NCBI GenBank assembly: GCA_028712175.1
Contig: JAQTQQ010000001.1
Coordinates: 96,992 to 160,991 of the forward strand
Direction of reading: 5' to 3'
DNA length: 64,000 nucleotides
Origin: Candidatus Omnitrophota bacterium
GTDB lineage: Bacteria > Omnitrophota > Gorgyraeia > Gygaellales > Profunditerraquicolaceae
In this document: piece by piece, positions 1-64,000 of the stretch
How positions within the stretch are numbered: the stretch's first letter is position 1
Layout: each line of letters opens with the position of its first letter
Notes under the pieces: model-generated
What the model was told of the DNA's origin: nothing
The model's input: only the letters and a program-made list of their open reading frames with translations
Database searches by the model: none
Program-made: the position numbers and the translations under genes

Positions 1-1
1 G

Positions 2-334
2 GCTCCTACTACACTCTTGGGCCAGAAAACCTCTACTTCGCTTGAAGGCCGGGTAAAAGAAAAACACGGTTACCCATTAAAGATATCCGAGATGCTGGCT
101 ATTTTACCCGGGGTGTATTATATAGAAAGAGTTTCTTTAGACTCGGCTAGTGAAGTGTTAAAAGCTAAGCGCGCAATTAGACAGGCATTCAATAACCAGA
201 TAAACAATTTAGGGTTTTCTTTGGTTGAGGTGCTTTCTCCCTGTCCGACTTATTTTGGAAAAACTCCCAAGGAGGCGCTGGAGTGGGTAAAGCTTGTTAT
301 GCAAAAAGAATTTCCTTTAGGAAAGATTAAATGA
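2..334 (+). CDS. 2-oxoacid:ferredoxin oxidoreductase, beta (TPP-binding) subunit, C-terminal fragment (5' end outside window)
   Basis: Frame is open from the window start. The C-terminal motif 'EVLSPCPTYFGK' is typical of PorB/KorB-type beta subunits, and the gene is translationally coupled to the gamma subunit downstream. Confidence 0.55.
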   Translation, partial: APTTLLGQKTSTSLEGRVKEKHGYPLKISEMLAILPGVYYIERVSLDSASEVLKAKRAIRQAFNNQINNLGFSLVEVLSPCPTYFGKTPKEALEWVKLVMQKEFPLGKIK

Positions 335-867
335 CCGAGCAAATAATTATTGCCGGCAGCGGCGGCCAAGGGGTAATGCTTTTGGGCAAGGTTTTGGCTG
401 AGACAGCCATGTTCGAAGGTAAGCATGTTGCTTATTTGCCTGCCTATGGGCCAGAGGTACGCGGAGGTACAAGCCATTGCATGGTAAATATTTCGGATAA
501 GGAAATCGGCTCGCCTTATATAAGCAAAGCGGACACGCTTATAATTTTAAACAACCCCTCGTTAGAAAGATTTAAGGACAAGGTGAGGAGTGACGGCTTA
601 TTAATCCTTAATTCTTCTTTAGCCGAAATCCACGATTATGCTAAGATAAAAATATTCAGTTTTCCGTTTACCGATATCGCTATAAAATTAGGCAATATAA
701 AGGTAGCTAATATGGTGGCATTGGGGTGTTATTTGTCTGCTAAAAAAGTTATCAAGGCCGATGATGTGCTCAAGGTGTTTAAATTTATGGCGCCGGAGGG
801 CAACTTGAAAATTTTAGAAATAAATCAACGGGCATTAAAAGAAGGGATAGGATTAAATAATGGTTAG
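331..867 (+). CDS. 2-oxoacid:ferredoxin oxidoreductase gamma subunit
   Basis: 'IIIAGSGGQGVMLLGKVLA...AYLPAYGPEVRGG' is the classic pyruvate/ketoisovalerate oxidoreductase gamma-subunit signature. It overlaps the upstream gene by 4 nt. Confidence 0.75.
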   Translation: MTEQIIIAGSGGQGVMLLGKVLAETAMFEGKHVAYLPAYGPEVRGGTSHCMVNISDKEIGSPYISKADTLIILNNPSLERFKDKVRSDGLLILNSSLAEIHDYAKIKIFSFPFTDIAIKLGNIKVANMVALGCYLSAKKVIKADDVLKVFKFMAPEGNLKILEINQRALKEGIGLNNG

Positions 868-2173
868 GGTAAGATTTGCGCCAAGTCCGACGGGTAATTT
901 GCATATTGGCGGCGGCCGCACCGCATTGTTTAATTGGCTTTTTTCCCAGTCGCAAAAAGGGAAATTTATTCTAAGGATTGAGGATACAGATAAAGAACGT
1001 TCTAAGAAAGAATTTGTCGATGAAATACTCGGCAGCCTTCAATGGCTTGGGTTTAACTGGGATGAAATATATTATCAAAGTGAACGTTTCGAGGCCTACC
1101 GCATGTTTGCAGATAAATTGCTTGAAGCGGGCCTGGCTTATATTGAGAAATCTCCCGAGGGCAAAGAGGCAATAATTTATAAAGTCCCCGCACAGAAGAT
1201 AAAAGTCGATGATTTGATACGCGGGGAGATTGAATTTGACTCCAGTTTAATTAAGGACCAGGTTTTGATTAAATCCGACGGCACACCCACATATAATTTT
1301 GCCTGTGTTGTTGATGACGCCCAGATGAATATTACGCATATTATTCGAGGGGATGACCATATCTCTAATACTCCAAAACAGGTTCTTTTGTATAAAGCCC
1401 TGGGGTTTGAACTTCCGCTTTTTGCCCATCTCCCCTTGATTATGGGTGTAGACGGAGGAAGGCTTTCTAAAAGAACAGGGGCAACCGCGATAAGTGATTA
1501 CCGAAAAATGGGCTATTTACCCGAGGCTTTATTAAATTATCTCCTGCTTCTTAGCTGGTCTCCGGGAGAAAACCGCGAGCTTATTCCGGTAAAAGATGCG
1601 GTGAAATTATTTGATATAAAAAATATAAATAAGACATCAGCAACGTTCGATTTAAAAAAACTGGACTGGATAAATAACCAATATCTTAAAAACGCAGATC
1701 CGGAGCAATTGGCGGATGAGCTTATTCCGCTGCTTGAGGCAAGAAATTACATAAAGAAGGATAATTTTGACCGCAGGTATCTTCTGAGTTTGGTAAAATT
1801 ATTCCAGGCCCGCCTTGCGCGCCTGAATGATTTTGTAGATTGGGCGGATTTTTTCTTCCTTGATGAGCCGGTAATGGATGAGGCAGCGGTAAGAAAATAT
1901 CTGGATCCTTCCGGCCTGCCTGCCGGAAGGGACTTACCAGGAGAGCTCGGGGTTTTTGTTAAAAGGCTCGATAATCTGGTTGAGTTTAATGTTGCGAATA
2001 TTGAATCCAGCTTCAGGGAATTAGTGGTCGAGCTAGGTATCGAGGCTAAACAACTAATTCATCCCATACGCGTTGCCCTTACCGGCAAGACTATCGGGCC
2101 GGGATTATTTGAAGTAATTTATTATCTGGGGAAAGAAACTAGTAAAAAGAGGCTGTTAAAATGGGTAAAATAA
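860..2173 (+). CDS. gltX: glutamate--tRNA ligase (class I aaRS)
   Basis: HIGH motif 'PSPTGNLHIGG', KMSKS-like 'RLSKR', and 437 aa length. Confidence 0.9.
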   Translation: MVRVRFAPSPTGNLHIGGGRTALFNWLFSQSQKGKFILRIEDTDKERSKKEFVDEILGSLQWLGFNWDEIYYQSERFEAYRMFADKLLEAGLAYIEKSPEGKEAIIYKVPAQKIKVDDLIRGEIEFDSSLIKDQVLIKSDGTPTYNFACVVDDAQMNITHIIRGDDHISNTPKQVLLYKALGFELPLFAHLPLIMGVDGGRLSKRTGATAISDYRKMGYLPEALLNYLLLLSWSPGENRELIPVKDAVKLFDIKNINKTSATFDLKKLDWINNQYLKNADPEQLADELIPLLEARNYIKKDNFDRRYLLSLVKLFQARLARLNDFVDWADFFFLDEPVMDEAAVRKYLDPSGLPAGRDLPGELGVFVKRLDNLVEFNVANIESSFRELVVELGIEAKQLIHPIRVALTGKTIGPGLFEVIYYLGKETSKKRLLKWVK

Positions 2174-2637
2174 GAATTTATCTCCTTTGTTGCATTTTTT
2201 CCTTCTTCATGCAAAGTTTATGCCAGAGCGAAGTTATAACCCTTAAATCAGGGGAGAGGATAGAGGGTAAGATTGTTGAGCAAACAGATAAATATGTTAA
2301 ATTGGATTTTGAAGGTGCCCGGATAATATATTTAAAGGATGAAATCATTAATATCAGCCCGGCAGCTTCAAATGATCCTGCGCAGGCCCGGGCTCTTTAT
2401 AAGGCATATCCCGGCCAGCTTAATGTTTCTGTCAATAAGCCAAAAGAACCTAACCCTAAATACGGCGGGAAAAGGTATCAGAATGTACCGGAGCCTATTA
2501 CACAGGCAGTTGCTAATAATCAGCCTGCTATCCCTGTGCAAATCGAAGGTTTAGCTTCATCCGGGAATTATCAGGAGATGGTTAAGGCGGCTATCTTGGG
2601 ATTAGATGGCCTTAAGCTGCAAGAAGAGAAAAATTAA
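2161..2637 (+). CDS. hypothetical secreted protein
   Basis: N-terminal hydrophobic signal-like segment. It contains the small motif 'ITLKSGERIEGKIVEQTDKYVKLDF' that recurs at the C-terminus of the TPR protein at 16060..17571. Confidence 0.4.
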   Translation: MGKIRIYLLCCIFSFFMQSLCQSEVITLKSGERIEGKIVEQTDKYVKLDFEGARIIYLKDEIINISPAASNDPAQARALYKAYPGQLNVSVNKPKEPNPKYGGKRYQNVPEPITQAVANNQPAIPVQIEGLASSGNYQEMVKAAILGLDGLKLQEEKN

Positions 2638-2713
2638 CCGAAAATTATTTTTTTTGGCCCCTTGATATTAGCAGCGATTATATGTTATATTTATTTAGAA
2701 GTGTTAAGTTAAA

Positions 2714-2796
2714 AGGCAAGGGGTAAACTACCAGCGGGCAGGCAATGCCCAGCAATAAAAGCCAATAAAATTTCCCCTTGCCTTTTTATTTTTTTG
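2714..2796 (+). terminator. structured GC-rich element ending in a T-tract (terminator-like or small RNA) downstream of gltX operon
   Basis: The 10-bp arms AGGCAAGGGG (2714-2723) and CCCCTTGCCT (2774-2783) are followed by TTTTTATTTTTTT. Between them is an inner GC hairpin 'cagcgggcagg...cctgcccagc'-like segment, so the loop is long for a plain terminator. Confidence 0.4.
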
Positions 2797-2839
2797 ATAC
2801 TATAGTAACAGTTATAACCTATGTAACAAAGGGGGGCTG

Positions 2840-3025
2840 ATGTCCAAGAGAACTCTTTTAGCAATTTTTCTTTTTGTTTTTATTCTTTCAGCCAGCGGAT
2901 GTACTGTTGTTAAGGGTATAGGAGGCGCTGCCTGTGGATTAGGCAAGGGGGTAGCGGAAGGATTCAATGATGACGCAAACTTTATCAAAAAGGCTGATAG
3001 GTGGACGAAAGACAATCTTTGGTAA
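2840..3025 (+). CDS. small lipoprotein (61 aa)
   Basis: Signal peptide plus lipobox 'LSASGC', with a GGGGG RBS-like purine tract 6 nt upstream. Confidence 0.45.
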   Translation: MSKRTLLAIFLFVFILSASGCTVVKGIGGAACGLGKGVAEGFNDDANFIKKADRWTKDNLW

Positions 3026-3075
3026 TACCAGATTAGGAGCCAATTAATAATTGATTAGTTTTCTTTAGCAGAGTT

Positions 3076-3101
3076 AAGCCGGGCTTGCCCCGGCTTTTAT
3101 T
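3076..3101 (+). terminator. rho-independent terminator
   Basis: GCCGGG-CTTGC-CCCGGC hairpin (3078-3094) followed by TTTTATT. Confidence 0.6.
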
Positions 3102-3168
3102 CTAGCGATGTATTAGGCTTTACAGGTTTTCTAAAATCAGATATAATTATTCGCAAATTGCCTGCTAT

Positions 3169-3239
3169 TGCCCTGTCGTCTAATGGTAGGACACAAGATT
3201 CTGGATCTTGTTATCATGGTTCGAGTCCATGCGGGGCAG
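3169..3239 (+). tRNA. tRNA-Gln (anticodon CUG)
   Basis: Hand-folded cloverleaf. Acceptor stem is TGCCCTG/CGGGGCA with U1:A72 and discriminator G73, both Gln identity elements. D-stem is GTCT/GGAC. Anticodon stem is CAAGA/TCTTG with loop TTCTGGA, giving anticodon CTG. T-arm is CATGG-TTCGAGT-CCATG. CCA is not encoded. Confidence 0.8.
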
Positions 3240-3434
3240 TTAAGCCTGATGCGGCCCTAAGGGGCCTGCGCCAGGCTTATTTGTTTACGCATGGACTAGA
3301 ACCAAAGGGGGTGCGGGGGCCGCCCGCGCTTTCGGGGTGACACCCGCCACGCTTTTTGGCGGGGCCATAGGGGCAGAGCCCCTTTGGGGAGGAGCGATAG
3401 TGACGACTGGTTCGAGTCCATGCGGGGCAGTTAA
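3218..3434 (+). repeat. 27-bp direct repeat (tRNA-Gln 3' end duplicated 190 bp downstream) bracketing a terminator hairpin and a GC-rich structured segment
   Basis: 'tggttcgagtccatgcggggcagttaa' occurs at 3218-3244 and again exactly at 3408-3434. The intervening ~165 bp is far more GC-rich than the surrounding DNA. Confidence 0.7.
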
Positions 3435-3506
3435 TTTTTTTAGTCATTTGCAGCAATGCATCCAGAGAATTTTTGCATAAAACCGGGTAGCAGGAAAGGA
3501 GTGGTT

Positions 3507-3980
3507 ATGAGAATAATCTTGATTTTATTGCTTTACGCTCTTTTATTCAACACTTCATTATCCATGGCCAATGAAGAAGCTAATAAATTAGGAAATGAAG
3601 GCATTCTACTGATCCAGAAAGGAAAAATTGATGCAGGCCTGGATTTGATGAAGCAGGCCACTCAAATCTCTCCCGACGACGCTTCCTGGCATATGAATTA
3701 CGGAAGCATGCTTTTTACAAAAGGCCAGCAAATTTTTCAATCCGGCAATAAACAAGATGCCGATGGCGTATTAAAAGAGGCGGAAGAAGAGCTGTTGTTA
3801 GCGGTAGACCTATTTAAAACCAATGACTTTATGCTCATAAGCCAATGTTATTTTTTGATCGGAGACATCTATTTTTACGCCTATAGTAACAAAAACCAGG
3901 CAAAAATTTTTTATCAGAAGTCTTTAGGCTATTATCCGGAACATGGCGGCGCAATCGAAGCTATGAAACGGTATCAATAG
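3507..3980 (+). CDS. secreted TPR-like repeat protein
   Basis: The likely true start is the internal Met (MRIILILLLYALL...) because RBS GGAAAGGAG lies 7 nt upstream. It has a signal peptide and helical-repeat composition. Confidence 0.5.
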   Translation: MRIILILLLYALLFNTSLSMANEEANKLGNEGILLIQKGKIDAGLDLMKQATQISPDDASWHMNYGSMLFTKGQQIFQSGNKQDADGVLKEAEEELLLAVDLFKTNDFMLISQCYFLIGDIYFYAYSNKNQAKIFYQKSLGYYPEHGGAIEAMKRYQ

Positions 3981-4022
3981 GACTATATTTTAAGTTAAAG
4001 AAATTTATATCTAGTAAAATAT

Positions 4023-4283
4023 ATGGCGCAATCCAAGAAAGTTCAATCCTGGTATGTATATATTCTTAAGTGTAAGAATAGCAGCCTTTACACCGGTATA
4101 ACCAATAATTTACAGCGCAGGTTAAGCGTTCATCGTCAGGGTAAAGGTGCAAAATACACAAATTCCTTTGGAGTGCTTGGTATTGTTTACCGGAAGAAAT
4201 ATCCTACCAAACAAGAGGCACTTATGCAGGAAGCCCGGATCAAAAAGTTGACAAGAAAGGATAAACTCGCTTTGATCAAGTGA
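4023..4283 (+). CDS. GIY-YIG nuclease family protein (UPF0213-like)
   Basis: 'WYVYILKCKNSSLYTGITNNLQRRLSVHRQGKGAKYT' is a canonical GIY-YIG core, in an 86-aa protein. Confidence 0.7.
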   Translation: MAQSKKVQSWYVYILKCKNSSLYTGITNNLQRRLSVHRQGKGAKYTNSFGVLGIVYRKKYPTKQEALMQEARIKKLTRKDKLALIK

Positions 4284-4465
4284 GGCGGGTAGTTATTATA
4301 AATAAACCCCATATTCATTGCTGCTTCGTTGTTTAATTCCCGCCCCCAGAGCTATTTTGCCCAGATTAGAAAGCTTGTTTAATTTGAAGTTGCTTGTATA
4401 ATTAAAATTATAGGTTCTCCAGTTTAATCATATTTATATGTATTATTAGGTGAGGATAGTCTTAT

Positions 4466-5938
4466 ATGATACCGGTTGAGAATATTTTATTTTTGGTCGC
4501 TATATTGATTTTCTTAAGCGTTATTTCAAGCAAGCTTTCCGATAAGTTTGCCATTCCCGTATTGCTGATCTTTTTAACAATTGGGATACTCGCCGGTTCA
4601 GAAGGGCTGGGAGGGCTTTATTTTAACAATGCACAATTAGCCAAGTCTATCGGGATCGTTGCCCTTATTTTTATTATTTTCTCCGGAGGTTTCGATACAA
4701 ACTGGAAGGAGACAAGGTCGGTTGTCTGGCCGGGAATTATCCTTTCAACAGCAGGAGTTTTACTGACCGCAATAATAACCGGTTTTTTTGCCGTCTATAT
4801 TTTAAAATTTTCTTTATTGCAGGGCTTGCTTTTAGGTTCGATAGTTTCCTCAACCGACGCCGCAGCCGTATTCAGTATTTTGAGATCTAAAAGAATAAGC
4901 CTAAAAAAACCCCTGAAACAGTTGCTTGAGCTTGAATCTGGCAGCAACGATCCCATGGCGGTATTTTTGACCGTCGGTTTTATCAGCGTCTTGACGGTAA
5001 AAAACATGACTATTCTGGCTTTAATTCCCAGATTCATATTGGACATGGGGATGGGGGCTTTGACGGGGTATCTAATGGCGAAATTTATACTTTTCTTTAT
5101 CAAGCGCCTCAAGCTGGAATATGAAGGCCTGTATCCTGTAATAATGCTTTCCTTTGTCCTGATGACTTACACTGTAGCCGTTTTTTTAAAAGGCAACGGG
5201 ATTCTTGCGGTGTATATTACCGGATTAATGCTGGGGCAGGTGGATTTTCCGAATAAAAGGATGATTATGAGGTTTCATGACGGCCTGGCCTGGCTCATGC
5301 AGATTGTCATGTTTGTGACATTAGGTTTATTGGTTTTTCCTTCGCATATTGTCCCGTTTATAGGATCAGGTTTGTTGCTTACGCTTCTTCTCATGGTGGT
5401 TGCCCGGCCGGTTAGCGTATTCTTATGCCTTCTGCCGTTTAATATGACCATTCAGAAAAAGGCAATGGTTGCCTGGGTTGGCCTTAGGGGCTCGGTCCCT
5501 ATTATCCTGGCGACGTTTCCTTTTATGGCAGGTATACCGCAAGCAGGCACGATTTTTAATATCGTATTTTTTGTCGTTATTGCATCAGTTTTTATTCAAG
5601 GAACATCTATCCCGATAGTCTCGAGAATATTAAAACTGGATATTCCCTGGACCAATAAGATAAATTATCCCATTGAATTTGAAAAAACAAAGGCTGTCGA
5701 TGCGGATTTGGCAGATATTATTGTGCCTTATGATTCTGTGGCTGTGGGGAAAAGCTTAGGCGCTTTAAGCGTTCCCCAGAAGTGCCTGATTGTGCTTATT
5801 TCCCGCGAAGGTAGATTTGTTATACCATCAGGCTCTACTATTATAGAGGGCGGGGATGTTTTATTGGTTCTTGCCAATGAAGCCGATTTTTCTGCTTTCC
5901 AACAAACAGTCTCCCAGCTTAAGAACAAGGAAGATTAG
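4466..5938 (+). CDS. nhaP2: K+/H+ antiporter, NhaP2/CvrA-type (CPA1) with C-terminal TrkA-C domain
   Basis: N-terminus 'IPVLLIFLTIGILAGSEGLGG...GSIVSSTDAAAVFSIL' closely follows the CvrA/NhaP2 pattern. It has about 11 TM segments and a C-terminal regulatory domain. Confidence 0.7.
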   Translation: MIPVENILFLVAILIFLSVISSKLSDKFAIPVLLIFLTIGILAGSEGLGGLYFNNAQLAKSIGIVALIFIIFSGGFDTNWKETRSVVWPGIILSTAGVLLTAIITGFFAVYILKFSLLQGLLLGSIVSSTDAAAVFSILRSKRISLKKPLKQLLELESGSNDPMAVFLTVGFISVLTVKNMTILALIPRFILDMGMGALTGYLMAKFILFFIKRLKLEYEGLYPVIMLSFVLMTYTVAVFLKGNGILAVYITGLMLGQVDFPNKRMIMRFHDGLAWLMQIVMFVTLGLLVFPSHIVPFIGSGLLLTLLLMVVARPVSVFLCLLPFNMTIQKKAMVAWVGLRGSVPIILATFPFMAGIPQAGTIFNIVFFVVIASVFIQGTSIPIVSRILKLDIPWTNKINYPIEFEKTKAVDADLADIIVPYDSVAVGKSLGALSVPQKCLIVLISREGRFVIPSGSTIIEGGDVLLVLANEADFSAFQQTVSQLKNKED

Positions 5939-6019
5939 AGGTATTCTCCGCAGGTTCCCCGAAGAGTATCACTTGAGGTATTAATGAAAAGTAGTATAAT
6001 AAAAACATTAGGTCAATAA

Positions 6020-6072
6020 GCGGCCTGGGATCCATAAGCATTTCCAGTGGATTATTTAGATGACCGGGCCGC
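6020..6072 (+). promoter_or_regulatory. GC-rich imperfect hairpin in the nhaP2-otsA intergenic region
   Basis: A 9-bp stem GCGGCCTGG / CCGGGCCGC encloses a sub-hairpin GGATCCA...TGGATTA. Such a GC stem is unusual in this AT-rich genome. Confidence 0.3.
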
Positions 6073-6123
6073 CATCTTGCAAGAGTGACGCAGGATGGCA
6101 TTTTATTTTTAAGGGGGAAGTAG

Positions 6124-8358
6124 ATGAAAAGACTGCTTTTGTTTATTCTGCCGATTTTAATCATTGTCTCCGTTGCTTTTACGGTATTTGGGATTATCCA
6201 AATACGTTCCGAAGAAGAAAACCTTATGGATGACCTTAAAAGAAAGGCGAGGACGGTTGCAGAAAGCGTCGAATTATCTGCAAGATATGTGTTTATTAAT
6301 AACGATTTAAAATTAGCCAAAAGGCTGGTTGAGAGTTTTCAAAAAAGAGAACGGATGCAGGGGTGTGTTCTTTACGGCCAAGACGGCCAGGTTCTGGCCA
6401 TTACGGAACGCATATCAGATTTGATTCAGAAGGACAGGCCTTATCTAAAAGAAGTTTTAAATTCTAAGAATCCCCGCGGGGCAATAGAGAAATTTGGTGA
6501 TTATTCGGTATACAGTTATATCCTTCCGGTTCCAGGAGAGGATGGCGCCGTGTTGGGCATGGTAGAAATTATCTATGATACCTCCTATCTGTTTACTACT
6601 TTAGCCGAGCTATGGAAAAGGATAAGCATAACATTAATTGCTTTAATAGTGTTTATAGCTACAGTTGCTTTATTAATCCAAAGGCAGATTTTTATCCTGC
6701 CTGTACGCCGGCTTACCCAATGGTTTACGCATTTTCAAAAAGGGGAAATTGAAAAACTGAGGCCATTTGAAGAGAAAGGGGAGTTTGGCAAGTTCATAAG
6801 CGAGGTTGAGCAGGTCGCTTTAGGGTTAAGGGTCGCCAGAAAAGTTGTTACTGAAGAGGCGCATGTGCGTATTAAAGAAGAACTCTGGACGGAGAATAAA
6901 CTGCGCGATCTTATCCGCGCCAAATTAGGTGAAAATGCTTTTTTTGTGGTCTCTAACCGGGAGCCTTATATGCATGTTTTAGATGAGGTAACCGGTTTAC
7001 CTAAATGTACGCGCCCGGCAAGCGGAGTTGTTACCGCGATAGACCCGATTCTGCGCGCTTGTGGCGGGACATGGATTGCGCATGGAAGCACTGCAGCGGA
7101 TAAGAAGTTTGTTAATTCCAAGAACAAGCTTGGCGTTCCGCCAGAAGATAACCGTTATATCCTTAAAAGAGTATGGCTCACGAAAGAAGAAGAGGACGGT
7201 TATTACTATGGTTTTTCCAACGAAGGCCTCTGGCCGCTTTGCCATGTAACACATACCCGCCCAATATTCAGGGAAACTGACTGGCAGATGTATAAAAAAG
7301 TTAATCAGAAATTTGCCGATAGCGTATTAGAAGAGCTTCCGGCCAAAGATCCGTTTATTTTTATCCAAGACTATCATTTTACCCTGCTTGCCGCAATGAT
7401 TAAAGAACAAAGGCCCGATGCGAGAATAGCTTTATTCTGGCATATTCCTTGGCCTAACCCGGAAGTTTTTGCGATTTGCCCTTATCAGCAGGAGATACTC
7501 AACGGAATGCTTGCTTGCGACTTAATCGGATTTCATGTTCAGGTACATTGCAATAATTTTCTCGATACCGCAAACCGGCTGATTGAATGCCGCGTTGATA
7601 CGGAAAAATTCAGCGTAGTTAGGGCCAATAAGGAAACATCCATCAAGGCTTTTCCGATCAGCGTTGATGGTTATATGAAAGATAAAACAATACAATCCGA
7701 ATTTATGCAGGTAGATAAGATTAAGCAGGAATTCCAGTTAGAGGATAAAATAGTGGCGGTTGGAGTAGACAGAATCGATTATACAAAAGGGCTCATTGAA
7801 CGGGTCCTTGCCGTTGATAGATTTTTAGAGAAATACCCTGAATACAAGAATAAATTTGTATTTATTCAGTTAGCCGCCCCCAGCCGGACGCATATAAAAC
7901 GCTATCATGATCTAATCGGCGAACTTGATGAGCTGATAGAAAAAAAGAACTGGAAGCATTCCGAAGGGGCTTGGAAACCGATAATTTATTTAAAGAGGCA
8001 TTTTTCTCCGGAGGATATAAGCCCGTATTATTTGCTTGCGGATTTATGCATTGTCAGTTCCTTACACGACGGGATGAACTTGGTGGCTAAAGAATATGTT
8101 GCTTCAAATAGCGCTTTAAACGGCGTATTATTGCTCAGCCGTTTTACAGGTGCCGCCAAGGAATTAACCGATGCCGTGCAGATAAATCCGTATTCAATAG
8201 AAGAATTTGCCGATGCAATAAAGTTTGCCGTTGAAATGCCGCATGAAGAAAGAAAAAGACGCATGGAGAATATGCGCAAGATAATCACAGAAAATAATAT
8301 TTACCGCTGGGCCGGGGATATAATTACGGAATTAACCTCGATAAAGAAGGCTGTCTGA
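6124..8358 (+). CDS. otsA: trehalose-6-phosphate synthase (GT20) fused to N-terminal TM-sensor-TM-HAMP module
   Basis: The C-terminal 480 aa carry GT20/OtsA motifs 'VVSNREPY', 'GFSNEGLWPLCH', 'FIQDYHF', 'FWHIPWPNPEVF', 'GVDRIDYTKGL' and 'DGMNLVAKEYVA'. The N-terminal 260 aa are TM1, a ~150-aa periplasmic domain, TM2, and a HAMP-like 'ILPVRRLTQWF...EKGEFGKFISEVEQVALGL'. Confidence 0.85.
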   Translation: MKRLLLFILPILIIVSVAFTVFGIIQIRSEEENLMDDLKRKARTVAESVELSARYVFINNDLKLAKRLVESFQKRERMQGCVLYGQDGQVLAITERISDLIQKDRPYLKEVLNSKNPRGAIEKFGDYSVYSYILPVPGEDGAVLGMVEIIYDTSYLFTTLAELWKRISITLIALIVFIATVALLIQRQIFILPVRRLTQWFTHFQKGEIEKLRPFEEKGEFGKFISEVEQVALGLRVARKVVTEEAHVRIKEELWTENKLRDLIRAKLGENAFFVVSNREPYMHVLDEVTGLPKCTRPASGVVTAIDPILRACGGTWIAHGSTAADKKFVNSKNKLGVPPEDNRYILKRVWLTKEEEDGYYYGFSNEGLWPLCHVTHTRPIFRETDWQMYKKVNQKFADSVLEELPAKDPFIFIQDYHFTLLAAMIKEQRPDARIALFWHIPWPNPEVFAICPYQQEILNGMLACDLIGFHVQVHCNNFLDTANRLIECRVDTEKFSVVRANKETSIKAFPISVDGYMKDKTIQSEFMQVDKIKQEFQLEDKIVAVGVDRIDYTKGLIERVLAVDRFLEKYPEYKNKFVFIQLAAPSRTHIKRYHDLIGELDELIEKKNWKHSEGAWKPIIYLKRHFSPEDISPYYLLADLCIVSSLHDGMNLVAKEYVASNSALNGVLLLSRFTGAAKELTDAVQINPYSIEEFADAIKFAVEMPHEERKRRMENMRKIITENNIYRWAGDIITELTSIKKAV

Positions 8359-8360
8359 TT

Positions 8361-9158
8361 ATGAAGTACCTGTTTGGCCAACCTGCGAGAATAGAAAAAC
8401 TGTTAAATGGCAGGTTTGTTTTTATTTTACTGGATTATGACGGGACATTGGTTCCTATCGCAAAAACTCCCCAAAAGGCAGTTATTCCGGAAGGGACCAA
8501 AGAGTTGTTACGGAAACTATCCAAGAGGCAAGATCGTGCAATTGGCATTATTAGCGGTAGGGCGCTTGGGGACATAAAGAGAGCCGTAGGGATAAAAAGT
8601 ATTATTTATGCCGGTAACCATGGCTTGGAAATACAAGGCCCGGATATTAGAGCGCAGCGCCAGGTGTCTTTACGGATAAAGCCGGTTATGCGCGATATCG
8701 CCGCAGAATTGAGAAGGCGGCTTTTACCCGTAAAAGGGGTTTTGATAGAAGATAAAGGGCTGACCTTAAGTATTCACTATCGTTTGGTTAAGAAGAATGA
8801 TCTGCCGGTTTTTAAGAAAATTTTTTTCAAGACAAGCAACCCTTATATTCGTGCCGGAAAAATTAAGTTAAATTCCGGCAAGAAGGTTTATGAAATAAAG
8901 CCGCCGGTTAAATGGGACAAAGGAAAAATTGTTTTGTGGCTTGCGTCCAGGCGGCAATTTGCTTCAGGGGAAAATAGGGTTTTACTTGTTTATATCGGAG
9001 ATGACCTAACCGATGAAGATGCGTTTAAAGCCTTAAGCGGAAAAGGCCTAACGATATTTGTCGGAAAGCCGAGAAATTCCGCAGCGGATTATTACTTAAA
9101 AAACACAAAAGAAGTATTGGAGTTTTTGTATCTAATGCTTAAACTTAAGAAAAGATAA
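8361..9158 (+). CDS. otsB: trehalose-6-phosphate phosphatase (HAD family)
   Basis: HAD motif I 'ILLDYDGTL' and 'GDDLTDEDAF'. Its start overlaps the otsA stop. Confidence 0.8.
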   Translation: MKYLFGQPARIEKLLNGRFVFILLDYDGTLVPIAKTPQKAVIPEGTKELLRKLSKRQDRAIGIISGRALGDIKRAVGIKSIIYAGNHGLEIQGPDIRAQRQVSLRIKPVMRDIAAELRRRLLPVKGVLIEDKGLTLSIHYRLVKKNDLPVFKKIFFKTSNPYIRAGKIKLNSGKKVYEIKPPVKWDKGKIVLWLASRRQFASGENRVLLVYIGDDLTDEDAFKALSGKGLTIFVGKPRNSAADYYLKNTKEVLEFLYLMLKLKKR

Positions 9159-9161
9159 ATC

Positions 9162-9833
9162 ATGCCGGAATTAATAAAAGCAAAAGAACCGTTTACTTTT
9201 CGTACCAGACTGCATTTATCGGAGCTGACCGGTTTGCGGGCGACTACCTTAGGCCAGCTTCTGGACATTATCAGGAGTGTGCCGGGTTCTTGCATTTACC
9301 ACCATACGCATAGATTTCTACAGCAACATCAGTATCTTTCTCCGGAGCCTCCTAATGACTTTGCCTACTGGGTGACCGATATTCTCGGAGAGGACGAACT
9401 TGGAGAAATGCTGGTTAGTATCGATACAATGCAATATTCGGCTATTCGTGATTTACGGGAGAAGATTGCATCTACCATCGAGAACTATCTGAAAGATAAC
9501 CCGCTGGCTAAATTGAAATTTGCCCGTTCCGGGGAGGAGTTTCATTTTATCAAATCGGTTAGTTTTGTTTTATCAACAAATTATATTGCGCATGATTTAA
9601 ATGAATTTGCGCAGATTTTAAAAAAAGTGACCATAGACTCCATTTATTTTCATATTTTTGAAGCGCGCCTTAGGCTTGAGAAACAGACAAATGATTTTTC
9701 ATACTGGATAGAAAATTCTTTGGGGGACAAAGAGTTAGCGGGCAAGATTTCCGGTTTTGACCCATACACGCACGCCTTAGAGGATCTAAGGAATAAGCTT
9801 GTGCGTATGATTGAAAGAAAGATAGCTGGCTAA
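9162..9833 (+). CDS. hypothetical protein with internal duplication
   Basis: Two related ~70-aa repeats, 'NDFAYWVTDILGEDELGEM...AIRDLREKI' and 'NDFSYWIENSLGDKELAGK...ALEDLRNKL'. The gene is embedded between otsB and the treT-like gene. Confidence 0.4.
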   Translation: MPELIKAKEPFTFRTRLHLSELTGLRATTLGQLLDIIRSVPGSCIYHHTHRFLQQHQYLSPEPPNDFAYWVTDILGEDELGEMLVSIDTMQYSAIRDLREKIASTIENYLKDNPLAKLKFARSGEEFHFIKSVSFVLSTNYIAHDLNEFAQILKKVTIDSIYFHIFEARLRLEKQTNDFSYWIENSLGDKELAGKISGFDPYTHALEDLRNKLVRMIERKIAG

Positions 9834-11048
9834 ATGGCAAAAATAGAAGAATATATCCCTATCGTGGGCCAACCTATTGTTGATGATTTAAGGTTGCTTG
9901 GCGATAAATTAAAAGGAAAAGTTGTGCAGCATATAAATTCTACCCCCGTAGGCGGAGGGGTAGCGGAGATATTAAACCGCATGGTTCCGATGTTAAGGGA
10001 GCTCGGGGTAGATACTAAATGGGATGTAATAAAAGGCGGCGAGCAATTTTTTGAAGTGACAAAGAAATTCCATAATGCCCTGCACGGCAGAACTGAAGAA
10101 ATAAGCAGAAGGGATTTTGAAGTATTCATGGAAACAAGCCAGCAGAATATTGAAGATGTTGATACTTACGGAGATATTGTTTTTGTCCATGACCCCCAGC
10201 CGATAGCTTTAATAAAAAAGAAAGCAGGCAATAAATGGCTTTGGAGATGCCATATTGATGTATCTAACCCGAATGAGAAAGTCTGGGGTTTCCTTATGGA
10301 TTTTATCGTTAAATACGATTCGGCGGTATTTTCTGCTCCTGCTTTTTCGCGTAAATTGCCTATCAGGCAGTTTTTAATTTCTCCGTCCATAGATCCTCTT
10401 AGCGATAAAAATAAAGAATTGCCCGAAGAAATAATAGATTCGGTTTTAAGAAAATATGACATTAAGAAAGATAAACCGATAATCACCCAGATCTCCCGTT
10501 TTGACCGCCTTAAAGATCCCGTAGGCGTAATCGAGGCTTATCAGAAGGTAAAAAAATATAGCGATTGCCAGTTGATTTTGGCCGGAGGCACTGCTGAGGA
10601 TGACCCTGAAGGGTTTAAGGTTCTTGGAGAGGTAAAGGAGAAAGCCAAGGATGACCCCGATGTGCATATTTTGCTGTTATCTCAAAACGATATAGAGGTC
10701 AATGCTTTACAAAGGGCATCGGATGTAATCATCCAGAAATCTCTTAGGGAGGGGTTTGGTTTGACGGTTTCAGAGGCGCTCTGGAAAGCAAAGCCCGTTG
10801 TAGCTTCAAATGTCGGGGGCATTCCCCTGCAGATAAAACATAAATATTCGGGGTTATTGTGCCATTCTGTAGAAGGAGCGAGTTTTGCGATTAAGCAGCT
10901 TTTAAACAGCCCAGGGTATGCCAAAAGGCTGGGAGAGAACGGCAGAGAACATATAAAAAATAATTTTCTAATCACGCGGCATTTAAGGGATTATATGTTA
11001 TTATTTCTTTCTTTATATTACCCGGAAGACGTCGTTTATCTATACTAG
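9834..11048 (+). CDS. treT: GT4 glycosyltransferase, trehalose glycosyltransferring synthase (TreT)-like
   Basis: 'HINSTPVGGGVAEIL', 'FHNALHG', 'VHDPQPIAL', 'WLWRCHIDVS', 'SPSIDPLSDKN', 'KPIITQISRFDRLKDP' and 'QRASDVIIQKSLREGFGLTVSEALWK' match the TreT pattern as I recall it. The context is otsAB. Confidence 0.55.
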   Translation: MAKIEEYIPIVGQPIVDDLRLLGDKLKGKVVQHINSTPVGGGVAEILNRMVPMLRELGVDTKWDVIKGGEQFFEVTKKFHNALHGRTEEISRRDFEVFMETSQQNIEDVDTYGDIVFVHDPQPIALIKKKAGNKWLWRCHIDVSNPNEKVWGFLMDFIVKYDSAVFSAPAFSRKLPIRQFLISPSIDPLSDKNKELPEEIIDSVLRKYDIKKDKPIITQISRFDRLKDPVGVIEAYQKVKKYSDCQLILAGGTAEDDPEGFKVLGEVKEKAKDDPDVHILLLSQNDIEVNALQRASDVIIQKSLREGFGLTVSEALWKAKPVVASNVGGIPLQIKHKYSGLLCHSVEGASFAIKQLLNSPGYAKRLGENGREHIKNNFLITRHLRDYMLLFLSLYYPEDVVYLY

Positions 11049-11241
11049 TTTAATTTAGTAAAGGTTTTATCCATAGGCATTTTGTTGCGCCTCAAGCATT
11101 TGCAAGCCATCTTGCTAAAGAAAGCGGGATGGCGTTTTATTAAAGAACAGGGTTTGCTCGTTGCGATATTAAAATACTATTGAAGGTATTTCATTATGGG
11201 CTATAATAACTTATCAGCATAATAGACAGGAGGTTTTAGAT

Positions 11242-11874
11242 ATGTTTAATTTATTAATAAAGGGCGGATTGGTCATGATCCCGATAACCTTAGGGTCAAT
11301 TTTTGGCCTGGCGATAGTATTAGAGAGGCTTTGGGTTTTTAAAAGCTTGAAATCTATTGATAACCATGAATTTACACAGAAAATCTTTAGGGCGATAAAA
11401 GGCAATAAGCTTTCCGAAGCGCTCCAGATGTGCGAAAAGAATATTTTTTCGCCTCTAGCTGTAATCCTTAAAATAGGGATTGAAAGGAGATCCTTGTCTC
11501 CGGAAAGATTGGAAAAAGTGTTAGAGCAGGTGGGGAACAACCAAATTCATAGGCTGGAAAGATACCTTGGGTTTCTGGCTACCATCATTGCTATAGAGCC
11601 TTTGTTGGGTTTTCTGGGTACGATCACCGGGCTTATCCGGGCCTTTATGTCCTGGGAGCACGCCGGAGCCAATATCACCGTTAACGCGCTTGCCGGAGGT
11701 ATTTATGAGGCAATGATTACTACTGCCGCAGGGCTTACCGTGGCTATTCCGCTTTATCTTTTTTATAATTATTTTATTAACCATATAAAATATATTGCCA
11801 ATGATCTTAATAATTATTCTATCCAGTTAATAGAGATTATTTCCGAAGGGAAACAGGCAGAAACTAATAAATAA
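11242..11874 (+). CDS. MotA/TolQ/ExbB family proton-channel protein
   Basis: 210 aa with 3 TM segments and the conserved C-terminal TM pair. Confidence 0.7.
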   Translation: MFNLLIKGGLVMIPITLGSIFGLAIVLERLWVFKSLKSIDNHEFTQKIFRAIKGNKLSEALQMCEKNIFSPLAVILKIGIERRSLSPERLEKVLEQVGNNQIHRLERYLGFLATIIAIEPLLGFLGTITGLIRAFMSWEHAGANITVNALAGGIYEAMITTAAGLTVAIPLYLFYNYFINHIKYIANDLNNYSIQLIEIISEGKQAETNK

Positions 11875-11878
11875 AACA

Positions 11879-12298
11879 ATGAAAATTTCCGGTAAGCGTA
11901 ATTATATGCTAAGCCTTGAATCCGTAGTAATGACGGATATTGTGCTGAACATGTTTATTTTCTTTTTTATTTCTTTCAGCTTGCTTTATACCTTTGAACC
12001 TTTCCGGGCGCAAAAATTGGAAATAAAATTGCCGAAGGCGTCAAATACTACTCCTATAGGAGAAGAGGAACAGCTATCTGTTACTCTTACTAACGAAGGG
12101 GCACTTTATCTTGGCAAAGAATTAATTACTGTCAAAGACCTTCAAAACAGAATTTCCCTAAGGTATAAAAATAACCCACGGCTTAGCGTGGTATTGCGTG
12201 CAGACAGGCTTGTACGTTTTAAGCAGGTAGTAAATATTCTGGATATTTTAAGCGGTCTGGGTATAACCAGGCTTAATATCGCGGCTGTGCAAGAATAG
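11879..12298 (+). CDS. ExbD/TolR family biopolymer transport protein
   Basis: 139 aa with a single N-terminal TM and an ExbD-like periplasmic domain. It is coupled to the upstream gene. Confidence 0.7.
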   Translation: MKISGKRNYMLSLESVVMTDIVLNMFIFFFISFSLLYTFEPFRAQKLEIKLPKASNTTPIGEEEQLSVTLTNEGALYLGKELITVKDLQNRISLRYKNNPRLSVVLRADRLVRFKQVVNILDILSGLGITRLNIAAVQE

Positions 12299-12300
12299 CC

Positions 12301-12636
12301 TTAGCTGCCGGCTAAATTTAAATCAGCAAGGCGCTTGATTTTTAAGCCGCTTGTTCCGTCGTCATAGTAAGTGACTGTAACCGGGTCTGATTGCAGGATG
12401 TCGGATAGAGAAATTGAGTGAGTTCCTTTGCGCATAATTGAATCACTGGTAACCTTCAGGTTTATTTCATCGGCATTAATGCTAAAGTCGGGATAGAAAC
12501 GCACGGTAAGGGTTGAGCTGACCCAGTCTATGTCTACAACAATGCCGGATACAGTTTTTTCCTGCGTTACCTGCGCGGTTAAAGAGGCGGCAAAAAATAA
12601 AATTATCAGTAATAAGGCAGCACACCTTTTCTTCAT
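12301..12636 (-). CDS. small secreted hypothetical protein
   Basis: Signal peptide 'MKKRCAALLLIILFFAASLTAQ'. Confidence 0.4.
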   Translation of the reverse strand: MKKRCAALLLIILFFAASLTAQVTQEKTVSGIVVDIDWVSSTLTVRFYPDFSINADEINLKVTSDSIMRKGTHSISLSDILQSDPVTVTYYDDGTSGLKIKRLADLNLAGS

Positions 12637-12669
12637 AATAATATTATATTACATAAAATTAAAATTACT

Positions 12670-13431
12670 ATGAAAATTATAAAGCGTATAATCTTTATCC
12701 TTGGTATTTTGTCCCTAGTTATTGTTGTTTTGGTGTCTGCTGTTTTTTTTGTAGCCAAACATATCAGGATAAAGGATATAGTGGAAAATGAAATTGAGCG
12801 CAGCCTTGGTATTAATGTTACGATTGGGGAAATTTCATTTTCTCCGCTTTTGGTGCATATTGGGTTAAAAAGCGTTATTATTCATAACCCCGAAGGCTTT
12901 ATTGAGGACGAACTGGCTTATATAGAATACCTGCATTTTGTTTTTGACCCCATAGAAGTCCTTAGCAGGCCAAGGCCTAATATTTACCTTACGGCCATTG
13001 ATTTAAAACGCCTGAATATTATAAAAAATAAATCCGGGAAGATAAACTTAAAAGAGCTTACTCCTGTTAAAGGGAGCTCTTCTGCCGAGAATTCACAGGT
13101 GCCTTTTTATTTTGATGTTGTGGTTTTAAATGTCGGCGAAGTGCAGTATATAGACTATAGCGCCCCGGTTAAAAAGGTAACTAAATATAATATCGGTATA
13201 AAAGAAGCCGCGTTCGTCGGCCTGAAAGATGAAAATGCGGTTGTGAAGATGATTGTTTATAAAGCCATCCAGAATACAGATATCGGTAAACTCATTAATC
13301 TGACTGTAACCCCTGTTTTTTCAGCCATAAACGATACCGTGGACGCGGCTTGGAGTACAGCTAAAATTGGTTCAAAAGGAATCTGGCAGATCGGCACCAT
13401 GCCCATTAAACTGATTTTTGGGGATAAATAA
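12670..13431 (+). CDS. membrane-anchored hypothetical protein
   Basis: N-terminal TM helix followed by a beta-rich body. Confidence 0.4.
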   Translation: MKIIKRIIFILGILSLVIVVLVSAVFFVAKHIRIKDIVENEIERSLGINVTIGEISFSPLLVHIGLKSVIIHNPEGFIEDELAYIEYLHFVFDPIEVLSRPRPNIYLTAIDLKRLNIIKNKSGKINLKELTPVKGSSSAENSQVPFYFDVVVLNVGEVQYIDYSAPVKKVTKYNIGIKEAAFVGLKDENAVVKMIVYKAIQNTDIGKLINLTVTPVFSAINDTVDAAWSTAKIGSKGIWQIGTMPIKLIFGDK

Positions 13432-13454
13432 TAGAGGTAGAGGGAAATTTTAAG

Positions 13455-16025
13455 ATGTCAAATGAAACAAATCCCGCCAACATCCAGTGGCTTAGTGAAA
13501 AAGAAGCTTTAGAGAATTTAAAGAAATACGGCTACAACGAAATTCCTTCCCAAAAGAAACGCAATATCATTTTCATATTCTTGGGCGTAGTCAAAGAACC
13601 GATGCTGCTTTTATTAATCGCAGCCGGTTTAATTTACTTATTTTTAGGGGAAGCCTCAGATGCCCTGATGCTGCTTGCTTTTGTTTTGGTTGTAGTTGGC
13701 ATTACTTTTTACCAGGAAAGAAAAACCGAAAGGACTCTTGAGGCCTTAAGCGAACTTTCTAGCCCCAGGGCTTTGGTTATCCGTGACGGCATACAAAAAA
13801 GGATTGCCGGCCGCCAGGTGGCCAAGGATGATATTATTATCCTTAAAGAAGGGGACCGTATTCCCGCCGACGCCTTAGTTTTATCCTGCTCTAATTTATT
13901 AGTGGACGAATCTTTATTAACTGGTGAGTCTATGCCCGTGCGCAAATCTGAATCAAGTAAGGATGATCCGGATAATAGGCCCGGAGGGGATGATCTGCCC
14001 TTTGTTTATTCAGGGACATTGGTTGTGCAGGGCTGGGGTACAGCAAGAGTAATTTCTGTGGGCTCACAAACTGAAATGGGCAAAATCGGACGCGCCTTGA
14101 AGGGTATCTGCCAAGAGGATACTCTGCTACAGAAGGAAATAAGAAAAATTGTGCGTAATTTTTCTATTTTTGGGCTGACGCTTTGTTTGCTGGTTACGGT
14201 AATTTACGGTTTATCCCGGAGCGACTGGTTAAACGGGATACTCGCCGGCCTAACTTTGAGTATGGCTATGCTGCCAGAAGAATTTCCCTTAGTTTTAATT
14301 ATATTCCTCACTTTAGGGGCTTGGAGGATTTCTAAGAGCCATGTTCTTGCCAGGTCTACACCGGCTGTAGAGACTTTGGGTGCTGCCACCGTTTTGTGTA
14401 CAGATAAGACAGGTACGCTTACTTTAAATGCTATGCGTTTAGTTTCTCTTTGTGTCGACGGAAGTTTTTATGATCTTGAGGCAGAAGGCTGCGATATTTT
14501 ACCCGAGGCAGTGCATGATCTTATTGAATACGGTATTTTAGCCAGCCAGAAGGATCCATTTGACCCGATAGAAAAAGAAGTAAAACGCCTGGGCGAATTT
14601 TATCTGCTGGGTTCTGAACATATCCATAATAACTGGAAGATTATTAAGGAGTATCCATTATCAAGGCAGCTGCTTGCTTTGTCTCATGTTTGGGAGTCAC
14701 CGGATAAACTTAATTACGTTATTGCGGCTAAAGGGGCACCTGAAGCAATTGCTGATCTCTGTCATTTTAATAAGGAGCAGCATCTTGAATTGATTGAATG
14801 CATCGAAGGGATGACCAGGAAGGGTTTGCGTGTTTTAGGAGTGGCCAGGGCGACTTTCCGGAGAAAGGAATTGCCGGATTTACAGCATGATTTTATATTT
14901 AAGTTTGTGGGTTTGCTGGGATTTGTCGATCCGGTGCGGCCAGATGTTTCCTCCGCTATTAAAGAGGCTTATGAAGCAGGTATTCGCGTAGTTATGGTCA
15001 CCGGAGATTACCCGGGCACCGCTATTAATATTGCAAGAGAGATCGGTTTGAAAAATCCAGATGCTTGTATTACCGGTCCGGAGCTGGAAAATATGAGCCA
15101 TGCCTTGCTAAGAGAAAAAATAAAAACAATCAATATATTTGCCCGCGTGGTTCCTGAGCAGAAGCTGTTTATTGTTGATGCGCTTAAGGCTAATAGAGAA
15201 GTTGTAGCGATGACCGGAGACGGGGTTAATGACGCCCCGGCGTTAAAATCAGCCAATATCGGTATTGCTATGGGAGAGCGGGGGACAGATGTTGCGCGTG
15301 AGGCATCGGCGCTGGTTTTGCTCAATGATGATTTTTCTTCTATAGTGCAGGCGGTAAAAATCGGAAGGAGGATCTTTGATAACTTAAAAAAGGCAATCGC
15401 TTATATTTTTGCGATACATGTACCGATAGCTGGGATGTCATTTTTACCGGTTTTATTTAATTTACCGATTGCGTTGTTGCCTGCGCATATTGCTTTTCTA
15501 GAATTAATTATCGACCCTGCGTGTTCTACGGTTTTTGAGGCCTGTCCGGAAGAAAAAAACATTATGAACCGCCCTCCGCGTAATTTAGCCGAATCTTTGT
15601 TCGGGAAGAAAACTTTTATTTTTAGCCTTTTCCAAGGGTTGGGCATATTGACGGCTGTCTTTTTGGTATTTGTAATAGCGTTATATTTCAAGAAGGGGGA
15701 GCTGGAGGCGCGCACACTGTCTTTTGCAACTCTTGTGTTTGCGAATCTAATGTTAATTGTAACCAATCTTTCATGGTCTAAGAATTTAACAGGCATTATT
15801 AAACTGAAGAATAAAGCATTATGGCTGGTAGCCGCAGCAGCTGTAGGTGCCTTGTTTTTAGTTGTATATCTTCCGGCGCTGCGGAATCTTTTTCATTTCT
15901 CGGTTTTATCCGTGTTTGATTTATTTATTGCTTTTCTTTGCGGTACAATTAGCCTGTTGTGGTTCGAAGTTTTTAAGGCGCTTAAAAAGCAGGTAAGTAA
16001 CAAACCTATCAACCGGCCAATTTGA
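13455..16025 (+). CDS. cation-transporting P-type ATPase (type II, Ca2+/Mg2+-like)
   Basis: Phosphorylation motif 'DKTGTLT', 'KGAPE', and hinge 'MTGDGVNDAPALK'. 856 aa with 10 TM segments. Confidence 0.85.
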   Translation: MSNETNPANIQWLSEKEALENLKKYGYNEIPSQKKRNIIFIFLGVVKEPMLLLLIAAGLIYLFLGEASDALMLLAFVLVVVGITFYQERKTERTLEALSELSSPRALVIRDGIQKRIAGRQVAKDDIIILKEGDRIPADALVLSCSNLLVDESLLTGESMPVRKSESSKDDPDNRPGGDDLPFVYSGTLVVQGWGTARVISVGSQTEMGKIGRALKGICQEDTLLQKEIRKIVRNFSIFGLTLCLLVTVIYGLSRSDWLNGILAGLTLSMAMLPEEFPLVLIIFLTLGAWRISKSHVLARSTPAVETLGAATVLCTDKTGTLTLNAMRLVSLCVDGSFYDLEAEGCDILPEAVHDLIEYGILASQKDPFDPIEKEVKRLGEFYLLGSEHIHNNWKIIKEYPLSRQLLALSHVWESPDKLNYVIAAKGAPEAIADLCHFNKEQHLELIECIEGMTRKGLRVLGVARATFRRKELPDLQHDFIFKFVGLLGFVDPVRPDVSSAIKEAYEAGIRVVMVTGDYPGTAINIAREIGLKNPDACITGPELENMSHALLREKIKTINIFARVVPEQKLFIVDALKANREVVAMTGDGVNDAPALKSANIGIAMGERGTDVAREASALVLLNDDFSSIVQAVKIGRRIFDNLKKAIAYIFAIHVPIAGMSFLPVLFNLPIALLPAHIAFLELIIDPACSTVFEACPEEKNIMNRPPRNLAESLFGKKTFIFSLFQGLGILTAVFLVFVIALYFKKGELEARTLSFATLVFANLMLIVTNLSWSKNLTGIIKLKNKALWLVAAAAVGALFLVVYLPALRNLFHFSVLSVFDLFIAFLCGTISLLWFEVFKALKKQVSNKPINRPI

Positions 16026-16059
16026 TTGATATTAGAGACCCGTACTGTATAATAACTCT

Positions 16060-17571
16060 GTGATGCAGCCTTCTACAATAAAAAAAATAATCCAATTTTT
16101 AATCCTTTCGATCCTGTTAATATTCCTCACATTTCTTGGCAAGGATAAACTCGCCGCATTTTACTATAATCGCGGGTCTAGCTATTATGAAGCCAATTCA
16201 TACAAAATGGCCATAGATTCTTTTAATACTTCGCTCAAGCTTAAGCCCGGAGTTAGTAAAACCCATTATAGCCTTGGCAATGCTTATGATGCGGATAACC
16301 AGCCGTCTATGGCAATTGAGGAGTATAGGAAGTCAATTGAGCTTGATACTGCTTTTATCTGGGGGTATGAAGCATTAGTTGACGCCTATCTGAAACAAGG
16401 ATCTTATCAAAAAGCAATTGCTTTGCTAAAAGAGGCAAAACAGAGGCTTCCGGATAGCCGCGCGATAAAAGATTTAATAAATCTTACTTCCTTTAAACAG
16501 GTCGCCTTTTTTATAAAAAACGGGGTTGATGCATTTTCTTCCGGCAAGAAATCCGAGGGGTATGAATTATTAAATAAGGCATTAGCGATTAATCCGGATT
16601 TTGCCGTTACCTGCTACACTTTGGGGTATTTTTATTATACCGAGCGCAGATATGATGAAGCATTACATATGTTAAATAAAGCCAGTGTCCTAGACGGGGA
16701 ATTCCTCTTGACGCATAAGCTTTTGGGGGATATATATTTCGCAAAAAAAGAGTTCAATAAAGCCGTTGATGAATATAAAAAGGCGTTATTAATTAGTAAA
16801 GATGATCCGGTTATCCTGAATAATTTGGGCTTGTCTTTTATGAACATAGAAGATTATGCTCAGGCGGCGCGATTTTTAGAAAAGGCCGTAGAGCTATCTC
16901 CTCAGAACATAAATTTTCGCTATAGCCTGGCCAGCGTATACAGGGATGCCGGAAGGCTGCAGGAGAGCGTGTCAGAATATAAAAAAATAATTGCAGTGCA
17001 GCCGGATTTTCTTAATGTGCATAATGATTTAGCGGATATTTATAAGAAAAATGGGCAGCATAATGAGGCGTTTCAGGAATATAAAAAAGAAATTGATTTT
17101 TGCCAGGCAAAGCTTCTTAAATCCGCCGAAGACCCGATCATTTTAAATAGCATCGCTTATGCCTATTGCGGTATTGGCCAATGCGAAAAGGCAAAAGAGC
17201 TTATAAATAAAGCCCTAGAGGCCAAACCGGATTACCGCGAGGCGTATTTAACTCTAGCAACCATACAAAAGAGCCTTGGTGAATATCAAAGCGCGCTGGC
17301 AAGCCTGGAGGAGGCTAAAGGGCTATCAAATCTAAGGCAGATTTTTATCGAACAAAAAGCCGAGGACATAAAGGAAGAATTTAAGGCTATCAGCAGGGAA
17401 ATGAAGCTGCCTCCTGTGCATACGGTATACCTGAAAGCAGGACGGATTCTTGAGGGTATTATTGTATCCCAAACCCCGGAGAGGCTGACATTGGAAATGA
17501 ATATAGGCGATTCCACAGGCAGCGTCACATTTGCAAAAGACGATATTGAGCGCATAACTAGCAGAAAATAA
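16060..17571 (+). CDS. TPR-repeat protein with N-terminal membrane anchor
   Basis: Many 34-aa TPR units (e.g. 'YSLGNAYDADNQPSMAIEEYRKSIELD'). Confidence 0.6.
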   Translation: MMQPSTIKKIIQFLILSILLIFLTFLGKDKLAAFYYNRGSSYYEANSYKMAIDSFNTSLKLKPGVSKTHYSLGNAYDADNQPSMAIEEYRKSIELDTAFIWGYEALVDAYLKQGSYQKAIALLKEAKQRLPDSRAIKDLINLTSFKQVAFFIKNGVDAFSSGKKSEGYELLNKALAINPDFAVTCYTLGYFYYTERRYDEALHMLNKASVLDGEFLLTHKLLGDIYFAKKEFNKAVDEYKKALLISKDDPVILNNLGLSFMNIEDYAQAARFLEKAVELSPQNINFRYSLASVYRDAGRLQESVSEYKKIIAVQPDFLNVHNDLADIYKKNGQHNEAFQEYKKEIDFCQAKLLKSAEDPIILNSIAYAYCGIGQCEKAKELINKALEAKPDYREAYLTLATIQKSLGEYQSALASLEEAKGLSNLRQIFIEQKAEDIKEEFKAISREMKLPPVHTVYLKAGRILEGIIVSQTPERLTLEMNIGDSTGSVTFAKDDIERITSRK

Positions 17572-17626
17572 TATATAAATGATTTAATCCGGAGGATCCC
17601 TACAGCACCTGCCGAAAGGATACCTG

Positions 17627-18763
17627 ATGTTTTTTATTCTTATTATACTGATTTTTATCCGACCGCTTATTTCTTCGCTGGCATTTGCCTACCTAAATCT
17701 TCTTTATTCCGGAGGATTGTTAGTTTTTCTATTAGCATACGTTATTTATAAAAAACTGTCCTTTGTAATAATAAAAAACCTAATATTTCCCGCAGCCTTA
17801 TTCGTTACAACATTATTGATATCGTTGATTTTTTCTCAAAATCACGCCAATAGTTTATCCTGTTTTTATATGTATATAAGCGGGCTGCTTTTGTTTTTGG
17901 CAGCCGCTTCTTTGTCCGAAGAAGAGCAGCTATTTACTGTCCAGGCGATTACCCTTTGCGGCTTAGTTATCAGCCTTTTAGCAATATATCAATATTTATT
18001 TGGATTCAGCCATCTTGCGGCCTATCTCTCAAATGGCAATATTTCATTTCCCTTTGCTTTAGGTTACATAGAAAGCAGGAGGGTTTTCTTTCCTTTTCTT
18101 ATGCCCAGTATACTTGGCGGATACCTTGCGACAATACTGCCGCTGTTTTTTATTAATAAAAACCGTATTTGGCTTGTCCTTCCGCTATGCTTGGCTCTAA
18201 TTCTTACTAAATCTATCGGGGCATTCCTGAGTTTATTTCTCGCACTAATGGTTTATTTCTATCTGCAGGGCAGGTTTAAGAAAAGAAATATTATCTGCCT
18301 TTTAGTCATATTAATATTTTTGGCGGGCATCTTAATTTTACGCTCTATGACAGGAAGAGACAACACGCAGCCTATTTTTTCCGCAGTAATGAGATTTAGT
18401 TATTGGAGGGATACCTTGGAGCTTATTAAAACCCATCCCTGGGTAGGCGTAGGGCTGGGAAATTTTGATTTAAGGGCCAGCCGCTATGCACATAATTCTT
18501 ATCTGCAAATTTGGGCTGAAATGGGAATATTCGGTTTGCTTGCTTTTGCCTGGCTTGTGTATGCCGCGATGAAGACCGGGTTGCGTAATTTAAAACAATC
18601 GCTTAACAGGATTAAATATTTGGCGCTGTTTGCAGCGAGCCTTGTGTTTTTAACGCATAATTTTGTGGATTTTACTTTTTTTCTGCCTGAGGTATCCTTT
18701 GTTTGGTGGGTGATTTTAGGGTTAATCGTTTCAAGAGACAGCAATAAATTAGGGCAGAAGTAA
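17627..18763 (+). CDS. O-antigen ligase / O-antigen polymerase family membrane protein (Wzy_C domain)
   Basis: Polytopic protein with the Wzy_C-like loop 'RASRYAHNSYLQIWAEMGIFGL'. Confidence 0.6.
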   Translation: MFFILIILIFIRPLISSLAFAYLNLLYSGGLLVFLLAYVIYKKLSFVIIKNLIFPAALFVTTLLISLIFSQNHANSLSCFYMYISGLLLFLAAASLSEEEQLFTVQAITLCGLVISLLAIYQYLFGFSHLAAYLSNGNISFPFALGYIESRRVFFPFLMPSILGGYLATILPLFFINKNRIWLVLPLCLALILTKSIGAFLSLFLALMVYFYLQGRFKKRNIICLLVILIFLAGILILRSMTGRDNTQPIFSAVMRFSYWRDTLELIKTHPWVGVGLGNFDLRASRYAHNSYLQIWAEMGIFGLLAFAWLVYAAMKTGLRNLKQSLNRIKYLALFAASLVFLTHNFVDFTFFLPEVSFVWWVILGLIVSRDSNKLGQK

Positions 18764-18832
18764 AGGATTTCTTTAGCCGCATAAGTATGATAAAATTATC
18801 CAAGATTTATTCTTAATGAGCCCATTGAAATA

Positions 18833-19984
18833 ATGCCCAGAATTAACATCCTTTACCTCATTACTAAATTGGAATTAGGGGGTGCCCAAAAGCAATTATT
18901 AAGCTTAATTGCCAATTTAGATAGAGACAGGTTCAATATTTTTTTATTTACCGCCAAAGACGGATTATTGATTGAAGAGGCTTTAAGAATAAAGGGACCA
19001 GTTTTAAAAAGATCAAAATTTCTCTGCGGACCGGTTAATTTTCTGAAAGACATTCTCGTTTTCTTTGAAATTTACGGTTTCATTAAAAAAAACAGAATCC
19101 TCATAGTCCATACTCACAGTTCTAAAGCAGGAATTGTTGGTCGTTTTGCCGCTAAAGCAGCTAATGCGGCGGTCATTATTCATACTGTTCATGGCTGGAG
19201 CTTTCATGATTATCAGCCAAGGATGGTTAAAAATTTTTATATATTCTTAGAAAAGATTTGTGCTAAGTTTAGCAATAAAATAATTGTTGTCTCAAAGCAC
19301 GATAAGGAGAAGGGGTTAAAGAACCTGGTTGGATCAGAAGGCCAGTACATTATAATCAGGTATGGAATAAATATTAAAGAATTCAAGCCCGATATTGGGC
19401 GCATTTCAGCCAGACGGGCTTTAGGGCTGAATGAAACCGACCTTGTGGCGGGAACGGTTGCTTGTTTTAAGCCTCAAAAATCACCTTTAGACTTTATTAA
19501 TATAGCGGCTGGTATTAAAAAAGATTTACCGAATATTAAATTTATCATGGTAGGGGATGGGCTGTTGCATAAGGATGCGTTGCTCCTTTTAAAAAAGCTT
19601 AATTTGGAAAGGGAGTTTATTTTAACCGGCTGGCGCCATGATGTAGCCTCGATTTTGTCAGCTTTAGATGTTTTTGTTTTGACTTCATTGTGGGAAGGTT
19701 TACCGATAGCAGTTTTGGAGGCTATGGCCGCAAGGATCCCGGTGGTTGCCACTGATACTGGAGGGATAAGAGAGGTTATCGAAAACGGCAGAACGGGTTA
19801 TTTGGTTGCACCGGCCGATAAGCCCGCCTTGCAAAACCGGATAAAAGAATTGCTTAGCAATAAAGCCAGACGGGATGAATTTATAAAGCTGGCGGAAAAA
19901 AGGGTCAATGCCGAAGAATTTTTGATAAGTAAGATGGCCAAAGATACTCAAGAATTATACCTTAATTTAAGTGGAGGGGCTTAA
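18833..19984 (+). CDS. GT4 family glycosyltransferase
   Basis: GT-B retaining-transferase C-terminal motif 'EGLPIAVLEAMAARIPVVATDTGG'. Confidence 0.75.
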   Translation: MPRINILYLITKLELGGAQKQLLSLIANLDRDRFNIFLFTAKDGLLIEEALRIKGPVLKRSKFLCGPVNFLKDILVFFEIYGFIKKNRILIVHTHSSKAGIVGRFAAKAANAAVIIHTVHGWSFHDYQPRMVKNFYIFLEKICAKFSNKIIVVSKHDKEKGLKNLVGSEGQYIIIRYGINIKEFKPDIGRISARRALGLNETDLVAGTVACFKPQKSPLDFINIAAGIKKDLPNIKFIMVGDGLLHKDALLLLKKLNLEREFILTGWRHDVASILSALDVFVLTSLWEGLPIAVLEAMAARIPVVATDTGGIREVIENGRTGYLVAPADKPALQNRIKELLSNKARRDEFIKLAEKRVNAEEFLISKMAKDTQELYLNLSGGA

Positions 19985-19986
19985 AC

Positions 19987-20970
19987 ATGCTTAAATATGG
20001 AATTGTTTTTACCGCCGCTTTGATCTTTGGCATAGTTTTTACATTCTTATTGGCAAGGTATTCTTTAAAACATAAGATACTTAAAATCGAGTCTATTCCG
20101 TCGGTCGGAGGTTTGGGAATAGGTATGGCTTTTATTTTTTCTTTAGGTTTAGGCATATATGTATTCAATCTGGCTACAGCCAAGATGTTGGCGATAGCAG
20201 GCGCAGGCCTGCTTATGTTGGCCCTGGGGGTAATCGATGATTTAAAAGAATTATCGGTAGCGCAGAAATTCTTTGTGCAATCATGCTGCGCGGTTTTATT
20301 GATCATCTCCGGGGTAAGGACGGAAATTATGTATTTTGGTTTTTGGCCGAATGCCGTAATTACTTTCTTCTGGATATTGGGCATAACTAATGCATTTAAC
20401 CTGCTTGATATTATGGATGGTTTGGCCGCGGGGGTATCTCTTATTATAAGCAGCGCATTCCTATGGATAGGTTTATTTAACGCAGACCTGCAGGTGCAGG
20501 TTTTAAGCCTTATTCTCTGTGCTCTTAGCGCAGGTTTCCTCATTTTTAATATGCCACCGGCAAAGGTATATTTAGGTAATTCAGGCAGCCATTTTCTTGG
20601 CTTACTCATTGCTTCGCTTGCTTTGATTACGCATTATGCATCCAGTAGTAATGTATTTGCCCTGTTTAGCCCAATAATGATTGTCGGCCTGCCGGTAATG
20701 GATACAATATTGCTTATAATCTTCAGGATGATTAAAAATAAGCCCCCCTTTAATAAGAGCAGGGATCATCTTGCTTTAAAAATCGGAGCCTTGGGTTTTT
20801 CGCCGGTTAAGACAATTTTGATTATGTATTTATTAGGGGCTATTTTTGCTTCATGTGGGATTATTTTGACCCGGGTAAATAATATCTTTGGTGCAGTTAT
20901 CACCACCTCAATTTTTTTATTAAGCATAGGCATATTCTTTAGACTTGTAAAGATAGAGACAAATGGCTAA
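19987..20970 (+). CDS. polyprenyl-phosphate sugar-1-phosphate transferase (MraY/WecA family)
   Basis: 'NAFNLLDIMDGLAAG' DDxxD-type motif in an 11-TM protein. Confidence 0.8.
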   Translation: MLKYGIVFTAALIFGIVFTFLLARYSLKHKILKIESIPSVGGLGIGMAFIFSLGLGIYVFNLATAKMLAIAGAGLLMLALGVIDDLKELSVAQKFFVQSCCAVLLIISGVRTEIMYFGFWPNAVITFFWILGITNAFNLLDIMDGLAAGVSLIISSAFLWIGLFNADLQVQVLSLILCALSAGFLIFNMPPAKVYLGNSGSHFLGLLIASLALITHYASSSNVFALFSPIMIVGLPVMDTILLIIFRMIKNKPPFNKSRDHLALKIGALGFSPVKTILIMYLLGAIFASCGIILTRVNNIFGAVITTSIFLLSIGIFFRLVKIETNG

Positions 20971-22255
20971 GAAAATTATTATTTTAGGGGCCGGGCTCGC
21001 CGGCTTAAGCGCCGCCTGGCACCTTAAAAAGAAAGGGATACAAGCGACTGTCTTTGAGAAAGAAGCCATTGTCGGGGGGTTGTGCCGGACTAAGAAGGTC
21101 AATGGCTTTGTTTTTGATTATGACGGCCACCTTTTGCATTTTCAAAACAATTATGCATTGAAGTTGTCAAAGAGATTATTGAAAGGTAATTTGATCCGGC
21201 ATGAAAGAAAAGCATGGGTCAGCAATTTCGGTATTTTTAGCCGCTATCCGTTTCAGGCTAATCTTAACGCTTTACCTAAGCCGGTGGCCGAAGAGTGCTT
21301 GTGGGGTTTTGTGCGGGTATGTAATGCTAAACCCGCTATGCCCGGAGAGAATTTTCTAAAGTGGATAAATGCCACGTTCGGCCTGGGCATAGCCAAACAT
21401 TTTATGGTCCCTTATAATGAAAAATTCTGGGCAGTCCCTTTAAACCAGATGGTTTGTTCTCTGTGGGTCGAGAAATTTATTCCCCGGGTATATCTCTCTG
21501 ATATAGTTAATGGATTCCTTGAGGGCAGCTGCGATCATTTTGGTTATAATGCCTTTTTTTGGTATCCTAAAAAGGGCGGGATAATGCAGCTGCCATTGGC
21601 TTTTGAAGAAAGCATAGGAAAAATCTTTAAAAACAGCCGTATCAACCGCATAGACCTTGAAAAGAAAGAGATAACCATAAACGGGAAAGATAAAGAAAAA
21701 TACGATTCCTTAATTTTAACAATACCTTTGCCTGAATTGATTAAAATAGCCCGGCCTTTACCGCATAAAATACTGGCCTGCCTTAATAAGCTGCAATGGA
21801 ATTCTATTTATAACTTGAACCTTGGCGTAGAAGGAACCTGTCAGCCTGACAAGCACTGGGTATATTTCCCGCACAAGGAAACTGTTTTCTTTAGGGCAGG
21901 ATTCTTTCATAATTTTTCCCATGACCTTGCGCCAAAAGGGAAGAGCTCTTTATATGCGGAAGTTTCGTATTCAAGAAATAAGCCGATTAATAGAAAGAAT
22001 ATCGTAAAACATGTTTTAAGGGATTTGTATAAACTCGGAGTCATCACAAAGAAAAATAAAATATTAGTGACAGATGAAAATGACATAAAATACGGTTATC
22101 CGGTTTATAATCGTAATTATATAAGGGCAACCAGCGTAATTAAGGATTTTTTGTATTCTAACGGCGTGATTACCTGCGGCCGTTATGGTTCATGGAAATA
22201 TATGTCGATGGAAGACTCTATTCTTGATGGCAAAGAAGCAGCGGAGGTTTTTTAA
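20963..22255 (+). CDS. FAD-dependent oxidoreductase (amine-oxidase / UDP-galactopyranose-mutase-like fold)
   Basis: N-terminal dinucleotide-binding 'IIILGAGLAGLSAAWHL' plus 'GGLCRT'. 430 aa. Confidence 0.5.
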   Translation: MAKKIIILGAGLAGLSAAWHLKKKGIQATVFEKEAIVGGLCRTKKVNGFVFDYDGHLLHFQNNYALKLSKRLLKGNLIRHERKAWVSNFGIFSRYPFQANLNALPKPVAEECLWGFVRVCNAKPAMPGENFLKWINATFGLGIAKHFMVPYNEKFWAVPLNQMVCSLWVEKFIPRVYLSDIVNGFLEGSCDHFGYNAFFWYPKKGGIMQLPLAFEESIGKIFKNSRINRIDLEKKEITINGKDKEKYDSLILTIPLPELIKIARPLPHKILACLNKLQWNSIYNLNLGVEGTCQPDKHWVYFPHKETVFFRAGFFHNFSHDLAPKGKSSLYAEVSYSRNKPINRKNIVKHVLRDLYKLGVITKKNKILVTDENDIKYGYPVYNRNYIRATSVIKDFLYSNGVITCGRYGSWKYMSMEDSILDGKEAAEVF

Positions 22256-22259
22256 GGAG

Positions 22260-23036
22260 ATGCTTAAAAGAATAAAGAATATCTATTATTTTCGCCACAT
22301 CCTTTTTGATATGGCTATCAATCAATTAAAAGCTAAGTATGCCGGTTCGCGTTTTGGCATCTGGTGGGCGGTAATCGTCCCGTTGTTGCTTGCTTTAAGC
22401 ATAAATTTTGTCTTTCAGGTAATTTCTAAAATAGCAATACCGAATTACGCTTTTTTTGTATTATCCGGAATTATGCCGTGGCTTTTCTTTACCGGTGCCC
22501 TGACCGAGGTGAACAATTCATTTATAGCCAGCGCTTCCATATTAAAACAGAGTAGGTGCCCGCATGAATTTATACCACTTTCCCTTATTTTGGCCAACCT
22601 GCTTAATTTCTTAATCGGATTTATTTTTATCTTACCGCTGTTTATGGTGATTAAGCCGGCGATTTTGCTCGTGGTTGCTTATTTGTTTCTAATTATACTG
22701 CTTGAGACTTTTTTTATAATCGGATTAGGGTTAATTTTTGCGACCCTTAATGTATTTTTCAGGGATCTCTCTCATTTTCTATCTATCGGTTTTACCGTCT
22801 GGTTCTGGATTACTCCAATCTTTTATTCTTTGGATATGATCGATTTATCTTACCGTTGGGTTTGCTTTTTAAACCCGATGTCATACTTTGTTTCTTCCTA
22901 TCAAAGTATTTTATTCGAGGCAAAAGCCCCACTGCCTGCGGCTTTATGGGCTATGTTTGTTATTGCGGCCGTTTCTTGCCTGGCCGGGTATTTAATTTTT
23001 ATTAAAAATGAGCCGGAACTACTGAAAAGAATATGA
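22260..23036 (+). CDS. ABC-2 type polysaccharide export permease (Wzm/TagG-like)
   Basis: The ORF-track start (22185) overlaps the upstream gene, so I placed the start at the internal Met 22260 (the alternative is 22227). The protein has 6 TM segments, N-terminal 'RHILFDMAINQLKAKYAGSRFGIWWA', and is coupled to the Wzt-like ATPase. Confidence 0.65.
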   Translation: MLKRIKNIYYFRHILFDMAINQLKAKYAGSRFGIWWAVIVPLLLALSINFVFQVISKIAIPNYAFFVLSGIMPWLFFTGALTEVNNSFIASASILKQSRCPHEFIPLSLILANLLNFLIGFIFILPLFMVIKPAILLVVAYLFLIILLETFFIIGLGLIFATLNVFFRDLSHFLSIGFTVWFWITPIFYSLDMIDLSYRWVCFLNPMSYFVSSYQSILFEAKAPLPAALWAMFVIAAVSCLAGYLIFIKNEPELLKRI

Positions 23037-25765
23037 TCGCAATAAAATTCGACAATGTCTGGGAGAAATACCGGATTAAATTCATAAACGCAGGCAAGGT
23101 ATCATGGGAAGAGTTTTGGGCTTTAGAAGATATAAGTTTTCAGGTTGAAAGCGGGCAAGTGCTCGGGATAGTCGGCCAAAACGGGGCAGGTAAAAGCACT
23201 GTCCTAAAATTAATTGCCGGCATGCTTATCCCCGATAAGGGAAAGGTTTCTTTGACCGGCAAGGTTTCTACCCTTATGGAGCTGGGAGCAGGTTTTAATC
23301 CGGAATTGACCGGAAGAGAAAACGTTATTGTTAATTCAAAGATTTACGGATTGGATGAGAAATTACTGGATAGCCGGCTGCCCGAAATTGTAGAATTTGC
23401 CGGGTTAGGCAGGTTTATCGACGCTCCTATAAAATATTATTCGCAAGGGATGTATATGAGGCTGGCATTTGCTTTAGCCATATATGTCGAGCCGGACATC
23501 CTTCTTATTGACGATATCCTCGCCGTTGGGGATGAAGAGGCAAGGTTGCGTTGCTTAAAAAAGATATTCACCCTGAAAGAGAAAGGTAAAACCATAATTT
23601 TGGTGAGCCATGATATGGATATGATAAGAAAAATTTGCGACAGGGTCATTTTCTTAAAAAATGGAAAAGTTATCAATATAGGGGAGCCGGATAATATAAT
23701 TCCTTGTTATCTGGATAGTTTAGGAGATGCTAAAGGAATAGCATCCTTGAATAAAGGCCCGTTGCGCATGGCGTTTAATAATGGCAAGCTATCTTTTAGT
23801 TACGGCAATATTATGCTTACAAGGGGTATAAGTATTTATATGGCTGCCCTGTTAGCAGATTCTGGGCTTTGGCTCCCTTCGTTTAATCTTGAATGGGTTG
23901 TAAGAAATATGTCCGAAGATGCCCTGATTGTAGAGGGGAGAAATAAAGAAATTAATATTTCTCAATTATGGAGTTTTGATATTGGCGAAGATAATCTCCG
24001 TTGTCAGGTTAAGGTGGGCGGAAATGTTAAATCATTGCGTACAGACTTATTTTTAATCCAGGATTACATCGGCTGGTCGGATCTGTCCCGGCAGGAAAAT
24101 TTTGGCTCCTTTAATCATAAGTCAAGCTGGCAGGAGGTGCATACTAATAATGCAGAGCTTGGCCTTATAGGGCTGAGGCCTGCCGAGGATAAAACTAGTC
24201 TGCCGTTTTTATTATTTGAATTTGGAGAAAACGGCCGTTTTTTTAAGCTTTTTAATACCGGTTATGAGCAGGAGGCACGGGTTATCCAAGTCCCCTTGGC
24301 AGCGGATACTTATTCCATGACGATTAATTTTTTTCCGCAAGAAGATGGATTTAGGGCATCTCTTAATCGGATTAAAGCCCAGCTGGCTTTGACTCATCAG
24401 GCAGAAGCAGAGCGCCTTCAATTAGGGCAGACAATATCTTCGGGGCGTTTACGCATTTTTTGTGATCTTGGGGGGAAAACCATCAGGATTTATTTTAAAG
24501 ACAAAGAGATAACTTACGGTAACGGTCTACATGCGGTGTTTGATACCGCAGAAGGGCAATTTATTTTTAAAAATAGCCAATGGCAGGTAGATAAAATATC
24601 CGATAATGAAATGATCCTAAATTTAAATTGTCACATTTTATCGCTCTCTCAGGTTTGGTTGTTGCGGTGCAATAACGAGAATTCATTAAATATACAGGTA
24701 AAGGTAAGAAGCGATAAAGAAATTTTTTTGAGAGAACAGTTTTTGAAATTGGAGCTGGAGGATAAATATGAAAGCTGGCGGACTCCTTATGAAGAGGGGG
24801 TATTTTTAATTGAAAGGTATATTGATGGTATTGCGCCGATAAGGTTGAAAGATAGCAAAACTTGTCAGGTTATTTTGAGCCCTTCGGGAAACATTTTACC
24901 CAAATTATCCTTTAAATCATCCGGGCATAAAGATGACGGCATTTTGAGCCTTTATAAAAGTAAATCCGTCAAAGATATCTCGGTTAACCTTAATTTTTCC
25001 AGAATTATTCCTAACGGCCAAATTTCTTTGCCTGCCGGTGATTATCTTTATTTTGAAGGCGAAATTTTATTGAATAAGGATATTGTTGAGGCAGAAAAGA
25101 ATATTTTGTCAGAGCAGGTTAAAGTAAAAAGTAAAGAGCTGAAGCTGGTTTTCGACCGGGGCAGGGGCAGGATTTTTTGGGCCCAAAAAGAGCTGACCAG
25201 GGGCTTAAGCCTTTATACAAGCCTGCGCCATTCGGGGATTTGGTATGATTCTTATCAGGCCTTATGGAGTATAAATAAATCGGAAGATAGGTATTTTGAG
25301 GTTTACGGAGCCTGGCCATATATTCCGGTTTCGCAGCTTTGGCAGGTTTATATAGAAGATAATGTATTGCATTGGAAAGTGCAGTTAGATGTCCACCAGC
25401 CGGTTAATCTGGAAATAATGCAGGCAAATTTGATGCTTTCCTGCGAATACAAAAACTGGCAGGTAGCTGCCGGGCAATCCCCGAATATTTTTCCGGAAGA
25501 GTATACTCAAGATTATGATATTTTGCCTTTTCGTCTCTGGTATGGCAAGCCGGCAGAAGCCGGGCTTATCTTGATTGGTAACGGCGTGCCGCAGGTTAAA
25601 TTTTTATCGCAGACATCCGATGAGGCAATTAGGGGAATTATCGAGAACACTGACTACCTCTATCATGCCCGGCTCATGCAATATCAAAAAACCGGCACCA
25701 GTAAATTACCCGCAGGGTCGTATCCTTACTTTGACGGCATAATAAAAATCGGCAATGATAAATAA
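23033..25765 (+). CDS. Wzt/TagH-like ABC transporter ATP-binding protein with ~680-aa C-terminal extension of three repeated ~100-aa domains
   Basis: Walker A 'GQNGAGKST', signature 'YSQGMYMRLAF', Walker B 'ILLIDD' and H-loop 'VSHD'. The C-terminal extension holds three copies of a motif (.. LT.G.GL .. W..S .. Q.W ..) that also occurs at the N-terminus of the next protein. Confidence 0.75.
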   Translation: MIAIKFDNVWEKYRIKFINAGKVSWEEFWALEDISFQVESGQVLGIVGQNGAGKSTVLKLIAGMLIPDKGKVSLTGKVSTLMELGAGFNPELTGRENVIVNSKIYGLDEKLLDSRLPEIVEFAGLGRFIDAPIKYYSQGMYMRLAFALAIYVEPDILLIDDILAVGDEEARLRCLKKIFTLKEKGKTIILVSHDMDMIRKICDRVIFLKNGKVINIGEPDNIIPCYLDSLGDAKGIASLNKGPLRMAFNNGKLSFSYGNIMLTRGISIYMAALLADSGLWLPSFNLEWVVRNMSEDALIVEGRNKEINISQLWSFDIGEDNLRCQVKVGGNVKSLRTDLFLIQDYIGWSDLSRQENFGSFNHKSSWQEVHTNNAELGLIGLRPAEDKTSLPFLLFEFGENGRFFKLFNTGYEQEARVIQVPLAADTYSMTINFFPQEDGFRASLNRIKAQLALTHQAEAERLQLGQTISSGRLRIFCDLGGKTIRIYFKDKEITYGNGLHAVFDTAEGQFIFKNSQWQVDKISDNEMILNLNCHILSLSQVWLLRCNNENSLNIQVKVRSDKEIFLREQFLKLELEDKYESWRTPYEEGVFLIERYIDGIAPIRLKDSKTCQVILSPSGNILPKLSFKSSGHKDDGILSLYKSKSVKDISVNLNFSRIIPNGQISLPAGDYLYFEGEILLNKDIVEAEKNILSEQVKVKSKELKLVFDRGRGRIFWAQKELTRGLSLYTSLRHSGIWYDSYQALWSINKSEDRYFEVYGAWPYIPVSQLWQVYIEDNVLHWKVQLDVHQPVNLEIMQANLMLSCEYKNWQVAAGQSPNIFPEEYTQDYDILPFRLWYGKPAEAGLILIGNGVPQVKFLSQTSDEAIRGIIENTDYLYHARLMQYQKTGTSKLPAGSYPYFDGIIKIGNDK

Positions 25766-28700
25766 TTATTATAAATTTAAAGAACACCTGAGACGTAAAG
25801 GGCTGCTTTATGCCTTTTTAAGAGGGCTGAAATATTTTATTTTTCTCTTAAGGAGCTCTTGTAGAAAAAACAAAGTAAATTTTAATTTTATCGCCAAAGG
25901 CAAAACCAGTATTATCTGTACGGCGTCAGGTCTTAAGATTTTCTGGGGAAATAAGGAATTAACTTCCGGTATTGGGCTGCATTCGCTAGTAAATACTCTG
26001 GGCCTGTGGACGGATTCCGTTACAGCCAGCTGGCAGATTATCGAAAGAGGGCCCGATTATTTTATTCTCAAGGTTGTTTTTAAGGCTCTGCCCTTAAACC
26101 AGATCTGGAAGATTAAAATTGAAAAGCAGGAAAGGATATCGCTGGATATAGCTCTTGAGGTTGAAGAGGAATTAAATATTGATGAACTGCGCGTTATGGG
26201 TTTGGTTAGTAATAAATATAAAAGCTGGTTCTGTGATTATAAGCAGGGGGATTTTAGCCGCCTGGATGATAAATTTTCTGATGTATATTTTGGGAATTCT
26301 CCGGCCAGGCTAATCGGGGTAAGGTTTCCTTTAGGAGAACCGGGCTTTTTAAATGCTTTTAGTTTTGACTGTGACGATAAGGATTGGTTTGCCGTAATCC
26401 AAAATCCACCCTCATTTACTGACGCCCGCCTAGTCGGCGTAAGGAGAGTATATCCCGGAGAAAATATCCTGCGCCCGGGTATCTGCTATCAGATAATATC
26501 ATCCGGCCTTGATTTGTCCAAAGATGGCCAAGACTTGGATATTAAGGTAGAAAGCATAAGGCGAACTTCTTTGGCGCCTATCCTCGGCACGGAGCTTGAC
26601 AATCAAAAAAGAAAAACCAGGATTTTGCTCGTCAATTTACCCTGGCAGAAGAATGGTGTTTCAGGCGTGCGCGCAGGATCGCGCTGGCCGCACATAAAAG
26701 GCCGGCCCGAAGATAGCTATTTGCCATTTCCCTTCTTTTTAGCCTACGCTACCGCTTTATTACGTAGCCGGGATATTGAAGCAGTGATGATTGATGCTAT
26801 AGCAGAAGGCCTAAGTGAAGAAAAATTCCTGGAAATAGTTTTATCAACTAAGTTTGATTATCTGGTAACTGAAACATCGGTTCCGTCTTTTAATGATGAT
26901 CTGTGCCTCCTAGAGAAAATAGCTAAAGCAGGGGCTAATATAATTTTATGCGGTCCGAATTACGAAATATATAAACCGGAGTTTTTAAAAAACCATACTT
27001 TTATCCAATTTGTTTTATACGGTGAGTATGAATTTACGCTATTAGAGCTGGTTGAGTCATTAAGGGATAAAAAAACCCTTTCTTCGGTGGCCGGGTTGAT
27101 TTACAGAGACAATGGCTCGGTTCAGGTTAACTCAAAAAGAGAACCGTTTCCGTTGGATCTTTTGCCTTGGCCTTATAGGGAAGGCCTGCCTATGGATAAA
27201 TATCTGGATGCCCCCGGTCGAATGCCTTTGCCTAGCGTTCAGATGATCGCTTCCCGGGGATGCCCTTTTAGGTGTAAATTTTGCCTCTGGCCGCAGGTTG
27301 TCTATCAAGGGCATGATTACCGCGTAAGGAGCGTACAAGACGTTGTTAGCGAAATGCAATATTTGGTTGAGGAAAAAGGTTTTAGATCCGTCTATTTTGA
27401 TGATGATACCTTTAATATAGGTAAACAACGGATGCTGGATTTTTGCCGTCAGATTAAAGAGCGTAAATTAAATAAAGTGAAATGGGCAATAATGGCCCGG
27501 CCCGACCTTATGGATGAAGAAATACTGCAGAATATGAAGGATGCCGGTTTGTGGGCTGTTAAATATGGCGTCGAGTCAGCCGTGCAAAGTTTATTGGATA
27601 ATATAGATAAAGATATGGATTTAGAAAAAGCAAAAAGAATGATTGAGTTTTCTAAAAAAATCGGTCTTAAGGTCCATCTTACTTTTACTTTCGGCCTTCC
27701 GCAGGAAACAATGGAAACCATTCAGGAAACAATAGATTATGTTAAAAAGGCTGATCCATATTCGGCCCAGTTTTCTATCACAACACCGTTTCCCGGGACA
27801 GAATACTATAAATCCTTAGACGGCCGGGGGATGATCCTTTCTAAAGATTTCTCCGATTACGACGGCCAATTTAAAAGCGTAATTAAATTAGAGAATTTAA
27901 GCGCTGCGGAGTTAGAAAAGGGCAAAGATAAGGCAACGCAGGCCTGGCAGGATCATTTAAGGAGAAAGGACTTATGGCGCAATAACCTGATAAAGCTTTA
28001 TTCTTTGGCAAAAGAAAAAGGCTTATCTTATGCGCTAGGTAAAGGTTTGAGGTATTTTAGAAACTTTCTGTTTCCTTATCCTGCTACTGACAAAGATTGC
28101 CTGCATCCGATGAGCTATGATGATCTGATCAAGAAAGTAAACTTTGGTTTTACGGATATACTTCTTATACAGTGTCCGCCATGGGATATCTCAATGCCGC
28201 CTTTAGGGGTTGCCTACCTGTCCAGTTATTTAAAAGAACACGGATACAATGCTTCTGTATTTGACCTGAACATAGCTTTGTATAATTTAGCAGGCGATAA
28301 CGCAAAGCGGCTCTGGGAGCAAAAGAATTATGACAAGTGGATGAATACCGATTCTCTGGAAAACGCAAATAACCGGCTAAAAGACGAGGCGGGTATCCTG
28401 CTTACCAAATTATTAGCCAAAGCGGATATCGAATATATCGGCCTTTCCGTAAATCTAGCCGGAATCAGTATGGCCGCGGGGCTTATTAAGATAATAAAAT
28501 TGCAGAAACCCAGCTCTAAGATAATTCTGGGTGGATGGGGGTGTATTAATGAACACATGCGCGGCCTTTTCCCCGCCGGATTAGTCGATGTTTTTGTCGT
28601 GGGTGAAGGCGAAGCTACGCTGTTAGAGGTAATTGAAGTATTTAGGGGCCTCAAAAAAGAGAGCGATGTCCGCGGAGCAATATTTAATCACAGAATTTTA

Positions 28701-29540
28701 GCTGATTATTCTCCCCGGGAGCCAATCATGGATTTAAATGTTATCCCCTGGCCGACTTTTAAGGAATTTAATCTGCACTGTTACGGATCCAGGAGCCTGC
28801 CGATTTTTACAAGCAGGGGATGTATTGGCAGGTGTAGTTTTTGCAACGACTGGCCGAATTCTACGCCTTACCGAAGCCGCAGTGCGCGTTCTATAATGGA
28901 TGAAATTATTTATCATATAAAGAATAACCATACAAAAACATTTAGTTTTAAAGATTTGTTATGTAACGGCGATATTGGTAACCTTAATAAATTAGCCGAT
29001 TTAATTATCGCCTCGGGGATAAAAATTAACTGGGATTCTCAGGCAATCCCCCGCAAAGAAATGACCTATGAGCTACTCTTAAAATTAAAGCAATCAGGCT
29101 GCAGCACTTTGATATATGGCATAGAAAGTTTTTCCGATAATGTCCTAAAACTTATGCGCAAGATATTTACTTCTTCTGTTGCCGAAGACGTGCTTAAGGA
29201 TACCTGGAGGGCGGGGATCAAAAGCTGTATTAATATCATTGTGGGTTTTCCGGGCGAGACAGATGAAGATTTTCAAAGCACATTAAAGGCGATAAAAGAA
29301 AACAGGCAGTATATCGGACAAATTGGGGCAATTAGCGTATGCCTGGTTAACCACAACAGTGATTTAGAGAATAATCATCAGCGTTACAACCTGATCCTGC
29401 CAGGCGATACCAGGATCAGGGCGAAGGAGTGGAGGAGCAGCGACAATTTGAGCACCTATCAGTTAAGGCGGCAAAGGGCTGAACGGATTTTGTCCATGGC
29501 CAATGAAATCGGACTGAAATATGAAACTTTAACCATATAA
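25755..29540 (+). CDS. tandem double B12-binding radical SAM protein (1261 aa) with N-terminal Wzt-C-like domain
   Basis: There are two units. Unit 1 has B12-domain 'RILLVNLPWQ...' and radical-SAM Cys triad 'RGCPFRCKFC'. Unit 2 has 'ILLIQCPPWD...' and 'RGCIGRCSFC'. Both units begin with the related leader 'HLRRK.L......L....KGL.YA...GL.YF'. Confidence 0.75.
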   Translation: MINNYYKFKEHLRRKGLLYAFLRGLKYFIFLLRSSCRKNKVNFNFIAKGKTSIICTASGLKIFWGNKELTSGIGLHSLVNTLGLWTDSVTASWQIIERGPDYFILKVVFKALPLNQIWKIKIEKQERISLDIALEVEEELNIDELRVMGLVSNKYKSWFCDYKQGDFSRLDDKFSDVYFGNSPARLIGVRFPLGEPGFLNAFSFDCDDKDWFAVIQNPPSFTDARLVGVRRVYPGENILRPGICYQIISSGLDLSKDGQDLDIKVESIRRTSLAPILGTELDNQKRKTRILLVNLPWQKNGVSGVRAGSRWPHIKGRPEDSYLPFPFFLAYATALLRSRDIEAVMIDAIAEGLSEEKFLEIVLSTKFDYLVTETSVPSFNDDLCLLEKIAKAGANIILCGPNYEIYKPEFLKNHTFIQFVLYGEYEFTLLELVESLRDKKTLSSVAGLIYRDNGSVQVNSKREPFPLDLLPWPYREGLPMDKYLDAPGRMPLPSVQMIASRGCPFRCKFCLWPQVVYQGHDYRVRSVQDVVSEMQYLVEEKGFRSVYFDDDTFNIGKQRMLDFCRQIKERKLNKVKWAIMARPDLMDEEILQNMKDAGLWAVKYGVESAVQSLLDNIDKDMDLEKAKRMIEFSKKIGLKVHLTFTFGLPQETMETIQETIDYVKKADPYSAQFSITTPFPGTEYYKSLDGRGMILSKDFSDYDGQFKSVIKLENLSAAELEKGKDKATQAWQDHLRRKDLWRNNLIKLYSLAKEKGLSYALGKGLRYFRNFLFPYPATDKDCLHPMSYDDLIKKVNFGFTDILLIQCPPWDISMPPLGVAYLSSYLKEHGYNASVFDLNIALYNLAGDNAKRLWEQKNYDKWMNTDSLENANNRLKDEAGILLTKLLAKADIEYIGLSVNLAGISMAAGLIKIIKLQKPSSKIILGGWGCINEHMRGLFPAGLVDVFVVGEGEATLLEVIEVFRGLKKESDVRGAIFNHRILADYSPREPIMDLNVIPWPTFKEFNLHCYGSRSLPIFTSRGCIGRCSFCNDWPNSTPYRSRSARSIMDEIIYHIKNNHTKTFSFKDLLCNGDIGNLNKLADLIIASGIKINWDSQAIPRKEMTYELLLKLKQSGCSTLIYGIESFSDNVLKLMRKIFTSSVAEDVLKDTWRAGIKSCINIIVGFPGETDEDFQSTLKAIKENRQYIGQIGAISVCLVNHNSDLENNHQRYNLILPGDTRIRAKEWRSSDNLSTYQLRRQRAERILSMANEIGLKYETLTI

Positions 29541-29550
29541 ATTCATTACA

Positions 29551-30747
29551 ATGCCTAATATCGGTCCAGACGATTATTTGTTAAAGGATATTAAAAACGG
29601 TTTCCGTGCCTCTATGGGGCCGCAGATTGTTCAATTTGATATTACCAACAAGTGTAATAATAATTGTTTATGCTGCTGGAATAGGTCTCCTTTATTAGGG
29701 GAGCTTTCTATGGAGAGAAAAAAAGAAAATAACGAGGAGCTTAAATTTGAAGTCATAAGAAAGACATTGGAAGAATTGCGTCAGATGGGGACGAAAACTA
29801 TTTTTCTGGCAGGCGGAGGAGAGCCTTTTGCGCATCCGGACATTTTGAAAGTATTAAGGTGTATTAAAGAAAACAACATGCGCACTTTTATTAATACCAA
29901 CTTTACTCTCATAAACAAGGAAATAGCAAACCAGATAACCAAACTAAAGATCGACCATATTCACGTAAGCCTTCTGGCCGGTACAGCCAAGACTTATGCG
30001 GGGATTCATCCCAACAAAACAGAAGAAACGTTCCATCAAATTGTAAATTTACTGAAGTATATTTCTTCGCTCAAAGAGCAATCCGGACAGCATCTTTATA
30101 ATCCCTTGCCTCATATTAATTTATATTATGTAATCTTCAGTAAAAATTATAAAGAGATAGATAAAATGATTGATGTGGCTATAGAAACTAAGGCCGATAG
30201 TGTTGAATTTACGCCTGTCGATGTCATCCCGGGTTACACCGATTCACTGTTATTGGGCAAAAAAGAGTCAGAGCATGCTTTAAACATGCTGGATAAGCAG
30301 TCTTTAAGAATAGAGCAGTATAATATTCACGAGCCGGTTAAGATCAGTATTACCCAAAAGGAAAGTTTTATAAAAAGGATCAGTTCGCAAGAAGCCTTGT
30401 TGGGGAAATACGAATCGGATAAAGTTATAAATCAGCCTTGTTATGTGGGGTGGGTATTTGCCAGGATTAAGGCGGATGGCAGCGTGAACCCCTGTTTAAA
30501 AGCCCACAGGATATCCATCGGGAATATCCACGAAAAATCTTTTAAGGAAATCTGGAATAGCACTGAGGAACAACTATTTAGGGAAAAGGCGTTTACACAC
30601 AACCCAAATGACCCATATTTCAATTTAATCGGTAACGACGCTAATATAAATTTTGGATGTATTAAAAGCTGCGATAATATTCAGATTAATCAGGAGATGC
30701 ACGCTAAATACGCCGGATTATTGCAAAAAGATGACAATTCCGCTTAA
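29551..30747 (+). CDS. radical SAM/SPASM(twitch)-domain protein, paralog 1
   Basis: 'NKCNNNCLCCW' CxxxCxxC, 'GGGEPF', and C-terminal aux-cluster cysteines 'PCYVGWVFARIKADGSVNPC' and 'GCIKSCDN'. Confidence 0.75.
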   Translation: MPNIGPDDYLLKDIKNGFRASMGPQIVQFDITNKCNNNCLCCWNRSPLLGELSMERKKENNEELKFEVIRKTLEELRQMGTKTIFLAGGGEPFAHPDILKVLRCIKENNMRTFINTNFTLINKEIANQITKLKIDHIHVSLLAGTAKTYAGIHPNKTEETFHQIVNLLKYISSLKEQSGQHLYNPLPHINLYYVIFSKNYKEIDKMIDVAIETKADSVEFTPVDVIPGYTDSLLLGKKESEHALNMLDKQSLRIEQYNIHEPVKISITQKESFIKRISSQEALLGKYESDKVINQPCYVGWVFARIKADGSVNPCLKAHRISIGNIHEKSFKEIWNSTEEQLFREKAFTHNPNDPYFNLIGNDANINFGCIKSCDNIQINQEMHAKYAGLLQKDDNSA

Positions 30748-31933
30748 AAAAGATAAAACTGCGCTTAATAAATTGCTGATCGACGGAGTTTTGTCTTCCA
30801 AATCAGCCTTTATCGGCCCGGAAGTATTGCATATTGATTTAACTAATCAGTGCAATTTTAACTGTATTGCCTGCTGGTGCCGGTCTCCTCTGTTAACCGA
30901 CAAAGCCATGCCGGATTGGGAAAAAAAATTAACCTTACCTCTTGATATCATAAAAGGGGTTATTGACGATTTAGAACAAATAGGGGGGCTTAGGCAGGTT
31001 AAATTAGTGGGCGGAGGAGAGCCTTTTATGCATCCTAACGTATTAGAGATAGTCGAATATATAAAAAGCAAAGATAAAGAAATTGAAATAGATATAAATA
31101 CTAATTTTAGCCTTGTTGATAAAGAAACCGCAGAGAAATTATTGCATATAGGGGTGGATTCTTTGACTATAAGTATCTGGGCCGGGAGCGCTCCGGTTTA
31201 TGCATCGGTGCACCCCAATCAGAAAGAAGAAACTTTCTATAGGATTAAAGATATTATGCGGTTTATATATGAAAGAAAGAAAGCAAAAGGGCTGTCTGCC
31301 CCAAGAATTATAATTCATGATGTGATTTTCAATTTGAATTATAAAGATTTAGAAAATATGATTGAATTCGCTTTAGATGCAGGAGCTGATTCTGTCCAGG
31401 TTGTCCCTGTGGATCCTGTAAAAGACAGGACCGAGAGCCTATTGTTAAGCGGCACACAAAGAAAAGAGCTTCTTGAGATTATTAACAGGATTAACAGGTA
31501 TTATGACCCAAAGACATTCCGTTATATTACTCAGGATAAAAGGTCTGTAGTTTTATGCGATTTTAACAGTTTTATACGCCGCGTTGAGAGGCTCAATATT
31601 GCAAGCGGAGTGTATGATGAGCAGGTTGTTGAAGAAATTCCATGTTATGTAGGCTGGTTATTTGCGAGAATTATGGCTACGGGAAATGTTGTTCCTTGTT
31701 GTAAGGGCCATAGGATGACTATGGGCAATATCTATAAAAACAGATTTAAGGAGATTTGGCTTTCTCCCGTTTACGATGAATTCAGGAATAATGGTTTAAA
31801 GCTTTCTAAAAATCATCCTTATTTTTCCGTGATCGGCAATTCCGCTACGGCTAAGACAGGCTGCTATAATTGTGACAATCTTTGGCAGAATATGCCAATG
31901 CATAAACTGATGAATTTAAAGAAAATATCTTAA
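30731..31933 (+). CDS. radical SAM/SPASM-domain protein, paralog 2
   Basis: 'NQCNFNCIACW', 'GGGEPF', 'PCYVGWLFARIMATGNVVPCC', 'GCYNCDN'. The start is placed at the internal Met (30731) to minimise overlap. Confidence 0.7.
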   Translation: MTIPLKKDKTALNKLLIDGVLSSKSAFIGPEVLHIDLTNQCNFNCIACWCRSPLLTDKAMPDWEKKLTLPLDIIKGVIDDLEQIGGLRQVKLVGGGEPFMHPNVLEIVEYIKSKDKEIEIDINTNFSLVDKETAEKLLHIGVDSLTISIWAGSAPVYASVHPNQKEETFYRIKDIMRFIYERKKAKGLSAPRIIIHDVIFNLNYKDLENMIEFALDAGADSVQVVPVDPVKDRTESLLLSGTQRKELLEIINRINRYYDPKTFRYITQDKRSVVLCDFNSFIRRVERLNIASGVYDEQVVEEIPCYVGWLFARIMATGNVVPCCKGHRMTMGNIYKNRFKEIWLSPVYDEFRNNGLKLSKNHPYFSVIGNSATAKTGCYNCDNLWQNMPMHKLMNLKKIS

Positions 31934-31934
31934 T

Positions 31935-33086
31935 ATGATAAAAGGTTTGTTTTCTTTTAAAAAAGTTAAGGCTTGGGTTTTGAATTTAAAAGGCATATCC
32001 ACTAAGTGTTACGCTTATAAAGGCCCCGATTTGGTTCAGATCGATTGTACGGATAAGTGCAATAGCCGCTGCCTTGCCTGCTGGGTGCATTCTCCGTTAC
32101 TTAATAGTAAAGAAAATAAAGATTTTCTTGATATAGAGCCATCAATATTAAAACGTTTTATAAGGGAGGCTAAGAAATCCGGGACAAGGGAGGTTTGTTT
32201 CTCCGGAGGAGGGGAGCCGTTTTTATATGAACATATTTGGGAGATTTTAGAGTTTACGCAAAAAAACAGCATGCCTTTTCGTATAAATACAAACTTTACT
32301 TTATTAAGCAAAAGGGATATAAAAAGGCTGCTTTCTTATAATAAGCTGGCATCTTTGACGGTAAGCATTTGGGCTCCTGACGCCGGCTTGTATTCAGAAT
32401 TACACGGAAGAAATAAGGAATCTTTCGACAGCCTGATTTCTAACTTGCGGTTTCTTAATAAACTTAAAACCCCCAGATTAAATGTGATTGTTTATTCCGT
32501 GATGACCAGTATGAATTATTTTGCTTCAAAGGCTTTGACGAATTTAGCCAGGGAAACGGGTTGTAGCGGCATAGAGTTTGCGCTTATTGATGCTATACCC
32601 GCAAACACAGATTCACTGCTGCTTAATGAAAATCAGTTGAGTTACCTAAAAAGTGATTTTCTCGGATTAATCAGGCAGGCAGAAGATTTTGGCAAGGCAT
32701 TTAAAATAATTAACAAAGAATTATTTCTTAGAAGGTTGTCTTGCCCCGGGGCAAGCTGCGGAGAATATGATGCTTTTGTCGATAGGATACCCTGTTATTC
32801 AGGCTGGGTTTTTTTAAGGCTACGGGCAAACGGAGACCTGAACTCGTGCCTTAAATCTCATAAAATTCCCATCGGGAATATCTATAATGAAAGTTTTCTG
32901 TCTATCTGGAACAATGCATCGCAGCAGGAGTTTAGAAGGAAGTGTTTAGCCCTTCCGAAAGATAAAGAATATTTCAAAGTTTTTGGCAACGGAAATTCCG
33001 CAGGTATCGGTTGCAGGCGCTCATGTGATAATATATTTAGCAATGAGCATGCCGGAAGATTGGTCAAGTATTTAATTAAGTTATGA
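31935..33086 (+). CDS. radical SAM/SPASM-domain protein, paralog 3
   Basis: 'DKCNSRCLACW', 'GGGEPF', 'PCYSGWVFLRLRANGDLNSC', 'GCRRSCDN'. Confidence 0.75.
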   Translation: MIKGLFSFKKVKAWVLNLKGISTKCYAYKGPDLVQIDCTDKCNSRCLACWVHSPLLNSKENKDFLDIEPSILKRFIREAKKSGTREVCFSGGGEPFLYEHIWEILEFTQKNSMPFRINTNFTLLSKRDIKRLLSYNKLASLTVSIWAPDAGLYSELHGRNKESFDSLISNLRFLNKLKTPRLNVIVYSVMTSMNYFASKALTNLARETGCSGIEFALIDAIPANTDSLLLNENQLSYLKSDFLGLIRQAEDFGKAFKIINKELFLRRLSCPGASCGEYDAFVDRIPCYSGWVFLRLRANGDLNSCLKSHKIPIGNIYNESFLSIWNNASQQEFRRKCLALPKDKEYFKVFGNGNSAGIGCRRSCDNIFSNEHAGRLVKYLIKL

Positions 33087-33202
33087 AAAAAATAAGAAGA
33101 GCAGGCATCATATTATTACTTTTGTTGGTTGCGGCCGTCATGGATACTTTACTGTTTGTATTAAAGAAGGCAAAAGGCATCCGTTTTTTCCCGGGAGGAT
33201 AA
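33083..33202 (+). CDS. unannotated 39-aa hydrophobic peptide MKKIRRAGIILLLLLVAAVMDTLLFVLKKAKGIRFFPGG
   Basis: Its ATG overlaps the TGA of the third rSAM gene (ATGA overlap), and it ends at the RBS of the next GT gene. It is below the 60-aa ORF-track cutoff. Confidence 0.25.
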   Translation: MKKIRRAGIILLLLLVAAVMDTLLFVLKKAKGIRFFPGG

Positions 33203-33205
33203 AAT

Positions 33206-34705
33206 TTGAATATATTATTAATGCATCCTCATGATTTATATTCTTCCTCCGAGCCTTGGACGGTGCGCATAAAAAATATAGCTTGCCAGTTTGAAGCCAA
33301 AGGGCATTCGCTGAAGTTGGTTTATTTCCCTCTTGATAAACGGGATATCGGACACAGTTTTTTAAGCGATAATATTGAACTTATTGCTTTAGACAGAAGG
33401 TTAGGCATATTCAGGCTGTTTAGAAATATCCTGTCCGTGATGAGGCTATCCGCTTCATGCGATATAATACATTTTCAGAAATGTTATTATTATGTAGCGC
33501 TTCCGGCGCTGATTGCCGCATGGATTAAAAACAAACCGGTGCATTACGATTGGGACGATTGGGAGACAAAGATATTTTATTATTCAAATCCTTCCCAATT
33601 TCTTGTTGGCGGGTTTATCAATTTGTTCGAGAAATTAGTCCCCATGGCGGTAGATACAGTATCTGTTTCTAGCGGTTATCTTCGCCAAATCTGCCTTTTA
33701 AGGGGCGTGCTTAATAAAAATATCTTTTCTGCGCCGGTAGGCGCAAACTTGGAAGAGTTTTTTCCGGATCCGGATTCTAAGGGCAAGGTAAAGGGAAAAT
33801 ATGGAATAAATGGCCAGCTTGTTTTGTACGTAGGCCAGCTTCATGGCGGTCAATATGCCGAACTTTTTATAGCCGCAGCAGCAGATATTCTTAAAGAAAA
33901 TAAGCGGGATATATATTTTATGATTGTTGGCGACGGCTACCGGTTGAATGAATTAAAGCGCATAGCTTCGGATATGGGGCTGGGACCTCGTTTTATTTTT
34001 TCCGGGTTCATCCCTCATGAAAAGGTGCCTTCTTATATTAACGATGCCGATATCTGTGTGGCTTGTTTTGAAGACAATGCTATAACCAGGTGTAAAAGCC
34101 CTTTAAAAATCGCTGAATATTTAGCCTGTGCTAAAGCTATAGTTGCCAGCAATGTGGGAGAGGTCCGGAATATGGCAGGCGGGGTGGGAGTATTAACTGA
34201 ACCCGGTAATGTTTCTTCATTATCCGAGGGGATAAAGAGCTTATTGGATAACAAGGCGTTAAGGGATAGATTAGGCCATTATGCCCGCTTGAGGGCTGAA
34301 AGAAAATATAATTGGTTGGTTACGGCAGATAATATCCTGAGCGCATATACAGAAGCAATTAGGGTAAACGGAGATTGCAGCGGTTCTATCCAGCTTAATG
34401 GGAGGGGGAATATGGCGTATCCAGAGAAAACAGAGCATGGTTTTGATATTCTTACGGCAAGGGTTTTTTCGATAACCAGCCATGCGCCTGCCCCTTATAC
34501 TATTGAGGTTGAGCTTAGAAAACTTATCGGAGAGCGGCCAGACTCTTTAACGGTAGACCCGCGCTGCACTTTTTATAAGGACGATAAAGTCCCTAAAACA
34601 ATTAATATCGTTCAGCCCAAGGATATAATTGAAGTGACATATTTAGTTCATAATGGCATTAAAGTAGCTTTTAACATTATCGTCAGGCCGCCAAAGCCTT
34701 TCTGA
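33206..34705 (+). CDS. GT4 family glycosyltransferase with ~120-aa C-terminal extension
   Basis: TTG start with GGAGGA RBS 8 nt upstream (alternatively the ATG 27 nt later). GT-B motif 'SPLKIAEYLACAKAIVASNVGE'. Confidence 0.7.
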   Translation: MNILLMHPHDLYSSSEPWTVRIKNIACQFEAKGHSLKLVYFPLDKRDIGHSFLSDNIELIALDRRLGIFRLFRNILSVMRLSASCDIIHFQKCYYYVALPALIAAWIKNKPVHYDWDDWETKIFYYSNPSQFLVGGFINLFEKLVPMAVDTVSVSSGYLRQICLLRGVLNKNIFSAPVGANLEEFFPDPDSKGKVKGKYGINGQLVLYVGQLHGGQYAELFIAAAADILKENKRDIYFMIVGDGYRLNELKRIASDMGLGPRFIFSGFIPHEKVPSYINDADICVACFEDNAITRCKSPLKIAEYLACAKAIVASNVGEVRNMAGGVGVLTEPGNVSSLSEGIKSLLDNKALRDRLGHYARLRAERKYNWLVTADNILSAYTEAIRVNGDCSGSIQLNGRGNMAYPEKTEHGFDILTARVFSITSHAPAPYTIEVELRKLIGERPDSLTVDPRCTFYKDDKVPKTINIVQPKDIIEVTYLVHNGIKVAFNIIVRPPKPF

Positions 34706-34748
34706 CCCCGTCAGCTTTAAGTAAAAAGCGTTTCAAATTTGATTTAAG

Positions 34749-35852
34749 ATGAAAGTATTATTTTTTACACGCGAAGATAAGAATTTATCCGGAGCGCGCC
34801 TGAGGTGTTATGGCTTATCAGCGGAATTGAATAAATCCGGGATATGCTCCGAGGTTTTTTCTTTTGCTGAAGATCTTGGAGCTAAATGCGCCGAAAGAGA
34901 ATCCGAGATGGGCCTGGGAACAAAATTAAATTATAACCTGCGCGCATTTTGCAGTTTAAGAAAAAAAATAGATAGCGATACAGTGATCTTTATGCAGCGG
35001 CTTAATTACCACACCCTTGCCCCGTTTCTTATTTCCTGGCTGGGGAAAAGAAAATTTATTTTTGACTGCGATGATTGGAATATCCGCGAAGACCCTGTTT
35101 ACCGCTTTGGGTTTTATCCTTCTTCAAAAATGGAATATTTTACCGGAAGGCTGGCCGGCTATGCGCATGCCTGTATCGCGTCAAGCGTATTCCTAAAAGA
35201 ATATCTATCAAGATTTAGTAAAAATGTGCATTATCTGCCTACCGGGGTTGATACCCGTTTGTTTAGGCCGCCGGAAGCAGATAAAAAAAGTTCTCAATTG
35301 GTATTTTCATGGATAGGCACGGCTTATCATGCTCCAATGGGAGAAAACCTGAAGTTTCTTATCGATATCTTCTCATCTCTTATGCAGAAGCACAGTAATA
35401 TTTTTTTAAGTTTTGCCGGAGAGGGAAAATATTTTAACGCGGTTATGGGGCAGTTAGGTAATTTTAAATATAAGGATAGGGTTATAAACGAAGGGTGGAT
35501 ACCTCCTCAGAAAATCCCCGATTATCTCTCCAGGATTGATGTCGGGCTTCTGCCATTGATCCAAAATACCAAATTTAATATAGCCAAAAGCCCGACTAAG
35601 CTTTTTGAGTATATGTCCATGGCAAAACCTACTGTTTCAAGTGATATAGGAGAAGCACCGAGAATTATCCAGGATAACAAAAACGGTTTTTTAGCCGGGG
35701 ACAGGGAAGAGTTTATTGCCAAAATTGAAAGGTTAATTAATGAGCCTGCCTTAAGGAATCAAATGGGTGTTGCGGCGCGTGAAAGCATAGAGGAAAAATA
35801 TTCCTTGTCTGTTTTGGGTAAAGAACTGGCGGAGATTATAAGGAAAATCTAA
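34749..35852 (+). CDS. GT4 family glycosyltransferase
   Basis: 'SPTKLFEYMSMAKPTVSSDIGE' EX7E-like motif. Confidence 0.7.
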   Translation: MKVLFFTREDKNLSGARLRCYGLSAELNKSGICSEVFSFAEDLGAKCAERESEMGLGTKLNYNLRAFCSLRKKIDSDTVIFMQRLNYHTLAPFLISWLGKRKFIFDCDDWNIREDPVYRFGFYPSSKMEYFTGRLAGYAHACIASSVFLKEYLSRFSKNVHYLPTGVDTRLFRPPEADKKSSQLVFSWIGTAYHAPMGENLKFLIDIFSSLMQKHSNIFLSFAGEGKYFNAVMGQLGNFKYKDRVINEGWIPPQKIPDYLSRIDVGLLPLIQNTKFNIAKSPTKLFEYMSMAKPTVSSDIGEAPRIIQDNKNGFLAGDREEFIAKIERLINEPALRNQMGVAARESIEEKYSLSVLGKELAEIIRKI

Positions 35853-36715
35853 TGCCAAAAATTTCCGTTATTATTTTAACTTATAACTCCCGGGGCTGCA
35901 TTAAACCCTGCCTGGATTCTTTATTTGGTCAAAGGCATGAGGATGTTGAAGTGATTGTTGTTGATAACGGGTCAAACGACAGTACCTTAGATTTAATTAG
36001 AGGTAATTACCCCGGTTTAAGGATAATCGCAAACAAGGGTAATCTGGGGGCATCAAGAGGCAGAAACCAAGGAATTGAGGCTGCTTCGGGCGAATGGATC
36101 TTAACTCTAGATTGCGATGTGATATTAGAAGACGGTTTTATCAAAGAGGCCATGGAGCTTGCAAGTAGCCCGAGGGGAAGATTAGGAATTATCCAGCCGA
36201 AGATTTTATCTAAAAGCAAAAAAAAAATATATTCTTGCGGTATAGGCGTCTATTGGTTAAAAAGGTTCTATGACATCGGCCGAAATTCATCCGATGGCAA
36301 GATGTTTGGCCTGTCCTTTCCCGTTTTTGGGGCCTGTTGCGCAGCTGCCTTATATAGGCGTAAAATGCTGGATGACTTAAAAGACAGGTATGGTTATTTT
36401 GACGAAAGATTTTTTTTCCTTTTTGAGGATGCGGATTTATCATGGCGCGCCCAGAAAAAAGGCTGGATATGCATGTTTTATCCTAAAACAAAATGTTTCC
36501 ATGGCGGAAACAGTTCTTCTACGGACGGGCTAACCAGGCAGTTATTTAGTTTTCGCAACCGCCATCTGGCAATATTAAAAAATCAAAATCCCGTATTTGT
36601 CCTTTTAATGCTGCCCGCATATTTTATTTACGATATCCCGAGATTTTTGGTTTTGCTTGCGAAATTCAGGTTTAACTTTAAGAAATTCTACAATTTATAT
36701 CATGTTCAAGGTTAG
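35852..36715 (+). CDS. GT2 family glycosyltransferase
   Basis: 'ISVIILTYNS', 'VVDNGSND', 'DCDV' DxD, 'FFLFEDADLSWR'. Confidence 0.7.
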   Translation: MPKISVIILTYNSRGCIKPCLDSLFGQRHEDVEVIVVDNGSNDSTLDLIRGNYPGLRIIANKGNLGASRGRNQGIEAASGEWILTLDCDVILEDGFIKEAMELASSPRGRLGIIQPKILSKSKKKIYSCGIGVYWLKRFYDIGRNSSDGKMFGLSFPVFGACCAAALYRRKMLDDLKDRYGYFDERFFFLFEDADLSWRAQKKGWICMFYPKTKCFHGGNSSSTDGLTRQLFSFRNRHLAILKNQNPVFVLLMLPAYFIYDIPRFLVLLAKFRFNFKKFYNLYHVQG

Positions 36716-37622
36716 CGTAATAATCGTAACGATTGGAGCAAAAGACTATATTAAATCTTCCCTTGACTCCGTTTTTAAACAAACATCCCTTCCGCAGGAG
36801 GTTATTGTTATTGATAATTCCCTGAAACCGGAGTTAGGGTTGCAGATTAATAAATTATATCCTTTGGTTAAAGTGTATTCTGAGAAAGAAAATTTATTTT
36901 ATTCCCTTAGCTTGAACAAGGGGATAGATTCGACCCGCGGAGAATTTGTCCTCTGCCTTAACGATGATGTAGTTTTAGAGAGAGATTTCATTCAGGAAGC
37001 GCTAAAAGCTTTTCTTGTAAATAATAAGATAGGTTTGGTAGGCGGCAGGATGTTGCGCAGCAAAGGGGAAATTCTGGATTCAACCGGTTTATTTCTAACC
37101 CCTTGGCGTTCGGCAAAAGACAGAGGTTATGGCATGGCTTCATTAAATGTATTTGATGAGCCCGGTTTTATTTTTGGGGTAAATGGAGCGGCTGCTTTTT
37201 ATCGCAGGAAAATGCTGGAAGAGATTAAAGAAGGGGCAGATTATTTTGATTCCCGGTTCCGCATGTTTTATGAGGACATGGATATTTCCTGGCGGGCGAA
37301 TAAGAAAGGATGGCGTGCTTACTATTTTCCGTCTGCAGTAGCGCGCCATGTGCGCGGCGGATCATTCCGGCCCGATTGCGGTATAGATAAGGCTGTGGCA
37401 CGCAGGTACCTGGATGAACATCTGCACTATGAGTTAATCAAGAACAGGTATTTAACTATATTAAAAAATGAAACTTTTTCTGGTTTTATCCTGCATCTTC
37501 TGCCGGTTTTAATTTACGAACTGCATCTTTGGGCCTATATTTTATTTTTTCAGCCCAAGCTCATAAAGGTTGTTTTCGGTAATTTAAAGAAAATACTGAG
37601 TGAGCGTAAGAAAAGCTTTTGA
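36702..37622 (+). CDS. GT2 family glycosyltransferase
   Basis: 'VSVIIVT', 'VIDNS', 'NDDV', 'MFYEDMDISWR'. The start is placed at the internal Met (MFKVSV...). Confidence 0.7.
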   Translation: MFKVSVIIVTIGAKDYIKSSLDSVFKQTSLPQEVIVIDNSLKPELGLQINKLYPLVKVYSEKENLFYSLSLNKGIDSTRGEFVLCLNDDVVLERDFIQEALKAFLVNNKIGLVGGRMLRSKGEILDSTGLFLTPWRSAKDRGYGMASLNVFDEPGFIFGVNGAAAFYRRKMLEEIKEGADYFDSRFRMFYEDMDISWRANKKGWRAYYFPSAVARHVRGGSFRPDCGIDKAVARRYLDEHLHYELIKNRYLTILKNETFSGFILHLLPVLIYELHLWAYILFFQPKLIKVVFGNLKKILSERKKSF

Positions 37623-37662
37623 CAATTTTAAGTTATACTTTAAAATAGCAGTTGTAATTTAC

Positions 37663-37743
37663 GCGCGGGTGGTGAAATGGCAGACACGCAAGCATGAGGG
37701 GCTTGTGCCGAAAGGCTTGGGGGTTCAACTCCCCCCTCGCGCA
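37663..37743 (+). tRNA. tRNA-Leu (anticodon GAG)
   Basis: Acceptor stem GCGCGGG/CTCGCGC with discriminator A. Anticodon stem CAAGC/GCTTG with loop ATGAGGG, giving anticodon GAG. Long variable arm, and T-arm GGGGG-TTCAACT-CCCCC. Confidence 0.8.
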
Positions 37744-37752
37744 TAAAATATT

Positions 37753-38688
37753 TTAAGGTTTTTCCTGCCTTTTATCTTTGACGTAGTTACTCTTCTCCAT
37801 GCTTTTGGCAAGCTTCTTTAATTCTGCTCCGATCTCGCCAATTTGAGCGACATGTGTAATACTGCGCATCTCGTTGCTCACGACGCCTATGGATATTGAA
37901 AGAAGGGGGATTCTGTGAATTTTACTTTGGCGGTCGTATCCTACGATAAAACCGTTTTCCCTGTCTTCTTGGTTGTAGAATGATGGAGAGATTTTGTCAA
38001 AATCACGGATTATCTTTTCGCATATCTTATCTGTTGTCTCCGGGGTGGTGACGACAACAAAGTCGTCTCCTCCGATATGCCCAACGAAATCATTGCTTGA
38101 ACCGTATTCTTTTACAGCGCTAAGCAATATGCGGGCAGTTTCACGGATAACGTTATCCCCGCGTTCAAAACCGTATTTATCATTATAAGCCTTGAATTTA
38201 TCCAGGTCAGCATAGCAAACTGCATAAGGTTTTTTGCTTTCAACGCAATTTGAAAATTCGTTGAGTATTGCTACGTTTCCCGGCAACCGGGTAAGCGGGT
38301 TTGCTTCAAGGTCTCTTTGTGTGCGCCTTAATACCATGCGTATCCTCGCCAGGAGTTCTTTTGGTTCAAACGGCTTGACTACATAATCATCTGCGCCTGA
38401 GTCAATCCCGCTTATTTTATCGCTGACCTCTCCTTTTCCGGTAACCATAATTACGGGCAAATGCTGTAATAGTAAATCTTTTTTAACCAGATTGCACACC
38501 TGTCTGCCGTCCATCTTTGGCATTTTGTAGTCAAGGAGCGCAAGATCTAGCGCCTTAGATCGAATGATTTCCAGGGCTTCTTCTCCGTTAGAAGCTTCAA
38601 TCGTTTCATAGTTTTCTTCGGAGAGGGTAAGTTTGAGGATTTCTCTTATATCAGCATCATCATCAGCAATCAGTATTTTTATGCCCAT
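37753..38688 (-). CDS. response regulator: receiver domain + GGDEF-like domain (GGDDF variant)
   Basis: 'ILIADDDADIRE...LALLDYKMPKMDG' is the receiver domain. The C-terminal 'YADLDKFKAYNDKYGFERGDNVI...VGHIGGDDFVVV' is a GGDEF-type nucleotide cyclase core with D in place of the canonical E. Confidence 0.7.
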   Translation of the reverse strand: MGIKILIADDDADIREILKLTLSEENYETIEASNGEEALEIIRSKALDLALLDYKMPKMDGRQVCNLVKKDLLLQHLPVIMVTGKGEVSDKISGIDSGADDYVVKPFEPKELLARIRMVLRRTQRDLEANPLTRLPGNVAILNEFSNCVESKKPYAVCYADLDKFKAYNDKYGFERGDNVIRETARILLSAVKEYGSSNDFVGHIGGDDFVVVTTPETTDKICEKIIRDFDKISPSFYNQEDRENGFIVGYDRQSKIHRIPLLSISIGVVSNEMRSITHVAQIGEIGAELKKLAKSMEKSNYVKDKRQEKP

Positions 38689-38696
38689 AGTTTTAT

Positions 38697-40172
38697 TTAA
38701 GCAGCCTTAAGGGTAAAACTAAAAGTTGAGCCTTCGCCCAGCTTGCTCTTTACCCATATCCTTCCCCCGTGTGCTTCGATAATATGTTTAATCAGGGCAA
38801 GTCCAAGCCCGGTGCCTTTTACCTCCTGGTTAATTGTGTTATCTACGCGATAAAATTCTTCAAATAAATGTCCTTGCGCTTCTTCAGGGATCCCAAAACC
38901 GCTGTCTTTGACATCGATCTGGATTATTTTATTTAAACAGTTTGCATTTATATTAATTTTCCCGTTTTGAGGCGTAAATTTAAGTGCGTTACTGAGCAGA
39001 TTGATAAATACTCTTTCAATCTGGCTGCGGTCAGCCAGTATTTTCTGGCAGTTATCCGGTATATTATGCCCATAGCTTATATTTTTTGTTTTTAATTGCT
39101 CAAAGAGCAAGTCAAATATTTTATCGATAATAGCTTTTAAGTCCAGGCTTTCTAATTTCATATCTACTTTGCCGCTTTCGATGCGTGAAATATCCAGAAG
39201 GTCGTTTATCATATGAACGAGTTCATCGCTATGCCGGTTTATTTTTTCAAGTTTATTCCTTACGTCATCAGGCAGCGACCCAAGTTTCTCGCTAAGCAGT
39301 ATTGCGGCGTAACCTTTAATTGATGTAAGAGGGGTCCTTAATTCATGCGATACGCTTGAAATAAAATCGCTTTTACGTTTACTCATTTTTTTTACTTCTT
39401 CAAGCGCTCCGGTTAACTGGCGGGTTCTTTCTTCAACCTTCATTTCCAACTCCTGCTGTGATTTCCATGTTTTTTCAAAAAGCCGGGCATTGTCTAAGGT
39501 TTGAGCAATTTGATTAGAAAGGATACTGATGAATTCCTGGTCTCCCTTGGTTACCGGGGTTTCAATGTTTTGCGTGCCGACGAAAATAAAACCTTTATCC
39601 CCTTCCTGAGTCAATACCGGACAGATGATAAATGAATGCGTCTGAAAGAGCTGGTCAACTTTGTCTTTTGGCAGAAAGCTTTCCGGCAGGCTCGCGGAGG
39701 AGGCGGTCCGGCCGTTTTCAATTAAATCCAAGAAATAATCTTTCTTGGTGTTGATTTCGATCCTTATCTTTTCAGATGTGTCTTGGTTATACCCGACGCT
39801 TAAATACAGGCGGAATTCTCTTTCAAAGTTCTTCCACAAAAATGCCAGCGATTTTTCAAATCCCAGTTCCTCCAGGTATTTATAGTCTATTTTATTGAAT
39901 ATTTGTTTTTCTTCTAGGGTGGTGTTGATCTCTTGTGATAATTTTTGCAGGGCATCAAGCCCGGCGATTTTTTTATCCAGCTCTTCCTGGGTTTTGTTTA
40001 GCTCTATATCCGTGCGCATGATTAGTTTTGCCTGTTCATCCATTTCTTCAAGCGAAAAGTTTAATGCCGCTATTTTCCCGCCCAATTCTTTTAAACGCTG
40101 CATTTTATAAAATAAGGATAAAGCCAATACAATTATAATTGTGCAGGTGCCGAGAAATATAAAGGGAAACAT
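38697..40172 (-). CDS. sensor histidine kinase
   Basis: N-terminal TM, coiled coil, H-box 'VSHELRTPLTSIKGY', and HATPase 'GTGLGLALIKHIIEAHGGRIWV'. Confidence 0.8.
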   Translation of the reverse strand: MFPFIFLGTCTIIIVLALSLFYKMQRLKELGGKIAALNFSLEEMDEQAKLIMRTDIELNKTQEELDKKIAGLDALQKLSQEINTTLEEKQIFNKIDYKYLEELGFEKSLAFLWKNFEREFRLYLSVGYNQDTSEKIRIEINTKKDYFLDLIENGRTASSASLPESFLPKDKVDQLFQTHSFIICPVLTQEGDKGFIFVGTQNIETPVTKGDQEFISILSNQIAQTLDNARLFEKTWKSQQELEMKVEERTRQLTGALEEVKKMSKRKSDFISSVSHELRTPLTSIKGYAAILLSEKLGSLPDDVRNKLEKINRHSDELVHMINDLLDISRIESGKVDMKLESLDLKAIIDKIFDLLFEQLKTKNISYGHNIPDNCQKILADRSQIERVFINLLSNALKFTPQNGKININANCLNKIIQIDVKDSGFGIPEEAQGHLFEEFYRVDNTINQEVKGTGLGLALIKHIIEAHGGRIWVKSKLGEGSTFSFTLKAA

Positions 40173-41396
40173 TTATTGGTCTCCTATGGCTAAGATGTTA
40201 ATGCTTTGGTTGTGAAAATAGGTTTGGCCCAAGTAATTTATGGATGTAAGGGGGGCCTGTTCACCGTTAGTGTATATGCCTATTATCGGGGTATTCTCTC
40301 CAAAGGCATCTTTGATTACGGCAAGTTCCCTTTCATACTGCCTGCCCAGAAGAAAAAATCTTGCAGCTGAATTGAAAACCAAAACAAACTTTATTTTTTG
40401 ATTTCTCATGTTGCGTTTCGCTTCTTGGCAGGCGCTGATTGCTGCGGCTAACCGGGATTCTTCGGTACTGATCATCAATCTGATTTTGCTGCCCCGGGGA
40501 ACATCCCCTTGGGTAACAAGCGCCCCGTCGTCTTTTATGGAAACAATATTACGCAGCAGGTATTCTTTTTCCCCCTGCAGATAAATCCCTATAGGGTAAA
40601 ATATGGATATGCGCCGCAATTCTTTGGCTAATTCAAGTGTGCCTTTGGCAAAATAATCTTCATAAAGTTTCACCGCAGGTTCGCCATCGATCTCTTGAAT
40701 AACATTGCTATTGGATTCGGTAGCCAAGCGCATTTTGCCCAAAGGTTTCCACCCGTGTTTTGTTCCGAACCCGAAATTAAATTTCCCCCCAAAAAGTATT
40801 CCGCAACAAGAATCATTCAGCAGCTCATTGTTAAAATATTGAAAAGCCTTTTGGTTGACGAAATTATCTCCGCCGCTGGCTCCAATTAAAGGAAAGCTTT
40901 TCCCCAAGTCCTCCTGGATCCCGTTGATTAGATTAACTCCCTCGGTAATTAATCTATCTGAAAGAATTATGGTCAGGCTTCTGTGTACTTCTTTAAAACC
41001 ATACAGTAATTTTCTGCCCAGTTCTTTTCCGGACAAAAATGAATTCTCCCTGTTTATATCTTTAACCGCCGCGGTATTAAAAAAAGTTTGCTGGCTTAAA
41101 CTTAGCAAAAGCACGGAGATTCCGTATTTGAATATGCCGCCGCTGGTAATAATCCCCGAACTATTACAGCCGAGTACGGGGACTTCTCCCAGAAGATTAT
41201 TGGCAGTTTTTAGAACCAAAGAATGTGCAAATTCTGCGGAAGTGAATATCAGCGCGAGGCTGGCAGGTGCGCTTCTTAATCCGATTATAGCCTGGCCTAC
41301 TGCTTCATTAGCGGCTTGAACATGCTCTTTGATTTGGCTAAAACCAAAACTTACATTCATGTACGCCAGTATATAACGCAAATATACGAGGGTCAA
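40173..41396 (-). CDS. putative sensory protein (FIST-like), first gene of the FIST-HK-RR operon
   Basis: About 400 aa, soluble, with mixed alpha/beta character, immediately upstream of and coupled to the kinase. The FIST assignment is from memory of the architecture only and needs an HMM check. Confidence 0.35.
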   Translation of the reverse strand: MTLVYLRYILAYMNVSFGFSQIKEHVQAANEAVGQAIIGLRSAPASLALIFTSAEFAHSLVLKTANNLLGEVPVLGCNSSGIITSGGIFKYGISVLLLSLSQQTFFNTAAVKDINRENSFLSGKELGRKLLYGFKEVHRSLTIILSDRLITEGVNLINGIQEDLGKSFPLIGASGGDNFVNQKAFQYFNNELLNDSCCGILFGGKFNFGFGTKHGWKPLGKMRLATESNSNVIQEIDGEPAVKLYEDYFAKGTLELAKELRRISIFYPIGIYLQGEKEYLLRNIVSIKDDGALVTQGDVPRGSKIRLMISTEESRLAAAISACQEAKRNMRNQKIKFVLVFNSAARFFLLGRQYERELAVIKDAFGENTPIIGIYTNGEQAPLTSINYLGQTYFHNQSINILAIGDQ

Positions 41397-41448
41397 TAAT
41401 TTTATTGACTAAAAAGGCTTATATAGTAGAATAACATTCAAATCATCC

Positions 41449-41523
41449 GGCCCCATCGTCTAGCCTGGTCCAGGACGTCAGGTTCTCAGCCTGTAAACAC
41501 GAGTTCAAATCTCGTTGGGGCTA
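41449..41523 (+). tRNA. tRNA-Glu (anticodon CUC)
   Basis: D-arm 'TCGTCTAGCCTGGTCCAGGAC' is nearly identical to the bacterial tRNA-Glu D-arm. Anticodon loop is TTCTCAG, the T-arm is CGAG-TTCAAAT-CTCG, and the acceptor stem has a G1:U72 wobble. Confidence 0.65.
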
Positions 41524-41598
41524 TTAAGTCCTTCGGTTCCCCGCCACAAAACGTGGCGGGTCCGTCAAGAACTGTGGCGGAAAATCCGGTTGGGGCTA
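41513..41598 (+). repeat. 11-12 bp direct repeat of tRNA-Glu 3' end (GGTTGGGGCTA) bracketing an 8-bp GC hairpin CCCGCCAC-aaaac-GTGGCGGG
   Basis: 'cgttggggcta' occurs at 41513-41523 and 'ggttggggcta' at 41588-41598. A perfect hairpin lies between them at ~41537-41557. Confidence 0.45.
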
Positions 41599-41687
41599 CT
41601 GATTTTAGAGGGATATTAACTTGCAGCAGAAGTTAAGTTGACCGTCGTAACTTGATTAAGGGCGTACGGCTATAATTACCCGCTAAA

Positions 41688-43508
41688 ATGAAAATAAAAT
41701 TTAAGGATTGGTGCACATTTATAATCCTTGCCATACTCTGTTTTGGCCTTTGGTACAAGCTGGAGTATCCCCGTTTTGCTTTCGTAGACCTTTCCTTTAA
41801 TAAACAACAAGCATTATCAGAATCCGAAAATTACCTTAAGTCCAAAGGCGTGGATACAAATAAATACGCCCGGGCAGTTATTTTTGATTCAGATGAAAGA
41901 TTTAACCGGTATTTTCAGCATACCGCGGGGTTAAAGGCAGAAGAAGAATTTATTAAACAGCATGATTTTGATCTATTTCGTTGGATGGTTAGGTTTTTTA
42001 AAGAATCCCAGAAGGAGGAATATCTGGTTTACCTCAGCCCCCGGACGGGCAAGGTTATTAGGTTTATGCATTTGATTGAGGATGTTGAGCCCAGGGCCGA
42101 TTTAGGGAAGGAGGCCTCTAGACAGACAGCGGAATCGTTTTTAAGAGACAATTTCGGAGCTGATTTAAAGAATTATGATTTTCATGAAGAAAAAATCAAA
42201 CGCTATGAGAATAGGATAGAGTATGTTTTCTCTTGGGAGAAGAAAGGCGTGTATATCCCCTGGAAGGCGCATCAGGGAGGGGCAAAGCTGCTTACGGAAG
42301 TTACGGTTTCCGGACACAAGATCAGGGAATTTTACAAAAACAAATTTGATTTACCGGAGGGTTTCGTAAGGTATGTGGAAAAACAATTTGTCTTAGGAGC
42401 ATATCTCTACAGCATTTTTTACATTATCATTTTTATATTGTTAGCCTGGTCAGTTAATATTGTATTAAGAAGAAGGCAGGATATTGTTCCGCGCCTGACC
42501 AAAAAATGGTTTTATTATGCCGCTTGTTTTCTGCTGGTTATTAATACGGCAGATTTTATTAATAATTTACAGAATGTATTTATGGCTTATCCGACTAGCG
42601 CGCGATTAAGTTCTTTTATCGGCCTGGCATTTACCAGGTGGTTATTTAATACGGGGTTTTTGATAATCGGTTTTATCATGCCTGGTATTGCCGGAGAAAC
42701 TCTTTGCAGTGAGGTTTTTCCGGAAAAAAAATACAATACTTTTCTGTCTTATATCAAATCTAGTTTTTTTAACCGGACTTTAACCCGCTCTGTAATATTG
42801 GGTTACCTGATTTGGGTAATTATGCTGGGGCTGCAGGCAGTTGTATTTTACAACGGGCAAAAGTATTTAGGCGTCTGGCGGGAATGGTATACCATGACTT
42901 ATTTCTCTTCTTCTTATGTGCCTTTATTCAGCGCTTTTGTCATTGGCGCCAGCGCCAGCTTAAATGAAGAGATTAATTTTAGGCTCTTTGGGATCAGTTT
43001 AGCTAAAAAATATCTTAGGAATTCAATTTTAGCGGTTATATTGGCTTCGGTAGTCTGGGGGATGGGCCATACGATGTATGCAATATTCCCGGTATGGTTT
43101 CGCATAGTCGAAATTAGCTTAATCGGATTATTTTATGGATTCATATTTATACGTTTCGGGATCATACCTTTACTTGTCGCGCATTATTTGTTCGACGTAT
43201 TTTTGTGCAGCGCCGCTTATCTTTTAGGCAAAAGCAGCCTGTATTTATTCTATACTTCAGTGGGGTTATTGGCTATCCCCTTATTTTTAGCCATCCTCGC
43301 ATATTTTACCAACAAAAGCCAGATAGATAAACCGCTCCGCAATACCCTGGATGAGGTTCAAGTATATAACCTTGGCGTGCTGGTTACATTTGTATCGGCA
43401 AAAAGATCCCAAGGTTGTTCTATCGAATCTATAAAGAATGAGCTTATCAGGCATAACTGGGACCATCTGTTGGTTGGCCTGGCGATCAAAGAAGTTTTTA
43501 AAGAATAG
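41688..43508 (+). CDS. CPBP-family (CAAX/Abi) intramembrane metalloprotease with ~230-aa N-terminal extracytoplasmic domain
   Basis: CPBP motifs 'NEEINFRLFG' (EExxxR), 'WGMGHTMY' (FxxxH-like) and 'VAHYLFDVF' (HxxxD). It is polytopic, with a TM after residue ~10 and then a soluble domain. Confidence 0.6.
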   Translation: MKIKFKDWCTFIILAILCFGLWYKLEYPRFAFVDLSFNKQQALSESENYLKSKGVDTNKYARAVIFDSDERFNRYFQHTAGLKAEEEFIKQHDFDLFRWMVRFFKESQKEEYLVYLSPRTGKVIRFMHLIEDVEPRADLGKEASRQTAESFLRDNFGADLKNYDFHEEKIKRYENRIEYVFSWEKKGVYIPWKAHQGGAKLLTEVTVSGHKIREFYKNKFDLPEGFVRYVEKQFVLGAYLYSIFYIIIFILLAWSVNIVLRRRQDIVPRLTKKWFYYAACFLLVINTADFINNLQNVFMAYPTSARLSSFIGLAFTRWLFNTGFLIIGFIMPGIAGETLCSEVFPEKKYNTFLSYIKSSFFNRTLTRSVILGYLIWVIMLGLQAVVFYNGQKYLGVWREWYTMTYFSSSYVPLFSAFVIGASASLNEEINFRLFGISLAKKYLRNSILAVILASVVWGMGHTMYAIFPVWFRIVEISLIGLFYGFIFIRFGIIPLLVAHYLFDVFLCSAAYLLGKSSLYLFYTSVGLLAIPLFLAILAYFTNKSQIDKPLRNTLDEVQVYNLGVLVTFVSAKRSQGCSIESIKNELIRHNWDHLLVGLAIKEVFKE

Positions 43509-43534
43509 GCGCGCATATTTACCTTAAAATGGTA

Positions 43535-43564
43535 TTGACTCCCCAGCACAAGGATGCTATAAAT
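43535..43564 (+). promoter_or_regulatory. sigma70-like promoter (TTGACT-17-TATAAAT)
   Basis: -35 TTGACT at 43535-40, a 17-nt spacer, and -10 TATAAAT at 43558-64, upstream of the small membrane protein, PPIase and tad genes. Confidence 0.4.
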
Positions 43565-43674
43565 ATTAACAGCTTATGTTGTTGTCGCGCACAATGTTTA
43601 AAAAGCGGGTTAATAAAATTTTCCTTGCATTTTGGGTATCTTTATAATATTATAAAAAAAACAAGGAGGATAGG

Positions 43675-43917
43675 ATGCGAAAATATTTAAATTTCTTAAA
43701 AGGTTCCAGCTTAGTGATTAAGGTTGCTGCCTGGATTTCTTTATTTTTTGGCATTGTCGGCTCGGTCCCCTTATTGTTAGGTAGGGTCCCGAATAATCCG
43801 CGTTGGGCGGGGCTTGTCGTTCTGCTGTTTTATTCTTTTATGTTTTTCTTTTTCTTTCTGGTCGCCAAAATATCCGATATTTTAATTCAGATAATTAACG
43901 AAACGCATAAAGATTGA
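43675..43917 (+). CDS. small membrane protein (2 TM)
   Basis: 80 aa with RBS AAGGAGGA 6 nt upstream. Confidence 0.45.
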   Translation: MRKYLNFLKGSSLVIKVAAWISLFFGIVGSVPLLLGRVPNNPRWAGLVVLLFYSFMFFFFFLVAKISDILIQIINETHKD

Positions 43918-44858
43918 TTTTCCATGCAGCCAAGGAGGCAACAGTGAAGAGTAAATTAATTTTGCTTATTATTGCAAGTTTGTTTTTTGGCGGCATTTTA
44001 GGATGTGATAAATTCTTCCCTGTTGCCGGGAGCAAAAAGGTATCAGAGGCAAAACCCGCTGTTACAAACCTTCCTGCAAAAGGGGCCCTGATTGCCAAGG
44101 TCAACAATATTTCTATTGGCTTGGAGGACCTGAATGAAGATATAGCTATTTATAACGCCAACGTACCTGAAGAGCGGCCTGAACTAAAAATTGTTACTAA
44201 GGAGCAAAAGGTAAATTACCTGAAAAACGAAACTATCCGTCGGGCTCTGCTTTACCAGCATGCCCTGGATAAAGGTTTGGACCGTAATGATGAAGTTAAG
44301 CAGGCAATCGAAAAAAACAAACGGGACTTAATGGTTATACAGGATATCAAGGATATTACCAAAGGCATTACCGTGAGCTCTAAAGAGGTCGAAGATTATT
44401 ACAATACTTATAAAGAACAGCTTAAGGAGCCTGAAGAGAGGGAGATTTCCGAGATTGTCGTTGGCAGCGAGCAGGAGGCAAGGGATATATTAATTCAGCT
44501 TTTGCAGGGCGCGGATTTTGCTACTCTGGCCAGATCTAGCTCTAAAGTTTCCAGCGCTAAGGATGGGGGTAAGCTGGGTTTCATGCAGAAGGGTAAGAAA
44601 TCTGCGCAATTTGATGCCGCAGCTTTTTCTGAAACTTTAGATGTGGGAAAGATTAGCAGTGTATTTAAAACCCCCGACGGTTATAGCATAATTAAACTTG
44701 AATCTAAGCGTGGCGGTAAGCAAAAGCCGTTAAGCGAAATGTGGGATGACATTAATCGAGGGCTTGTTTTCTTAAAGCAGCAGCAGGCAGTTGAAGACCT
44801 GATTGGTAAGCTTTCCCGGGATGCTAAAATCGAGGTATTTGAAGGGGAGATAAAATAA
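43914..44858 (+). CDS. parvulin-type peptidyl-prolyl cis-trans isomerase (SurA/PrsA-like), lipoprotein
   Basis: Signal peptide plus 'GGILGC' lipobox, SurA-like N-terminal chaperone region, and PpiC domain 'DGGKLGFMQKGKKSAQFDAAAFS...GYSIIK'. Its stop overlaps the cpaB start. Confidence 0.7.
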   Translation: MIFHAAKEATVKSKLILLIIASLFFGGILGCDKFFPVAGSKKVSEAKPAVTNLPAKGALIAKVNNISIGLEDLNEDIAIYNANVPEERPELKIVTKEQKVNYLKNETIRRALLYQHALDKGLDRNDEVKQAIEKNKRDLMVIQDIKDITKGITVSSKEVEDYYNTYKEQLKEPEEREISEIVVGSEQEARDILIQLLQGADFATLARSSSKVSSAKDGGKLGFMQKGKKSAQFDAAAFSETLDVGKISSVFKTPDGYSIIKLESKRGGKQKPLSEMWDDINRGLVFLKQQQAVEDLIGKLSRDAKIEVFEGEIK

Positions 44859-45760
44859 TGGTTATCGACAAGCAGAAACTTATTTTAGGAGCAGGAATAT
44901 TTTTAGCTATAATGGCCGCTATAATGCTGCAAATGTTCATTAAACAGCAGCAGCAGCTTGCTAATGAGAAGGCCAGGGCGGCGATTGCTAATTTGCAGTC
45001 TAACCAGACAGCTGTCTTGGTAGCCAAACAAGATATACCGCAGGGCTTGCTTATTGAGCCGGAAATGTTTGAAACATCGATTGTCCCGAATAAATTTGTT
45101 CAACCGCAGGCAGTAACATCTTTAGATAGGATTGCCGGCATGATTACGGTTGCCCCTATTGCAAAAGGCGAGCAGATAAGCCTCTCAAAGCTTGTTAGCG
45201 ATCAAAGGGCAGCCGGCGGGAATCTTGCCGGAGTGACCCCTTCCGGCAAGCGGGCGATTACTATTATTGCAGATAGCATTGCTTCTTTGTCCGGGATGGT
45301 CAGGCCTGGGGATTATGTAGACGTGCTTGCCATTATTCAGGTCCCCGCGCAAAATCAGGACGGGAAATTAATCAATCAAACTGCGGTTGTGCCTTTGTTT
45401 CAGAATGTTTTAGTTTTGGCTGTAGGGCAAAATACCGGCGCCTTAGCCGGTGTGTCAGGCAGGTATTCAGAGCCTTCCCCTAGCAGCAATAACGAGAACA
45501 ATCTTATTACTTTAGCATTAGGTCCAAATGAATCAAATTTAATTGCTTTTGTCCAGGAACAGGGTAGAATGCGTTTGGTTATGCGTTCTCCGGCCGATGC
45601 CAAGGTTGAGCCGATGGCTCCGGTCAGTTGGGATAATCTATTCCAGTATATTATGCCGCAGAAGGACGATGTTGGGCCGGATGTTACGCCGGTAGATACA
45701 ACGGAATATGTAGAGGTTTTACGCGGATTAAATAAGGCAAAGGTTCCTTTATCAAAATAA
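44858..45760 (+). CDS. cpaB: Flp pilus assembly protein CpaB/RcpC (SAF domain)
   Basis: N-terminal TM, a SAF-like segment 'LVAKQDIPQGLLIEPEMFE', and a beta-rich C-terminus. Its position is immediately upstream of the secretin. Confidence 0.6.
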   Translation: MVIDKQKLILGAGIFLAIMAAIMLQMFIKQQQQLANEKARAAIANLQSNQTAVLVAKQDIPQGLLIEPEMFETSIVPNKFVQPQAVTSLDRIAGMITVAPIAKGEQISLSKLVSDQRAAGGNLAGVTPSGKRAITIIADSIASLSGMVRPGDYVDVLAIIQVPAQNQDGKLINQTAVVPLFQNVLVLAVGQNTGALAGVSGRYSEPSPSSNNENNLITLALGPNESNLIAFVQEQGRMRLVMRSPADAKVEPMAPVSWDNLFQYIMPQKDDVGPDVTPVDTTEYVEVLRGLNKAKVPLSK

Positions 45761-45821
45761 AACAGGCAAGAGTTGAGGCCGCGGGGGTTTAGCCTTCGAT
45801 TGCCAAAGCCTAAGGAGAAAA

Positions 45822-47414
45822 ATGAGAAAGTTATTTTTTGGCCTAATATGTATTGCTACTTTCATAATTACCCTGCCTTTTAAGGGTTATTCCATTGAAG
45901 ATCTTGCAGAAGAGATGAGGCTTTATGTCGGACATCCACAAACGATTTCCATAAATTCTCCAAAAAGAGTCGCAGTTGGAAATCCTCTGGTGGCCGATGT
46001 CGTTAATATCAGTAAAACCGAACTGTCAATTGACCCCAAGGCGGCAGGAAGCACGACGCTGATCATTTGGGATAATTTCGGCGAGCAATCTTATCGCCTG
46101 AATGTATTTACCGAAGATATGAGCATTATTAAGCGGCGCGTCGATAACATGCTTTCTTCATTAAATCTACCGGGAGTTTATACCAAAGCAGAGGATGAAG
46201 AGGCTAAGGTGTTGCTTTTAGGGACCGTTAAATCCGCAAAAGATAAAGGCAGAATTACTGCCGCTTTGGATCAGATAAAGGATAAAATAATAGACCTGGT
46301 TATGGTAAAAGAAGAAGAGTCGCTTATAGAGATCGATGTTCAGGTTATTGAGATTAATAAAGGTTCCCAGGATGTTTTGGGTTTTACCTGGCCCGGTTCA
46401 GTGAATTTAACCGAAGTCGGTTCCCCCGGGATTCAAGCCGCAGGTACTACATGGGGTAAGTTATTTAAGGTAGCTAATGAAACCCGCGCCGCTTTTACTT
46501 TAAAATTAGATGCCTTAATACAGGAAGGCAAAGCGCGTATTCTTTCTCGTCCGCGAGTCTCCTGTCAGAGCGGTAAAGAAGCTAAACTTGTCGTCGGAGG
46601 AGAGGTCCCGGTTTTAAGCGGGACAGTAAGCCCCGGAGGAACTACGGGTACCCCCGGCGCGACTACGAGCGGCTCAGTTGAATATAAAGAATATGGTATT
46701 ATTTTGAATGTTAAACCACTGCTTGAAGATAACGGACGTATTCATCTCGGACTTGATGTTACAGTCAGTGAAGTCGGTGATCAAGTGCAGACGGATTATG
46801 CCTTGGCATATAGAATGACTAAGCGTACGGCTACAACCGAACTTTTACTTGATGATGGGCAGACTATGGCCATAGGCGGTTTAATTAAACAGAAGAAATC
46901 GGAGGATGTAAGAAGAGTGCCGTGGCTTTCCAATATCCCAGTTGTGGGTGCAATATTTAAGCAGAGGACTAAGGCTTCCGGGTGGGATTCAGATCTTAGC
47001 GAAATCAATGATATTGAGCTTTTTATTACATTGACTCCGCGCGTGGTCAGCCAGATAAAACCGCAGGAGGAATCAAGGCCTAAGATTGCCAAAATTACTG
47101 CTCCAAACTATGATAATATCAAGGATCCGGTTTTGAGGTATTCAAAACTGGTGCAGCAAAAAGTTCTAAATGCGCTTGTTTATCCTCCGGCCGCAAAGGC
47201 CGCCGGATTTCAGGGAACCGTGAAACTAAGCCTTAAGCTTTCGCCGCAAGGTGAACTTTTGGAATCGAAATTAAAGGAAACTTCAAGTTACCGGGTGCTG
47301 GATGATGCTGCGCTCCAAAAAGCCCAAGACACTTCCCCTTATCCGCCTTTTCCTCCTGACATAAAGGAGCAAGAAATTTGGGTGGATATTCCTATAACTT
47401 ATCAATTGGAATAA
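45822..47414 (+). CDS. cpaC: Tad/type II secretin (CpaC/RcpA-like) fused to C-terminal TonB_C domain
   Basis: Secretin core 'LLDDGQTMAIGGLIKQKKSEDVRRVPWLSNIPVVGAIFK'. The C-terminal ~90 aa 'VLNALVYPPAAKAAGFQGTVKLSLKLSPQGELLES...WVDIPITYQL' is a TonB C-terminal fold signature. Confidence 0.7.
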   Translation: MRKLFFGLICIATFIITLPFKGYSIEDLAEEMRLYVGHPQTISINSPKRVAVGNPLVADVVNISKTELSIDPKAAGSTTLIIWDNFGEQSYRLNVFTEDMSIIKRRVDNMLSSLNLPGVYTKAEDEEAKVLLLGTVKSAKDKGRITAALDQIKDKIIDLVMVKEEESLIEIDVQVIEINKGSQDVLGFTWPGSVNLTEVGSPGIQAAGTTWGKLFKVANETRAAFTLKLDALIQEGKARILSRPRVSCQSGKEAKLVVGGEVPVLSGTVSPGGTTGTPGATTSGSVEYKEYGIILNVKPLLEDNGRIHLGLDVTVSEVGDQVQTDYALAYRMTKRTATTELLLDDGQTMAIGGLIKQKKSEDVRRVPWLSNIPVVGAIFKQRTKASGWDSDLSEINDIELFITLTPRVVSQIKPQEESRPKIAKITAPNYDNIKDPVLRYSKLVQQKVLNALVYPPAAKAAGFQGTVKLSLKLSPQGELLESKLKETSSYRVLDDAALQKAQDTSPYPPFPPDIKEQEIWVDIPITYQLE

Positions 47415-47415
47415 G

Positions 47416-49575
47416 ATGGCAAAAATAATAGTAATATTTAGCACAAAAGGCGGTGTCGGAAAAACGCTTATTGCTGCTAATTTAGCCGTATCTTTGACCA
47501 GAGAAGGCAAGCGCGTCTGTGTAGTAGATTTAGATACGCAGGTAGTAGGAGATATGGCGCATATGCTGGGTTTGAGCCCGCAGAAGTGTATAGCGGACTT
47601 GATGAGTTTTATGAGCAAGCAGCCCCAGTTGACTAAGAAGCAAGATTTTATAATTCAAACCAAATTTAATAATGTAGATTTCCTCGCCGGCGTACTTAAG
47701 CCGCAGCAATCCGGGTATCTCTACGCGGAAAAACTCCCCGAAATATTTGCCTTCTTAGATAAAGACTATGATTATATTGTTGTGGATGTGGGCAAGAGTT
47801 TTAGCGATATATTTCTTGCTGCATTAAGCCAGGCTAACCTCATACTTTTGGTCGCTACCCCGGATGTGCTTTCCGTGTATCAAACTAAGTGGGCTTTAGA
47901 TACTTTACTGTTTCTGCATTTTCCCCTGAATATGATTAAGCTTGTGCTTAACAGGGCGGAATCCTTATCCAGTATCAGTTGGCAGGAGATTAGGGTAAAT
48001 CTTCCCGTGGATATAATTGCCAAGGTCCCTTCTGAAGGCAAGTTGGTTAATCAGGCGGTTAATCTTGGTGTGCCCATAGCTATTAATGCCCCTCGCTCTA
48101 AGATCGCCTTAGTTCTATCTGAGCTTGCAGCCCTTTTAATCGAAGGTAAGGCGCTTTATATGGAACGCAAGAATATCGATCAGATCAAGATTAAAGAGGT
48201 GGCACTTGAGAAATCCGGGCAGTTCTGGGAGTCTCAGGATTTAAAAGAATCCGTGCTTGAGCCTGATAGTTCAGAAGATAAAGACGAGATATTGATACTC
48301 AAGCGCCGAATACACAGCCGCCTTTTGGATAGCATGAACATAAAGAGGTTGGACCTTAAAATATTCAGCGACCGCAAAAAAGCCAGGGATCTAAAAGAAA
48401 GGGCGGGAGTTATTGTAAGCAATCTTTTAGTGGAGGAGGCAGGGAGCTTTATTCCTTCCCAGGAAATAAGAAGAAAGCTGATCAAAGAAATCCTGGATGA
48501 AGCTTTGGGCCTTGGGCCTTTAGAGGATTTATTGGCAGACCCGGATATTACCGATATCATGGTTAATAATAAAGATGAAATTTATGTTGAGCGGTTTGGA
48601 CTAATCGAGCTTACCAGCAAGAAATTCATTTCTAATGATCAGGTCCGCACGATAATCGAACGCATTATCGCTCCTATCGGAAGGCGTATTGATGAATCCG
48701 TGCCTATGGTTGATGCCCGTCTTGGCGACGGATCGCGCGTCAACGCAATTATATCTCCTGTATCGTTAACCGGGCCGACTTTAACTATCAGAAAATTCCG
48801 CAAAGAAAGATACAAAACAAATGATTTGCTTAATTTAGGCGCCTTAACTCAGGGGATATCCGATTTTATTAGGGCTTGTGTGTTGTGCCGCAAAAATATG
48901 ATTGTTTCCGGTGGCACAGGTTCAGGAAAAACCACGATGTTAAACGCGCTTTCAGAATATATTCCTGAAGGAGAAAGGATTATAACCTTAGAGGATGCCG
49001 CGGAATTGAAATTGAACCAAAGGCACTGGATAAGGTTGGAATCTCGTCCTCCGAATATAGAAGGTAAAGGCAGTCTTATGATCAGGGACCTTTTCCGTAA
49101 TACCCTGCGTATGCGCCCGGATAGAATTATCGTCGGAGAATGCCGCGGTACCGAATCTTTAGATATGCTTCAAGCCATGAATACCGGGCATGACGGCTCT
49201 ATGACCACCGTTCACGCAAATTCTACCACGGATGTTTTATCCCGGCTTGATTCGATGATTCTTATGTCCGGAATTGAGCTTCCTGCCAGGGCTATACGTG
49301 AGATGGTTGCTTCCGCAGTTGATATAATTGTGCACACCGCAAGGCTTTCCGACGGTTCGCGAAAAATTATGTCCATCGCGGAAATATCAGGGATGAAAGA
49401 TGAGATGCATATAAATTTAAACGAAGTATTCATTTTTAAGCAAACCGGAGTAGATCCTAAAGGCAAGGTTCAGGGGTATTTTACTGCTACCGGTTATAAG
49501 CCTTCATTTTTGGATGAAATCCGCGTGCGCGGAATATCCCTTTCAGAAGATATATTTATACCCACCAAGCCGTAA
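47416..49575 (+). CDS. fused CpaE/TadZ-like ParA-family ATPase + CpaF/TadA secretion ATPase
   Basis: N-terminal deviant Walker A 'FSTKGGVGKT' (MinD/ParA-like CpaE). C-terminal 'GGTGSGKTT', Asp box, and 'MNTGHDGSMTTVHAN' (TadA/VirB11-like hexameric ATPase). Confidence 0.8.
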   Translation: MAKIIVIFSTKGGVGKTLIAANLAVSLTREGKRVCVVDLDTQVVGDMAHMLGLSPQKCIADLMSFMSKQPQLTKKQDFIIQTKFNNVDFLAGVLKPQQSGYLYAEKLPEIFAFLDKDYDYIVVDVGKSFSDIFLAALSQANLILLVATPDVLSVYQTKWALDTLLFLHFPLNMIKLVLNRAESLSSISWQEIRVNLPVDIIAKVPSEGKLVNQAVNLGVPIAINAPRSKIALVLSELAALLIEGKALYMERKNIDQIKIKEVALEKSGQFWESQDLKESVLEPDSSEDKDEILILKRRIHSRLLDSMNIKRLDLKIFSDRKKARDLKERAGVIVSNLLVEEAGSFIPSQEIRRKLIKEILDEALGLGPLEDLLADPDITDIMVNNKDEIYVERFGLIELTSKKFISNDQVRTIIERIIAPIGRRIDESVPMVDARLGDGSRVNAIISPVSLTGPTLTIRKFRKERYKTNDLLNLGALTQGISDFIRACVLCRKNMIVSGGTGSGKTTMLNALSEYIPEGERIITLEDAAELKLNQRHWIRLESRPPNIEGKGSLMIRDLFRNTLRMRPDRIIVGECRGTESLDMLQAMNTGHDGSMTTVHANSTTDVLSRLDSMILMSGIELPARAIREMVASAVDIIVHTARLSDGSRKIMSIAEISGMKDEMHINLNEVFIFKQTGVDPKGKVQGYFTATGYKPSFLDEIRVRGISLSEDIFIPTKP

Positions 49576-49587
49576 GAAACTTAAAAA

Positions 49588-49932
49588 ATGCGTTTAATCA
49601 ATACAACTAAGAATACTGTCTTGGCAGAAAACGTATTTCTGGCAAATAAGTCCTTATCAAGGATTAAGGGTTTGCTGGGGAAAAAGGTTTTTTTGCCTGA
49701 TCAAGCGATAATCCTTGATCCTTGTAATTCGGTGCATACTTTTTTTATGCATTTTGCGATAGATGTGATTTTCGTGGATAGGAATTATAAGGTTGTTAAG
49801 ATATTGCCCAAGCTTAGCCCAAATAGGATAACTTCCGTATATTGGCATTCTAGTAAGGTTATTGAATTACCTGCCGGAAGCTTAAGCCTCACCAATACCC
49901 AAGATCAAGATCAACTGCAGTTAATAAAGTAA
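49588..49932 (+). CDS. DUF192 family protein
   Basis: 'GLLGKKVFLPDQAIILDPCNSVHTFFMHFAIDVIFVD' matches the COG1430/DUF192 core. Confidence 0.6.
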   Translation: MRLINTTKNTVLAENVFLANKSLSRIKGLLGKKVFLPDQAIILDPCNSVHTFFMHFAIDVIFVDRNYKVVKILPKLSPNRITSVYWHSSKVIELPAGSLSLTNTQDQDQLQLIK

Positions 49933-50016
49933 TTTTACTTTTCTGTCCAATCTGACTTGACAAAATAATGAATAAGAGTTATATTTATACGTAGAAATGT
50001 CCAATCTGGAGGTTTC

Positions 50017-52155
50017 ATGGGGGTAGTTCATAAACTCAAGCCCGAAGTTATTAAGTTTATTGTTGAGAACAAGCAGAATGATCCTTCCTTGAGCTGCCGT
50101 GCTTTAACGCAGCTAGTTTTCGATAAACTTCAAATCAAGCTTTCAAAATCAAGCGCCAACGCTATTATTAAGGAAAATAATTTGAGCATGCCTATTGGCA
50201 GAAGGCAAAAGCATAAAAAAAAGAAATTCAATATGCCTATTTTACCGGTTATTGAAGGAACTAAAGCAATCACCTTGGTTGCTGGGGAGGGAAAAGTGAA
50301 AGCGGAGAGTGCTTCCGAGGAGAAACGGATTAAAGAAGCAGAGGAATGGGCTATGAAATTACAGATCGATGAAAGGGCTAAAGCTGAAGAAAGATTGAGG
50401 CTGCAAAAACAAAAATCTGAAAATGAAGATATCAAGAAGAAGGCTGAAGAAGCAGAATTAAGGTTTCTTATGGAAGAAGCTGCTAAGCTTAATGCGCAAA
50501 AGGAAGCTGAAAAACTTGCAGAAGCAAAAGCCGCCGAGGAAGTTCAGCGAAAAGCAGAGCAGGAAAGGCTGGCTAAGCTTGCCGCCGAGGAAGCTGAAAA
50601 ACTTGCAAAAGCGAAAGCCGCCGAGGAAGTTCAGCGAAAAGCAGAGCAGGAAAGGCTGGCAAATGTTTCCGAAGATGACGCCAGAGAACCTGATGAAGAG
50701 AATGCTGCTCAGGAAGCAGCGTTAAGAGCTGAAAAAGAAAGATGGGCCAGGCTCGCGGAGGAAGAGCTTAAGGCTAGGCAGAAACAGGAAAAAGAAGAAG
50801 TGGTTTTAAAGAAAGAGGATTTTGCTCCTTCTGGCCAATTCAGCCAGAATAAGCTTTGTTCAGGTTTAATATTTTTTAAAGCGCTCGATTGTTTAATGGG
50901 ATGCAGTAAAGAAATTAATGCGGCAATTTGTAAAGAGTTGGGCCAGCCCCCGGATGATTTTTTAAATCTTACGGAGACGTTAATATTCAGGTCTTTATTC
51001 GATAATGATAATATCCCCGAGTTTTGGGGCCTAATCGCTAAGCCATACCCCCGGGAAAAACTTGATAATTATTCTGCGCAAGTCCGGCAAATTAAGAATA
51101 TACAACCGGATATTGTAAAAATTATCTCTGCTGCTTTTACCGAAGCCCGGGGGGCAAAAGTGCATCTTGCCGACGGAGATATTATTAATTTGGACGGACA
51201 ATTACATTCTACATGGCCTACCAAGAATATCCCGTATGATTTTTCAAGCTCTATATATGAACTGAAGAACAACTTAAACAAATATTTTACCCTTGGCCAG
51301 CCTTTAGTTTTATTTTCTGCCGGAGGCTATGATATACCTTCAAAAGATTTCTTTGGCCTGCTTTTAAATGGCAGTTCAGCAGGTAAATGCCCGGCCAACG
51401 TAACTTTGTTCGGCAATAACTTAGAGGAGCTCCAAAGCATGCCCTTAAATGATAGAAAAAAATTATCACTAATTTTTGGGCTTTGGCCTTGGCAGTTTAC
51501 AAGCAGCAGGAAGGTAAAAAAGATCGGAGATTTTGAGTTAAAACACATAGAGGCGATAAATCAGGATCTGTACCTGGCGGAAGTCGAAATTGACCTTTTA
51601 CGGGCGGCTTTAAATCAATCTATAACTTTAAAAGGCTGTGCCGTAAAAACAGCTCAGGCTGAGAAGATTCGTATGGTCATACTTAGCAGTGATCCACAGC
51701 CGCTGGATTTGGCTCAACTGGCAGAGGCATATCTGGGGTGCTGGCCTAATTTTGAGGAGGCATTTCATGATTTTAGCCGTAAAATCGAGCTTTTTGCCTA
51801 TAATAACAACACGCAAAAGTTTTTTCCTAAAGACAGCTTTGAGGCTAAATTAATGGAGCCGGGCGTGGAATTGGAGAAGATCTTCGTAACTTATATTAAA
51901 ATGCTGGAAACTTATCTGCGCTGGCATTTTTTCCCGGCAGAGTATAGGGAAAAAGATAATCTTGCAACTAGCGACTTATTTTACGGCCTTCCGTTAAAGC
52001 TTGAAGTTGGGCAAAGCGGAGTAGTTGTTAAGGTTGAGGTGGCTAAAGAATACCAGTTTTTAAAGGATCTGGAATATCTTATCTGCCGCTTGAATGAAAG
52101 GCAGATAAGATTAACTAATAGCAGGCGCCTATGTTTTGAAAACGCTTTCAAATAG
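50017..52155 (+). CDS. large hypothetical protein: N-terminal basic/HTH-like region, ~250-aa charged coiled coil with tandem repeat, ~430-aa C-terminal domain
   Basis: Tandem KAEQERLAKLAAEEAEKLAKAKAAEEVQR repeats. It sits inside the tad locus between DUF192 and the pilin array. Confidence 0.45.
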   Translation: MGVVHKLKPEVIKFIVENKQNDPSLSCRALTQLVFDKLQIKLSKSSANAIIKENNLSMPIGRRQKHKKKKFNMPILPVIEGTKAITLVAGEGKVKAESASEEKRIKEAEEWAMKLQIDERAKAEERLRLQKQKSENEDIKKKAEEAELRFLMEEAAKLNAQKEAEKLAEAKAAEEVQRKAEQERLAKLAAEEAEKLAKAKAAEEVQRKAEQERLANVSEDDAREPDEENAAQEAALRAEKERWARLAEEELKARQKQEKEEVVLKKEDFAPSGQFSQNKLCSGLIFFKALDCLMGCSKEINAAICKELGQPPDDFLNLTETLIFRSLFDNDNIPEFWGLIAKPYPREKLDNYSAQVRQIKNIQPDIVKIISAAFTEARGAKVHLADGDIINLDGQLHSTWPTKNIPYDFSSSIYELKNNLNKYFTLGQPLVLFSAGGYDIPSKDFFGLLLNGSSAGKCPANVTLFGNNLEELQSMPLNDRKKLSLIFGLWPWQFTSSRKVKKIGDFELKHIEAINQDLYLAEVEIDLLRAALNQSITLKGCAVKTAQAEKIRMVILSSDPQPLDLAQLAEAYLGCWPNFEEAFHDFSRKIELFAYNNNTQKFFPKDSFEAKLMEPGVELEKIFVTYIKMLETYLRWHFFPAEYREKDNLATSDLFYGLPLKLEVGQSGVVVKVEVAKEYQFLKDLEYLICRLNERQIRLTNSRRLCFENAFK
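50503..50660 (+). repeat. two near-identical 71-bp direct repeats (period 87 bp) inside the coiled-coil gene
   Basis: 'gaagctgaaaaacttgca...gcagagcaggaaaggctggc' at 50503-50573 and at 50590-50660, differing by 2 nt. Confidence 0.7.
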
Positions 52156-52168
52156 CGAGTAATTAACC

Positions 52169-52197
52169 TTGATTGTTTTATTTTCAAATGGTATATT
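52169..52197 (+). promoter_or_regulatory. sigma70-like promoter (TTGATT-17-TATATT) upstream of the Flp pilin array
   Basis: -35 at 52169-74, a 17-nt spacer, and -10 at 52192-97, with a ~120-nt leader to the first pilin ATG. Confidence 0.45.
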
Positions 52198-52318
52198 TAG
52201 GTAGATTATGAGCGATAATTTTAGTATTGCAAATTGATTAAAACTGCAGATAGCCGGCTCATGCAGGTAAGAGTAATTTATTTTTTGCGCTGGCAGGATA
52301 AAAAGAATTCTGGATAAA

Positions 52319-52450
52319 ATGATTTTAAGGGCCGGATACATTAAAGGACAAAGCTTTCTGGAATATACCATGTTGGTTCTCGTCGTCACTGCGGCGCTTG
52401 TTGCGATGACTGTTTATATTCAGCGCGCGATGCATGCCTATGTGGGTTAG
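52319..52450 (+). CDS. flp: Flp-family pilin (43 aa), not in ORF track
   Basis: MILRAGYIKGQSFLEYTMLVLVVTAALVAMTVYIQRAMHAYVG carries the Flp prepilin motif G-QSFL-EY followed by a hydrophobic helix. Confidence 0.65.
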   Translation: MILRAGYIKGQSFLEYTMLVLVVTAALVAMTVYIQRAMHAYVG

Positions 52451-52495
52451 AGTATTTTTGATAATTGTTCCGGCAAGAAAAAGAGTTTTATTAAA

Positions 52496-52657
52496 ATGAT
52501 TTTAAGATCCGCAAAAGGGCAAAGTTTAATTGAATATGGGATATTGGTACTTATCGTCACTGCGGCGCTTATTGCGATGACTGTTTATTTGTACCGTTCA
52601 TCAAACGCCCGCGTTAGGCGCAGCATAGATGAATTAAATTATTACAGATCAGATTAA
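52496..52657 (+). CDS. flp: Flp-family pilin (53 aa), not in ORF track
   Basis: MILRSAKGQSLIEYGILVLIVTAALIAMTVYLYRSSNARVRRSIDELNYYRSD. Confidence 0.65.
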   Translation: MILRSAKGQSLIEYGILVLIVTAALIAMTVYLYRSSNARVRRSIDELNYYRSD

Positions 52658-52675
52658 CACTAGAAGGAGGGGAAG

Positions 52676-52843
52676 ATGAAAAAGTTCAGGAAGGGGCAGA
52701 GTACACTGGAGTATGTAATAATTTTGGCGGCGGTAGTGGGTGCGATTATTGCTGTGGGGATAATGCTTAAACCGAAGTTGATAAACTCATACGATAATTT
52801 ATCTACTACAATGCAAAATAAAGTAGGCGAAGTTACTTTTTAA
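52676..52843 (+). CDS. flp: Flp-family pilin (55 aa), not in ORF track
   Basis: MKKFRKGQSTLEYVIILAAVVGAIIAVGIMLKPKLINSYDNLSTTMQNKVGEVTF, with RBS GAAGGAGGGG upstream. Confidence 0.7.
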   Translation: MKKFRKGQSTLEYVIILAAVVGAIIAVGIMLKPKLINSYDNLSTTMQNKVGEVTF

Positions 52844-52855
52844 GGAGGTGAAAGA

Positions 52856-53185
52856 ATGTTAAGGCTATTGAGAAAAGGACAGAGCACAGCAGAGTACGCA
52901 ATTGTGATTGGTTTAGTTATTGCCGCGGCGGTGGCGATGCAGGTTTATGTGAAGCGCAGTATTCAGGGCAAAATGAAAGATGCCGTAGACACTAATGATC
53001 CTGCCGCAACATTTTTGGTAACCCAACAGTATGAACCGCTATATCAGACCACAACTAATATGACATCAACCAGAGACGGTACTGAAGTAGCCACGACTAA
53101 ACAGGGCGGAGGCGTAACCAGGCAAATTAGCGGGCAGGATATAAGCAGTAGAACAGGTAAAACAAATATTTCAGCAGCTAATTAG
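52856..53185 (+). CDS. Flp-like pilin with ~70-aa C-terminal extension (109 aa)
   Basis: 'LRKGQSTAEYAIVIGLVIAAAVAM', a Thr-rich tail, and RBS AAGGAGGTG. Confidence 0.6.
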   Translation: MLRLLRKGQSTAEYAIVIGLVIAAAVAMQVYVKRSIQGKMKDAVDTNDPAATFLVTQQYEPLYQTTTNMTSTRDGTEVATTKQGGGVTRQISGQDISSRTGKTNISAAN

Positions 53186-53222
53186 TAGGTTAAAGTAGCG
53201 ATAAGTTTATTTAAATCAGGAG

Positions 53223-53537
53223 GTGAATATGTTGCGCGCAAGATCAAGAGGGCAGACTACCCTTGAAGTAGTTATTTTGATCGGTTTTGTTGTAGCGGCG
53301 TTAATTGCTATGGGCGTGTATATGAAAAGAGGTATTCAGGGAAGGCTTAGGGATTCGACGGACCAGATCGGGGAACAATATTCTGCGGGGTATACTACCG
53401 GAACATATACGACAAAGACTGAAATGACCCAAGTTGAAAACATGAGTGCGGGTGGTGCTATTGAGACAAATATTACCCGTAATAGGCAGACAAAAACCGG
53501 TTCTGAAACCGTATCGGATTTTACTCCGGGGTACTAA
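53223..53537 (+). CDS. Flp-like pilin with C-terminal extension (104 aa)
   Basis: 'RSRGQTTLEVVILIGFVVAALIAM' with RBS AGGAGGTG. Confidence 0.55.
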   Translation: MNMLRARSRGQTTLEVVILIGFVVAALIAMGVYMKRGIQGRLRDSTDQIGEQYSAGYTTGTYTTKTEMTQVENMSAGGAIETNITRNRQTKTGSETVSDFTPGY

Positions 53538-54157
53538 TGAGGCGAGGGCAATCGACCCTAGATTATGTTTTTTTGATTGGAGTAGCGGCTGCTGGACTTA
53601 TTGTTATGCTAGTCTATGTCAGCCGCGGGCTTCAAGGGAGTGTGCGCGATAAAGCCGACCAGCTAAGCGCTTGGCAGTATGAACCGGGCAATACGACCAT
53701 ACATAACAGGCAGACTAAAATAGCAGATTCTGATTCTGAATCCGGCAGCAGTACTACTGTTACTTATGGTAATTTAAATGAACCGAATACAGCTTTAGAA
53801 GAAATATTAGAAGAGATTGAAGAAAAACAGAAAGAAATAATAGAGCTTAAAAAGGAGTGGGAAGAAACACTGGTTAAAGAAGCTAAAAGCGAAGCGAAAT
53901 CTGTCAGGGATGGCGATTTGGACTGGCCCGGCCCTCCTGAAGACGGAGAGTTCGCAATTGTAACCAAAGAGCTGCAGAAGGCAAACGAGGAATTAGGGGA
54001 ACTGCTTGAAGAGGCAGATTTATTGGAAGAAGCCTGGAAGAAAAGGAAAATTACTCCAGATGTTACAGGTGAAACGCATAGCTTTAGCAAGGAAGAAGGT
54101 ACAAAATCAGATTCTAAATGGCAAATTGATGAAGCTATAGGCACTTTGATAAAATGA
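53537..54157 (+). CDS. Flp-like pilin with long acidic coiled-coil tail (206 aa)
   Basis: 'MRRGQSTLDYVFLIGVAAAGLIVM', then a Ser/Thr stretch and 'EEILEEIEEKQKEIIELKKEWEE...LLEEADLLEEAWKK'. Confidence 0.5.
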   Translation: MRRGQSTLDYVFLIGVAAAGLIVMLVYVSRGLQGSVRDKADQLSAWQYEPGNTTIHNRQTKIADSDSESGSSTTVTYGNLNEPNTALEEILEEIEEKQKEIIELKKEWEETLVKEAKSEAKSVRDGDLDWPGPPEDGEFAIVTKELQKANEELGELLEEADLLEEAWKKRKITPDVTGETHSFSKEEGTKSDSKWQIDEAIGTLIK

Positions 54158-54447
54158 CATTACGCAGAGGGCAAAATTTAATAGATTTAGCCTTGCTTAT
54201 CGGCTTGGTGGGGCTGGTAGTTATCGGGATGGAAGTTTATGTCAGGCGCGGTGTGCAGGGCAAGATTAAAGATGTTACCGATTATATTACGGAAACCACG
54301 CGCCAGGCGGTAGAAGATCCTAAGATGGTCAGTTCAACCACGCTTAACTTAGATTCATCGATGGAGTATAAAGAGCTTACTAAGGGCGCAAGAAGTTTAA
54401 AGGGCAGGGAGGATTCGGTTTCTGTTTATAATCAGCGCAGCGAGTAG
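54154..54447 (+). CDS. Flp-like pilin with C-terminal extension (97 aa)
   Basis: 'LRRGQNLIDLALLIGLVGLVVIGM'. Confidence 0.5.
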   Translation: MTLRRGQNLIDLALLIGLVGLVVIGMEVYVRRGVQGKIKDVTDYITETTRQAVEDPKMVSSTTLNLDSSMEYKELTKGARSLKGREDSVSVYNQRSE

Positions 54448-54517
54448 GATCTGATAAGGTTAGCTTAGGAGGTATTATTTTCTAAGGCAGAGCAGATTAG
54501 TAAGGAGATATTGAGAA

Positions 54518-55147
54518 ATGTTAAGAGACCGCAAAGCCCAAGCAGTTTTAGAATTAGCTATATTGGGCTCTTTGCTTATTATGGCGTTCTCTATCGCGAT
54601 AAAATACGGCGAACAGTATAACCGCGAGCAATCTTATATGCAGCAGACTTTCCGCGGTAATTTGAAGATGGCAAGAAAAGCCTTGGGCTCTACTTCCTAT
54701 GGGACCACGGATTTTCGCAGAAGTTCTAACATGATTGATCCTATGGAATTAGGGGAGTTACAGCAATTCGGCAGCTCTAATCAGGTGCTTTGGACGCATG
54801 GCAAAAAAGACCCGGCTACTGATGAGCCCTATGAGGCAAAAGGTTATTACCGGTTTAACCGGGGTGCAATACTTGAAGTTGCTTTGGGCCCAGCCCCATA
54901 CAATACATCTGTAACGCTTAGCTCCCATGTTACTACCTCTCCGCATAATGAAACCCGGTATTATAAAGACACAGAGGCGGGCCGTAGCAGCAGTACTAAA
55001 TGGATGGATGCCACAGATACTATTACTGCCAGTATGCCTTTTGCCGGCACAACTGTTTCGTTAAGTTCGGATCCATTCCACGATGAATTAGGCGAGGGTG
55101 GTTTTTATAAAAGCGGTGGTATAAAGCGTACAAAGACTTTAGAATGA
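54518..55147 (+). CDS. TadE-like pseudopilin
   Basis: 'RKAQAVLELAILGSLLIMAFSIAIKYGEQ' TadE-type N-terminus. 209 aa. Confidence 0.5.
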   Translation: MLRDRKAQAVLELAILGSLLIMAFSIAIKYGEQYNREQSYMQQTFRGNLKMARKALGSTSYGTTDFRRSSNMIDPMELGELQQFGSSNQVLWTHGKKDPATDEPYEAKGYYRFNRGAILEVALGPAPYNTSVTLSSHVTTSPHNETRYYKDTEAGRSSSTKWMDATDTITASMPFAGTTVSLSSDPFHDELGEGGFYKSGGIKRTKTLE

Positions 55148-55386
55148 TAAAGAAAGCCCAGGCAACATTAGAATTTTCTTTGGTTTTAATCATAGCTGTA
55201 GGCCTAATTGCGGGGTTTTATGTCATGGCCAGATGGGTAGCTGGGCATATCCCTAACCGCCAAGATTCATATGATCTTAGCCGGAAAGACGCAGGGCAGA
55301 AATCTTCTCCGGGCCAGCCTGAAAGAGTTTATGAAGCTTCAGTTTTTGCTGATTCGGCTGATTGGATCTATTTATTTAGAAAATAG
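55144..55386 (+). CDS. TadE/TadF-like pseudopilin (short)
   Basis: 'KKAQATLEFSLVLIIAVGLIAGFYVMARW'. Confidence 0.45.
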   Translation: MIKKAQATLEFSLVLIIAVGLIAGFYVMARWVAGHIPNRQDSYDLSRKDAGQKSSPGQPERVYEASVFADSADWIYLFRK

Positions 55387-55399
55387 TTGAGGAGATAAA

Positions 55400-56968
55400 T
55401 TGCCTTTGTGCCATCGTAATAAAAATATTCATTCCAAAGTAAGAAAAAAGCTCTCCGGACAGATTTTCCCTTTTTTACTCGTGGGCATAGTTGCTTTACT
55501 TGCCGTTGCCCTTTCTGCCCAAGGTATGTTTAGTTCTGCGAAAACCAGAACCTGCGCGGATAATGCCGCGGACGCCGGGTCTTTAGCTACTGCCTCCATT
55601 CTCGCCGGAGCTTTTAATGAATTATGCTTAAGGAATGAAGAAATGTGGGATTATTACGAGTTGGACCTAGAGTATTACCGGACCATGTACGCCTTGGCAG
55701 ATACTTATTTAACCGACGCAGATACCTTTAGCGTGGCTGCAAAAAATACAGCGTCAGCCGCATTACCCAATATTCGTGACGGAGGGTGCGAAACATGGAC
55801 CTGGCAGAAAGATGCTTCCCTGCAGAATTATAATCCCGACGGAGAAATTAATTCAGCTGCGGAATATGCCCTTGAGGCGGCAAAATGCGTCGGGGCTGTC
55901 GAAGTCCTTAATCTCTATATGCTGTTCCTTACGGATAATTATAAATATAATCAGACTGAAAATTATTGCCGCGCCCTTGATTTTATGAATTCAGTTTTTA
56001 CTATGAATGATTATTTTACAGACGCTAAGTCGGTAGGCTTAAAATATGCTTTTAATAACAGCTGTCAAGGCAGCGATGCCCTAAGTTTTTGGTTGGGAAC
56101 CGGCGGATTTAAAGACGGCACAACTTGGCCTCCCGGGGCCGATACCAGCCCGAACGGCTGCGGTATTACTGTTACCGTAGACTTACCGGCGTTAAAGTCT
56201 TTCGAGGTTGAGCATACTTTATGGAATTATCCCCATATAAAGACCCTTACTTATGCCGGTGTTACTTGTGACCCGGATCTTGAAATTCCAAGCTATTCTT
56301 TTCCAAATGATCCTTTTAACGTTGAAGGCGCATACCGTTTAAAAGAAATCTATAAGCTTTTTTATCTGGCTTTAAAAACAGCCGCAGCCAATGGCATGGT
56401 CATTTATAACTATACTGACGGTGCCCGCATGGTGCATGATACCTGCCATGATGAATTTGGTAATCCTTATAACTGCAATGAACATTGTAATAAGGAGGAG
56501 GATATTGCCACCGCGCGTTCTTTAGTGGAACCTTTGCGTTCATACCAATCATGCCTAATTAATGCATTAAATAATCTTAACTCTGGTGGCGGGGGAGTTT
56601 TATCGATCCATAATTTAAAGGAGCTCAATTTTGCTATTTATAATAATGTTTGGAAAAGCATATCGGCTTCATTGTTCTCAAGTAAAACCTGCGAGGATGT
56701 TAAAGTCCCCGGTGACCAAGACGAAGCTGGGCCTTGGCCGGGGCTGATGATTACCAAAATTGACGAGGTTAAGCTTACCTGGGCGGACTGGGTTACTAAT
56801 TGTACGGTAGTAGTATTTTGCAGGCATACAGATGAACGTACAGGCAGGGTTACTGTTAACAAGGTTACCGCTTTTAGCCAGGCTGAATTTAATGTCGATA
56901 ATCTCGGGGTATTGAGGACTTTTACAGATTTGTTTGATACACAAATTAAAGAAGCAAGAATATTTTAA
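55400..56968 (+). CDS. TadG-like pilus assembly/tip protein (Cys-rich, 522 aa)
   Basis: N-terminal 'GQIFPFLLVGIVALLAVALSAQGMF' Tad-like anchor followed by a large Cys-rich extracellular domain. Confidence 0.45.
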   Translation: MPLCHRNKNIHSKVRKKLSGQIFPFLLVGIVALLAVALSAQGMFSSAKTRTCADNAADAGSLATASILAGAFNELCLRNEEMWDYYELDLEYYRTMYALADTYLTDADTFSVAAKNTASAALPNIRDGGCETWTWQKDASLQNYNPDGEINSAAEYALEAAKCVGAVEVLNLYMLFLTDNYKYNQTENYCRALDFMNSVFTMNDYFTDAKSVGLKYAFNNSCQGSDALSFWLGTGGFKDGTTWPPGADTSPNGCGITVTVDLPALKSFEVEHTLWNYPHIKTLTYAGVTCDPDLEIPSYSFPNDPFNVEGAYRLKEIYKLFYLALKTAAANGMVIYNYTDGARMVHDTCHDEFGNPYNCNEHCNKEEDIATARSLVEPLRSYQSCLINALNNLNSGGGGVLSIHNLKELNFAIYNNVWKSISASLFSSKTCEDVKVPGDQDEAGPWPGLMITKIDEVKLTWADWVTNCTVVVFCRHTDERTGRVTVNKVTAFSQAEFNVDNLGVLRTFTDLFDTQIKEARIF

Positions 56969-57015
56969 AGAATAAGAATTTATTTAAACATTTCTAAAAT
57001 AATACTAAAAAGGCT

Positions 57016-57846
57016 GTGAGTATGATTTTTAAAATAAAAACCATATCCTCTGTGCTGTTTTTTGCAACATTTGGTCTTATCTCCGTTCTTTGCGCCTCTG
57101 ATTTAGGCGTACCCTTACCGAAAGACGCCGTAAAGATCCTGGAAAAAACCAGTAATTTTGGTCCGGTGAAATCATTTACGGAAGTTTATAAAACTTCTTT
57201 GAATAAAGCCAAGGTCATTTCGTTTTATAAGAAAGAGATGGCCAGGTCAGGATGGAAGCAAAAAGAGGAAGGGATTTTTATAAAAGATAAATTTATTGCA
57301 GTTGTTGTTTGCCGCTCCTCAAAGGACAAACAGGGCCAGGTAGAGTTTACAGTTACAATCAGCAATATCCCTTCCAAGGAAGAATTTTTGTTGATGCGCA
57401 AGGAGAAGCCTGATAAATTAAGTTATATGCCTATTTACCCGGGCAGCGTGCAGCTTTCTATTGTAAACCTGCCCGCAGGAATAGCCGGCGCTTATGAAAC
57501 AGAAAATAGCATCGAAGATGTTGTTTTTTTCTATAAAACTGGTATGCTAAATTATGGCTGGACCTTTGATAATGAGAAGTTTGTTCAGAGCAAGGATGAG
57601 CCCGTTGATTGCCCAAGTTGCCGGAAATTGCCCGGCTTCTTAAACGTCGCGAATAAGCCGAAAATAACCAGTAAAACAAGAAAAATTACCTTGATTTTCC
57701 GTAGAAAGAAATCAGAAACTTGCGTAATTACCGTAACCGAAGTTTCATCGCAACAGGGCAAAACCGCTAAAACGAAGATTACGGATTCACCGAGGAAAAC
57801 CACTATTCTCACTAGCTATCATGCGTATAAAAGTAACAGGCCATAA
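57016..57846 (+). CDS. secreted hypothetical protein in tad locus
   Basis: Signal peptide 'MSMIFKIKTISSVLFFATFGLISVLCASD'. Confidence 0.4.
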   Translation: MSMIFKIKTISSVLFFATFGLISVLCASDLGVPLPKDAVKILEKTSNFGPVKSFTEVYKTSLNKAKVISFYKKEMARSGWKQKEEGIFIKDKFIAVVVCRSSKDKQGQVEFTVTISNIPSKEEFLLMRKEKPDKLSYMPIYPGSVQLSIVNLPAGIAGAYETENSIEDVVFFYKTGMLNYGWTFDNEKFVQSKDEPVDCPSCRKLPGFLNVANKPKITSKTRKITLIFRRKKSETCVITVTEVSSQQGKTAKTKITDSPRKTTILTSYHAYKSNRP

Positions 57847-57997
57847 GGCCCAATCGACAATAGAATATATTGCGGTAATCATCGTGATTATTGCCGTTTT
57901 TATCTTTGCCGGAGTTTATTATCAGCGTAGCCTGCAGGGTAAGTACCGTCAGGCAGGCGATGCTATCGGCGGTGGCGAACAGTACACTCCTCGTTAA
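57821..57997 (+). CDS. flp: Flp-family pilin (58 aa), not in ORF track
   Basis: MRIKVTGHKAQSTIEYIAVIIVIIAVFIFAGVYYQRSLQGKYRQAGDAIGGGEQYTPR. It overlaps the 3' end of the upstream gene. Confidence 0.55.
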   Translation: MRIKVTGHKAQSTIEYIAVIIVIIAVFIFAGVYYQRSLQGKYRQAGDAIGGGEQYTPR

Positions 57998-58013
57998 ACA
58001 ATAACGGAGAAAT

Positions 58014-58859
58014 ATGATTATCTTGCTTAATATCCTTCTTTTATGTTCAGTTATCCTGCTCTCTTTCAGCCTTTTGCCTGTTATTATGCAGAAGATTCAG
58101 TCCTGGCAGCAGAAGAAAGAGGCTGTATTTGCTAAAGAAATGGATAAGATGTTCTATGACAAAAGCCCTAAAAGCATTGTTATGCTCTATTTTATCCTTC
58201 CCTTGATTTTTGGCCCAGCTGGTTATTTTCTTACACAATCCCATATCGTTATGATTATCGGTGCGTTTATTGGCGTAGCTATCCCTAATTTTATTTTAAA
58301 GGCCCGCTATAAAACCAGGATCCGCAAGTTCAATGACCAGCTTTTGGACGCCATTAATATGCTTTCCAGCTGTATAAAAGGGGGTTTAAGCCTTTTGCAG
58401 GGGCTAGAAGTGCTGGTTGAGGAGATGCCTGCGCCAATGAGCCAGGAGCTGGGTTTGGTGGTTAGGGAGAATAGAATGGGCATTCCGTTAGAAGAGTGCC
58501 TGAACCGCTTGGATAAACGTATGGCTCTTGATGAGCTTAGTTTGGTGGTTAATGCCCTTATGGTTGCCCGCGAAACAGGCGGTGAACTGCCTAAAGTTTT
58601 TAGCCGCCTAACCGTTACGATTAGAGATAATCGCAAATTAAGGGAGAGTATCAAGACACTTACTTTGCAGGGTAGAATGCAGGGCGTAATTATGTCATTT
58701 TTGCCGATTGTATTTGTGGCTTGGGTCCTCTCGGTGAATAAGCATCATTTTGATATTATGCTCACCGATGATTTTGGCAGGATGCTTTTAATTATAGCAG
58801 TGATACTGCAGGCTGTCGGCATGCTGTTGATTAAAATATTTAGTACAATCGAAATATAA
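58014..58859 (+). CDS. tadB: Flp pilus assembly protein TadB (T2SS-F domain)
   Basis: Polytopic protein with a T2SSF-like cytoplasmic domain 'LLDAINMLSSCIKGGLSLLQGLEV'. Confidence 0.7.
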   Translation: MIILLNILLLCSVILLSFSLLPVIMQKIQSWQQKKEAVFAKEMDKMFYDKSPKSIVMLYFILPLIFGPAGYFLTQSHIVMIIGAFIGVAIPNFILKARYKTRIRKFNDQLLDAINMLSSCIKGGLSLLQGLEVLVEEMPAPMSQELGLVVRENRMGIPLEECLNRLDKRMALDELSLVVNALMVARETGGELPKVFSRLTVTIRDNRKLRESIKTLTLQGRMQGVIMSFLPIVFVAWVLSVNKHHFDIMLTDDFGRMLLIIAVILQAVGMLLIKIFSTIEI

Positions 58860-58860
58860 T

Positions 58861-59715
58861 ATGGAAATAGCTATATACGGTTTTGCCATTGGTTCAATTA
58901 TCCTGGTACTCTGGGGGATTGTTTTTACGCAAGCCAGTTCGCTTTCGCGTATCCCCAAGGATGCTACAGACGTTAAATTCCAAAAACCAAAATTTGATTT
59001 TGCTGATCTTTTCCCGACTGGGGCATTTTTGGAAAAGTCCGGTATGGCAAGTAGCCTTAAGAAGTCCCTGGATACTGCGCATATCAATATGTCTCCCGGC
59101 GCATTTTTTAACCTAAAGCTGCTTTTATGCGGTTTACTGGTGGTTCTGGTAATATCATTGACCGGTACAGTCAATCCCCTAATAGTAATAATTTTTATTA
59201 TACTAGGGTATATTATCCCGGATTTTTATTTAAAACGTAAAGTTGCCAGGCGTAAATACCTTATTGCGCGCAGGCTTCCGGAAACAGTAGACCTTTTGGG
59301 TCTGTGTATAGAAGCAGGGCTAGATTTTGTAAATGCCGTGAAATGGGTAATTGACAGGACTCCTCATACCCCGATGACCGAGGAACTTGCTTTTGTTGTT
59401 GAAGAGATAAAATGGGGTAAACCGCGTATCCAGGCGTTAAAAGATATGTCGCGGAGGCTGGAGATATCCGAGATAACCTCTTTTGTTCAGACGATTATCC
59501 AAGCAGAACGCATGGGTACTCCGGTAGCTGAGGCATTTGCTATACTTTCCGAAGATGCACGTGCTCAAAGGTTTCACCGCGGCGAGAGGACCGCTTTACA
59601 GGCGCCTATCAAAATCCTCCTGCCTCTCATTTTCTTTATTATGCCAGTAATTGGTATTATTGTCGGTGGCCCCATATTGCTTACTTTTATGAAAGGCGGC
59701 CTTACCGGTTTCTAA
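58861..59715 (+). CDS. tadC: Flp pilus assembly protein TadC (T2SS-F domain)
   Basis: 'LPETVDLLGLCIEAGLDFVNAVKWV' T2SSF motif. It is a paralog of the preceding gene. Confidence 0.7.
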   Translation: MEIAIYGFAIGSIILVLWGIVFTQASSLSRIPKDATDVKFQKPKFDFADLFPTGAFLEKSGMASSLKKSLDTAHINMSPGAFFNLKLLLCGLLVVLVISLTGTVNPLIVIIFIILGYIIPDFYLKRKVARRKYLIARRLPETVDLLGLCIEAGLDFVNAVKWVIDRTPHTPMTEELAFVVEEIKWGKPRIQALKDMSRRLEISEITSFVQTIIQAERMGTPVAEAFAILSEDARAQRFHRGERTALQAPIKILLPLIFFIMPVIGIIVGGPILLTFMKGGLTGF

Positions 59716-59734
59716 ATAAATTGCAAGGCTAAAA

Positions 59735-59776
59735 AGGGGCGTTTCCCTCTTGAAATCAGGGAAACGCCCCTTTTTG
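59735..59776 (+). terminator. strong rho-independent terminator ending the tad operon
   Basis: 14-bp perfect stem AGGGGCGTTTCCCT / AGGGAAACGCCCCT, followed by TTTTTGT. Confidence 0.8.
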
Positions 59777-59845
59777 TCTTTAACGTCCTATTTTGATTTT
59801 TTGGGATTTTAAGGTGCAATGTTTTCCTATTAATAACAAAATTAT

Positions 59846-60632
59846 CAGAAAATGGGGTCAGAATTATTTTTCGTTAGAAATCTCCTCCTTTTACGTCTCT
59901 TGTAATAAGGAGGGATGTTCTGTGGCTCGAAGACTGCGCTTATTTATAGCCGGCATGCCGTATCATATTATTCAGCGGGGCAATAATAGAATCCCCGTTT
60001 TTTTAAATGGAGACGATTACTCTTTCTTCTTAGAGGTTCTTCGGGAAGCAAAGATTAAGTACCCCTGCCGGATTTATGGCTATTGCCTGATGGCTAACCA
60101 TTTCCACCTGCTTATTGAGCCGATACAGAAAAAAGAAAATATTAGCCTATTAATAAAGCTGCTGGGAGCAAAATACGTGCGCTATTTTAACAAAAGGTAT
60201 AAGCGTTCAGGTACACTTTGGGAGGGGCGTTTTAGGGGCTCTTTGGTTGATAAAGAAGCATATTTTCTAATTTGTCTACGATATATCGAAATGAATCCTG
60301 TAAGGGCAAATATCTCTTGCCTTCCAGAATTATACCCTTGGTCAAGCTATAGGTTTAGGGCTTTTGGTCAAAAAAGCAACATCCTTGAACTGGATCCTTG
60401 GTACGATAGTCTGGGTTATAGCCTTGAGGAGCGGCAGGTTAAATATCGTCAATTTTTCCAGAGCTTATTACCAGAAGCCACGTTGAAACTTATCAGAGAA
60501 ATGACTAATAAAAATGGTATAGTGGGAGATGTTGATTTTAAAGCCTACATAGAACACCTTACTCTTAGGAAGGTTTCGATTGGGCCGATTGGTAGACCAA
60601 GGAGCGGAAAATAATTCTGACCCCATTTTCTG
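59846..60632 (+). mobile_element. RAYT / IS200-like element bounded by 25-bp inverted repeats
   Basis: Left IR CAGAAAATGGGGTCAGAATTATTTT at 59846-59870. Its exact reverse complement lies at 60608-60632 and overlaps the transposase stop. A 7-bp hairpin CCTCCTT / AAGGAGG (59884-59913) sequesters the SD, as in IS200. Confidence 0.65.
59922..60614 (+). CDS. REP-associated tyrosine transposase (RAYT) / IS200-IS605 TnpA-like Y1 HUH transposase
   Basis: GTG start 8 nt after AAGGAGGG. HUH motif 'ANHFHLLIEP', then 'WEGRFRGSLVDKEAYFLICLRYIEMNPVRA...PELYPWSSY'. The ORF-track N-terminal extension (59793-) covers the IR and is not coding. Confidence 0.75.
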   Translation: MARRLRLFIAGMPYHIIQRGNNRIPVFLNGDDYSFFLEVLREAKIKYPCRIYGYCLMANHFHLLIEPIQKKENISLLIKLLGAKYVRYFNKRYKRSGTLWEGRFRGSLVDKEAYFLICLRYIEMNPVRANISCLPELYPWSSYRFRAFGQKSNILELDPWYDSLGYSLEERQVKYRQFFQSLLPEATLKLIREMTNKNGIVGDVDFKAYIEHLTLRKVSIGPIGRPRSGK

Positions 60633-60893
60633 CAATCTAATTATTGTCCAATCTATAAGCTGGTCTATTATTATTGTCCACTCTGATTGGAGATTTGTCC
60701 AAACAGATTCAAAATAAATAATATGAAAGGATAGTGGATCATTTGTCTGTGAAAATAGGAGGAAAACGTTCCCTTTTCTAAAATTAACGCATTTTCTGGT
60801 TAAAAATAGTACTGTTCTTATGTGTGGAAAGGGGGCCGATATTTGAAGTATTTTTAGAGAAAGAAAGCGTTAACAAAATAGACAATATTTTAC

Positions 60894-60922
60894 TTGACAG
60901 CGTCTATCTCAGGTGGTATATT
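60894..60922 (+). promoter_or_regulatory. near-consensus sigma70 promoter (TTGACA-17-TATATT)
   Basis: -35 TTGACA at 60894-99, a 17-nt spacer, and -10 TATATT at 60917-22, about 270 nt upstream of the large ORF. Confidence 0.5.
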
Positions 60923-61192
60923 TGATTGTAAGTTGAAGCAAAGAAAAGGTAAACTTAGAGTAATCTAAGGACACAAAGCCACGGGTCCTAAAATCAAAAG
61001 GAGTTTCTAAGGATAGCCGGGTTGCCAGAACCGACGAGAGTTGGAATTGACGACTCGGTTTTTATTTATAATCTTAATAAGAGTTTTTAAAAAGATTTTA
61101 AAAAGACCCTTATGAAAAGAATGATTAAAAATCTAGAAGATCTTGGGGCAAGGGGAAGTATTTATTTTTTACTTAACTTAATTAGATAAAAA

Positions 61193-64000
61193 ATGAATAT
61201 ACAAGAGCAACAGACAGAAGCCAGGATTGAGCAACCAAAAAAAGAGTTCAAGTCAAATTTTAAGACTTGGATTCGCGTGGTTGCTTTTATTCTTTTAGCT
61301 GTCTTTTTGCCAGAACAGGTTGCCCAAGCTGCTGAATATGACTGGAGCGTTATTTGGAATAAGCCTGCTGCAGGCAGTATCGCTCCCAGGTACCTCAAGG
61401 ATATTAACAATATTGATACTGCTTTAACTATCCGTAACATTCTTAAAGATATAGCCAATAAACCAATAAACGCAATCAAGGTTTCGTCCAATCTGACTAT
61501 AAATCTAGATAAGCCTTTGAGAATGTCCAATCAGAGAATTAATGAAATTACTGAGTGGCTAAAAGGAAGGCCTTGCGGATCAAAAGCTCTTTATGACTAT
61601 TTGAACCATTCCGGGGTTAAAGCTGCTGAAGGGGATATCGCAATTATGGCTTTAACTGTTGATATCCTCAATGATGTGGTCAGACCGGAAGGTAGGCCTG
61701 AAGTCATTAAAAGCTCTTTGTATGCCCTTTCTGAAGCAGCTAAATTTTTCAAAGTCAATTTATTTCCGGTTAAGGTTGATTCTAGCATTGATCTTTCCAG
61801 CCTCACCCCATTTATCGCGCATTTTAAAAATGAACATTATGTTTTAGTTACGCGCGTAAGCGAAGATAAGATTTATTATAATCAGGATCACCGTGAGGAA
61901 TTTTTACCAAAAGATACATTTTTAGCCAAGTTTAGCGGTTATGCTTTAACTAATATATTACCGGCAAATCTGAAAGTTTTATCCCCGGCTGAAAGCAAAA
62001 AGATCTTGGGCGCCAGGTTAGATGATGGATCCGGAAGATATCCATCGCGTACTCCTTCTGCTCCGCCACCCACTACTCGCACTAATAGCTGGGTTAGTTA
62101 TCTGCCTTCCAGGCAGACCTATGGCCCGCAAACCTCTGTCAGGCAGGTAACAACTGTTCGGCCGACCACTATGGATACTTCATCAGGCGCGGGGGCTTGG
62201 GTTCCACCGGCAGGATCAGGTTCAGGGGTCACTATACAGTTCCGTACACCTGCAGGCAACGCACCGGTGAATTATACTTTTACATACGGTGGCGTAGTCC
62301 AGAGAGATGCTAATGACAGGCTTTACGTAAATGGCACGGATAGATTTGGTAAGGCTTTCCAGCTCTATCTCTCTGATGCGTCCAGAAGATCAGGTTCGGT
62401 TGTTGCAGGGCAGGATTTGGGCCAAACACAGGTTCGTGTTGTAGATACTTCTAGGAGGTTTGGAGAGGATCCGGGGACGGTTTTGGATTATCAAATTAGA
62501 AGCGTTGAAACAGGGAAATGGGTTCCTTTGCCCAGTTCCCATTCGATTTCTGAATTAATTGGGAACCGTACCCCCGGAGCACACGCTGAGACTGTGCGTA
62601 ATATTAATCCTACCGGAACATTGGGGTATAGTGACAGGCTATATGCGACTCTTATTAGCGGTACTTCCAGCAGCGGCTATTCAAACAGGGCACCTTTTCT
62701 TCTTACCGTCTTTCCGAATTTTAATGCCAGTTCCAACACTTTAAGTCTTGGATTAAGTTCATACTTTATTCCCGGGCAATTTTACGTCAATCGATCATCA
62801 GGAAGCCCTGCCCGTGTTATAGACAGGGCAATAAATAACAACGTATTGATAAAGCATATTCCTCAAGCACAGATGTATCAGGCTGCCAGAGAAATTAACT
62901 CCAGATTAGCAGCTTCCGGATCGCAGGCATATTGGGCCGTTCATTCTTCATATAACAATATGGGAGCAAGTATTTCTATTGCGGCTTCGCCTACCTTATC
63001 CATGGCATCGTTCCAGAGCTTACAGCCTTCTTCGCTCCAGGATTTACAGCCTATACTTTATGTGGTTCAGACAAATCAGCGCGGTATAGTGCCATCATAT
63101 ACAGGTTTTGCCGATTTACGCCAAGTGCCTTCTTTAACGAAAATTATGGAGCCAGCTGTTATTTTAGACGGCAACCAACAGCTCTTAGGCTATACCGGCC
63201 CCGATAAACTTATGTACTCTGCTACTATAAATGGACATGGTTTAGGATTGGTTTCGCCATTCGTCAATTTGGATTGGTCTGAGCGCGGTGGCTTACAGCC
63301 GGTATTTGAAAATGCCCGCTTTAGTGTCGTCGGAGATGCTTTAAACCCCGCAGGCTTCGGCACCTTAAGGGTGGGCGTAGACTTGACACAGGTTGATTTA
63401 ACAAAAAGCCCTACCCAGTTTCATGTCGGGTTAAGTTCAAACACCATAACCGGTTTTATCCCGGATTTTGCTCCGGATGAGGCATCTTTAAGGAATGTGC
63501 CTGTTGCCTTAAATATGTATTCAGGCTTAGAGACTTCGGGTATGTTGAGTACTGATCTTAACAGCCAAGGAACCCGTTACTGGAAAGTTGAGGATACCAG
63601 AATTACCGGATTTTCCAATATACGTTCCTGGTCAGGGATAATAGATTTAGCCCAGTGGTCGCTTGAGCCTAAACAAACGGAGCTGACCTTAAATATGCAA
63701 AATGTCCATTTGGTAGCCGGGCCAAAAGGTTCCAATCTGCCATTTGCTAAAGATGTCTTCATGCCTGCGAATGTGGCCATCTACGCTACTCCTACACAAT
63801 CGCATTTTGAGCGCTACGGAAGCGCAAATTATATTGGTTTAGCCGGCGGCGCGCAAATGAGCTTTACTACCAATGCTTCAAGCCTGGACCTTCTTAATGT
63901 AAATATTACTTTAAATAATACTTTAAGCGGGCAAGAACATACTTTTAACGGAATGGGCCAGGCGTGGCACCAAGTTTCTCTTGCAAACCTCTCAACTCCC
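61193..64000 (+). CDS. large membrane-anchored/secreted protein with C39-like papain-fold cysteine peptidase domain, Pro/Thr linker and large beta-rich domain (3' end outside window)
   Basis: I translated the + frame by hand from ATG 61193 to the window end (>935 codons) without meeting a stop. N-terminal 25 aa, then TM 'WIRVVAFILLAVFLPEQVAQA', a Cys motif 'GRPCGSKALYDYL', and a His motif 'NEHYVLVT'. It is absent from the ORF track because it has no in-window stop. Confidence 0.7.
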   Translation, partial: MNIQEQQTEARIEQPKKEFKSNFKTWIRVVAFILLAVFLPEQVAQAAEYDWSVIWNKPAAGSIAPRYLKDINNIDTALTIRNILKDIANKPINAIKVSSNLTINLDKPLRMSNQRINEITEWLKGRPCGSKALYDYLNHSGVKAAEGDIAIMALTVDILNDVVRPEGRPEVIKSSLYALSEAAKFFKVNLFPVKVDSSIDLSSLTPFIAHFKNEHYVLVTRVSEDKIYYNQDHREEFLPKDTFLAKFSGYALTNILPANLKVLSPAESKKILGARLDDGSGRYPSRTPSAPPPTTRTNSWVSYLPSRQTYGPQTSVRQVTTVRPTTMDTSSGAGAWVPPAGSGSGVTIQFRTPAGNAPVNYTFTYGGVVQRDANDRLYVNGTDRFGKAFQLYLSDASRRSGSVVAGQDLGQTQVRVVDTSRRFGEDPGTVLDYQIRSVETGKWVPLPSSHSISELIGNRTPGAHAETVRNINPTGTLGYSDRLYATLISGTSSSGYSNRAPFLLTVFPNFNASSNTLSLGLSSYFIPGQFYVNRSSGSPARVIDRAINNNVLIKHIPQAQMYQAAREINSRLAASGSQAYWAVHSSYNNMGASISIAASPTLSMASFQSLQPSSLQDLQPILYVVQTNQRGIVPSYTGFADLRQVPSLTKIMEPAVILDGNQQLLGYTGPDKLMYSATINGHGLGLVSPFVNLDWSERGGLQPVFENARFSVVGDALNPAGFGTLRVGVDLTQVDLTKSPTQFHVGLSSNTITGFIPDFAPDEASLRNVPVALNMYSGLETSGMLSTDLNSQGTRYWKVEDTRITGFSNIRSWSGIIDLAQWSLEPKQTELTLNMQNVHLVAGPKGSNLPFAKDVFMPANVAIYATPTQSHFERYGSANYIGLAGGAQMSFTTNASSLDLLNVNITLNNTLSGQEHTFNGMGQAWHQVSLANLSTP

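Follow-up and report, generated by a model that had tools for sequence, protein, structure and literature searches.

A fusion of two diverged class-B-type radical-SAM units in a Wzm/Wzt export cassette of Omnitrophota, with a candidate role in glycan tailoring

The stretch of Candidatus Omnitrophota DNA analyzed here (64,000 nt; the window) encodes a protein in which two class-B-type radical-SAM units, diverged from each other and both equipped with a [4Fe-4S]/SAM motif, are joined. Its gene unites two genes that lie side by side in a cassette conserved in Omnitrophota (a "Rosetta-stone" fusion), and we consider this architecture and its origin by gene fusion close to certain. Most likely, the protein is tethered to the membrane and uses radical chemistry to tailor a lipid-linked glycan in a step coupled to export. 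For that explanation as a whole we estimate a probability of roughly 0.6, a figure that blends the fusion architecture, the glycan tailoring and the gating of export. Taken alone, glycan tailoring is the function that we modestly favor, and the cap-reading or export-gating step is tentative, possible rather than probable.

The reading frame lies exactly where the original prediction had placed it (25755-29540, 1261 aa), and the strings quoted from it were all located: KEHLRRKGLLYAFLRGLKYFIFLL at residues 9-32, QDHLRRKD...RYFRNFLF at 732-773, SRGCPFRCKFCLWP at 500-513, and SRGCIGRCSFCNDWP at 1020-1034. The first unit (U1, residues ~289-716) and the second (U2, residues ~800-1195) each comprise a Rossmann domain and a radical-SAM barrel (Table 1). 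Searched alone, U1 and U2 matched Pfam Radical_SAM at 78.4 and 68.3 bits, respectively (cut-off 29.5), and the two units are homologous (BLASTP E 4e-24, 29% identity over 296 aa). These results bear out the prediction that two complete units, both with the Rossmann-plus-radical-SAM layout of cobalamin-type (class B) enzymes, are fused head to tail. The CX3CX2C cysteines are kept in 118/118 relatives for U1 and in 33/33 for U2.

Table 1. Features of the fused reading frame and of its neighboring genes (positions are those of the window, residues those of the fused protein).
Feature	Residues	Position	Strand	Remarks
Wzy_C/O-antigen-ligase-like protein, GT4 glycosyltransferase, WecA/MraY-family polyprenyl-phosphate sugar-phosphate transferase		17627..20970	+	
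FAD amine-oxidase-family protein		20963..22255	+	immediately precedes Wzm in many relatives
Wzm (ABC-2 permease)		22185..23036	+	
Wzt-type ABC ATPase		23033..25765	+	910 aa; C-terminal N-like repeats 23738-24382, 24404-25105, 25106-25759
Whole fused ORF	1-1261	25755..29540	+	ATG start; helices, N-like beta-sandwich, U1, U1 tail, linker, U2
Leader 1, helical hairpin	1-38	25755..25868	+	strongly amphipathic
N-like domain	45-253	25887..26513	+	galactose-mutarotase-like beta-sandwich
Connecting helix, long, N-like domain to U1	258-289	26526..26621	+	
U1 Rossmann-type (B12-binding-like) domain	~289-460	26619..27134	+	HpnJ/BchE model alignment, AlphaFold2
U1 radical-SAM barrel	~494-716	27234..27902	+	CX3CX2C at C503/C507/C510
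Leader 2, two-helix C-terminal tail of U1	717-772	27903..28070	+	resembles residues 3-28
Fusion linker	773-799	28071..28151	+	stop and start here in separate-gene relatives
U2 Rossmann-type B12-binding domain with helical insertion	~800-977	28152..28685	+	PF02310 match at residues 888-959
U2 radical-SAM barrel	~1015-1195	28797..29339	+	CX3CX2C at C1023/C1027/C1030
Three paralogous radical-SAM/SPASM genes		29551-30747, 30653-31933, 31935-33086	+	
Four glycosyltransferases		33206..37622	+	two GT1/GT4-type, two GT2

The B12-binding family PF02310 matched U2 at 38.1 bits in the whole protein and at 28.7 bits when U2 was searched alone (cut-off 32.1). U1 of this protein had no direct Pfam B12-binding match; the full-length HpnJ and BchE models enter it at residues 307 and 326 (model positions 18 and 22), its Rossmann signature LPWQ..GVRAGSRWPH...E..YLPFPFF is invariant in relatives, and PF02310 matches occur on both units in relatives. 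AlphaFold2 places a Rossmann-type beta-alpha domain before each barrel. The model of residues 286-1261 (pLDDT 88.9) has two Rossmann-plus-barrel units separated by a low-confidence linker (pLDDT below 50 at residues 772-784). With a pTM of 0.54 the mutual orientation of U1 and U2 is not confidently predicted, and substrate channelling is therefore unsupported. The top Foldseek matches all have B12-type radical-SAM architecture: AprD4 (TM 0.81 over the whole AprD4 chain), TsrM, OxsB, CysS, MgmA, and TokK.

U1 is HpnJ/AprD4-like and U2 is nearest to the cobalamin-dependent C-methylases. The best solved relative of U1 is AprD4 (E 4e-26, about 21% identity), a radical-SAM 1,2-diol dehydratase of apramycin biosynthesis (PDB 6fd2) that likewise joins a Rossmann-like domain to a radical-SAM barrel and whose structure is in complex with a sugar substrate, paromamine. 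AprD4 differs in that it stands alone, acts on a small molecule and has no N-like domain, amphipathic tails or second unit; the NCBIfam AprD4 model scored 113 bits (cut-off 500). To our knowledge, the B12-like domain of AprD4 is without cobalamin. With AprD4 as the closest solved relative of U1, the expectation of two B12/SAM-dependent reactions went too far, as cobalamin use is not established; neither a cobalamin riboswitch nor B12 genes were seen within the window.

The best curated family of U1 is HpnJ, a hopanoid-associated B12-type radical-SAM protein (TIGR03471; 329.7 bits over residues 307-729, B12-like and radical-SAM domains), which is grouped with BchE among the closest known systems. 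U1 falls under the equivalog cut-off of 577.6, and its context is Wzm/Wzt and glycosyltransferases, not hopanoid genes. HpnJ is a non-methylase with a proposed contraction of the glucosamine ring (PMC9204698). The best relatives of U2 are cobalamin-dependent radical-SAM C-methylases (CysS, 9n1b, E 5.6e-11; TokK; TIGR03975, 109.5 bits), in which a B12-binding Rossmann domain is also followed by a CX3CX2C barrel. Unlike them, U2 is far under the cut-offs, carries a helical insertion in its Rossmann domain and is fused behind another radical-SAM enzyme; its substrate is presumably a glycan, whereas theirs is a peptide or a carrier-bound small molecule.

Comparison of 86 loci identified 45 informative ones in which both units were visible. 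In 16 of these, a single ORF contains U1 and U2, and in 29 the units are separate, adjacent genes, so relatives do encode the halves separately, as had been proposed for checking, and within its own family the fusion is not the uncommon event it had been called. At one such locus, an N-U1 gene (798 aa) is followed after a 2 nt gap by a U2 gene, whose 468-aa product is 60.6% identical to residues 800-1261, and then by three radical-SAM/SPASM genes. At least eight domain orders occur, e.g., N-U1-U2, U1-U2, N-U1-S, N-U1-S-U2, N-U1-U2-S, U1-S-U2, and U1-U2-S. That the halves are separate in relatives supports a functional link between U1 and U2, for example in one pathway. Two old paralogs have fused, and a recent duplication was rejected.

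FbiC (FO synthase), a fusion of CofG and CofH, likewise has two radical-SAM domains in one polypeptide that are two genes in other lineages, and the U1-U2 protein follows the same evolutionary logic. FbiC performs a single reaction sequence with two separate 5'-dAdo radicals (PMC11917521). CofG and CofH differ in that neither is of the B12 type and their pathway is unrelated. Their fusion in FbiC is a fixed trait of entire lineages, whereas U1 and U2 often fuse and split, in variable domain order.

The N-U1 part is flanked on either side by one of two amphipathic helical motifs that resemble each other. The best match of residues 1-40 elsewhere in the protein is residues 743-768, and the Smith-Waterman score of residues 3-28 against this segment (58) was reached by 0 of 5000 shuffles. 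The hydrophobic moment is 0.59 at residues 20-37 and 0.63, the highest in the protein, at residues 755-772; no transmembrane segment was found. The idea that each unit has its own leader is correct in that the motifs are similar beyond chance, and wrong in that the second belongs to U1 as its C-terminal tail. Where N-U1 is a protein by itself, the second motif forms its end (a profile built on the N-terminal helices scored at least 5 bits on 55 of 75 such tails and on 0 of 75 shuffled tails), and stand-alone U2 orthologs begin right at the DILLIQSPPWD strand. In N-U1-S-U2 proteins, it lies between U1 and the SPASM module. The first motif was found only in relatives with the N domain and is missing from U1-U2 proteins.

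The domain in front of U1 had been described as an inserted Wzt-C-like domain. It is indeed a homolog of the three repeats at the C terminus of the neighboring Wzt; it is not Pfam Wzt_C, which it does not match, and its fold is another. The classical Wzt CBD is a jelly-roll (PMC9445017), and the N-like domain was ruled out as a CBD of this type on its fold and the lack of a Wzt_C match. No sequence match to it was found in Pfam, NCBIfam or PDB. Its near-invariant aromatics are W93, W118, Y155, W158, and F167. The family is small (630 clusters among 1.84 billion representatives), and its only partners are Wzt, radical-SAM modules, PMT_2 GT-C glycosyltransferases, and one GT4-N-radical-SAM/SPASM fusion.

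The cassette (Wzm, Wzt, N-U1, U2, and three radical-SAM/SPASM genes, with glycosyltransferases around) is conserved across Omnitrophota and some archaea in many fusion permutations. In the window it is flanked by a WecA-like transferase, the Wzy_C protein and six glycosyltransferases, and in relatives by glycosyltransferases and PMT_2 enzymes. Among the 48 loci with a visible neighboring ORF, 30 have Wzt immediately upstream, and the radical-SAM/SPASM genes are variously fused together or to U1/U2. The archaeal version has U1-U2 and three SPASM genes beside a Wzt that has a true Pfam Wzt_C domain.

We hypothesize that the amphipathic helices keep the enzyme attached to the membrane from the cytoplasmic side, where the N-like domain would bind the polyprenol-linked glycan that the WecA-like transferase and the glycosyltransferases assemble. 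In analogy to AprD4 and HpnJ, U1 may then use a 5'-deoxyadenosyl radical to rearrange or dehydrate a sugar residue, and U2 may perform a radical methyl addition that is probably methylcobalamin-dependent; the three SPASM enzymes could add further oxidative or C-C/C-X steps. These reaction types are extrapolated from distant relatives, since the curated-family scores are all far under the cut-offs. The fusion would do no more than hold two consecutive catalysts close together in a 1:1 ratio. Finally, the N-like domain on Wzt may recognize the tailored glycan and license its export, as the Wzt CBD does with capped O antigens.

Cap-dependent Wzm/Wzt export of O antigens (E. coli O9a WbdD and Wzt-CBD; A. 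aeolicus WzmWzt) likewise uses an ABC-2 permease and an ATPase with a C-terminal extra domain, and has co-encoded tailoring enzymes and a polyprenol-linked glycan pathway in common with the Omnitrophota cassette. In that model, the CBD reads the terminal cap before export (PMC9445017). The classical CBD is a single jelly-roll (Pfam Wzt_C), whereas here the domain is galactose-mutarotase-like, occurs in 1-8 tandem copies and is also on a tailoring enzyme. The caps known so far are products of methyltransferases, kinases or Kdo transferases rather than of radical-SAM enzymes.

In a variant of the glycan-tailoring hypothesis, the N-like domain would serve protein docking: with the amphipathic helices, it would attach the radical-SAM enzymes to the Wzt repeats without any reading of glycan. 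Radical-SAM ORFs carry the domain only where Wzt also has one (38 loci versus 0), the tandem copies on Wzt would suit a scaffold, classical Wzt CBDs form strand-exchange dimers (PMC9445017), and the Wzt stop overlaps the start of the fused ORF by 11 nt. The galactose-mutarotase-like fold also has non-sugar members (e.g., the YidC periplasmic domain, a viral capsid protein, and an NDH subunit). We regard docking as rather unlikely, as the presence of the domain on PMT_2 enzymes and the GT4 fusion makes a glycan ligand the simpler common factor, and its near-invariant positions are mostly aromatic, which is typical of sugar-stacking sites.

Tailoring not of the sugar chain but of a lipid (e.g., the polyprenyl carrier or a membrane-spanning, hopanoid-like or ladderane-like lipid), flipped by the ABC-2 transporter, is less likely still. 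Matches of U1 and U2 to HpnJ, the ladderane-type B12 radical-SAM family (TIGR04072) and HpnR point to lipids, as do a weak match of the second SPASM gene to the tetraether synthase Tes (E 4.7e-10), the conserved upstream flavoprotein of the amine-oxidase/CrtI/HpnE superfamily, and the presence in Omnitrophota of lipid-radical-SAM homologs such as Mss and Hbs (10.1101/2023.10.20.563219). However, these family matches are all far under cut-offs, and the proposed target of HpnJ is itself a sugar head group. Glycosyltransferases always surround the cassette, the N-like domain has a carbohydrate-enzyme fold with glycosyltransferases and Wzt as its other partners, and the Wzt_C domain of the archaeal Wzt is one that binds glycan caps.

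Glycan tailoring also accounts for the locus better than maturation of a ribosomal peptide (RiPP) by B12-radical-SAM methylases and SPASM enzymes with export by the ABC-2 transporter, which we consider highly improbable. The best curated family of U2 is a RiPP C-methyltransferase subfamily (TIGR03975), U1 matches ApyD, SPASM enzymes are typically peptide maturases, and the set of B12-radical-SAM, SPASM and ABC transporter genes resembles proteusin-type clusters, but the scores are 109-166 bits against a cut-off of 281.85. The genes from 22185 to 37622 overlap or have gaps of about 120 nt at most, which leaves no room for a precursor gene. Gene calls in six homologous loci revealed no conserved small ORF, an RRE or PqqD-type domain is absent, and the partners of the N-like domain are all glycan machinery.

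That the long ORF is an artefact of mis-assembly, or of a sequencing error erasing the stop between two genes, would fit the two genes found at this place in most relatives but is extremely improbable, given an identical protein on record from a Candidatus Omnitrophica MAG (3 contigs, several sources), the N-U1-U2 architecture in 14 further clusters (47-69% identity, different samples) and in five species-representative genomes, and a linker of 27 continuous in-frame residues that can be aligned among the fused forms.

The 1261-aa protein carries two radical-SAM units in one polypeptide, as the original prediction had proposed. Pfam Radical_SAM (PF04055) matched it twice, with 78.4 bits in the first unit (U1) and 68.3 bits in the second (U2) against a cut-off of 29.5, and the CX3CX2C cysteines were invariant across the sequences of 118 relatives for U1 and 33 relatives for U2. 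In an AlphaFold2 model of residues 286-1261 (mean pLDDT 88.9), a Rossmann-type beta-alpha domain precedes a barrel in each unit, and two long helices and a low-confidence linker form the joint; the model's pTM was only 0.54, so that the mutual orientation of U1 and U2 is not fixed by the model. The best Foldseek matches were AprD4 (TM 0.81 on target), TsrM, OxsB, CysS, MgmA and TokK. Together, the Pfam, conservation, AlphaFold2 and Foldseek results confirm the core of what had been seen by eye. The units shared 29% identity across 296 aa (E 4e-24), a similarity visible only when they were compared as separate sequences, as self-BLAST of the whole protein returned the identity match alone and no U1-U2 match. 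A recent internal tandem duplication was rejected based on this low identity and on each unit having its own orthologs phylum-wide; judged from their sequences, U1 and U2 are different enzymes. The same protein sequence has been deposited from a Candidatus Omnitrophica MAG with the sole annotation "radical SAM protein"; the fusion protein is public but uncharacterised. Its fused double class-B-type architecture is a new variation on two known themes, class-B rSAM enzymes and FbiC-type fusions.

Coordinates of features in the window, in the fusion protein (residues) and at a related locus (L003)
Feature	Located in	Position	Strand	Length
Trehalose cluster	window	6124-11048		
FAD amine-oxidase-family gene	window	20963-22255		
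Fusion ORF	window	25755-29540	+	1261 aa
Second rSAM-SPASM ORF	window	30653-31933		
Response-regulator-GGDEF, histidine-kinase, FIST operon	window	37753-41396	-	
Secretin and T2SSE ATPase genes of a Tad/Flp-pilus-like cluster	window	45822-47414 and 47416-49575		
Five consecutive ORFs	window	50017-57846	+	712, 206, 209, 522, 276 aa
c-di-GMP-I-GGC riboswitch aptamer	window	60939-61030	+	
First helical motif	fusion protein	3-28		
N-like domain	fusion protein	~45-253		
Radical_SAM stretch, U1	fusion protein	498-662		
CX3CX2C, U1	fusion protein	C503/507/510		
Two long helices of the joint	fusion protein	717-772		
Second helical motif	fusion protein	743-768		
Low-confidence linker	fusion protein	772-784		
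PF02310 match, U2	fusion protein	888-959		
Radical_SAM stretch, U2	fusion protein	about 1018-1179		
CX3CX2C, U2	fusion protein	C1023/1027/1030		
Protein of three rSAM-SPASM modules	L003	12388-16287		1299 aa
SPASM-plus-B12-rSAM fusion	L003	19730-22261		843 aa

U2 has the predicted architecture of a class B (cobalamin-dependent) radical SAM enzyme, with a Rossmann-type B12-binding domain before the barrel. PF02310 matched this domain with 38.1 bits in the whole protein (cut-off 32.1) and with 28.7 bits, i.e., below the cut-off, when U2 was scanned alone; the CysS and TIGR03975 alignments reach into it, and a Rossmann fold is predicted. For U1, Pfam gave no direct PF02310 match in the fusion protein. 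The HpnJ and BchE models align to U1 from model positions 18 and 22, PF02310 matches are present on the U1 units of orthologs, and a Rossmann fold is predicted with AprD4, TsrM and OxsB as top fold matches. Cobalamin binding in class B enzymes has no universal sequence motif, and AprD4, to which U1 is closest among solved proteins, adopts the B12-domain fold but is not known to bind the cofactor. No curated cut-off was reached, which leaves both units outside the named families. The best curated family for U1 was HpnJ (TIGR03471; 329.7 bits versus an equivalog cut-off of 577.6), with an alignment over residues 307-729 that spanned both domains, followed by BchE and PhpK. Its best solved relative was AprD4 (E 4e-26), a sugar 1,2-diol dehydratase, whose family model (NF033070) gave 113.3 bits versus a curated cut-off of 500. 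The best matches of U2 were CysS, a C-methylase (E 5.6e-11), and TIGR03975, a subfamily of RiPP C-methyltransferases that scored 166 bits in the whole protein and 109.5 bits in U2 alone versus a cut-off of 281.85.

The surroundings of the fusion are more interesting than the fusion itself, comprising a phylum-wide, Wzt-coupled cassette of five rSAM domains and a new family of galactose-mutarotase-like modules. In order, the cluster in the window encodes a TPR protein, a Wzy_C/ligase-like protein, a GT4, a WecA/MraY-family transferase, an FAD amine-oxidase-family protein, Wzm, Wzt, the fusion, three rSAM-SPASM proteins, and two GT1-type and two GT2 glycosyltransferases. The genes abut or overlap, with the fusion start overlapping the Wzt stop by 11 nt. 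Judged by its domains, the cluster has the gene content of an ABC-transporter-dependent, polyprenol-linked glycan pathway: PF01061, PF00005 with TagH/Wzt-type NCBIfam matches, Wzy_C, six glycosyltransferases and a polyprenyl-phosphate sugar-phosphate transferase (PF00953; WecA model 93 bits, below its cut-off) were all found. No radical-SAM enzyme is known to us from O-antigen pathways or any other polysaccharide pathway of the Wzm/Wzt type, and our literature search found no account of the cassette or of such enzymes in Wzm/Wzt pathways; searches on Omnitrophota with radical SAM and on Wzm with B12-binding returned nothing relevant, the Xanthomonas matches being unrelated genes. Immediately upstream of Wzm, in the window as in about two dozen related loci (including L003, L008 and L009), lies the FAD amine-oxidase-family gene, which NCBIfam matches best to unnamed "hypothetical protein" families of the PRK07208 type. 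The second rSAM-SPASM ORF was called from TTG with a 95-nt overlap with the upstream gene; translation probably starts at a codon further downstream, and the main finding is unaffected.

The N-terminal region of the fusion holds a domain (the N-like domain) that is homologous to three tandem repeats that take up the C-terminal two-thirds of the neighbouring Wzt (BLASTP E 7e-15 to 6e-9; HMM domain E 1e-40 to 1e-52). This domain had been described as Wzt-C-like, a description that we revise: neither it nor the Wzt C-terminus matched Pfam, including Wzt_C (PF14524), at E <= 0.01, and the predicted fold is galactose-mutarotase-like, not a jelly-roll CBD. The domain likewise had no match in NCBIfam, or among PDB sequences with the single sequence or a profile (the latter even at E <= 10). 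Only fold comparison was informative, the domain being a predicted ~210-residue galactose-mutarotase-like sandwich (supersandwich) that superposes on aldose 1-epimerases and sugar-binding domains of glycoside hydrolases. The domain forms a small family: among 1.84 billion representatives, it was found in 630 clusters at 50% identity. We surveyed partners in the top 148 representatives by local classification, with a Pfam scan of eight unexplained architectures, and found Wzt ATPases with 2-7 copies (75 proteins), the rSAM modules U1, U2 and S (a module of the rSAM-SPASM type), seven PMT_2 GT-C glycosyltransferases, and one GT4-N-rSAM/SPASM fusion. At 50 loci with both Wzt and U1, the domain was on Wzt in 47 and on the rSAM ORF in 38, and at none was it on the rSAM enzyme without a copy on Wzt. 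The three loci without it were all archaeal, and the one inspected in detail has the same U1-U2 and three SPASM genes beside a Wzt whose Wzt_C domain is a genuine Pfam match. As a candidate carbohydrate-binding module, new and narrowly distributed, the N-like domain would broaden the range of domains by which Wzt recognises its substrates. In the PMT_2 proteins (P0134, P0192, P0231, P0237, P0250, P0261 and P0263), 2-4 copies are C-terminal and would probably face the periplasm, so that the module would not be limited to cytoplasmic partners. About 7-8 tandem copies were seen in a 2244-aa Wzt (P0184) and in a 1881-aa protein in which an ABC domain was not detected (P0267).

The most economical reading of the observed anatomy, homology and synteny is that the rSAM cassette tailors a glycan at the membrane, with substrate, chemistry and cofactor use that we infer. 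The enzymes would act at the cytoplasmic membrane face, where the N-like domain would bring them and Wzt to one common ligand; by analogy with AprD4 and HpnJ (PMC9204698), U1 would act on a sugar by a radical step other than methylation, and U2 would carry out a radical methylation. In a doubtful variant of this model, the N-like domain docks proteins rather than binding glycan. Tailoring of a lipid by the cassette is quite unlikely in our view, and it would be in keeping with weak matches to lipid rSAM families and with a CrtI/HpnE-superfamily flavoprotein in the cluster. RiPP maturation is very improbable: a precursor gene is lacking, with no conserved small ORF seen in six homologous loci inspected, the cassette leaves no room for a precursor ORF, and such a role conflicts with the partners of the N-like domain.

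Glycan tailoring could be internal or terminal. In cap-dependent ABC systems, a terminal modification halts elongation and the Wzt CBD reads this cap before export (PMC9445017). A tentative extension of the tailoring model, to which we give roughly one chance in four, is that the cassette is an unrecognised radical-SAM capping system. Its five rSAM domains would build an unusual terminal residue on the lipid-linked polysaccharide, e.g., a deoxygenated, ring-contracted and C-methylated sugar, and the galactose-mutarotase-like module common to the enzymes and (in 1-8 copies) Wzt would read this cap and gate export. The logic of WbdD plus Wzt-CBD would then be functionally replaced by the rSAM cassette and N-like module, in a system that would be widespread in Omnitrophota and some archaeal MAGs (labelled Woesearchaeota, Nitrososphaeria and Methanosarcinales). 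Omnitrophota are a mostly uncultured phylum, possibly of host-dependent nanobacteria, and from a conserved five-domain rSAM cassette wired to the exporter one would predict that their surface bears glycan modifications of a new class.

The fusion itself joins genes that are neighbours elsewhere. Locus L001 carries, in this order, Wzm, Wzt, N-U1 (798 aa), a 2-nt gap, a 468-aa gene and three rSAM-SPASM genes, and the 468-aa protein is 60.6% identical to residues 800-1261 of the fusion. The C-terminal segment of the stand-alone N-U1 protein aligns with residues 731-775; from where stand-alone N-U1 ends and stand-alone U2 aligns, the junction is placed at residues ~776-799. We classified the best 120 homologs by segments (N, residues 1-300; U1, 301-745; U2, 746-1261; S, resembling the three downstream genes). 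The commonest architecture was N-U1 (~740-810 aa; 77 homologs), and the others were N-U1-U2 (1142-1286 aa; 14), N-U1-S (1145-1234 aa; nine), U1-U2 (932-1004 aa; seven), N-U1-S-U2 (~1700 aa; seven), and N-U1-U2-S, U1-S-U2 and U1-U2-S (1416-1713 aa; 1-2 each). A scan of GTDB species representatives gave 405 relatives, mostly Omnitrophota, with others in Woesearchaeota, MAGs labelled Methanosarcinales, Aminicenantes and Margulisiibacteriota. Of the 86 loci with U1, 16 had U1 and U2 in one ORF and 29 had them in separate ORFs, bearing out the suggestion that relatives may encode the halves separately; U2 was not seen at 41, often on short contigs. Fused and unfused forms were interleaved in a neighbour-joining tree of U1, a tree without support values that we used only for this purpose, and N-U1-S-U2 formed one clade. 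This interleaving indicates that fusion is frequent and labile among these enzymes, and the 16 single-ORF loci and several fusion architectures do not support the view that it is uncommon. An assembly artefact behind the long ORF was rejected as having a negligible probability, given the many independent fused orthologs. Fusion would fix the proximity and stoichiometry of U1 and U2, as in FbiC, a fusion of CofG and CofH (PMC11917521). The fusion permutations in this family are natural Rosetta stones that point to enzymes acting together, and biochemical work could draw on them for single-polypeptide constructs. Further variants were a 1236-aa N-U1 homolog (P0062) with an intein inside the U1 radical-SAM core (precomputed Pfam PF14528 LAGLIDADG and PF14890 intein splicing), which splits the match at about residues 242-287 of the 445 of U1, and the two multi-module proteins at L003.

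Each unit had been thought to have its own leader, based on two similar sequence motifs. The similarity is beyond chance (Smith-Waterman score 58, which none of 5000 shuffles attained), and the second motif is the best off-diagonal match of residues 1-40. A profile of the N-terminal helices scored at least 5 bits on 55 of the 75 C-terminal tails of stand-alone N-U1 proteins and on none of 75 shuffled tails; in N-U1-S-U2 proteins the motif lies after U1 and before S; stand-alone U2 begins at the first Rossmann strand without a preceding motif; and the first copy goes with the N domain and is absent from U1-U2 proteins. Therefore, the second motif is the C-terminal tail of U1, and its role as a U2 leader was rejected, as it terminates stand-alone N-U1 proteins. 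Both motifs are predicted helical hairpins, with hydrophobic moments of 0.59 (first) and 0.63 (second; the maximum of the protein), and no transmembrane segment was found in the fusion protein. The motifs are putative in-plane membrane anchors, with helix-helix docking as the alternative.

Elsewhere in the window, the pilus-like cluster encodes a secretin with a C-terminal TonB_C domain and a T2SSE ATPase fused to an N-terminal ParA/MinD-like AAA_31, which resembles a TadZ-TadA-type fusion. The five consecutive ORFs lie between pilus genes and had no Pfam match at E <= 1e-4. The riboswitch aptamer scored 61.3 bits versus a gathering score of 59. The trehalose cluster encodes a TreT-type synthase, a trehalose phosphatase, a DUF5752 protein and a GT20 OtsA-like protein with an N-terminal extension of ~270 aa.

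Follow-up and report, generated by a model that had tools for sequence, protein, structure and literature searches.

The Tad/Cpa machines of Aggregatibacter and Caulobacter are built from CpaB/RcpC, an RcpA/CpaC secretin with a pilus N-terminal domain, a CpaF/TadA ATPase, a CpaE/TadZ domain, separate TadB and TadC proteins, short pilins and TadE/F/G-like proteins (canonical component list in PMC10191384). Their loci also encode the prepilin peptidase TadV/CpaA and the lipoproteins TadD and RcpB; TadZ and TadA are separate, and the pilins are Flp_Fap proteins with G↓xTAIEY leaders. The presumed ancestor of this type of pilus (T4cP) is the archaeal Epd pilus (PMC10191384); for class III signal peptides and Epd-type pili, that review cites Szabo et al. 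(2007). Bdellovibrio bacteriovorus has tad loci with a TadZA fusion and without TadV, and a PilD encoded elsewhere processes its pilin Flp1 (10.64898/2026.07.08.737194). The last two genes of the Bulleidia extructa tad operon encode a 112-aa DUF192 protein and then a coiled-coil protein, and both are noted as regular neighbours of tad genes (PMC12786226). Tad loci have also been reported in Omnitrophota (Seymour et al. 2023, PMC10066038), and West-Roberts et al. 2023 (10.1101/2023.11.21.568195) described in that phylum a secretion locus directly upstream of giant genes. Among its more than 10 subunits are rcpC, genes like gspD, gspE and gspF, and a conserved Rotamase_2 PPIase, as well as numerous small genes that carry class III signals.

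The locus analysed here occupies about 16 kb of the plus strand, at 43.6-59.8 kb of the window (the whole stretch of DNA studied, 64 kb). The most similar loci, and the names that identical proteins bear in public records, assign it to Candidatus Omnitrophota, and it shows no difference in kind from the giant-gene loci of the same phylum. We conclude that the region very probably encodes a Tad-type (type IVc) pilus machine, of the variant with fused TadZ and TadA that Bdellovibrio also has, and that its prepilins are probably cleaved by an A24 peptidase encoded elsewhere. An initial annotation had called a Tad-type pilus locus; domain matches agree, giving CpaB, secretin, TadZA ATPase, TadB and TadC, and the gene order it described is present. 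Together with ten prepilin-like genes and a TadG-like protein, these machine parts all lie within the locus. The features of the region, in order, are as follows.

37753-38688, minus strand: response regulator with GGDEF
38697-40172, minus strand: HisKA/HATPase kinase
40173-41396, minus strand: FIST sensor protein
43675-43917, plus strand: TM80, 80 aa with two hydrophobic segments, first conserved gene of the cluster
43914-44858, plus strand: parvulin lipoprotein, PrsA/PEB4/HP0175-like (Rotamase_3, Rotamase, Rotamase_2, SurA_N_3)
44858-45760, plus strand: CpaB/RcpC, periplasmic alignment protein (Pfam RcpC, SAF; TIGR03177 pilus_cpaB)
45822-47414, plus strand: RcpA/CpaC-type secretin (Pfam T2SS-T3SS_pil_N, Secretin, C-terminal TonB_C)
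47416-49575, plus strand: TadZ(CpaE)-TadA(CpaF) fusion, TadZA, a ParA/MinD-like domain joined to a T2SSE ATPase
49588-49932, plus strand: DUF192 protein, 114 aa (PF02643, 51.9 bits)
50017-52155, plus strand: CC712, 712-aa family-specific cytoplasmic protein with transposase-type HTH, coiled coil and C-terminal domain
52319-54447, plus strand: seven prepilin-like genes with basic leader, G↓Q site, E or D at +5 and hydrophobic helix
54518-55386, plus strand: two prepilin-like genes with A↓Q sites, 209 and 80 aa (starts 54518 and 55144)
55400-56968, plus strand: TadG-like large pilin-like protein, 522 aa, with N-terminal G↓Q site, then hydrophobic helix
57016-57846, plus strand: secreted 276-aa protein, clade-conserved, with an N-terminal hydrophobic signal seen in the sequence
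57821-57997, plus strand: short prepilin-like gene, 58 aa, A↓Q site
58014-58859, plus strand: TadB, one T2SSF domain
58861-59715, plus strand: TadC, one T2SSF domain
59732-59780, plus strand: intrinsic terminator, GGGGCGTTTCCCT, 9-nt loop, AGGGAAACGCCCC, TTTTTG

CpaB scores 149.6 bits against TIGR03177 (cut-off 71) and the secretin 51.8 bits against TIGR01352 (cut-off 27.1). The additional C-terminal TonB_C domain of the secretin (residues about 451-529) was found, among all related loci compared, only in the nine Omnitrophota-type loci. In TadZA, AAA_31, CbiA and ParA matches cover residues 2-238 and T2SSE residues 364-643 (Pfam), and the top NCBIfam match is a TadA-family ATPase. Unlike the canonical systems, with their separate TadZ and TadA, most of 80 related loci carry full-length fusions of this kind, Bdellovibrio included; the window's fusion protein shares 41% identity with its counterpart in Bdellovibrio sp. 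HCB288 (L015). The likeness has limits. Bdellovibrio Tad genes are scattered over several loci, with tadC separate, whereas those in the window form a single cluster; tblastn on L015 found no parvulin or DUF192 homologue, and the secretin match there stops short of the TonB_C region. The locus also differs from the canonical ones in having no peptidase, TadD or RcpB gene. For the secreted 276-aa protein, a separate Pfam scan gave no match; homologues in L001-L003, L090 and L091 have precomputed PF27226 AF_1845 matches, weak in L001-L003.

The pilins differ from canonical ones. The seven G↓Q genes begin at 52319, 52496, 52676, 52856, 53223, 53537 and 54154 and encode 43, 53, 55, 109, 104, 206 and 97 aa, respectively; the first two are a tandem duplicate. 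The initial annotation described flp genes, and ten prepilin-like genes are indeed there, but by Pfam they are not of the Flp_Fap family (14.8 bits at best, cut-off 32.2): Pfam Class_IIIsignal instead matches 3 of the seven array genes, the best at 24.4 bits (cut-off 23.7). The leaders, KG↓QSxxEY in place of the canonical form, fit archaeal Epd-type class III signal peptides (PF04021) in their basic residue, G or A, Q at +1 and E at +5, and one pilin passes the PF04021 threshold. Unlike archaeal Epd pili, however, the machine belongs to a diderm bacterium and includes a secretin and CpaB, and neither of the archaeal peptidases EppA and PibD was found in the window. Across the locus the motif is (G/A)↓Q(S/T/A/N)xx(E/D)(Y/V/L/F); Ala stands at -1 in three genes, so that the earlier motif, with cleavage after G in every prepilin, has to be widened. 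The 209- and 80-aa A↓Q genes are putative TadE/TadF-like minor pilins and the 522-aa protein a putative TadG, assignments made by position and leader only: the former have no TadE Pfam match, and the latter falls below the threshold for Pfam Tad (TadE/G-like; E = 0.097, positions 1-45 of the 47-position profile).

The parvulin gene had been presented as an embedded PPIase, a non-standard addition to a tad operon. A parvulin gene is indeed present, and its stop overlaps the cpaB ATG by 1 nt, as first claimed (the public protein P0001 starts at 43944, the ORF at 43914). Its closest solved structures are PrsA (6vj4), HP0175 and Cbf2 (3rfw); the chaperone and parvulin domains of PrsA, PEB4 (Cbf2) and HP0175 align with residues 92-307, and its lipoprotein signal resembles that of PrsA. 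Isomerase activity is another matter. The 'sHILV' and 'GYHII' motifs of PrsA, HP0175 and Cbf2 are replaced by 'ISEIVV' and 'GYSII'. Across 121 orthologues, the first active-site His is replaced by E 120 times and by V once; the second position is never His (S, C, N, T or A), whereas the lipobox Cys is invariant. Because both catalytic histidines are missing throughout, the protein is probably a chaperone rather than an isomerase. In contrast to PrsA, PEB4 and HP0175, its gene sits inside a predicted pilus operon, translationally coupled to cpaB, and its position and conservation suggest that it probably serves CpaB, the secretin or the pilins as a periplasmic chaperone or pilotin. Nor is the adjacency peculiar to this genome: the parvulin-cpaB pair with its 1-nt overlap recurs in L087, L088, L090 and L091, the parvulin-CpaB-secretin order also in L008 and L009, and the conserved Rotamase_2 PPIase of Omnitrophota loci had already been described (10.1101/2023.11.21.568195).

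Three further proteins accompany the machine. TM80 has no Pfam or NCBIfam family and lies directly 5' of the parvulin gene, at 56-60% identity, in L088, L090 and L091. We considered TM80 as a prepilin and rejected it, as Gly at position 10 is not conserved. The DUF192 protein, which has no signal peptide, gave an AF2 model (pLDDT 87.7) that matches 3pjy and 3m7a (TM 0.80). It is no odd insertion: such a gene occurs in 30 of 80 related loci, in many phyla and usually straight after TadC, and all ten proteins tested pass the Pfam threshold; DUF192 is thus a recurrent cytoplasmic Tad accessory. CC712, initially a 'coiled-coil protein', does contain a variable, charged coiled-coil insert, with an 87-bp tandem repeat (50501-50716), but is an HTH protein, with an N-terminal HTH and, at the C-terminus, an alpha/beta domain of 430 aa. 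No Pfam family matches CC712 itself; HTH_32 matches 24 and HTH_33 18 of 55 family members, HTH_33 above threshold in P0424. The top Foldseek matches of its AF2 model (pLDDT 77) are Tn5 transposase (E = 2e-3) and, for the HTH, a Pax paired domain; the Tn5-like match of the C-terminal domain is weak. The family comprises 840 representative clusters, and CC712 keeps its position in L087, L088, L090, L091 and L094. Position, just 5' of the pilin array, and conservation suggest a probable role as a DNA-binding regulator that arose from a transposase. The Bulleidia operon has the same succession of DUF192 and coiled-coil protein, but it is a monoderm Bacillota operon with tadV first; its coiled-coil protein resembles Smc by HHpred, and kinship to CC712 is putative at most.

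Divergently beside the Tad locus lie the FIST, kinase and GGDEF genes (37753-41396), whose Pfam labels were taken from L001, L088, L090 and L091; the trio is found there in the near-identical contig L001 and in the other three. This conserved association suggests that these genes make c-di-GMP and control the Tad locus. Two promoters had been claimed, but promoter-like sites are no commoner in the region than in shuffled sequence (46 versus 39.9 +/- 6.5 expected), and the promoters are therefore unverified. The strong terminator at the locus end, on the other hand, is borne out: a G+C-rich stem of 13 bp with a T run behind it can be read directly from the sequence, and the scan overlooked it on account of its 9-nt loop. 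Directly upstream of the locus, a gene encodes a membrane protein of 606 aa in which CPBP-like motifs can be recognised by eye.

How are the prepilins processed? We searched with an HMM of 27 A24-like ORFs (160-310 aa) picked by motif from related loci; all three tested against Pfam match Peptidase_A24. As the initial annotation had stated, the locus contains no prepilin peptidase: six frames of the 64 kb window gave none (the best hit, E = 0.05, was a pilin transmembrane segment), nor did the five most similar Omnitrophota loci, and no A24 family occurs among the called genes 10 kb further upstream in near-identical contigs, so that about 74 kb of genome was covered at this locus. The absence is not an anomaly: of the 38 related Tad loci whose 10 kb flanks are complete, 15 likewise lack an A24 within that distance, among them those in the complete genomes L015 (Bdellovibrio sp.) and L065 (Acidithiobacillus). 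One could imagine a clade with no A24 at all, in which TM80, DUF192, the 276-aa protein, the parvulin or the CPBP-like protease processes class III-type prepilins by a new mechanism; several conserved locus proteins have no known function, and a CPBP-like candidate is next to the locus. We consider this highly improbable. DUF192 co-occurs with A24 in many loci and so is not a substitute, L090 and L091 lack the CPBP-like gene, whose product gave no Rce1-like Pfam match, and TM80, with its two helices, shows no conserved pair of Asp residues. Moreover, peptidases acting in trans are documented: besides PilD in B. bacteriovorus, the Myxococcus pilin KilP polymerises even when the locus peptidase KilA is deleted (PMC12075869). 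Type IVa pilus genes are also common in Omnitrophota (PMC10066038). Because the class III-like pilins fail the Flp_Fap threshold, the cognate peptidase could nevertheless be unusual. The missing peptidase gene, together with a transposase-like gene inside the locus and an IS200-like gene at its end, might instead mark a decaying or non-functional remnant, unable to assemble. This we find barely credible: all locus genes are intact, gene order and the 1-nt overlap persist in relatives at 36-69% protein identity, and the more than 120 parvulin and 840 HTH-protein clusters indicate purifying selection.

What the machine does is a separate matter. A giant ORF (at least 935 aa, with a Peptidase_C39 domain) follows the Tad locus directly, and the apparatus might mainly serve secretion or attack together with this protein instead of being an adhesive pilus. 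A predatory or parasitic nanobacterium would then use it as a contact-dependent machine of a pseudopilus-like or Kil-like kind, the machine type being unchanged. Pairing of Tad and giant genes is reported as the rule in Omnitrophota and has been read as a secretion system (10.1101/2023.11.21.568195), with which a 2026 complete-genome preprint agrees; Omnitrophota Tad genes have been linked to those of predators (PMC10066038), and Tad machines take part in Bdellovibrio prey invasion (10.64898/2026.07.08.737194) and Myxococcus prey killing (PMC12075869). Even so, we regard this as possible but rather unlikely. The sequence gives nothing to tell secretion from adhesion, L090 has its neighbouring large gene on the other strand, and the terminator, the IS200-like gene and a separate promoter-like site with a riboswitch, which controls the giant gene, lie between the two units, implying that they are not one operon.

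In our preferred model, a Tad pilus with its A24 peptidase in trans, the prepilins would insert into the inner membrane and be cleaved by an A24 aspartyl peptidase from elsewhere in the genome; the likeliest candidates are an orphan TadV and a PilD belonging to a type IVa pilus or T2SS cluster. TadZA, TadB and TadC would then polymerise the short major pilin into a fibre tipped by the longer pilin-like proteins and the TadG-like protein, and this fibre would exit through CpaB and the secretin, with the parvulin lipoprotein probably standing in for the missing TadD/RcpB as a periplasmic chaperone or pilotin. By text terms, neither 10.1101/2023.11.21.568195 nor PMC10066038 mentions the missing peptidase, DUF192, degenerate parvulin site, TonB_C tail, HTH protein or riboswitch. 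Overall, the features of the locus are not anomalies; the annotation is right, and little of it is new. The locus type, Rotamase_2 PPIase included, is already known for Omnitrophota, and its whole architecture is kept in the diverged relatives L087, L088/L089, L090, L091 and L094: the arrangement is conserved across a large Omnitrophota clade.

An ORF survey of the window revealed an unbroken run of genes on the + strand from 43.6 to 59.8 kb. The initial annotation had read this run as a Tad/Flp pilus locus lacking a prepilin peptidase, and domain searches of the interval show its gene list to have been right nearly item by item. Overall, that observation is confirmed, and the interpretation placed on it is partly supported.

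Features of the Tad locus
43675-43917, +, two-helix membrane protein of 80 aa (TM80)
43914-44858, +, parvulin lipoprotein, SurA-like at its N-terminus; 1-nt overlap of its stop with the cpaB ATG
44858-45760, +, CpaB/RcpC; passes the NCBIfam equivalog TIGR03177 (149.6 bits, cut-off 71) and matches Pfam RcpC
45822-47414, +, RcpA/CpaC secretin with pilus N-terminal domain; PF13629 and PF00263 above thresholds
47416-49575, +, TadZA, a ParA/MinD-like domain fused to a T2SSE ATPase
49588-49932, +, DUF192 protein (PF02643)
50017-52155, +, 712-aa protein, no Pfam family
52319-57997, +, ten genes of short or medium length, prepilin-like at the N-terminus, and a 522-aa TadG-like gene
within 52319-57997, +, 276-aa secreted protein placed among the prepilin-like genes
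58014-59715, +, TadB and TadC, single-domain T2SSF proteins
59732-59780, terminator, G+C-rich hairpin (13-bp stem) and T run

The ATPase is of the TadA/CpaF type: its T2SSE match scores 208 bits over residues 364-643, and its best NCBIfam match is a TadA-family model, at 332.6 bits and thus under the equivalog cut-off of 373. Its N-terminal part, matched by AAA_31, ParA and MinD models, corresponds to TadZ/CpaE. The platform is made of separate TadB and TadC proteins, of 281 and 284 aa, each containing one T2SSF stretch; two such single-domain platform proteins are a criterion for Tad systems (PMC10191384). No TPR or other family matching the TPR lipoprotein pilotin TadD or RcpB was found in any ORF of the locus. 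There were also zero TadE Pfam matches, and PF13400 hit both the 522-aa protein (E = 0.097) and its counterpart in L007, a more distant Omnitrophota Tad locus (E = 0.028), below threshold. The secretin carries a C-terminal TonB_C domain (residues about 451-529), a fusion present in only nine loci, all of the Omnitrophota type, among the 94 fetched; this tail might anchor the secretin to peptidoglycan or substitute for a pilotin-binding S domain. In L007 (4545-10644), three genes lie between TadZA and DUF192: an 800-aa TadG-like gene, a 1050-aa gene resembling, by eye, a fusion of PIG-L deacetylase and glycoside hydrolase, and a small TPR-like gene whose product bears a signal; its repeats, also seen by eye, make it a possible TadD analogue. 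The strong terminator that had been proposed after tadC is present as a hairpin and T run, and the proposed promoters were not borne out: a consensus scan gives promoter-like sites no more commonly than in shuffled sequence.

Proteins identical or nearly identical to those of the locus are named Candidatus Omnitrophica or Omnitrophota in public records, and the closest loci in a collection of species-representative genomes are Omnitrophota MAGs. Comparison with related Tad loci, which had been suggested as a check, was made on contigs with diverged homologues of the parvulin (69% identity) or of the 712-aa protein (36-47%). The whole architecture is conserved in them, in the order TM80, parvulin, CpaB, secretin with TonB_C, TadZA, DUF192, large protein, pilin array, TadG-like protein, secreted protein, TadB and TadC. 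Tad loci have been reported in Omnitrophota, with TadB and TadC related to those of Bdellovibrionales (Seymour et al., PMC10066038), and a conserved secretion locus that encodes over ten subunits has been described ahead of Omnitrophota giant genes (West-Roberts et al. 2023). Because the window fits the latter description, its giant gene being preceded by gspD/E/F-like genes, small class-III-signal genes, rcpC and a Rotamase_2 PPIase, we conclude that it is a member of an already described type of Omnitrophota Tad/secretion locus, and that the PPIase is part of that description.

The prepilin-like genes and the TadG-like gene share the leader pattern (K/R)(G/A)|Q(S/T/A/N)xx(E/D). Position -1 is Gly in seven pilin genes and in the TadG-like gene, and Ala in three. 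The designation of these genes as Flp prepilins needs qualifying: their leaders are prepilin-like, with E/D at +5, but three have Ala at -1 and none passes the Flp_Fap model (PF04964; best score 14.8 bits, cut-off 32.2), while NCBIfam Flp matches none of the pilins in the locus. The pilins instead match Pfam Class_IIIsignal, one of them above threshold, in keeping with the proposal that type IVc pili arose from an archaeal (Epd) pilus (PMC10191384). The pair of genes that opens the pilin array (52319-52657; 43 and 53 aa) is a recent tandem duplication, with 83% identity over 75 nt and matching upstream sequence; the first has an early stop and may be a decaying copy.

The absence of a TadV/CpaA peptidase from the locus was substantiated with an A24 HMM. 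Twenty-nine motif-bearing hydrophobic ORFs were picked from related loci, of which the 27 of 160-310 aa were used; the three members tried against Pfam were all Peptidase_A24, and 32 of 80 related Tad loci yield an A24 gene with this model. It found none in the six frames of the 64-kb window, where the top score (E = 0.05) was a pilin helix, and none in the near-identical contig L001, in L007-L009 or in L087-L091, which include the most similar Omnitrophota loci. The A24 family is likewise absent from the called genes of a further 10 kb upstream, as read from the near-identical contigs L092 and L093. This absence had been presented as an anomaly. However, 15 of 38 related loci whose 10 kb flanks are complete also lack an A24 gene, two of them from the complete genomes of a Bdellovibrio and an Acidithiobacillus. 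Moreover, the tad loci of B. bacteriovorus have an 'atypical TadZA fusion' and no TadV, and Flp1 is cleaved there by the type IVa PilD encoded elsewhere (10.64898/2026.07.08.737194); in Myxococcus, deletion of the locus peptidase KilA does not stop the major pilin KilP from polymerising (PMC12075869). Given this base rate and these precedents, a locus without A24 is ordinary, and by analogy the missing peptidase would have the explanation documented in a related system.

The opposing view would be that Omnitrophota bearing this locus have no A24 enzyme anywhere and that their class-III-type prepilins are matured by an unrecognised enzyme among the conserved locus proteins. The consistent lack of A24 around the Omnitrophota loci is what that view has in its favor; set against the same base rate and precedents, we regard it as very improbable. 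Nor did the individual candidates hold up. DUF192 is ruled out as an A24 replacement, since at least 14 loci (L010, L013, L020, L021 and L028 among them) have both. TM80, which in L090 and L091 directly follows the FIST gene and tRNA-Glu, is neither prepilin nor peptidase, as it has two helices only and a 'KG' whose Gly lacks conservation. Adjoining the locus upstream (41688-43508) is a 606-aa polytopic membrane protein in which the motifs EEINFR, WGMGH and HYLFD look CPBP/CAAX-protease-like by eye. L088 has a 514-aa counterpart but L090 and L091 have none, and this absence places the protein outside the conserved system; with no Rce1-like Pfam match even at E = 5, it was rejected as the cognate protease. 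Our preferred explanation thus remains cleavage by a peptidase encoded elsewhere.

From the parts list and its conservation, we infer how the machine would operate. Prepilins would be cleaved by a peptidase acting in trans, the cleaved pilins polymerised by TadZA with TadB and TadC, and the fibre extruded via CpaB and the secretin. By analogy, the longer pilin-like proteins and the TadG-like protein could form a tip complex, as one study proposes for other Tad pili (PMC12075869).

The protein encoded upstream of cpaB had been described as a SurA/PrsA-like parvulin PPIase, and it does have a PpiC-type Rotamase domain (PF13616, 60 bits; PF00639, 57.7 bits; PF13145, 53 bits) and a lipobox. It aligns with PrsA, HP0175 and PEB4/Cbf2 across the chaperone and parvulin domains. 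Both catalytic histidines are missing, though: the active-site pair ('sHILV' and 'GYHII' in PrsA, HP0175 and Cbf2) is replaced by Glu and Ser. None of 121 orthologues has His at either position, while the lipobox Cys is invariant in all of them. The protein is therefore best read, from its sequence, as a putative lipoprotein chaperone. Since it is coupled to cpaB and the locus lacks TadD and RcpB, it would plausibly assemble the CpaB-secretin conduit or handle pilins. Exact-sequence look-ups of the parvulin with a TTG start and of P0121 gave no match, and no parvulin homologue was detected in the other 77 Tad loci. A lack of conserved adjacency had been named as grounds for dismissing the PPIase. 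Because the diverged contigs keep the same order and the 1-nt parvulin-cpaB overlap, that objection falls, and the parvulin is a constant component of the machine in this clade. A His-less parvulin lipoprotein, translationally coupled to CpaB in a locus without TadD or RcpB, is a candidate secretin or pilin chaperone.

What had been called a coiled-coil protein proved to be more than that. The 712-aa protein does have a long charged coiled-coil helix, holding an 87-bp tandem repeat (50501-50716; a 29-aa unit), but it also has an N-terminal HTH and a C-terminal domain of 430 aa. The repeat unit equals the length gap between the 683- and 712-aa strains, and since near-identical strains encode 683, 712, 724 and 753 aa, coiled-coil length varies by strain. 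With Foldseek, the three-helix HTH matches the Pax paired domain, and relatives match the transposase-type models HTH_32, HTH_33 and HTH_Tnp_Tc3_2. The C-terminal domain is well modelled, and the only fold that it matches, weakly, is that of Tn5 transposase (E = 2e-3, probability 0.77, low TM). No DDE Pfam family was found in 55 members of the protein family, and a profile search of the protein against PDB sequences returned coiled-coil noise only. The family comprises 840 clusters at 50% identity, many of about 500 aa without the coiled coil, and one such shorter member occupies the same locus position. In every locus inspected, the protein lies between DUF192 and the pilin array. This fixed position, together with a lack of inverted repeats flanking the gene, argues against a mobile element. 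Pilin variation of the shufflon or Piv type, driven by a transposase-like protein, is also ruled out, because no meaningful inverted repeats exist between 49.9 and 58.1 kb, where only paralogue similarity and the 87-bp repeat were seen. Instead, the 712-aa protein is probably a transposase-derived DNA-binding protein, which may regulate the pilin array.

On both sides of the locus there are genes or elements related to c-di-GMP. Divergent from it (37753-41396, -) are a FIST sensor, a HisKA kinase and a GGDEF response regulator, a trio also found in L088/L089, L090 and L091. About 1.5 kb past tadC, at 61193, starts an ORF that encodes 935 aa or more, including a Peptidase_C39 domain, and leaves the window (61193-64000). 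Ahead of this giant ORF is a c-di-GMP-I-GGC riboswitch aptamer (60939-61030; 61.3 bits, gathering score 59), preceded by a near-consensus promoter-like site, TTGACA-17-TATATT (60894-60922), and followed by a terminator-like hairpin (61038-61056). The same riboswitch stands ahead of a large ORF in L091 (21322-21413), and no riboswitch mention was found in the Omnitrophota giant-gene papers searched. The conserved divergent trio suggests dedicated c-di-GMP control of the Tad locus, and the riboswitch before the giant gene also points to control by c-di-GMP; c-di-GMP is thereby tied to Omnitrophota giant genes twice, by the FIST-kinase-GGDEF flank on one side and the c-di-GMP-I-type riboswitch on the other. 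Between the tadC terminator and the riboswitch is an IS200-like Y1 transposase gene (PF01797; 59793-60614); a Y1_Tnp gene fills the same gap in L001 and, in opposite orientation, in L091. Farther upstream, 18800-37600 holds a long run of envelope/glycan genes, including by eye several glycosyltransferases, two paired ABC-2 exporter genes and, at 25755-33086, four large proteins whose CxxxCxxC motifs look radical-SAM-like, again by eye.

Finally, the embedded DUF192 gene was correctly recognised, its product matching PF02643 (COG1430) at 51.9 bits against a cut-off of 27; its model matches 3pjy and 3m7a, structures of unknown function, with a TM of 0.80 and a probability of 1.00. Of the 80 related loci, 30 have a same-strand DUF192 homologue, which generally lies 1.8-2.4 kb past the ATPase, right behind TadB/TadC (for example L013, 13887-14225, and L028, 15424-15759). 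All ten homologues tested pass the Pfam threshold, and no signal peptide was found in the homologues. This cytoplasmic protein follows TadB/TadC in Bacillota, Acidobacteriota, Chloroflexota, Actinomycetota, Myxococcota, Pseudomonadota and others (L010-L086), far more commonly than chance would allow for a family that is close to single-copy. The Bulleidia tad operon, too, ends in a DUF192 gene and, after it, a coiled-coil gene (2025 paper, PMC12786226). We consider it more likely that cytoplasmic DUF192 is an overlooked functional component of Tad machines than that these Omnitrophota lack A24 altogether. The value of the locus therefore lies in leads: the link between riboswitch and giant gene, and the conserved accessories, above all DUF192, whose small cytoplasmic product is encoded behind the Tad platform genes in over a third of related loci, across at least eight phyla.

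Follow-up and report, generated by a model that had tools for sequence, protein, structure and literature searches.

Ten prepilin-like genes in conserved order within a Tad-type pilus cluster of an uncultured Omnitrophota bacterium

The stretch of DNA analyzed here (64 kb, termed the window) comes from an uncultured Omnitrophota bacterium and carries ten prepilin-type genes at positions 52319-57997, inside a Tad-type pilus cluster. A scan of the window for ORFs with the prepilin motif retrieved 10 sequences, all on the plus strand between 52.3 and 58.0 kb and 0 elsewhere, while shuffled versions of the window (60 replicates) yielded 0-1 such ORFs. A preliminary description of this DNA had counted eight pilin-like ORFs; all eight were recovered on the plus strand at the same coordinates, and two more (54518-55147 and 55144-55386) had been missed. 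Its contrast with the one to three flp genes of typical tad loci, a number clearly exceeded here, holds. Orthologous groups were named A to J, with ORFs assigned to them using several references per group, and the ten genes of the window are B', B, C, D, E, F, G, H, I, and J. The plus strand applies to every feature given below.

In the original eight proteins, the N-terminus consists of a basic leader of 4-10 residues, G or A, the motif Q-[STN]-x-x-[ED]-[YVL], and about 20 hydrophobic residues. In all ten proteins of the window, the leader is short, carries positive charge, and has a small residue at its end (position -1); E or D stands at +5, and of the 16 residues that come next, 15 or more are hydrophobic or small. 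Among 499 distinct family ORFs, position -1 is G in 73%, A in 26%, and S in 1%, a residue class (G/A/S) that was itself built into the search pattern, and position -2 is K or R in 85%. The E-Y pair of the G/XXXXEY motif occupies +5/+6 in five of the ten window proteins; F has D-Y, the other four have E-V, D-L, E-L, or E-F, and across the family ORFs +6 is Y in 78%. Together with the machinery genes described below, this motif supports the earlier statement that the proteins are prepilin-like and belong to a Tad-type locus.

The first gene, B' (52319-52450, 43 aa), is a short copy of B in which the motif is present. It is followed by B itself (52496-52657, 53 aa), whose tail reads ...RSxNARxxxxxDELNYYR, and by the Flp-sized, prepilin-like C (52676-52843, 55 aa), a candidate abundant subunit with homologs in 234 clusters, almost all of exactly 55 aa. 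The mature size of B', B, C, and J (33-48 aa) corresponds to the Flp range of about 40-60 aa, and that of D, E, F, and G is 91-202 aa, with tails that are non-helical in low-confidence AF2 models. Pilin D (52856-53185, 109 aa) comprises an N-terminal helix, a Y-x-K-R-x-x-Q-G motif, and a Thr/Ser-rich tail, and its first 25 mature residues are 94% identical across 10 loci. Pilin E (53229-53537, 102 aa) always comes after D. Next come F (53537-54157, 206 aa), a pilin module with an inserted acidic helical hairpin, and G (54154-54447, 97 aa), the start of which overlaps the stop of F (ATGA). The tails had been described as progressively longer along the array, and the lengths of 43, 53, 55, 109, 102, 206, and 97 aa follow such a trend only roughly.

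The two genes added here are H (54518-55147, 209 aa), with the N-terminus K-A-Q-A-V-L-E-L and a hydrophobic helix, and I (55144-55386, 80 aa), with K-A-Q-A-T-L-E-F and a helix; both thus begin K-A-Q-A-x-L-E, and a TadG-like gene (55400-56968) joins the set. The latter encodes 522 aa with an N-terminal membrane helix followed by an NAADAGSLA motif. The positions of H, I, and the TadG-like gene are kept in relatives. A conserved 276-aa protein with an N-terminal signal or lipoprotein-like sequence (57016-57846) precedes the last gene, J (57821-57997, 58 aa), which consists only of a helix and the motif Y-Y-x-R-S-L-Q-G...G-G-E-Q-Y-T-P. Profile comparisons (hhalign) indicate that D and E are homologous end to end (99.6%), that a short F likewise aligns with the whole of E, and that D, E, and short F are mutually homologous throughout; J resembles only the head of E, and H and I form a separate class.

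The array is embedded in the genes of a Tad machine. Upstream (44858-49575), Pfam matches and synteny identify RcpC/CpaB (1.4e-20), a secretin (6.9e-39) with T2SS-T3SS_pil_N and C-terminal TonB_C domains, and a TadZ-TadA fusion ATPase that combines ParA/AAA_31 and T2SSE in one 719-aa protein and has its closest relatives in Omnitrophota MAGs. Downstream (58014-59715) lie TadB-like and TadC-like platform proteins, both with a T2SSF domain and also supported by synteny, and then the N-terminus of a giant gene (61193-64000), whose reading frame is still open where the window ends and codes for at least 935 aa, including a signal anchor and a Peptidase_C39 domain. The pilin genes are thereby linked to ATPase, platform, secretin, and RcpC in one operon-like cluster, an arrangement kept in about 20 loci, and a homologous giant N-terminus comes after TadC in 14 relatives. 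The cluster is a conserved Omnitrophota locus that precedes giant genes. Searches of the 64-kb window and of the flanking DNA of relatives, by the G-x-G-D-x-K motif and for multi-pass membrane ORFs, turned up no prepilin peptidase.

Curated families describe these pilins poorly. For PF04021 (Class_IIIsignal, gathering threshold 23.7 bits) only C passes, with 24.4 bits; three other window proteins score 13.6-20.3 bits, I reaches E 0.068, and 20 of 74 family members match at E<=0.01. The threshold of PF04964 (Flp_Fap, 32.2 bits) was not attained by any window protein, the best match having 14.8 bits (E 0.026), and 6 of the 74 family members match at E<=0.01, the best at 2.2e-4. Protein B gives weak matches to both families (E 0.0011 for Class_IIIsignal and 0.026 for Flp_Fap). 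The label of Flp pilins used in the preliminary description is therefore too specific, given that the Flp_Fap threshold is never reached and that the best family is the archaeal-type Class_IIIsignal, and we rejected it in the strict Pfam sense. None of the Flp models of NCBIfam matched, and the NCBIfam search returned nothing meaningful, only a chance-level match to XpsH (E 0.094). Some family members are already labelled "class III signal peptide-containing protein" or "UPF0333" by NCBI and JGI. The D/E/F type of about 100 aa matches no curated family, and D, E, F, and G all fall outside Pfam and NCBIfam; a D/E profile retrieved 4,671 representatives of 50%-identity clusters out of 1.84 billion.

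Neither H nor I of the window matches PF07811 (TadE) even at E<=10, and the window copy of H has no Pfam match at all; weak TadE matches (E<=0.01) occur in 3 of the 74 members of the family as a whole. We consider H TadE-like and I TadF-like from position, size, and N-terminal motif only, so that both assignments are provisional. The 522-aa protein aligns weakly with PF13400 (Tad) over profile positions 1-45 of 47 and residues 20-65, at E 0.097 and 13.4 bits (threshold 22.3).

The relatives were retrieved by a metagenome search with the single 109-aa D protein; their D orthologs are 53-80% identical to that of the window, and the D, E, and C proteins of the window are identical to proteins of Candidatus Omnitrophica MAGs. 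The gene order is identical in about 20 related metagenome contigs. For all ten window genes pN is well below pS, and lengths are tightly constrained in every group but F. The N-terminal helices of C, D, and E are the most conserved of the groups (84-94% identity). Differences in copy number are confined to C, of which relatives have 1-4 copies, and to the D-E pair, which is duplicated as a unit in four loci (L127, L155, L159, and L161).

The smallest genes (52319, 52496, and 57821) could conceivably be chance ORFs or decaying duplicates, as all three lack Shine-Dalgarno sites, none was called by the public gene caller on the identical contig, and 52319 resembles a truncated 52496. By the preliminary description, a lack of conservation of the short ORFs in relatives would count against its reading; they have orthologs there at the same position and of the same length (B' with 42 aa in L083 and L117; J in 15 loci), with pN well below pS. 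For example, B' compared with its L083 counterpart gives a pN of 0.205 and a pS of 0.473, B compared with L083 a dN/dS of 0.07, and J a dN/dS of 0.12-0.23, and few segments are as conserved as the tail of J, which is 70% identical among loci. As judged from these sequence comparisons, the short ORFs are real genes and a spurious origin is very improbable. The interpretation of the first gene as a pseudogene was also rejected. Standard gene callers miss four of the ten genes of the array.

The same comparisons bear on what the paralogs are for. The preliminary description spoke of a swarm of paralogs and suggested antigenic or functional diversification. Interchangeable alternative major pilins serving antigenic or phase variation would account for the many tandem paralogs, for their divergent C-terminal tails, and for the differing copy number of C and D-E between genomes, but the paralogs have one-to-one orthologs at the same positions down to 53% D identity, all under purifying selection. 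Moreover, lengths and motifs are specific to each group, translation signals differ systematically between groups, and no silent or truncated cassettes and no repeats for inversion or recombination came to light in the region in the course of the analyses described here. Fixed orthologous groups in constant order under purifying selection, tight in length except for F, therefore indicate specialised subunits, and we regard antigenic variation as highly unlikely; the suggestion of functional diversification stands. A recent, lineage-specific expansion was rejected because the same ordered groups recur in about 20 related contigs.

The translation signals separate the genes further. Strong GGAGG sites are found in the window only at 52676, 52856, and 53229, with a moderate one at 54518, and no Shine-Dalgarno sequence is present at 52319, 52496, 54154, 55144, or 57821. 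The genes starting at 53537, 54154, and 55144 overlap the stop codon of the gene before. The earlier claim that each gene has its own ribosome-binding site is thus not borne out. Across the loci, groups C, D, and E have the strongest sites of all groups, with medians of -12.7, -15.4, and -13.4 kcal/mol, respectively, and at least 95% of their copies are strong; in groups A, B, F, G, I, and J the sites are weak or the genes are translationally coupled. The most likely start of the fifth gene, E, is the ATG at 53229, giving 102 aa, and not the GTG at 53223 (104 aa), because that GTG sits within the gene's own Shine-Dalgarno sequence. Scans for promoter and terminator consensus sequences between 51.9 and 58.1 kb gave counts no higher than expected from shuffling, and folds of the intergenic RNA had z-scores of -1.2 to +1.5; consequently, these searches did not single out any major pilin gene by an internal promoter, an attenuator, or a stabilising hairpin.

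The earlier proposal that some of the pilins carry passenger domains is supported in part, by one paralog, F, which has an acidic helical hairpin of variable length. Orthologs of F range from 98 to 433 aa, the insert extending from absent to about 300 aa between conserved flanks. In the AF2 model of F, the helices at 85-124 and 138-168 have a pLDDT of 85-94 and an N-terminal helix spans residues 7-45. The model of E shows a helix (11-49) and a long beta-hairpin of low confidence. Since pLDDT is 50-65 for the E model and for the pilin part of the F model, the term "beta tail" is tentative, and fold searches with these models carry little weight for the pilin body. A Foldseek search of the F model against the PDB gave only generic helical hairpins (E>=0.88), and in a profile search of PDB sequences the best match was the N-terminus of geopilin (E 0.3).

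From these data we consider it probable that the products of the ten genes are the subunits of a single Tad-type (type IVc-like) type IV filament, with a division of labour among the paralogs. Each protein would be a prepilin, cut by a peptidase encoded elsewhere in the genome after G/A and before the invariant Gln, and the mature proteins would join the filament via their hydrophobic N-terminal helices. The single TadZ-TadA ATPase would drive assembly on the TadB/TadC platform, and the filament would leave through the RcpC-secretin channel. The paralogs would not be interchangeable. Using Shine-Dalgarno strength as a proxy for subunit abundance, the abundant structural subunits would be C (55 aa) and an obligate pair of D and E (about 100 aa, helix plus Thr/Ser-rich beta tail), since no other groups have sites as strong or helices as conserved; B', B, F, G, and J would be minor pilins of low abundance. 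H, I, and the TadG-like 522-aa protein may form a priming or tip complex of the TadE/F/G type, and F may expose its lineage-variable acidic hairpin. The filament would most likely serve for contact with a host or prey of these ultra-small, putatively predatory or parasitic bacteria, because the cluster is always located upstream of a giant surface-protein gene in them.

The Tad shafts known so far are each built from one pilin of roughly 45-60 aa, so that three co-abundant subunits in one Tad pilus would be unusual. A bolder extension, which we think rather unlikely, is a heteropolymer unlike any described Tad pilus, with a shaft of C and obligate D-E heterodimers and an outer sheath of Thr/Ser-rich beta tails. 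It would be functionally coupled to the giant protein, as a scaffold for its display, a docking site, or a device for its export, while the ultra-small cells attach to their hosts.

An extended pilus and a short pseudopilus are both compatible with the observations. The proteins could accordingly be pseudopilins of a type II secretion-like device, in which a short periplasmic pseudopilus pushes the giant protein or other cargo through the secretin and no long external pilus is formed; this is possible, though we hold it doubtful. The cluster is followed directly by a giant gene, in the window as well as in 14 related loci, West-Roberts et al. (bioRxiv 10.1101/2023.11.21.568195) term the locus a type II/IV-like secretion system ahead of giant genes, and the TonB_C domain on the secretin is unusual. 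As with GspG-K of type II systems, a few abundant subunits would be accompanied by several minor ones, here many with weak translation signals like GspH-K, encoded in tandem in the machinery operon of a secretin-containing envelope machine that adjoins a presumed exported protein. However, the machinery is of the Tad type, with RcpC, TadZ, a platform split into two TadB/TadC-like halves, and a CpaC/RcpA-like N-domain on the secretin, and Pfam and NCBIfam detected no homologs of GspG-K or of GspC, GspL, or GspM among the pilins or their neighbours. Furthermore, Tad systems characterised to date make pili (PMC12075869; bioRxiv 10.64898/2026.07.08.737194), and the giant proteins come with a signal anchor of their own and, according to the literature, with SecA-like modules.

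Omnitrophota are widespread, uncultured, and mostly ultra-small bacteria thought to be predators or parasites, and the Tad-like cluster beside the giant genes is the main candidate for their host-contact machine. It encodes a fixed, ordered set of at least ten distinct pilin-like subunits, including a large uncurated family of about 100 aa. The three subunits with high-expression signals and the one with a lineage-variable helical insert are targets for proteomics, cryo-EM, and complex prediction. In the parts of the earlier accounts that we considered (West-Roberts et al.; Seymour et al. 2023, PMC10066038), the small "class III signal peptide" genes are mentioned only in passing, in one sentence, and the ordered groups, the D-E pairing, the variable F insertion, and the graded translation signals do not appear.

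Among known systems, the archaeal class III pilins (PF04021/UPF0333; Epd-type) are the best-scoring curated family for the Omnitrophota proteins and share with them short basic leaders, G/A/S at -1, Gln at +1, Glu at +5, and several small pilin genes per locus, whereas the present locus belongs to a bacterial host and includes an outer-membrane secretin, RcpC, and TadZ. These components, together with TadA, TadB, and TadC, are shared with the Flp/Tad pili of Aggregatibacter (tad), Caulobacter (cpa), and Pseudomonas (flp-tad-rcp), including RcpC/CpaB and an RcpA/CpaC-type secretin, as are a G/XXXXEY-type processing motif and the combination of Flp-sized helical pilins (B, C, and J) with larger TadE/F/G-like proteins (H, I, and the 522-aa protein). 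In contrast, prepilin genes number ten to seventeen per Omnitrophota locus, against about three to five in those systems, the leaders are short (4-10 aa) with an invariant Gln at +1, TadZ is fused to TadA, TadV is missing from the locus, and the class of about 100 aa formed by D, E, F, and G (Y-x-K-R-G-x-Q-G...Q-Y-E-P, beta-type tail) lacks a canonical counterpart. The tad loci of Bdellovibrio likewise have a TadZA fusion and no TadV, and PilD processes Flp1 (bioRxiv 10.64898/2026.07.08.737194); the Tad systems of both Bdellovibrio and Myxococcus depend on unlinked peptidases.

The Kil Tad pilus of Myxococcus xanthus is composed of 1 major pilin (KilP) and 14 minor pilins forming four tips, with the adapters KilK/KilO (PMC12075869). 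It is likewise a predator-associated Tad system with a greatly expanded set of pilins, Flp-sized adapters, TadE/F/G-like tips, one small pilin gene beside the platform genes, and a prepilin peptidase that is not dedicated or is unlinked. Kil pilins are encoded at several loci as four paralogous tip sets, whereas the Omnitrophota genes form one ordered array; the D-E pair and the F hairpin have no Kil equivalent, and a sequence relationship was established here only for the N-terminal helix. The Omnitrophota array extends the finding from Myxococcus that predatory Tad pili use large repertoires of minor pilins.

Seven consecutive plus-strand ORFs lie within 52319-54447, starting at 52319, 52496, 52676, 52856, 53223 (or ATG 53229), 53537 and 54154 (groups B', B, C, D, E, F and G) and encoding 43, 53, 55, 109, 104 (102 from an ATG), 206 and 97 aa, respectively; an eighth pilin gene (J; 57821-57997, plus strand) encodes 58 aa. 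All eight N-termini consist of a basic leader (4-10 residues), G or A, an invariant Gln, the sequence [STN]-x-x-[ED]-[YVL], and approximately 20 hydrophobic residues. These tandem genes had been recognized in the preliminary description, which overlooked two more with the same type of N-terminus (K-A-Q-A-x-L-E-[LF]), namely H (54518-55147; 209 aa) and I (55144-55386; 80 aa), so that the array now comprises ten genes. A motif scan of the 64-kb window returned 10 ORFs, all on the plus strand between 52.3 and 58.0 kb and none elsewhere, compared with 0 or 1 in each of 60 shuffled windows; hence, the prepilin-motif array is well beyond chance. The genes do not each possess their own ribosome-binding site, as had been proposed: a strong GGAGG is present only at the third, fourth, and fifth genes, with a moderate site at 54518, and the remaining genes lack a site or start in overlap with the preceding stop codon. 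Because GTG 53223 is located inside the fifth gene's own Shine-Dalgarno sequence, ATG 53229 is the likely start of E.

Scanning metagenomes with protein D (109 aa) as the query, we retrieved 79 related loci (53-80% identity). In every locus of sufficient length for assessment, the same motif-bearing ORFs recur on a single strand and in fixed order, with 8 to 17 prepilin genes per locus. In the canonical arrangement, A, B, C, D, E, F, G, H, and I precede the TadG-like gene, after which come the gene for a 276-aa protein, J, TadB, and TadC. In a second sub-lineage, B, C, D, and E precede four different groups (K, L, M, and N). The window lacks A and contains B', a conserved short form of 42-43 aa. 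Synteny extends over the entire cluster, from a PPIase gene through the N-terminus of the giant gene. Group lengths are tight (C nearly always 55 aa, D 101-125, E almost always 100-113, J 55-75), with the exception of F, which ranges from 98 to 433 aa among orthologues. Copy number varies mainly in C (1-4) and D-E (1-3), the latter almost always being duplicated as a pair. When the ten window genes were compared with four relatives, non-synonymous divergence was far below synonymous divergence in all of them, with dN/dS of about 0.06-0.43 in most comparisons with unsaturated dS and one outlier of 0.76 (I). This holds for the 43-aa and 58-aa ORFs, which gene callers miss; the short ORFs, whose conservation the preliminary description had left to be checked, are therefore conserved in relatives.

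The groups differ in their translation signals. The Shine-Dalgarno sites of C, D, and E are uniformly strong across loci (median duplex energies of -12.7, -15.4, and -13.4 kcal/mol, respectively; strong in at least 95% of copies), whereas A, B, F, G, I, J, L, and M show weak sites or translational coupling. Among ten loci, the N-terminal helices of C, D, and E are the most conserved (84-94% identity, versus 51-72% for the others), and only these groups are amplified beyond two copies. Translation signals and sequence conservation, two indirect lines, agree; from them we infer a bulk-subunit role for C and the D-E pair and a minor-pilin role for the other groups.

In profile-profile comparison, D and E are homologous along their entire length to each other and to the short F forms. 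G, M, and J share the head, which consists of the N-terminal helix and, after it, a Y-x-K-R-G-x-Q-G...D..G.Q-Y-E-P motif. Another subgroup comprises C and A, whereas the relationship of H and I is only marginal, as would fit TadE/F-like proteins. Strong matches to a head-motif profile are confined to Omnitrophota loci, with weak matches in only 4 of 79 TadZ-TadA loci from other phyla. The best Pfam affinity of the pilins is to the archaeal-type Class_IIIsignal, whose curated threshold is passed only by the 55-aa protein; none reaches the Flp_Fap threshold, and NCBIfam contains no model for them. Among 1.84 billion cluster representatives, a D/E profile retrieved 4,671 at E ≤ 0.001, of which 1,775 remained at E ≤ 1e-10. 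D/E-type pilins are a large family described by no curated library.

AF2 models were weak for the pilin body; e.g., E was modeled as a helix (11-49) and a long beta-hairpin (56-95) at pLDDT ~55. For F, the prediction comprises two short strands in addition to the N-terminal helix and, with confidence, an antiparallel helical hairpin (residues 85-124 and 138-168; pLDDT 85-94). Orthologue alignments place this hairpin as an insertion, absent to ~300 residues long, between conserved flanks (upstream ...S-S-T-T-V-x-Y-G-N-x-N-E-P, downstream T-P-D-x-T...E-x-G-T...E-x-L-G-x-L). Fold and sequence searches of solved structures gave no specific match.

Judged from its gene content, the machinery is of the Tad (type IVc) kind. 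The PPIase gene (43914) is followed by RcpC/CpaB (44858), a secretin with a CpaC/RcpA-type N-domain (45822-47414, plus strand), a TadZ-TadA fusion (47416-49575, plus strand), a DUF192 gene (49588), and a gene for a 712-aa protein without Pfam match (50017-52155, plus strand), after which the pilin genes begin. Beyond I lie a 522-aa TadG-like protein (55400), which weakly matches the TadE/G-like 'Tad' profile over its full length, the 276-aa protein (57016), J, and TadB- and TadC-like proteins (58014 and 58861). At its C-terminus (residues 451-529), the secretin carries a TonB_C domain, an unusual combination in an RcpA/CpaC-type secretin. The 712-aa protein has an N-terminal helix-turn-helix-like segment, a long region of KAEEA/Lys-Glu-rich repeats, and a conserved C-terminal domain; its homologues (35-60% identity) are always immediately 5' of the array. 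The closest TadZ-TadA relatives are from Omnitrophota MAGs (55% and 50% identity), and the window pilins are identical to Candidatus Omnitrophica/Omnitrophota MAG proteins; the window as a whole matches a metagenome contig with full identity. Full-length fused TadZ-TadA homologues (35-45% identity; loci L006-L082) also occur in Bdellovibrionales, Actinomycetota, Bacillota, Acidobacteriota, Chloroflexota, and others.

No prepilin peptidase was found within the 64-kb window. A 606-aa 7-TM protein directly 5' of the cluster (41688-43508, plus strand), also present in related locus L126, carries E-E-x-x-F-R and His motifs that recall intramembrane proteases of the CPBP type; it is of no known prepilin peptidase type, and its position is suggestive. 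Adjacent to the cluster and divergent from it, genes for a FIST-domain protein, a GAF histidine kinase, and a response regulator-GGDEF protein (37753-41396, minus strand) may provide c-di-GMP regulatory input; PilZ genes after giant genes are reported by West-Roberts et al. (bioRxiv 10.1101/2023.11.21.568195). Further upstream (25755-37622, plus strand), an ABC transporter gene, then the genes for a 1261-aa radical-SAM/B12-binding protein and three radical-SAM/SPASM proteins, and after these four glycosyltransferase genes possibly constitute a glycan or peptide modification cluster.

Downstream, an Omnitrophota giant ('Archaeovorin'-type) gene begins as an ORF at 61193-64000 (plus strand; at least 935 aa, open to the window end), which encodes an N-terminal signal (membrane) anchor and, at residues 175-253, a Peptidase_C39 domain. 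In 14 related loci, an N-terminus with 53-75% identity to this one occupies the corresponding position. The filament could be a secretion pseudopilus linked to this giant protein, a reading we regard as rather unlikely. We consider it somewhat more probable than not that the array encodes an invariant complement of specialised subunits belonging to a single Tad-type filament; this filament may be an external pilus for host contact. Functional diversification, proposed at the outset, has support, as has a variable module inserted in one paralog (F); neither antigenic variation nor a strict 'Flp' identity is supported. Between TadC and the giant gene lies an IS200-like Y1 transposase gene (59793-60614, plus strand), with divergent homologues (33-52% identity) in the same gap, on either strand, in L087, L106, L122, L126, L127, and L131, and elsewhere in L141. 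The gene appears to be long established there, perhaps as a RAYT-like element, and not newly inserted.

The Tad locus itself is already described, Tad complexes in Omnitrophota having been noted by Seymour et al. (PMC10066038). In the portions of the earlier Omnitrophota locus literature available, we found nothing on ordered groups, D-E pairing, the variable F insertion, the gradation of translation signals, or how large the uncurated family is. The pilins show the Flp G/XXXXEY motif and the sequence features by which class III signal peptide proteins are defined; they do not pass the curated profiles Flp_Fap and TadE, and half are too large for Flp-type pilins. As in the window, Bdellovibrio combines a TadZ-TadA fusion with no linked TadV, and processing there is by PilD (bioRxiv 10.64898/2026.07.08.737194). 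An unrelated 'uncultured bacterium' TadZ-TadA locus (L048, 716-3043) has six tandem Flp-sized prepilin genes (52-66 aa) and one of 130 aa; therefore, large tandem pilin arrays exist in at least one other lineage. The closest functional precedent is the Myxococcus Kil pilus, with one major and 14 minor pilins, including Flp-sized adapters and TadE/F/G-like tip trimers (PMC12075869).
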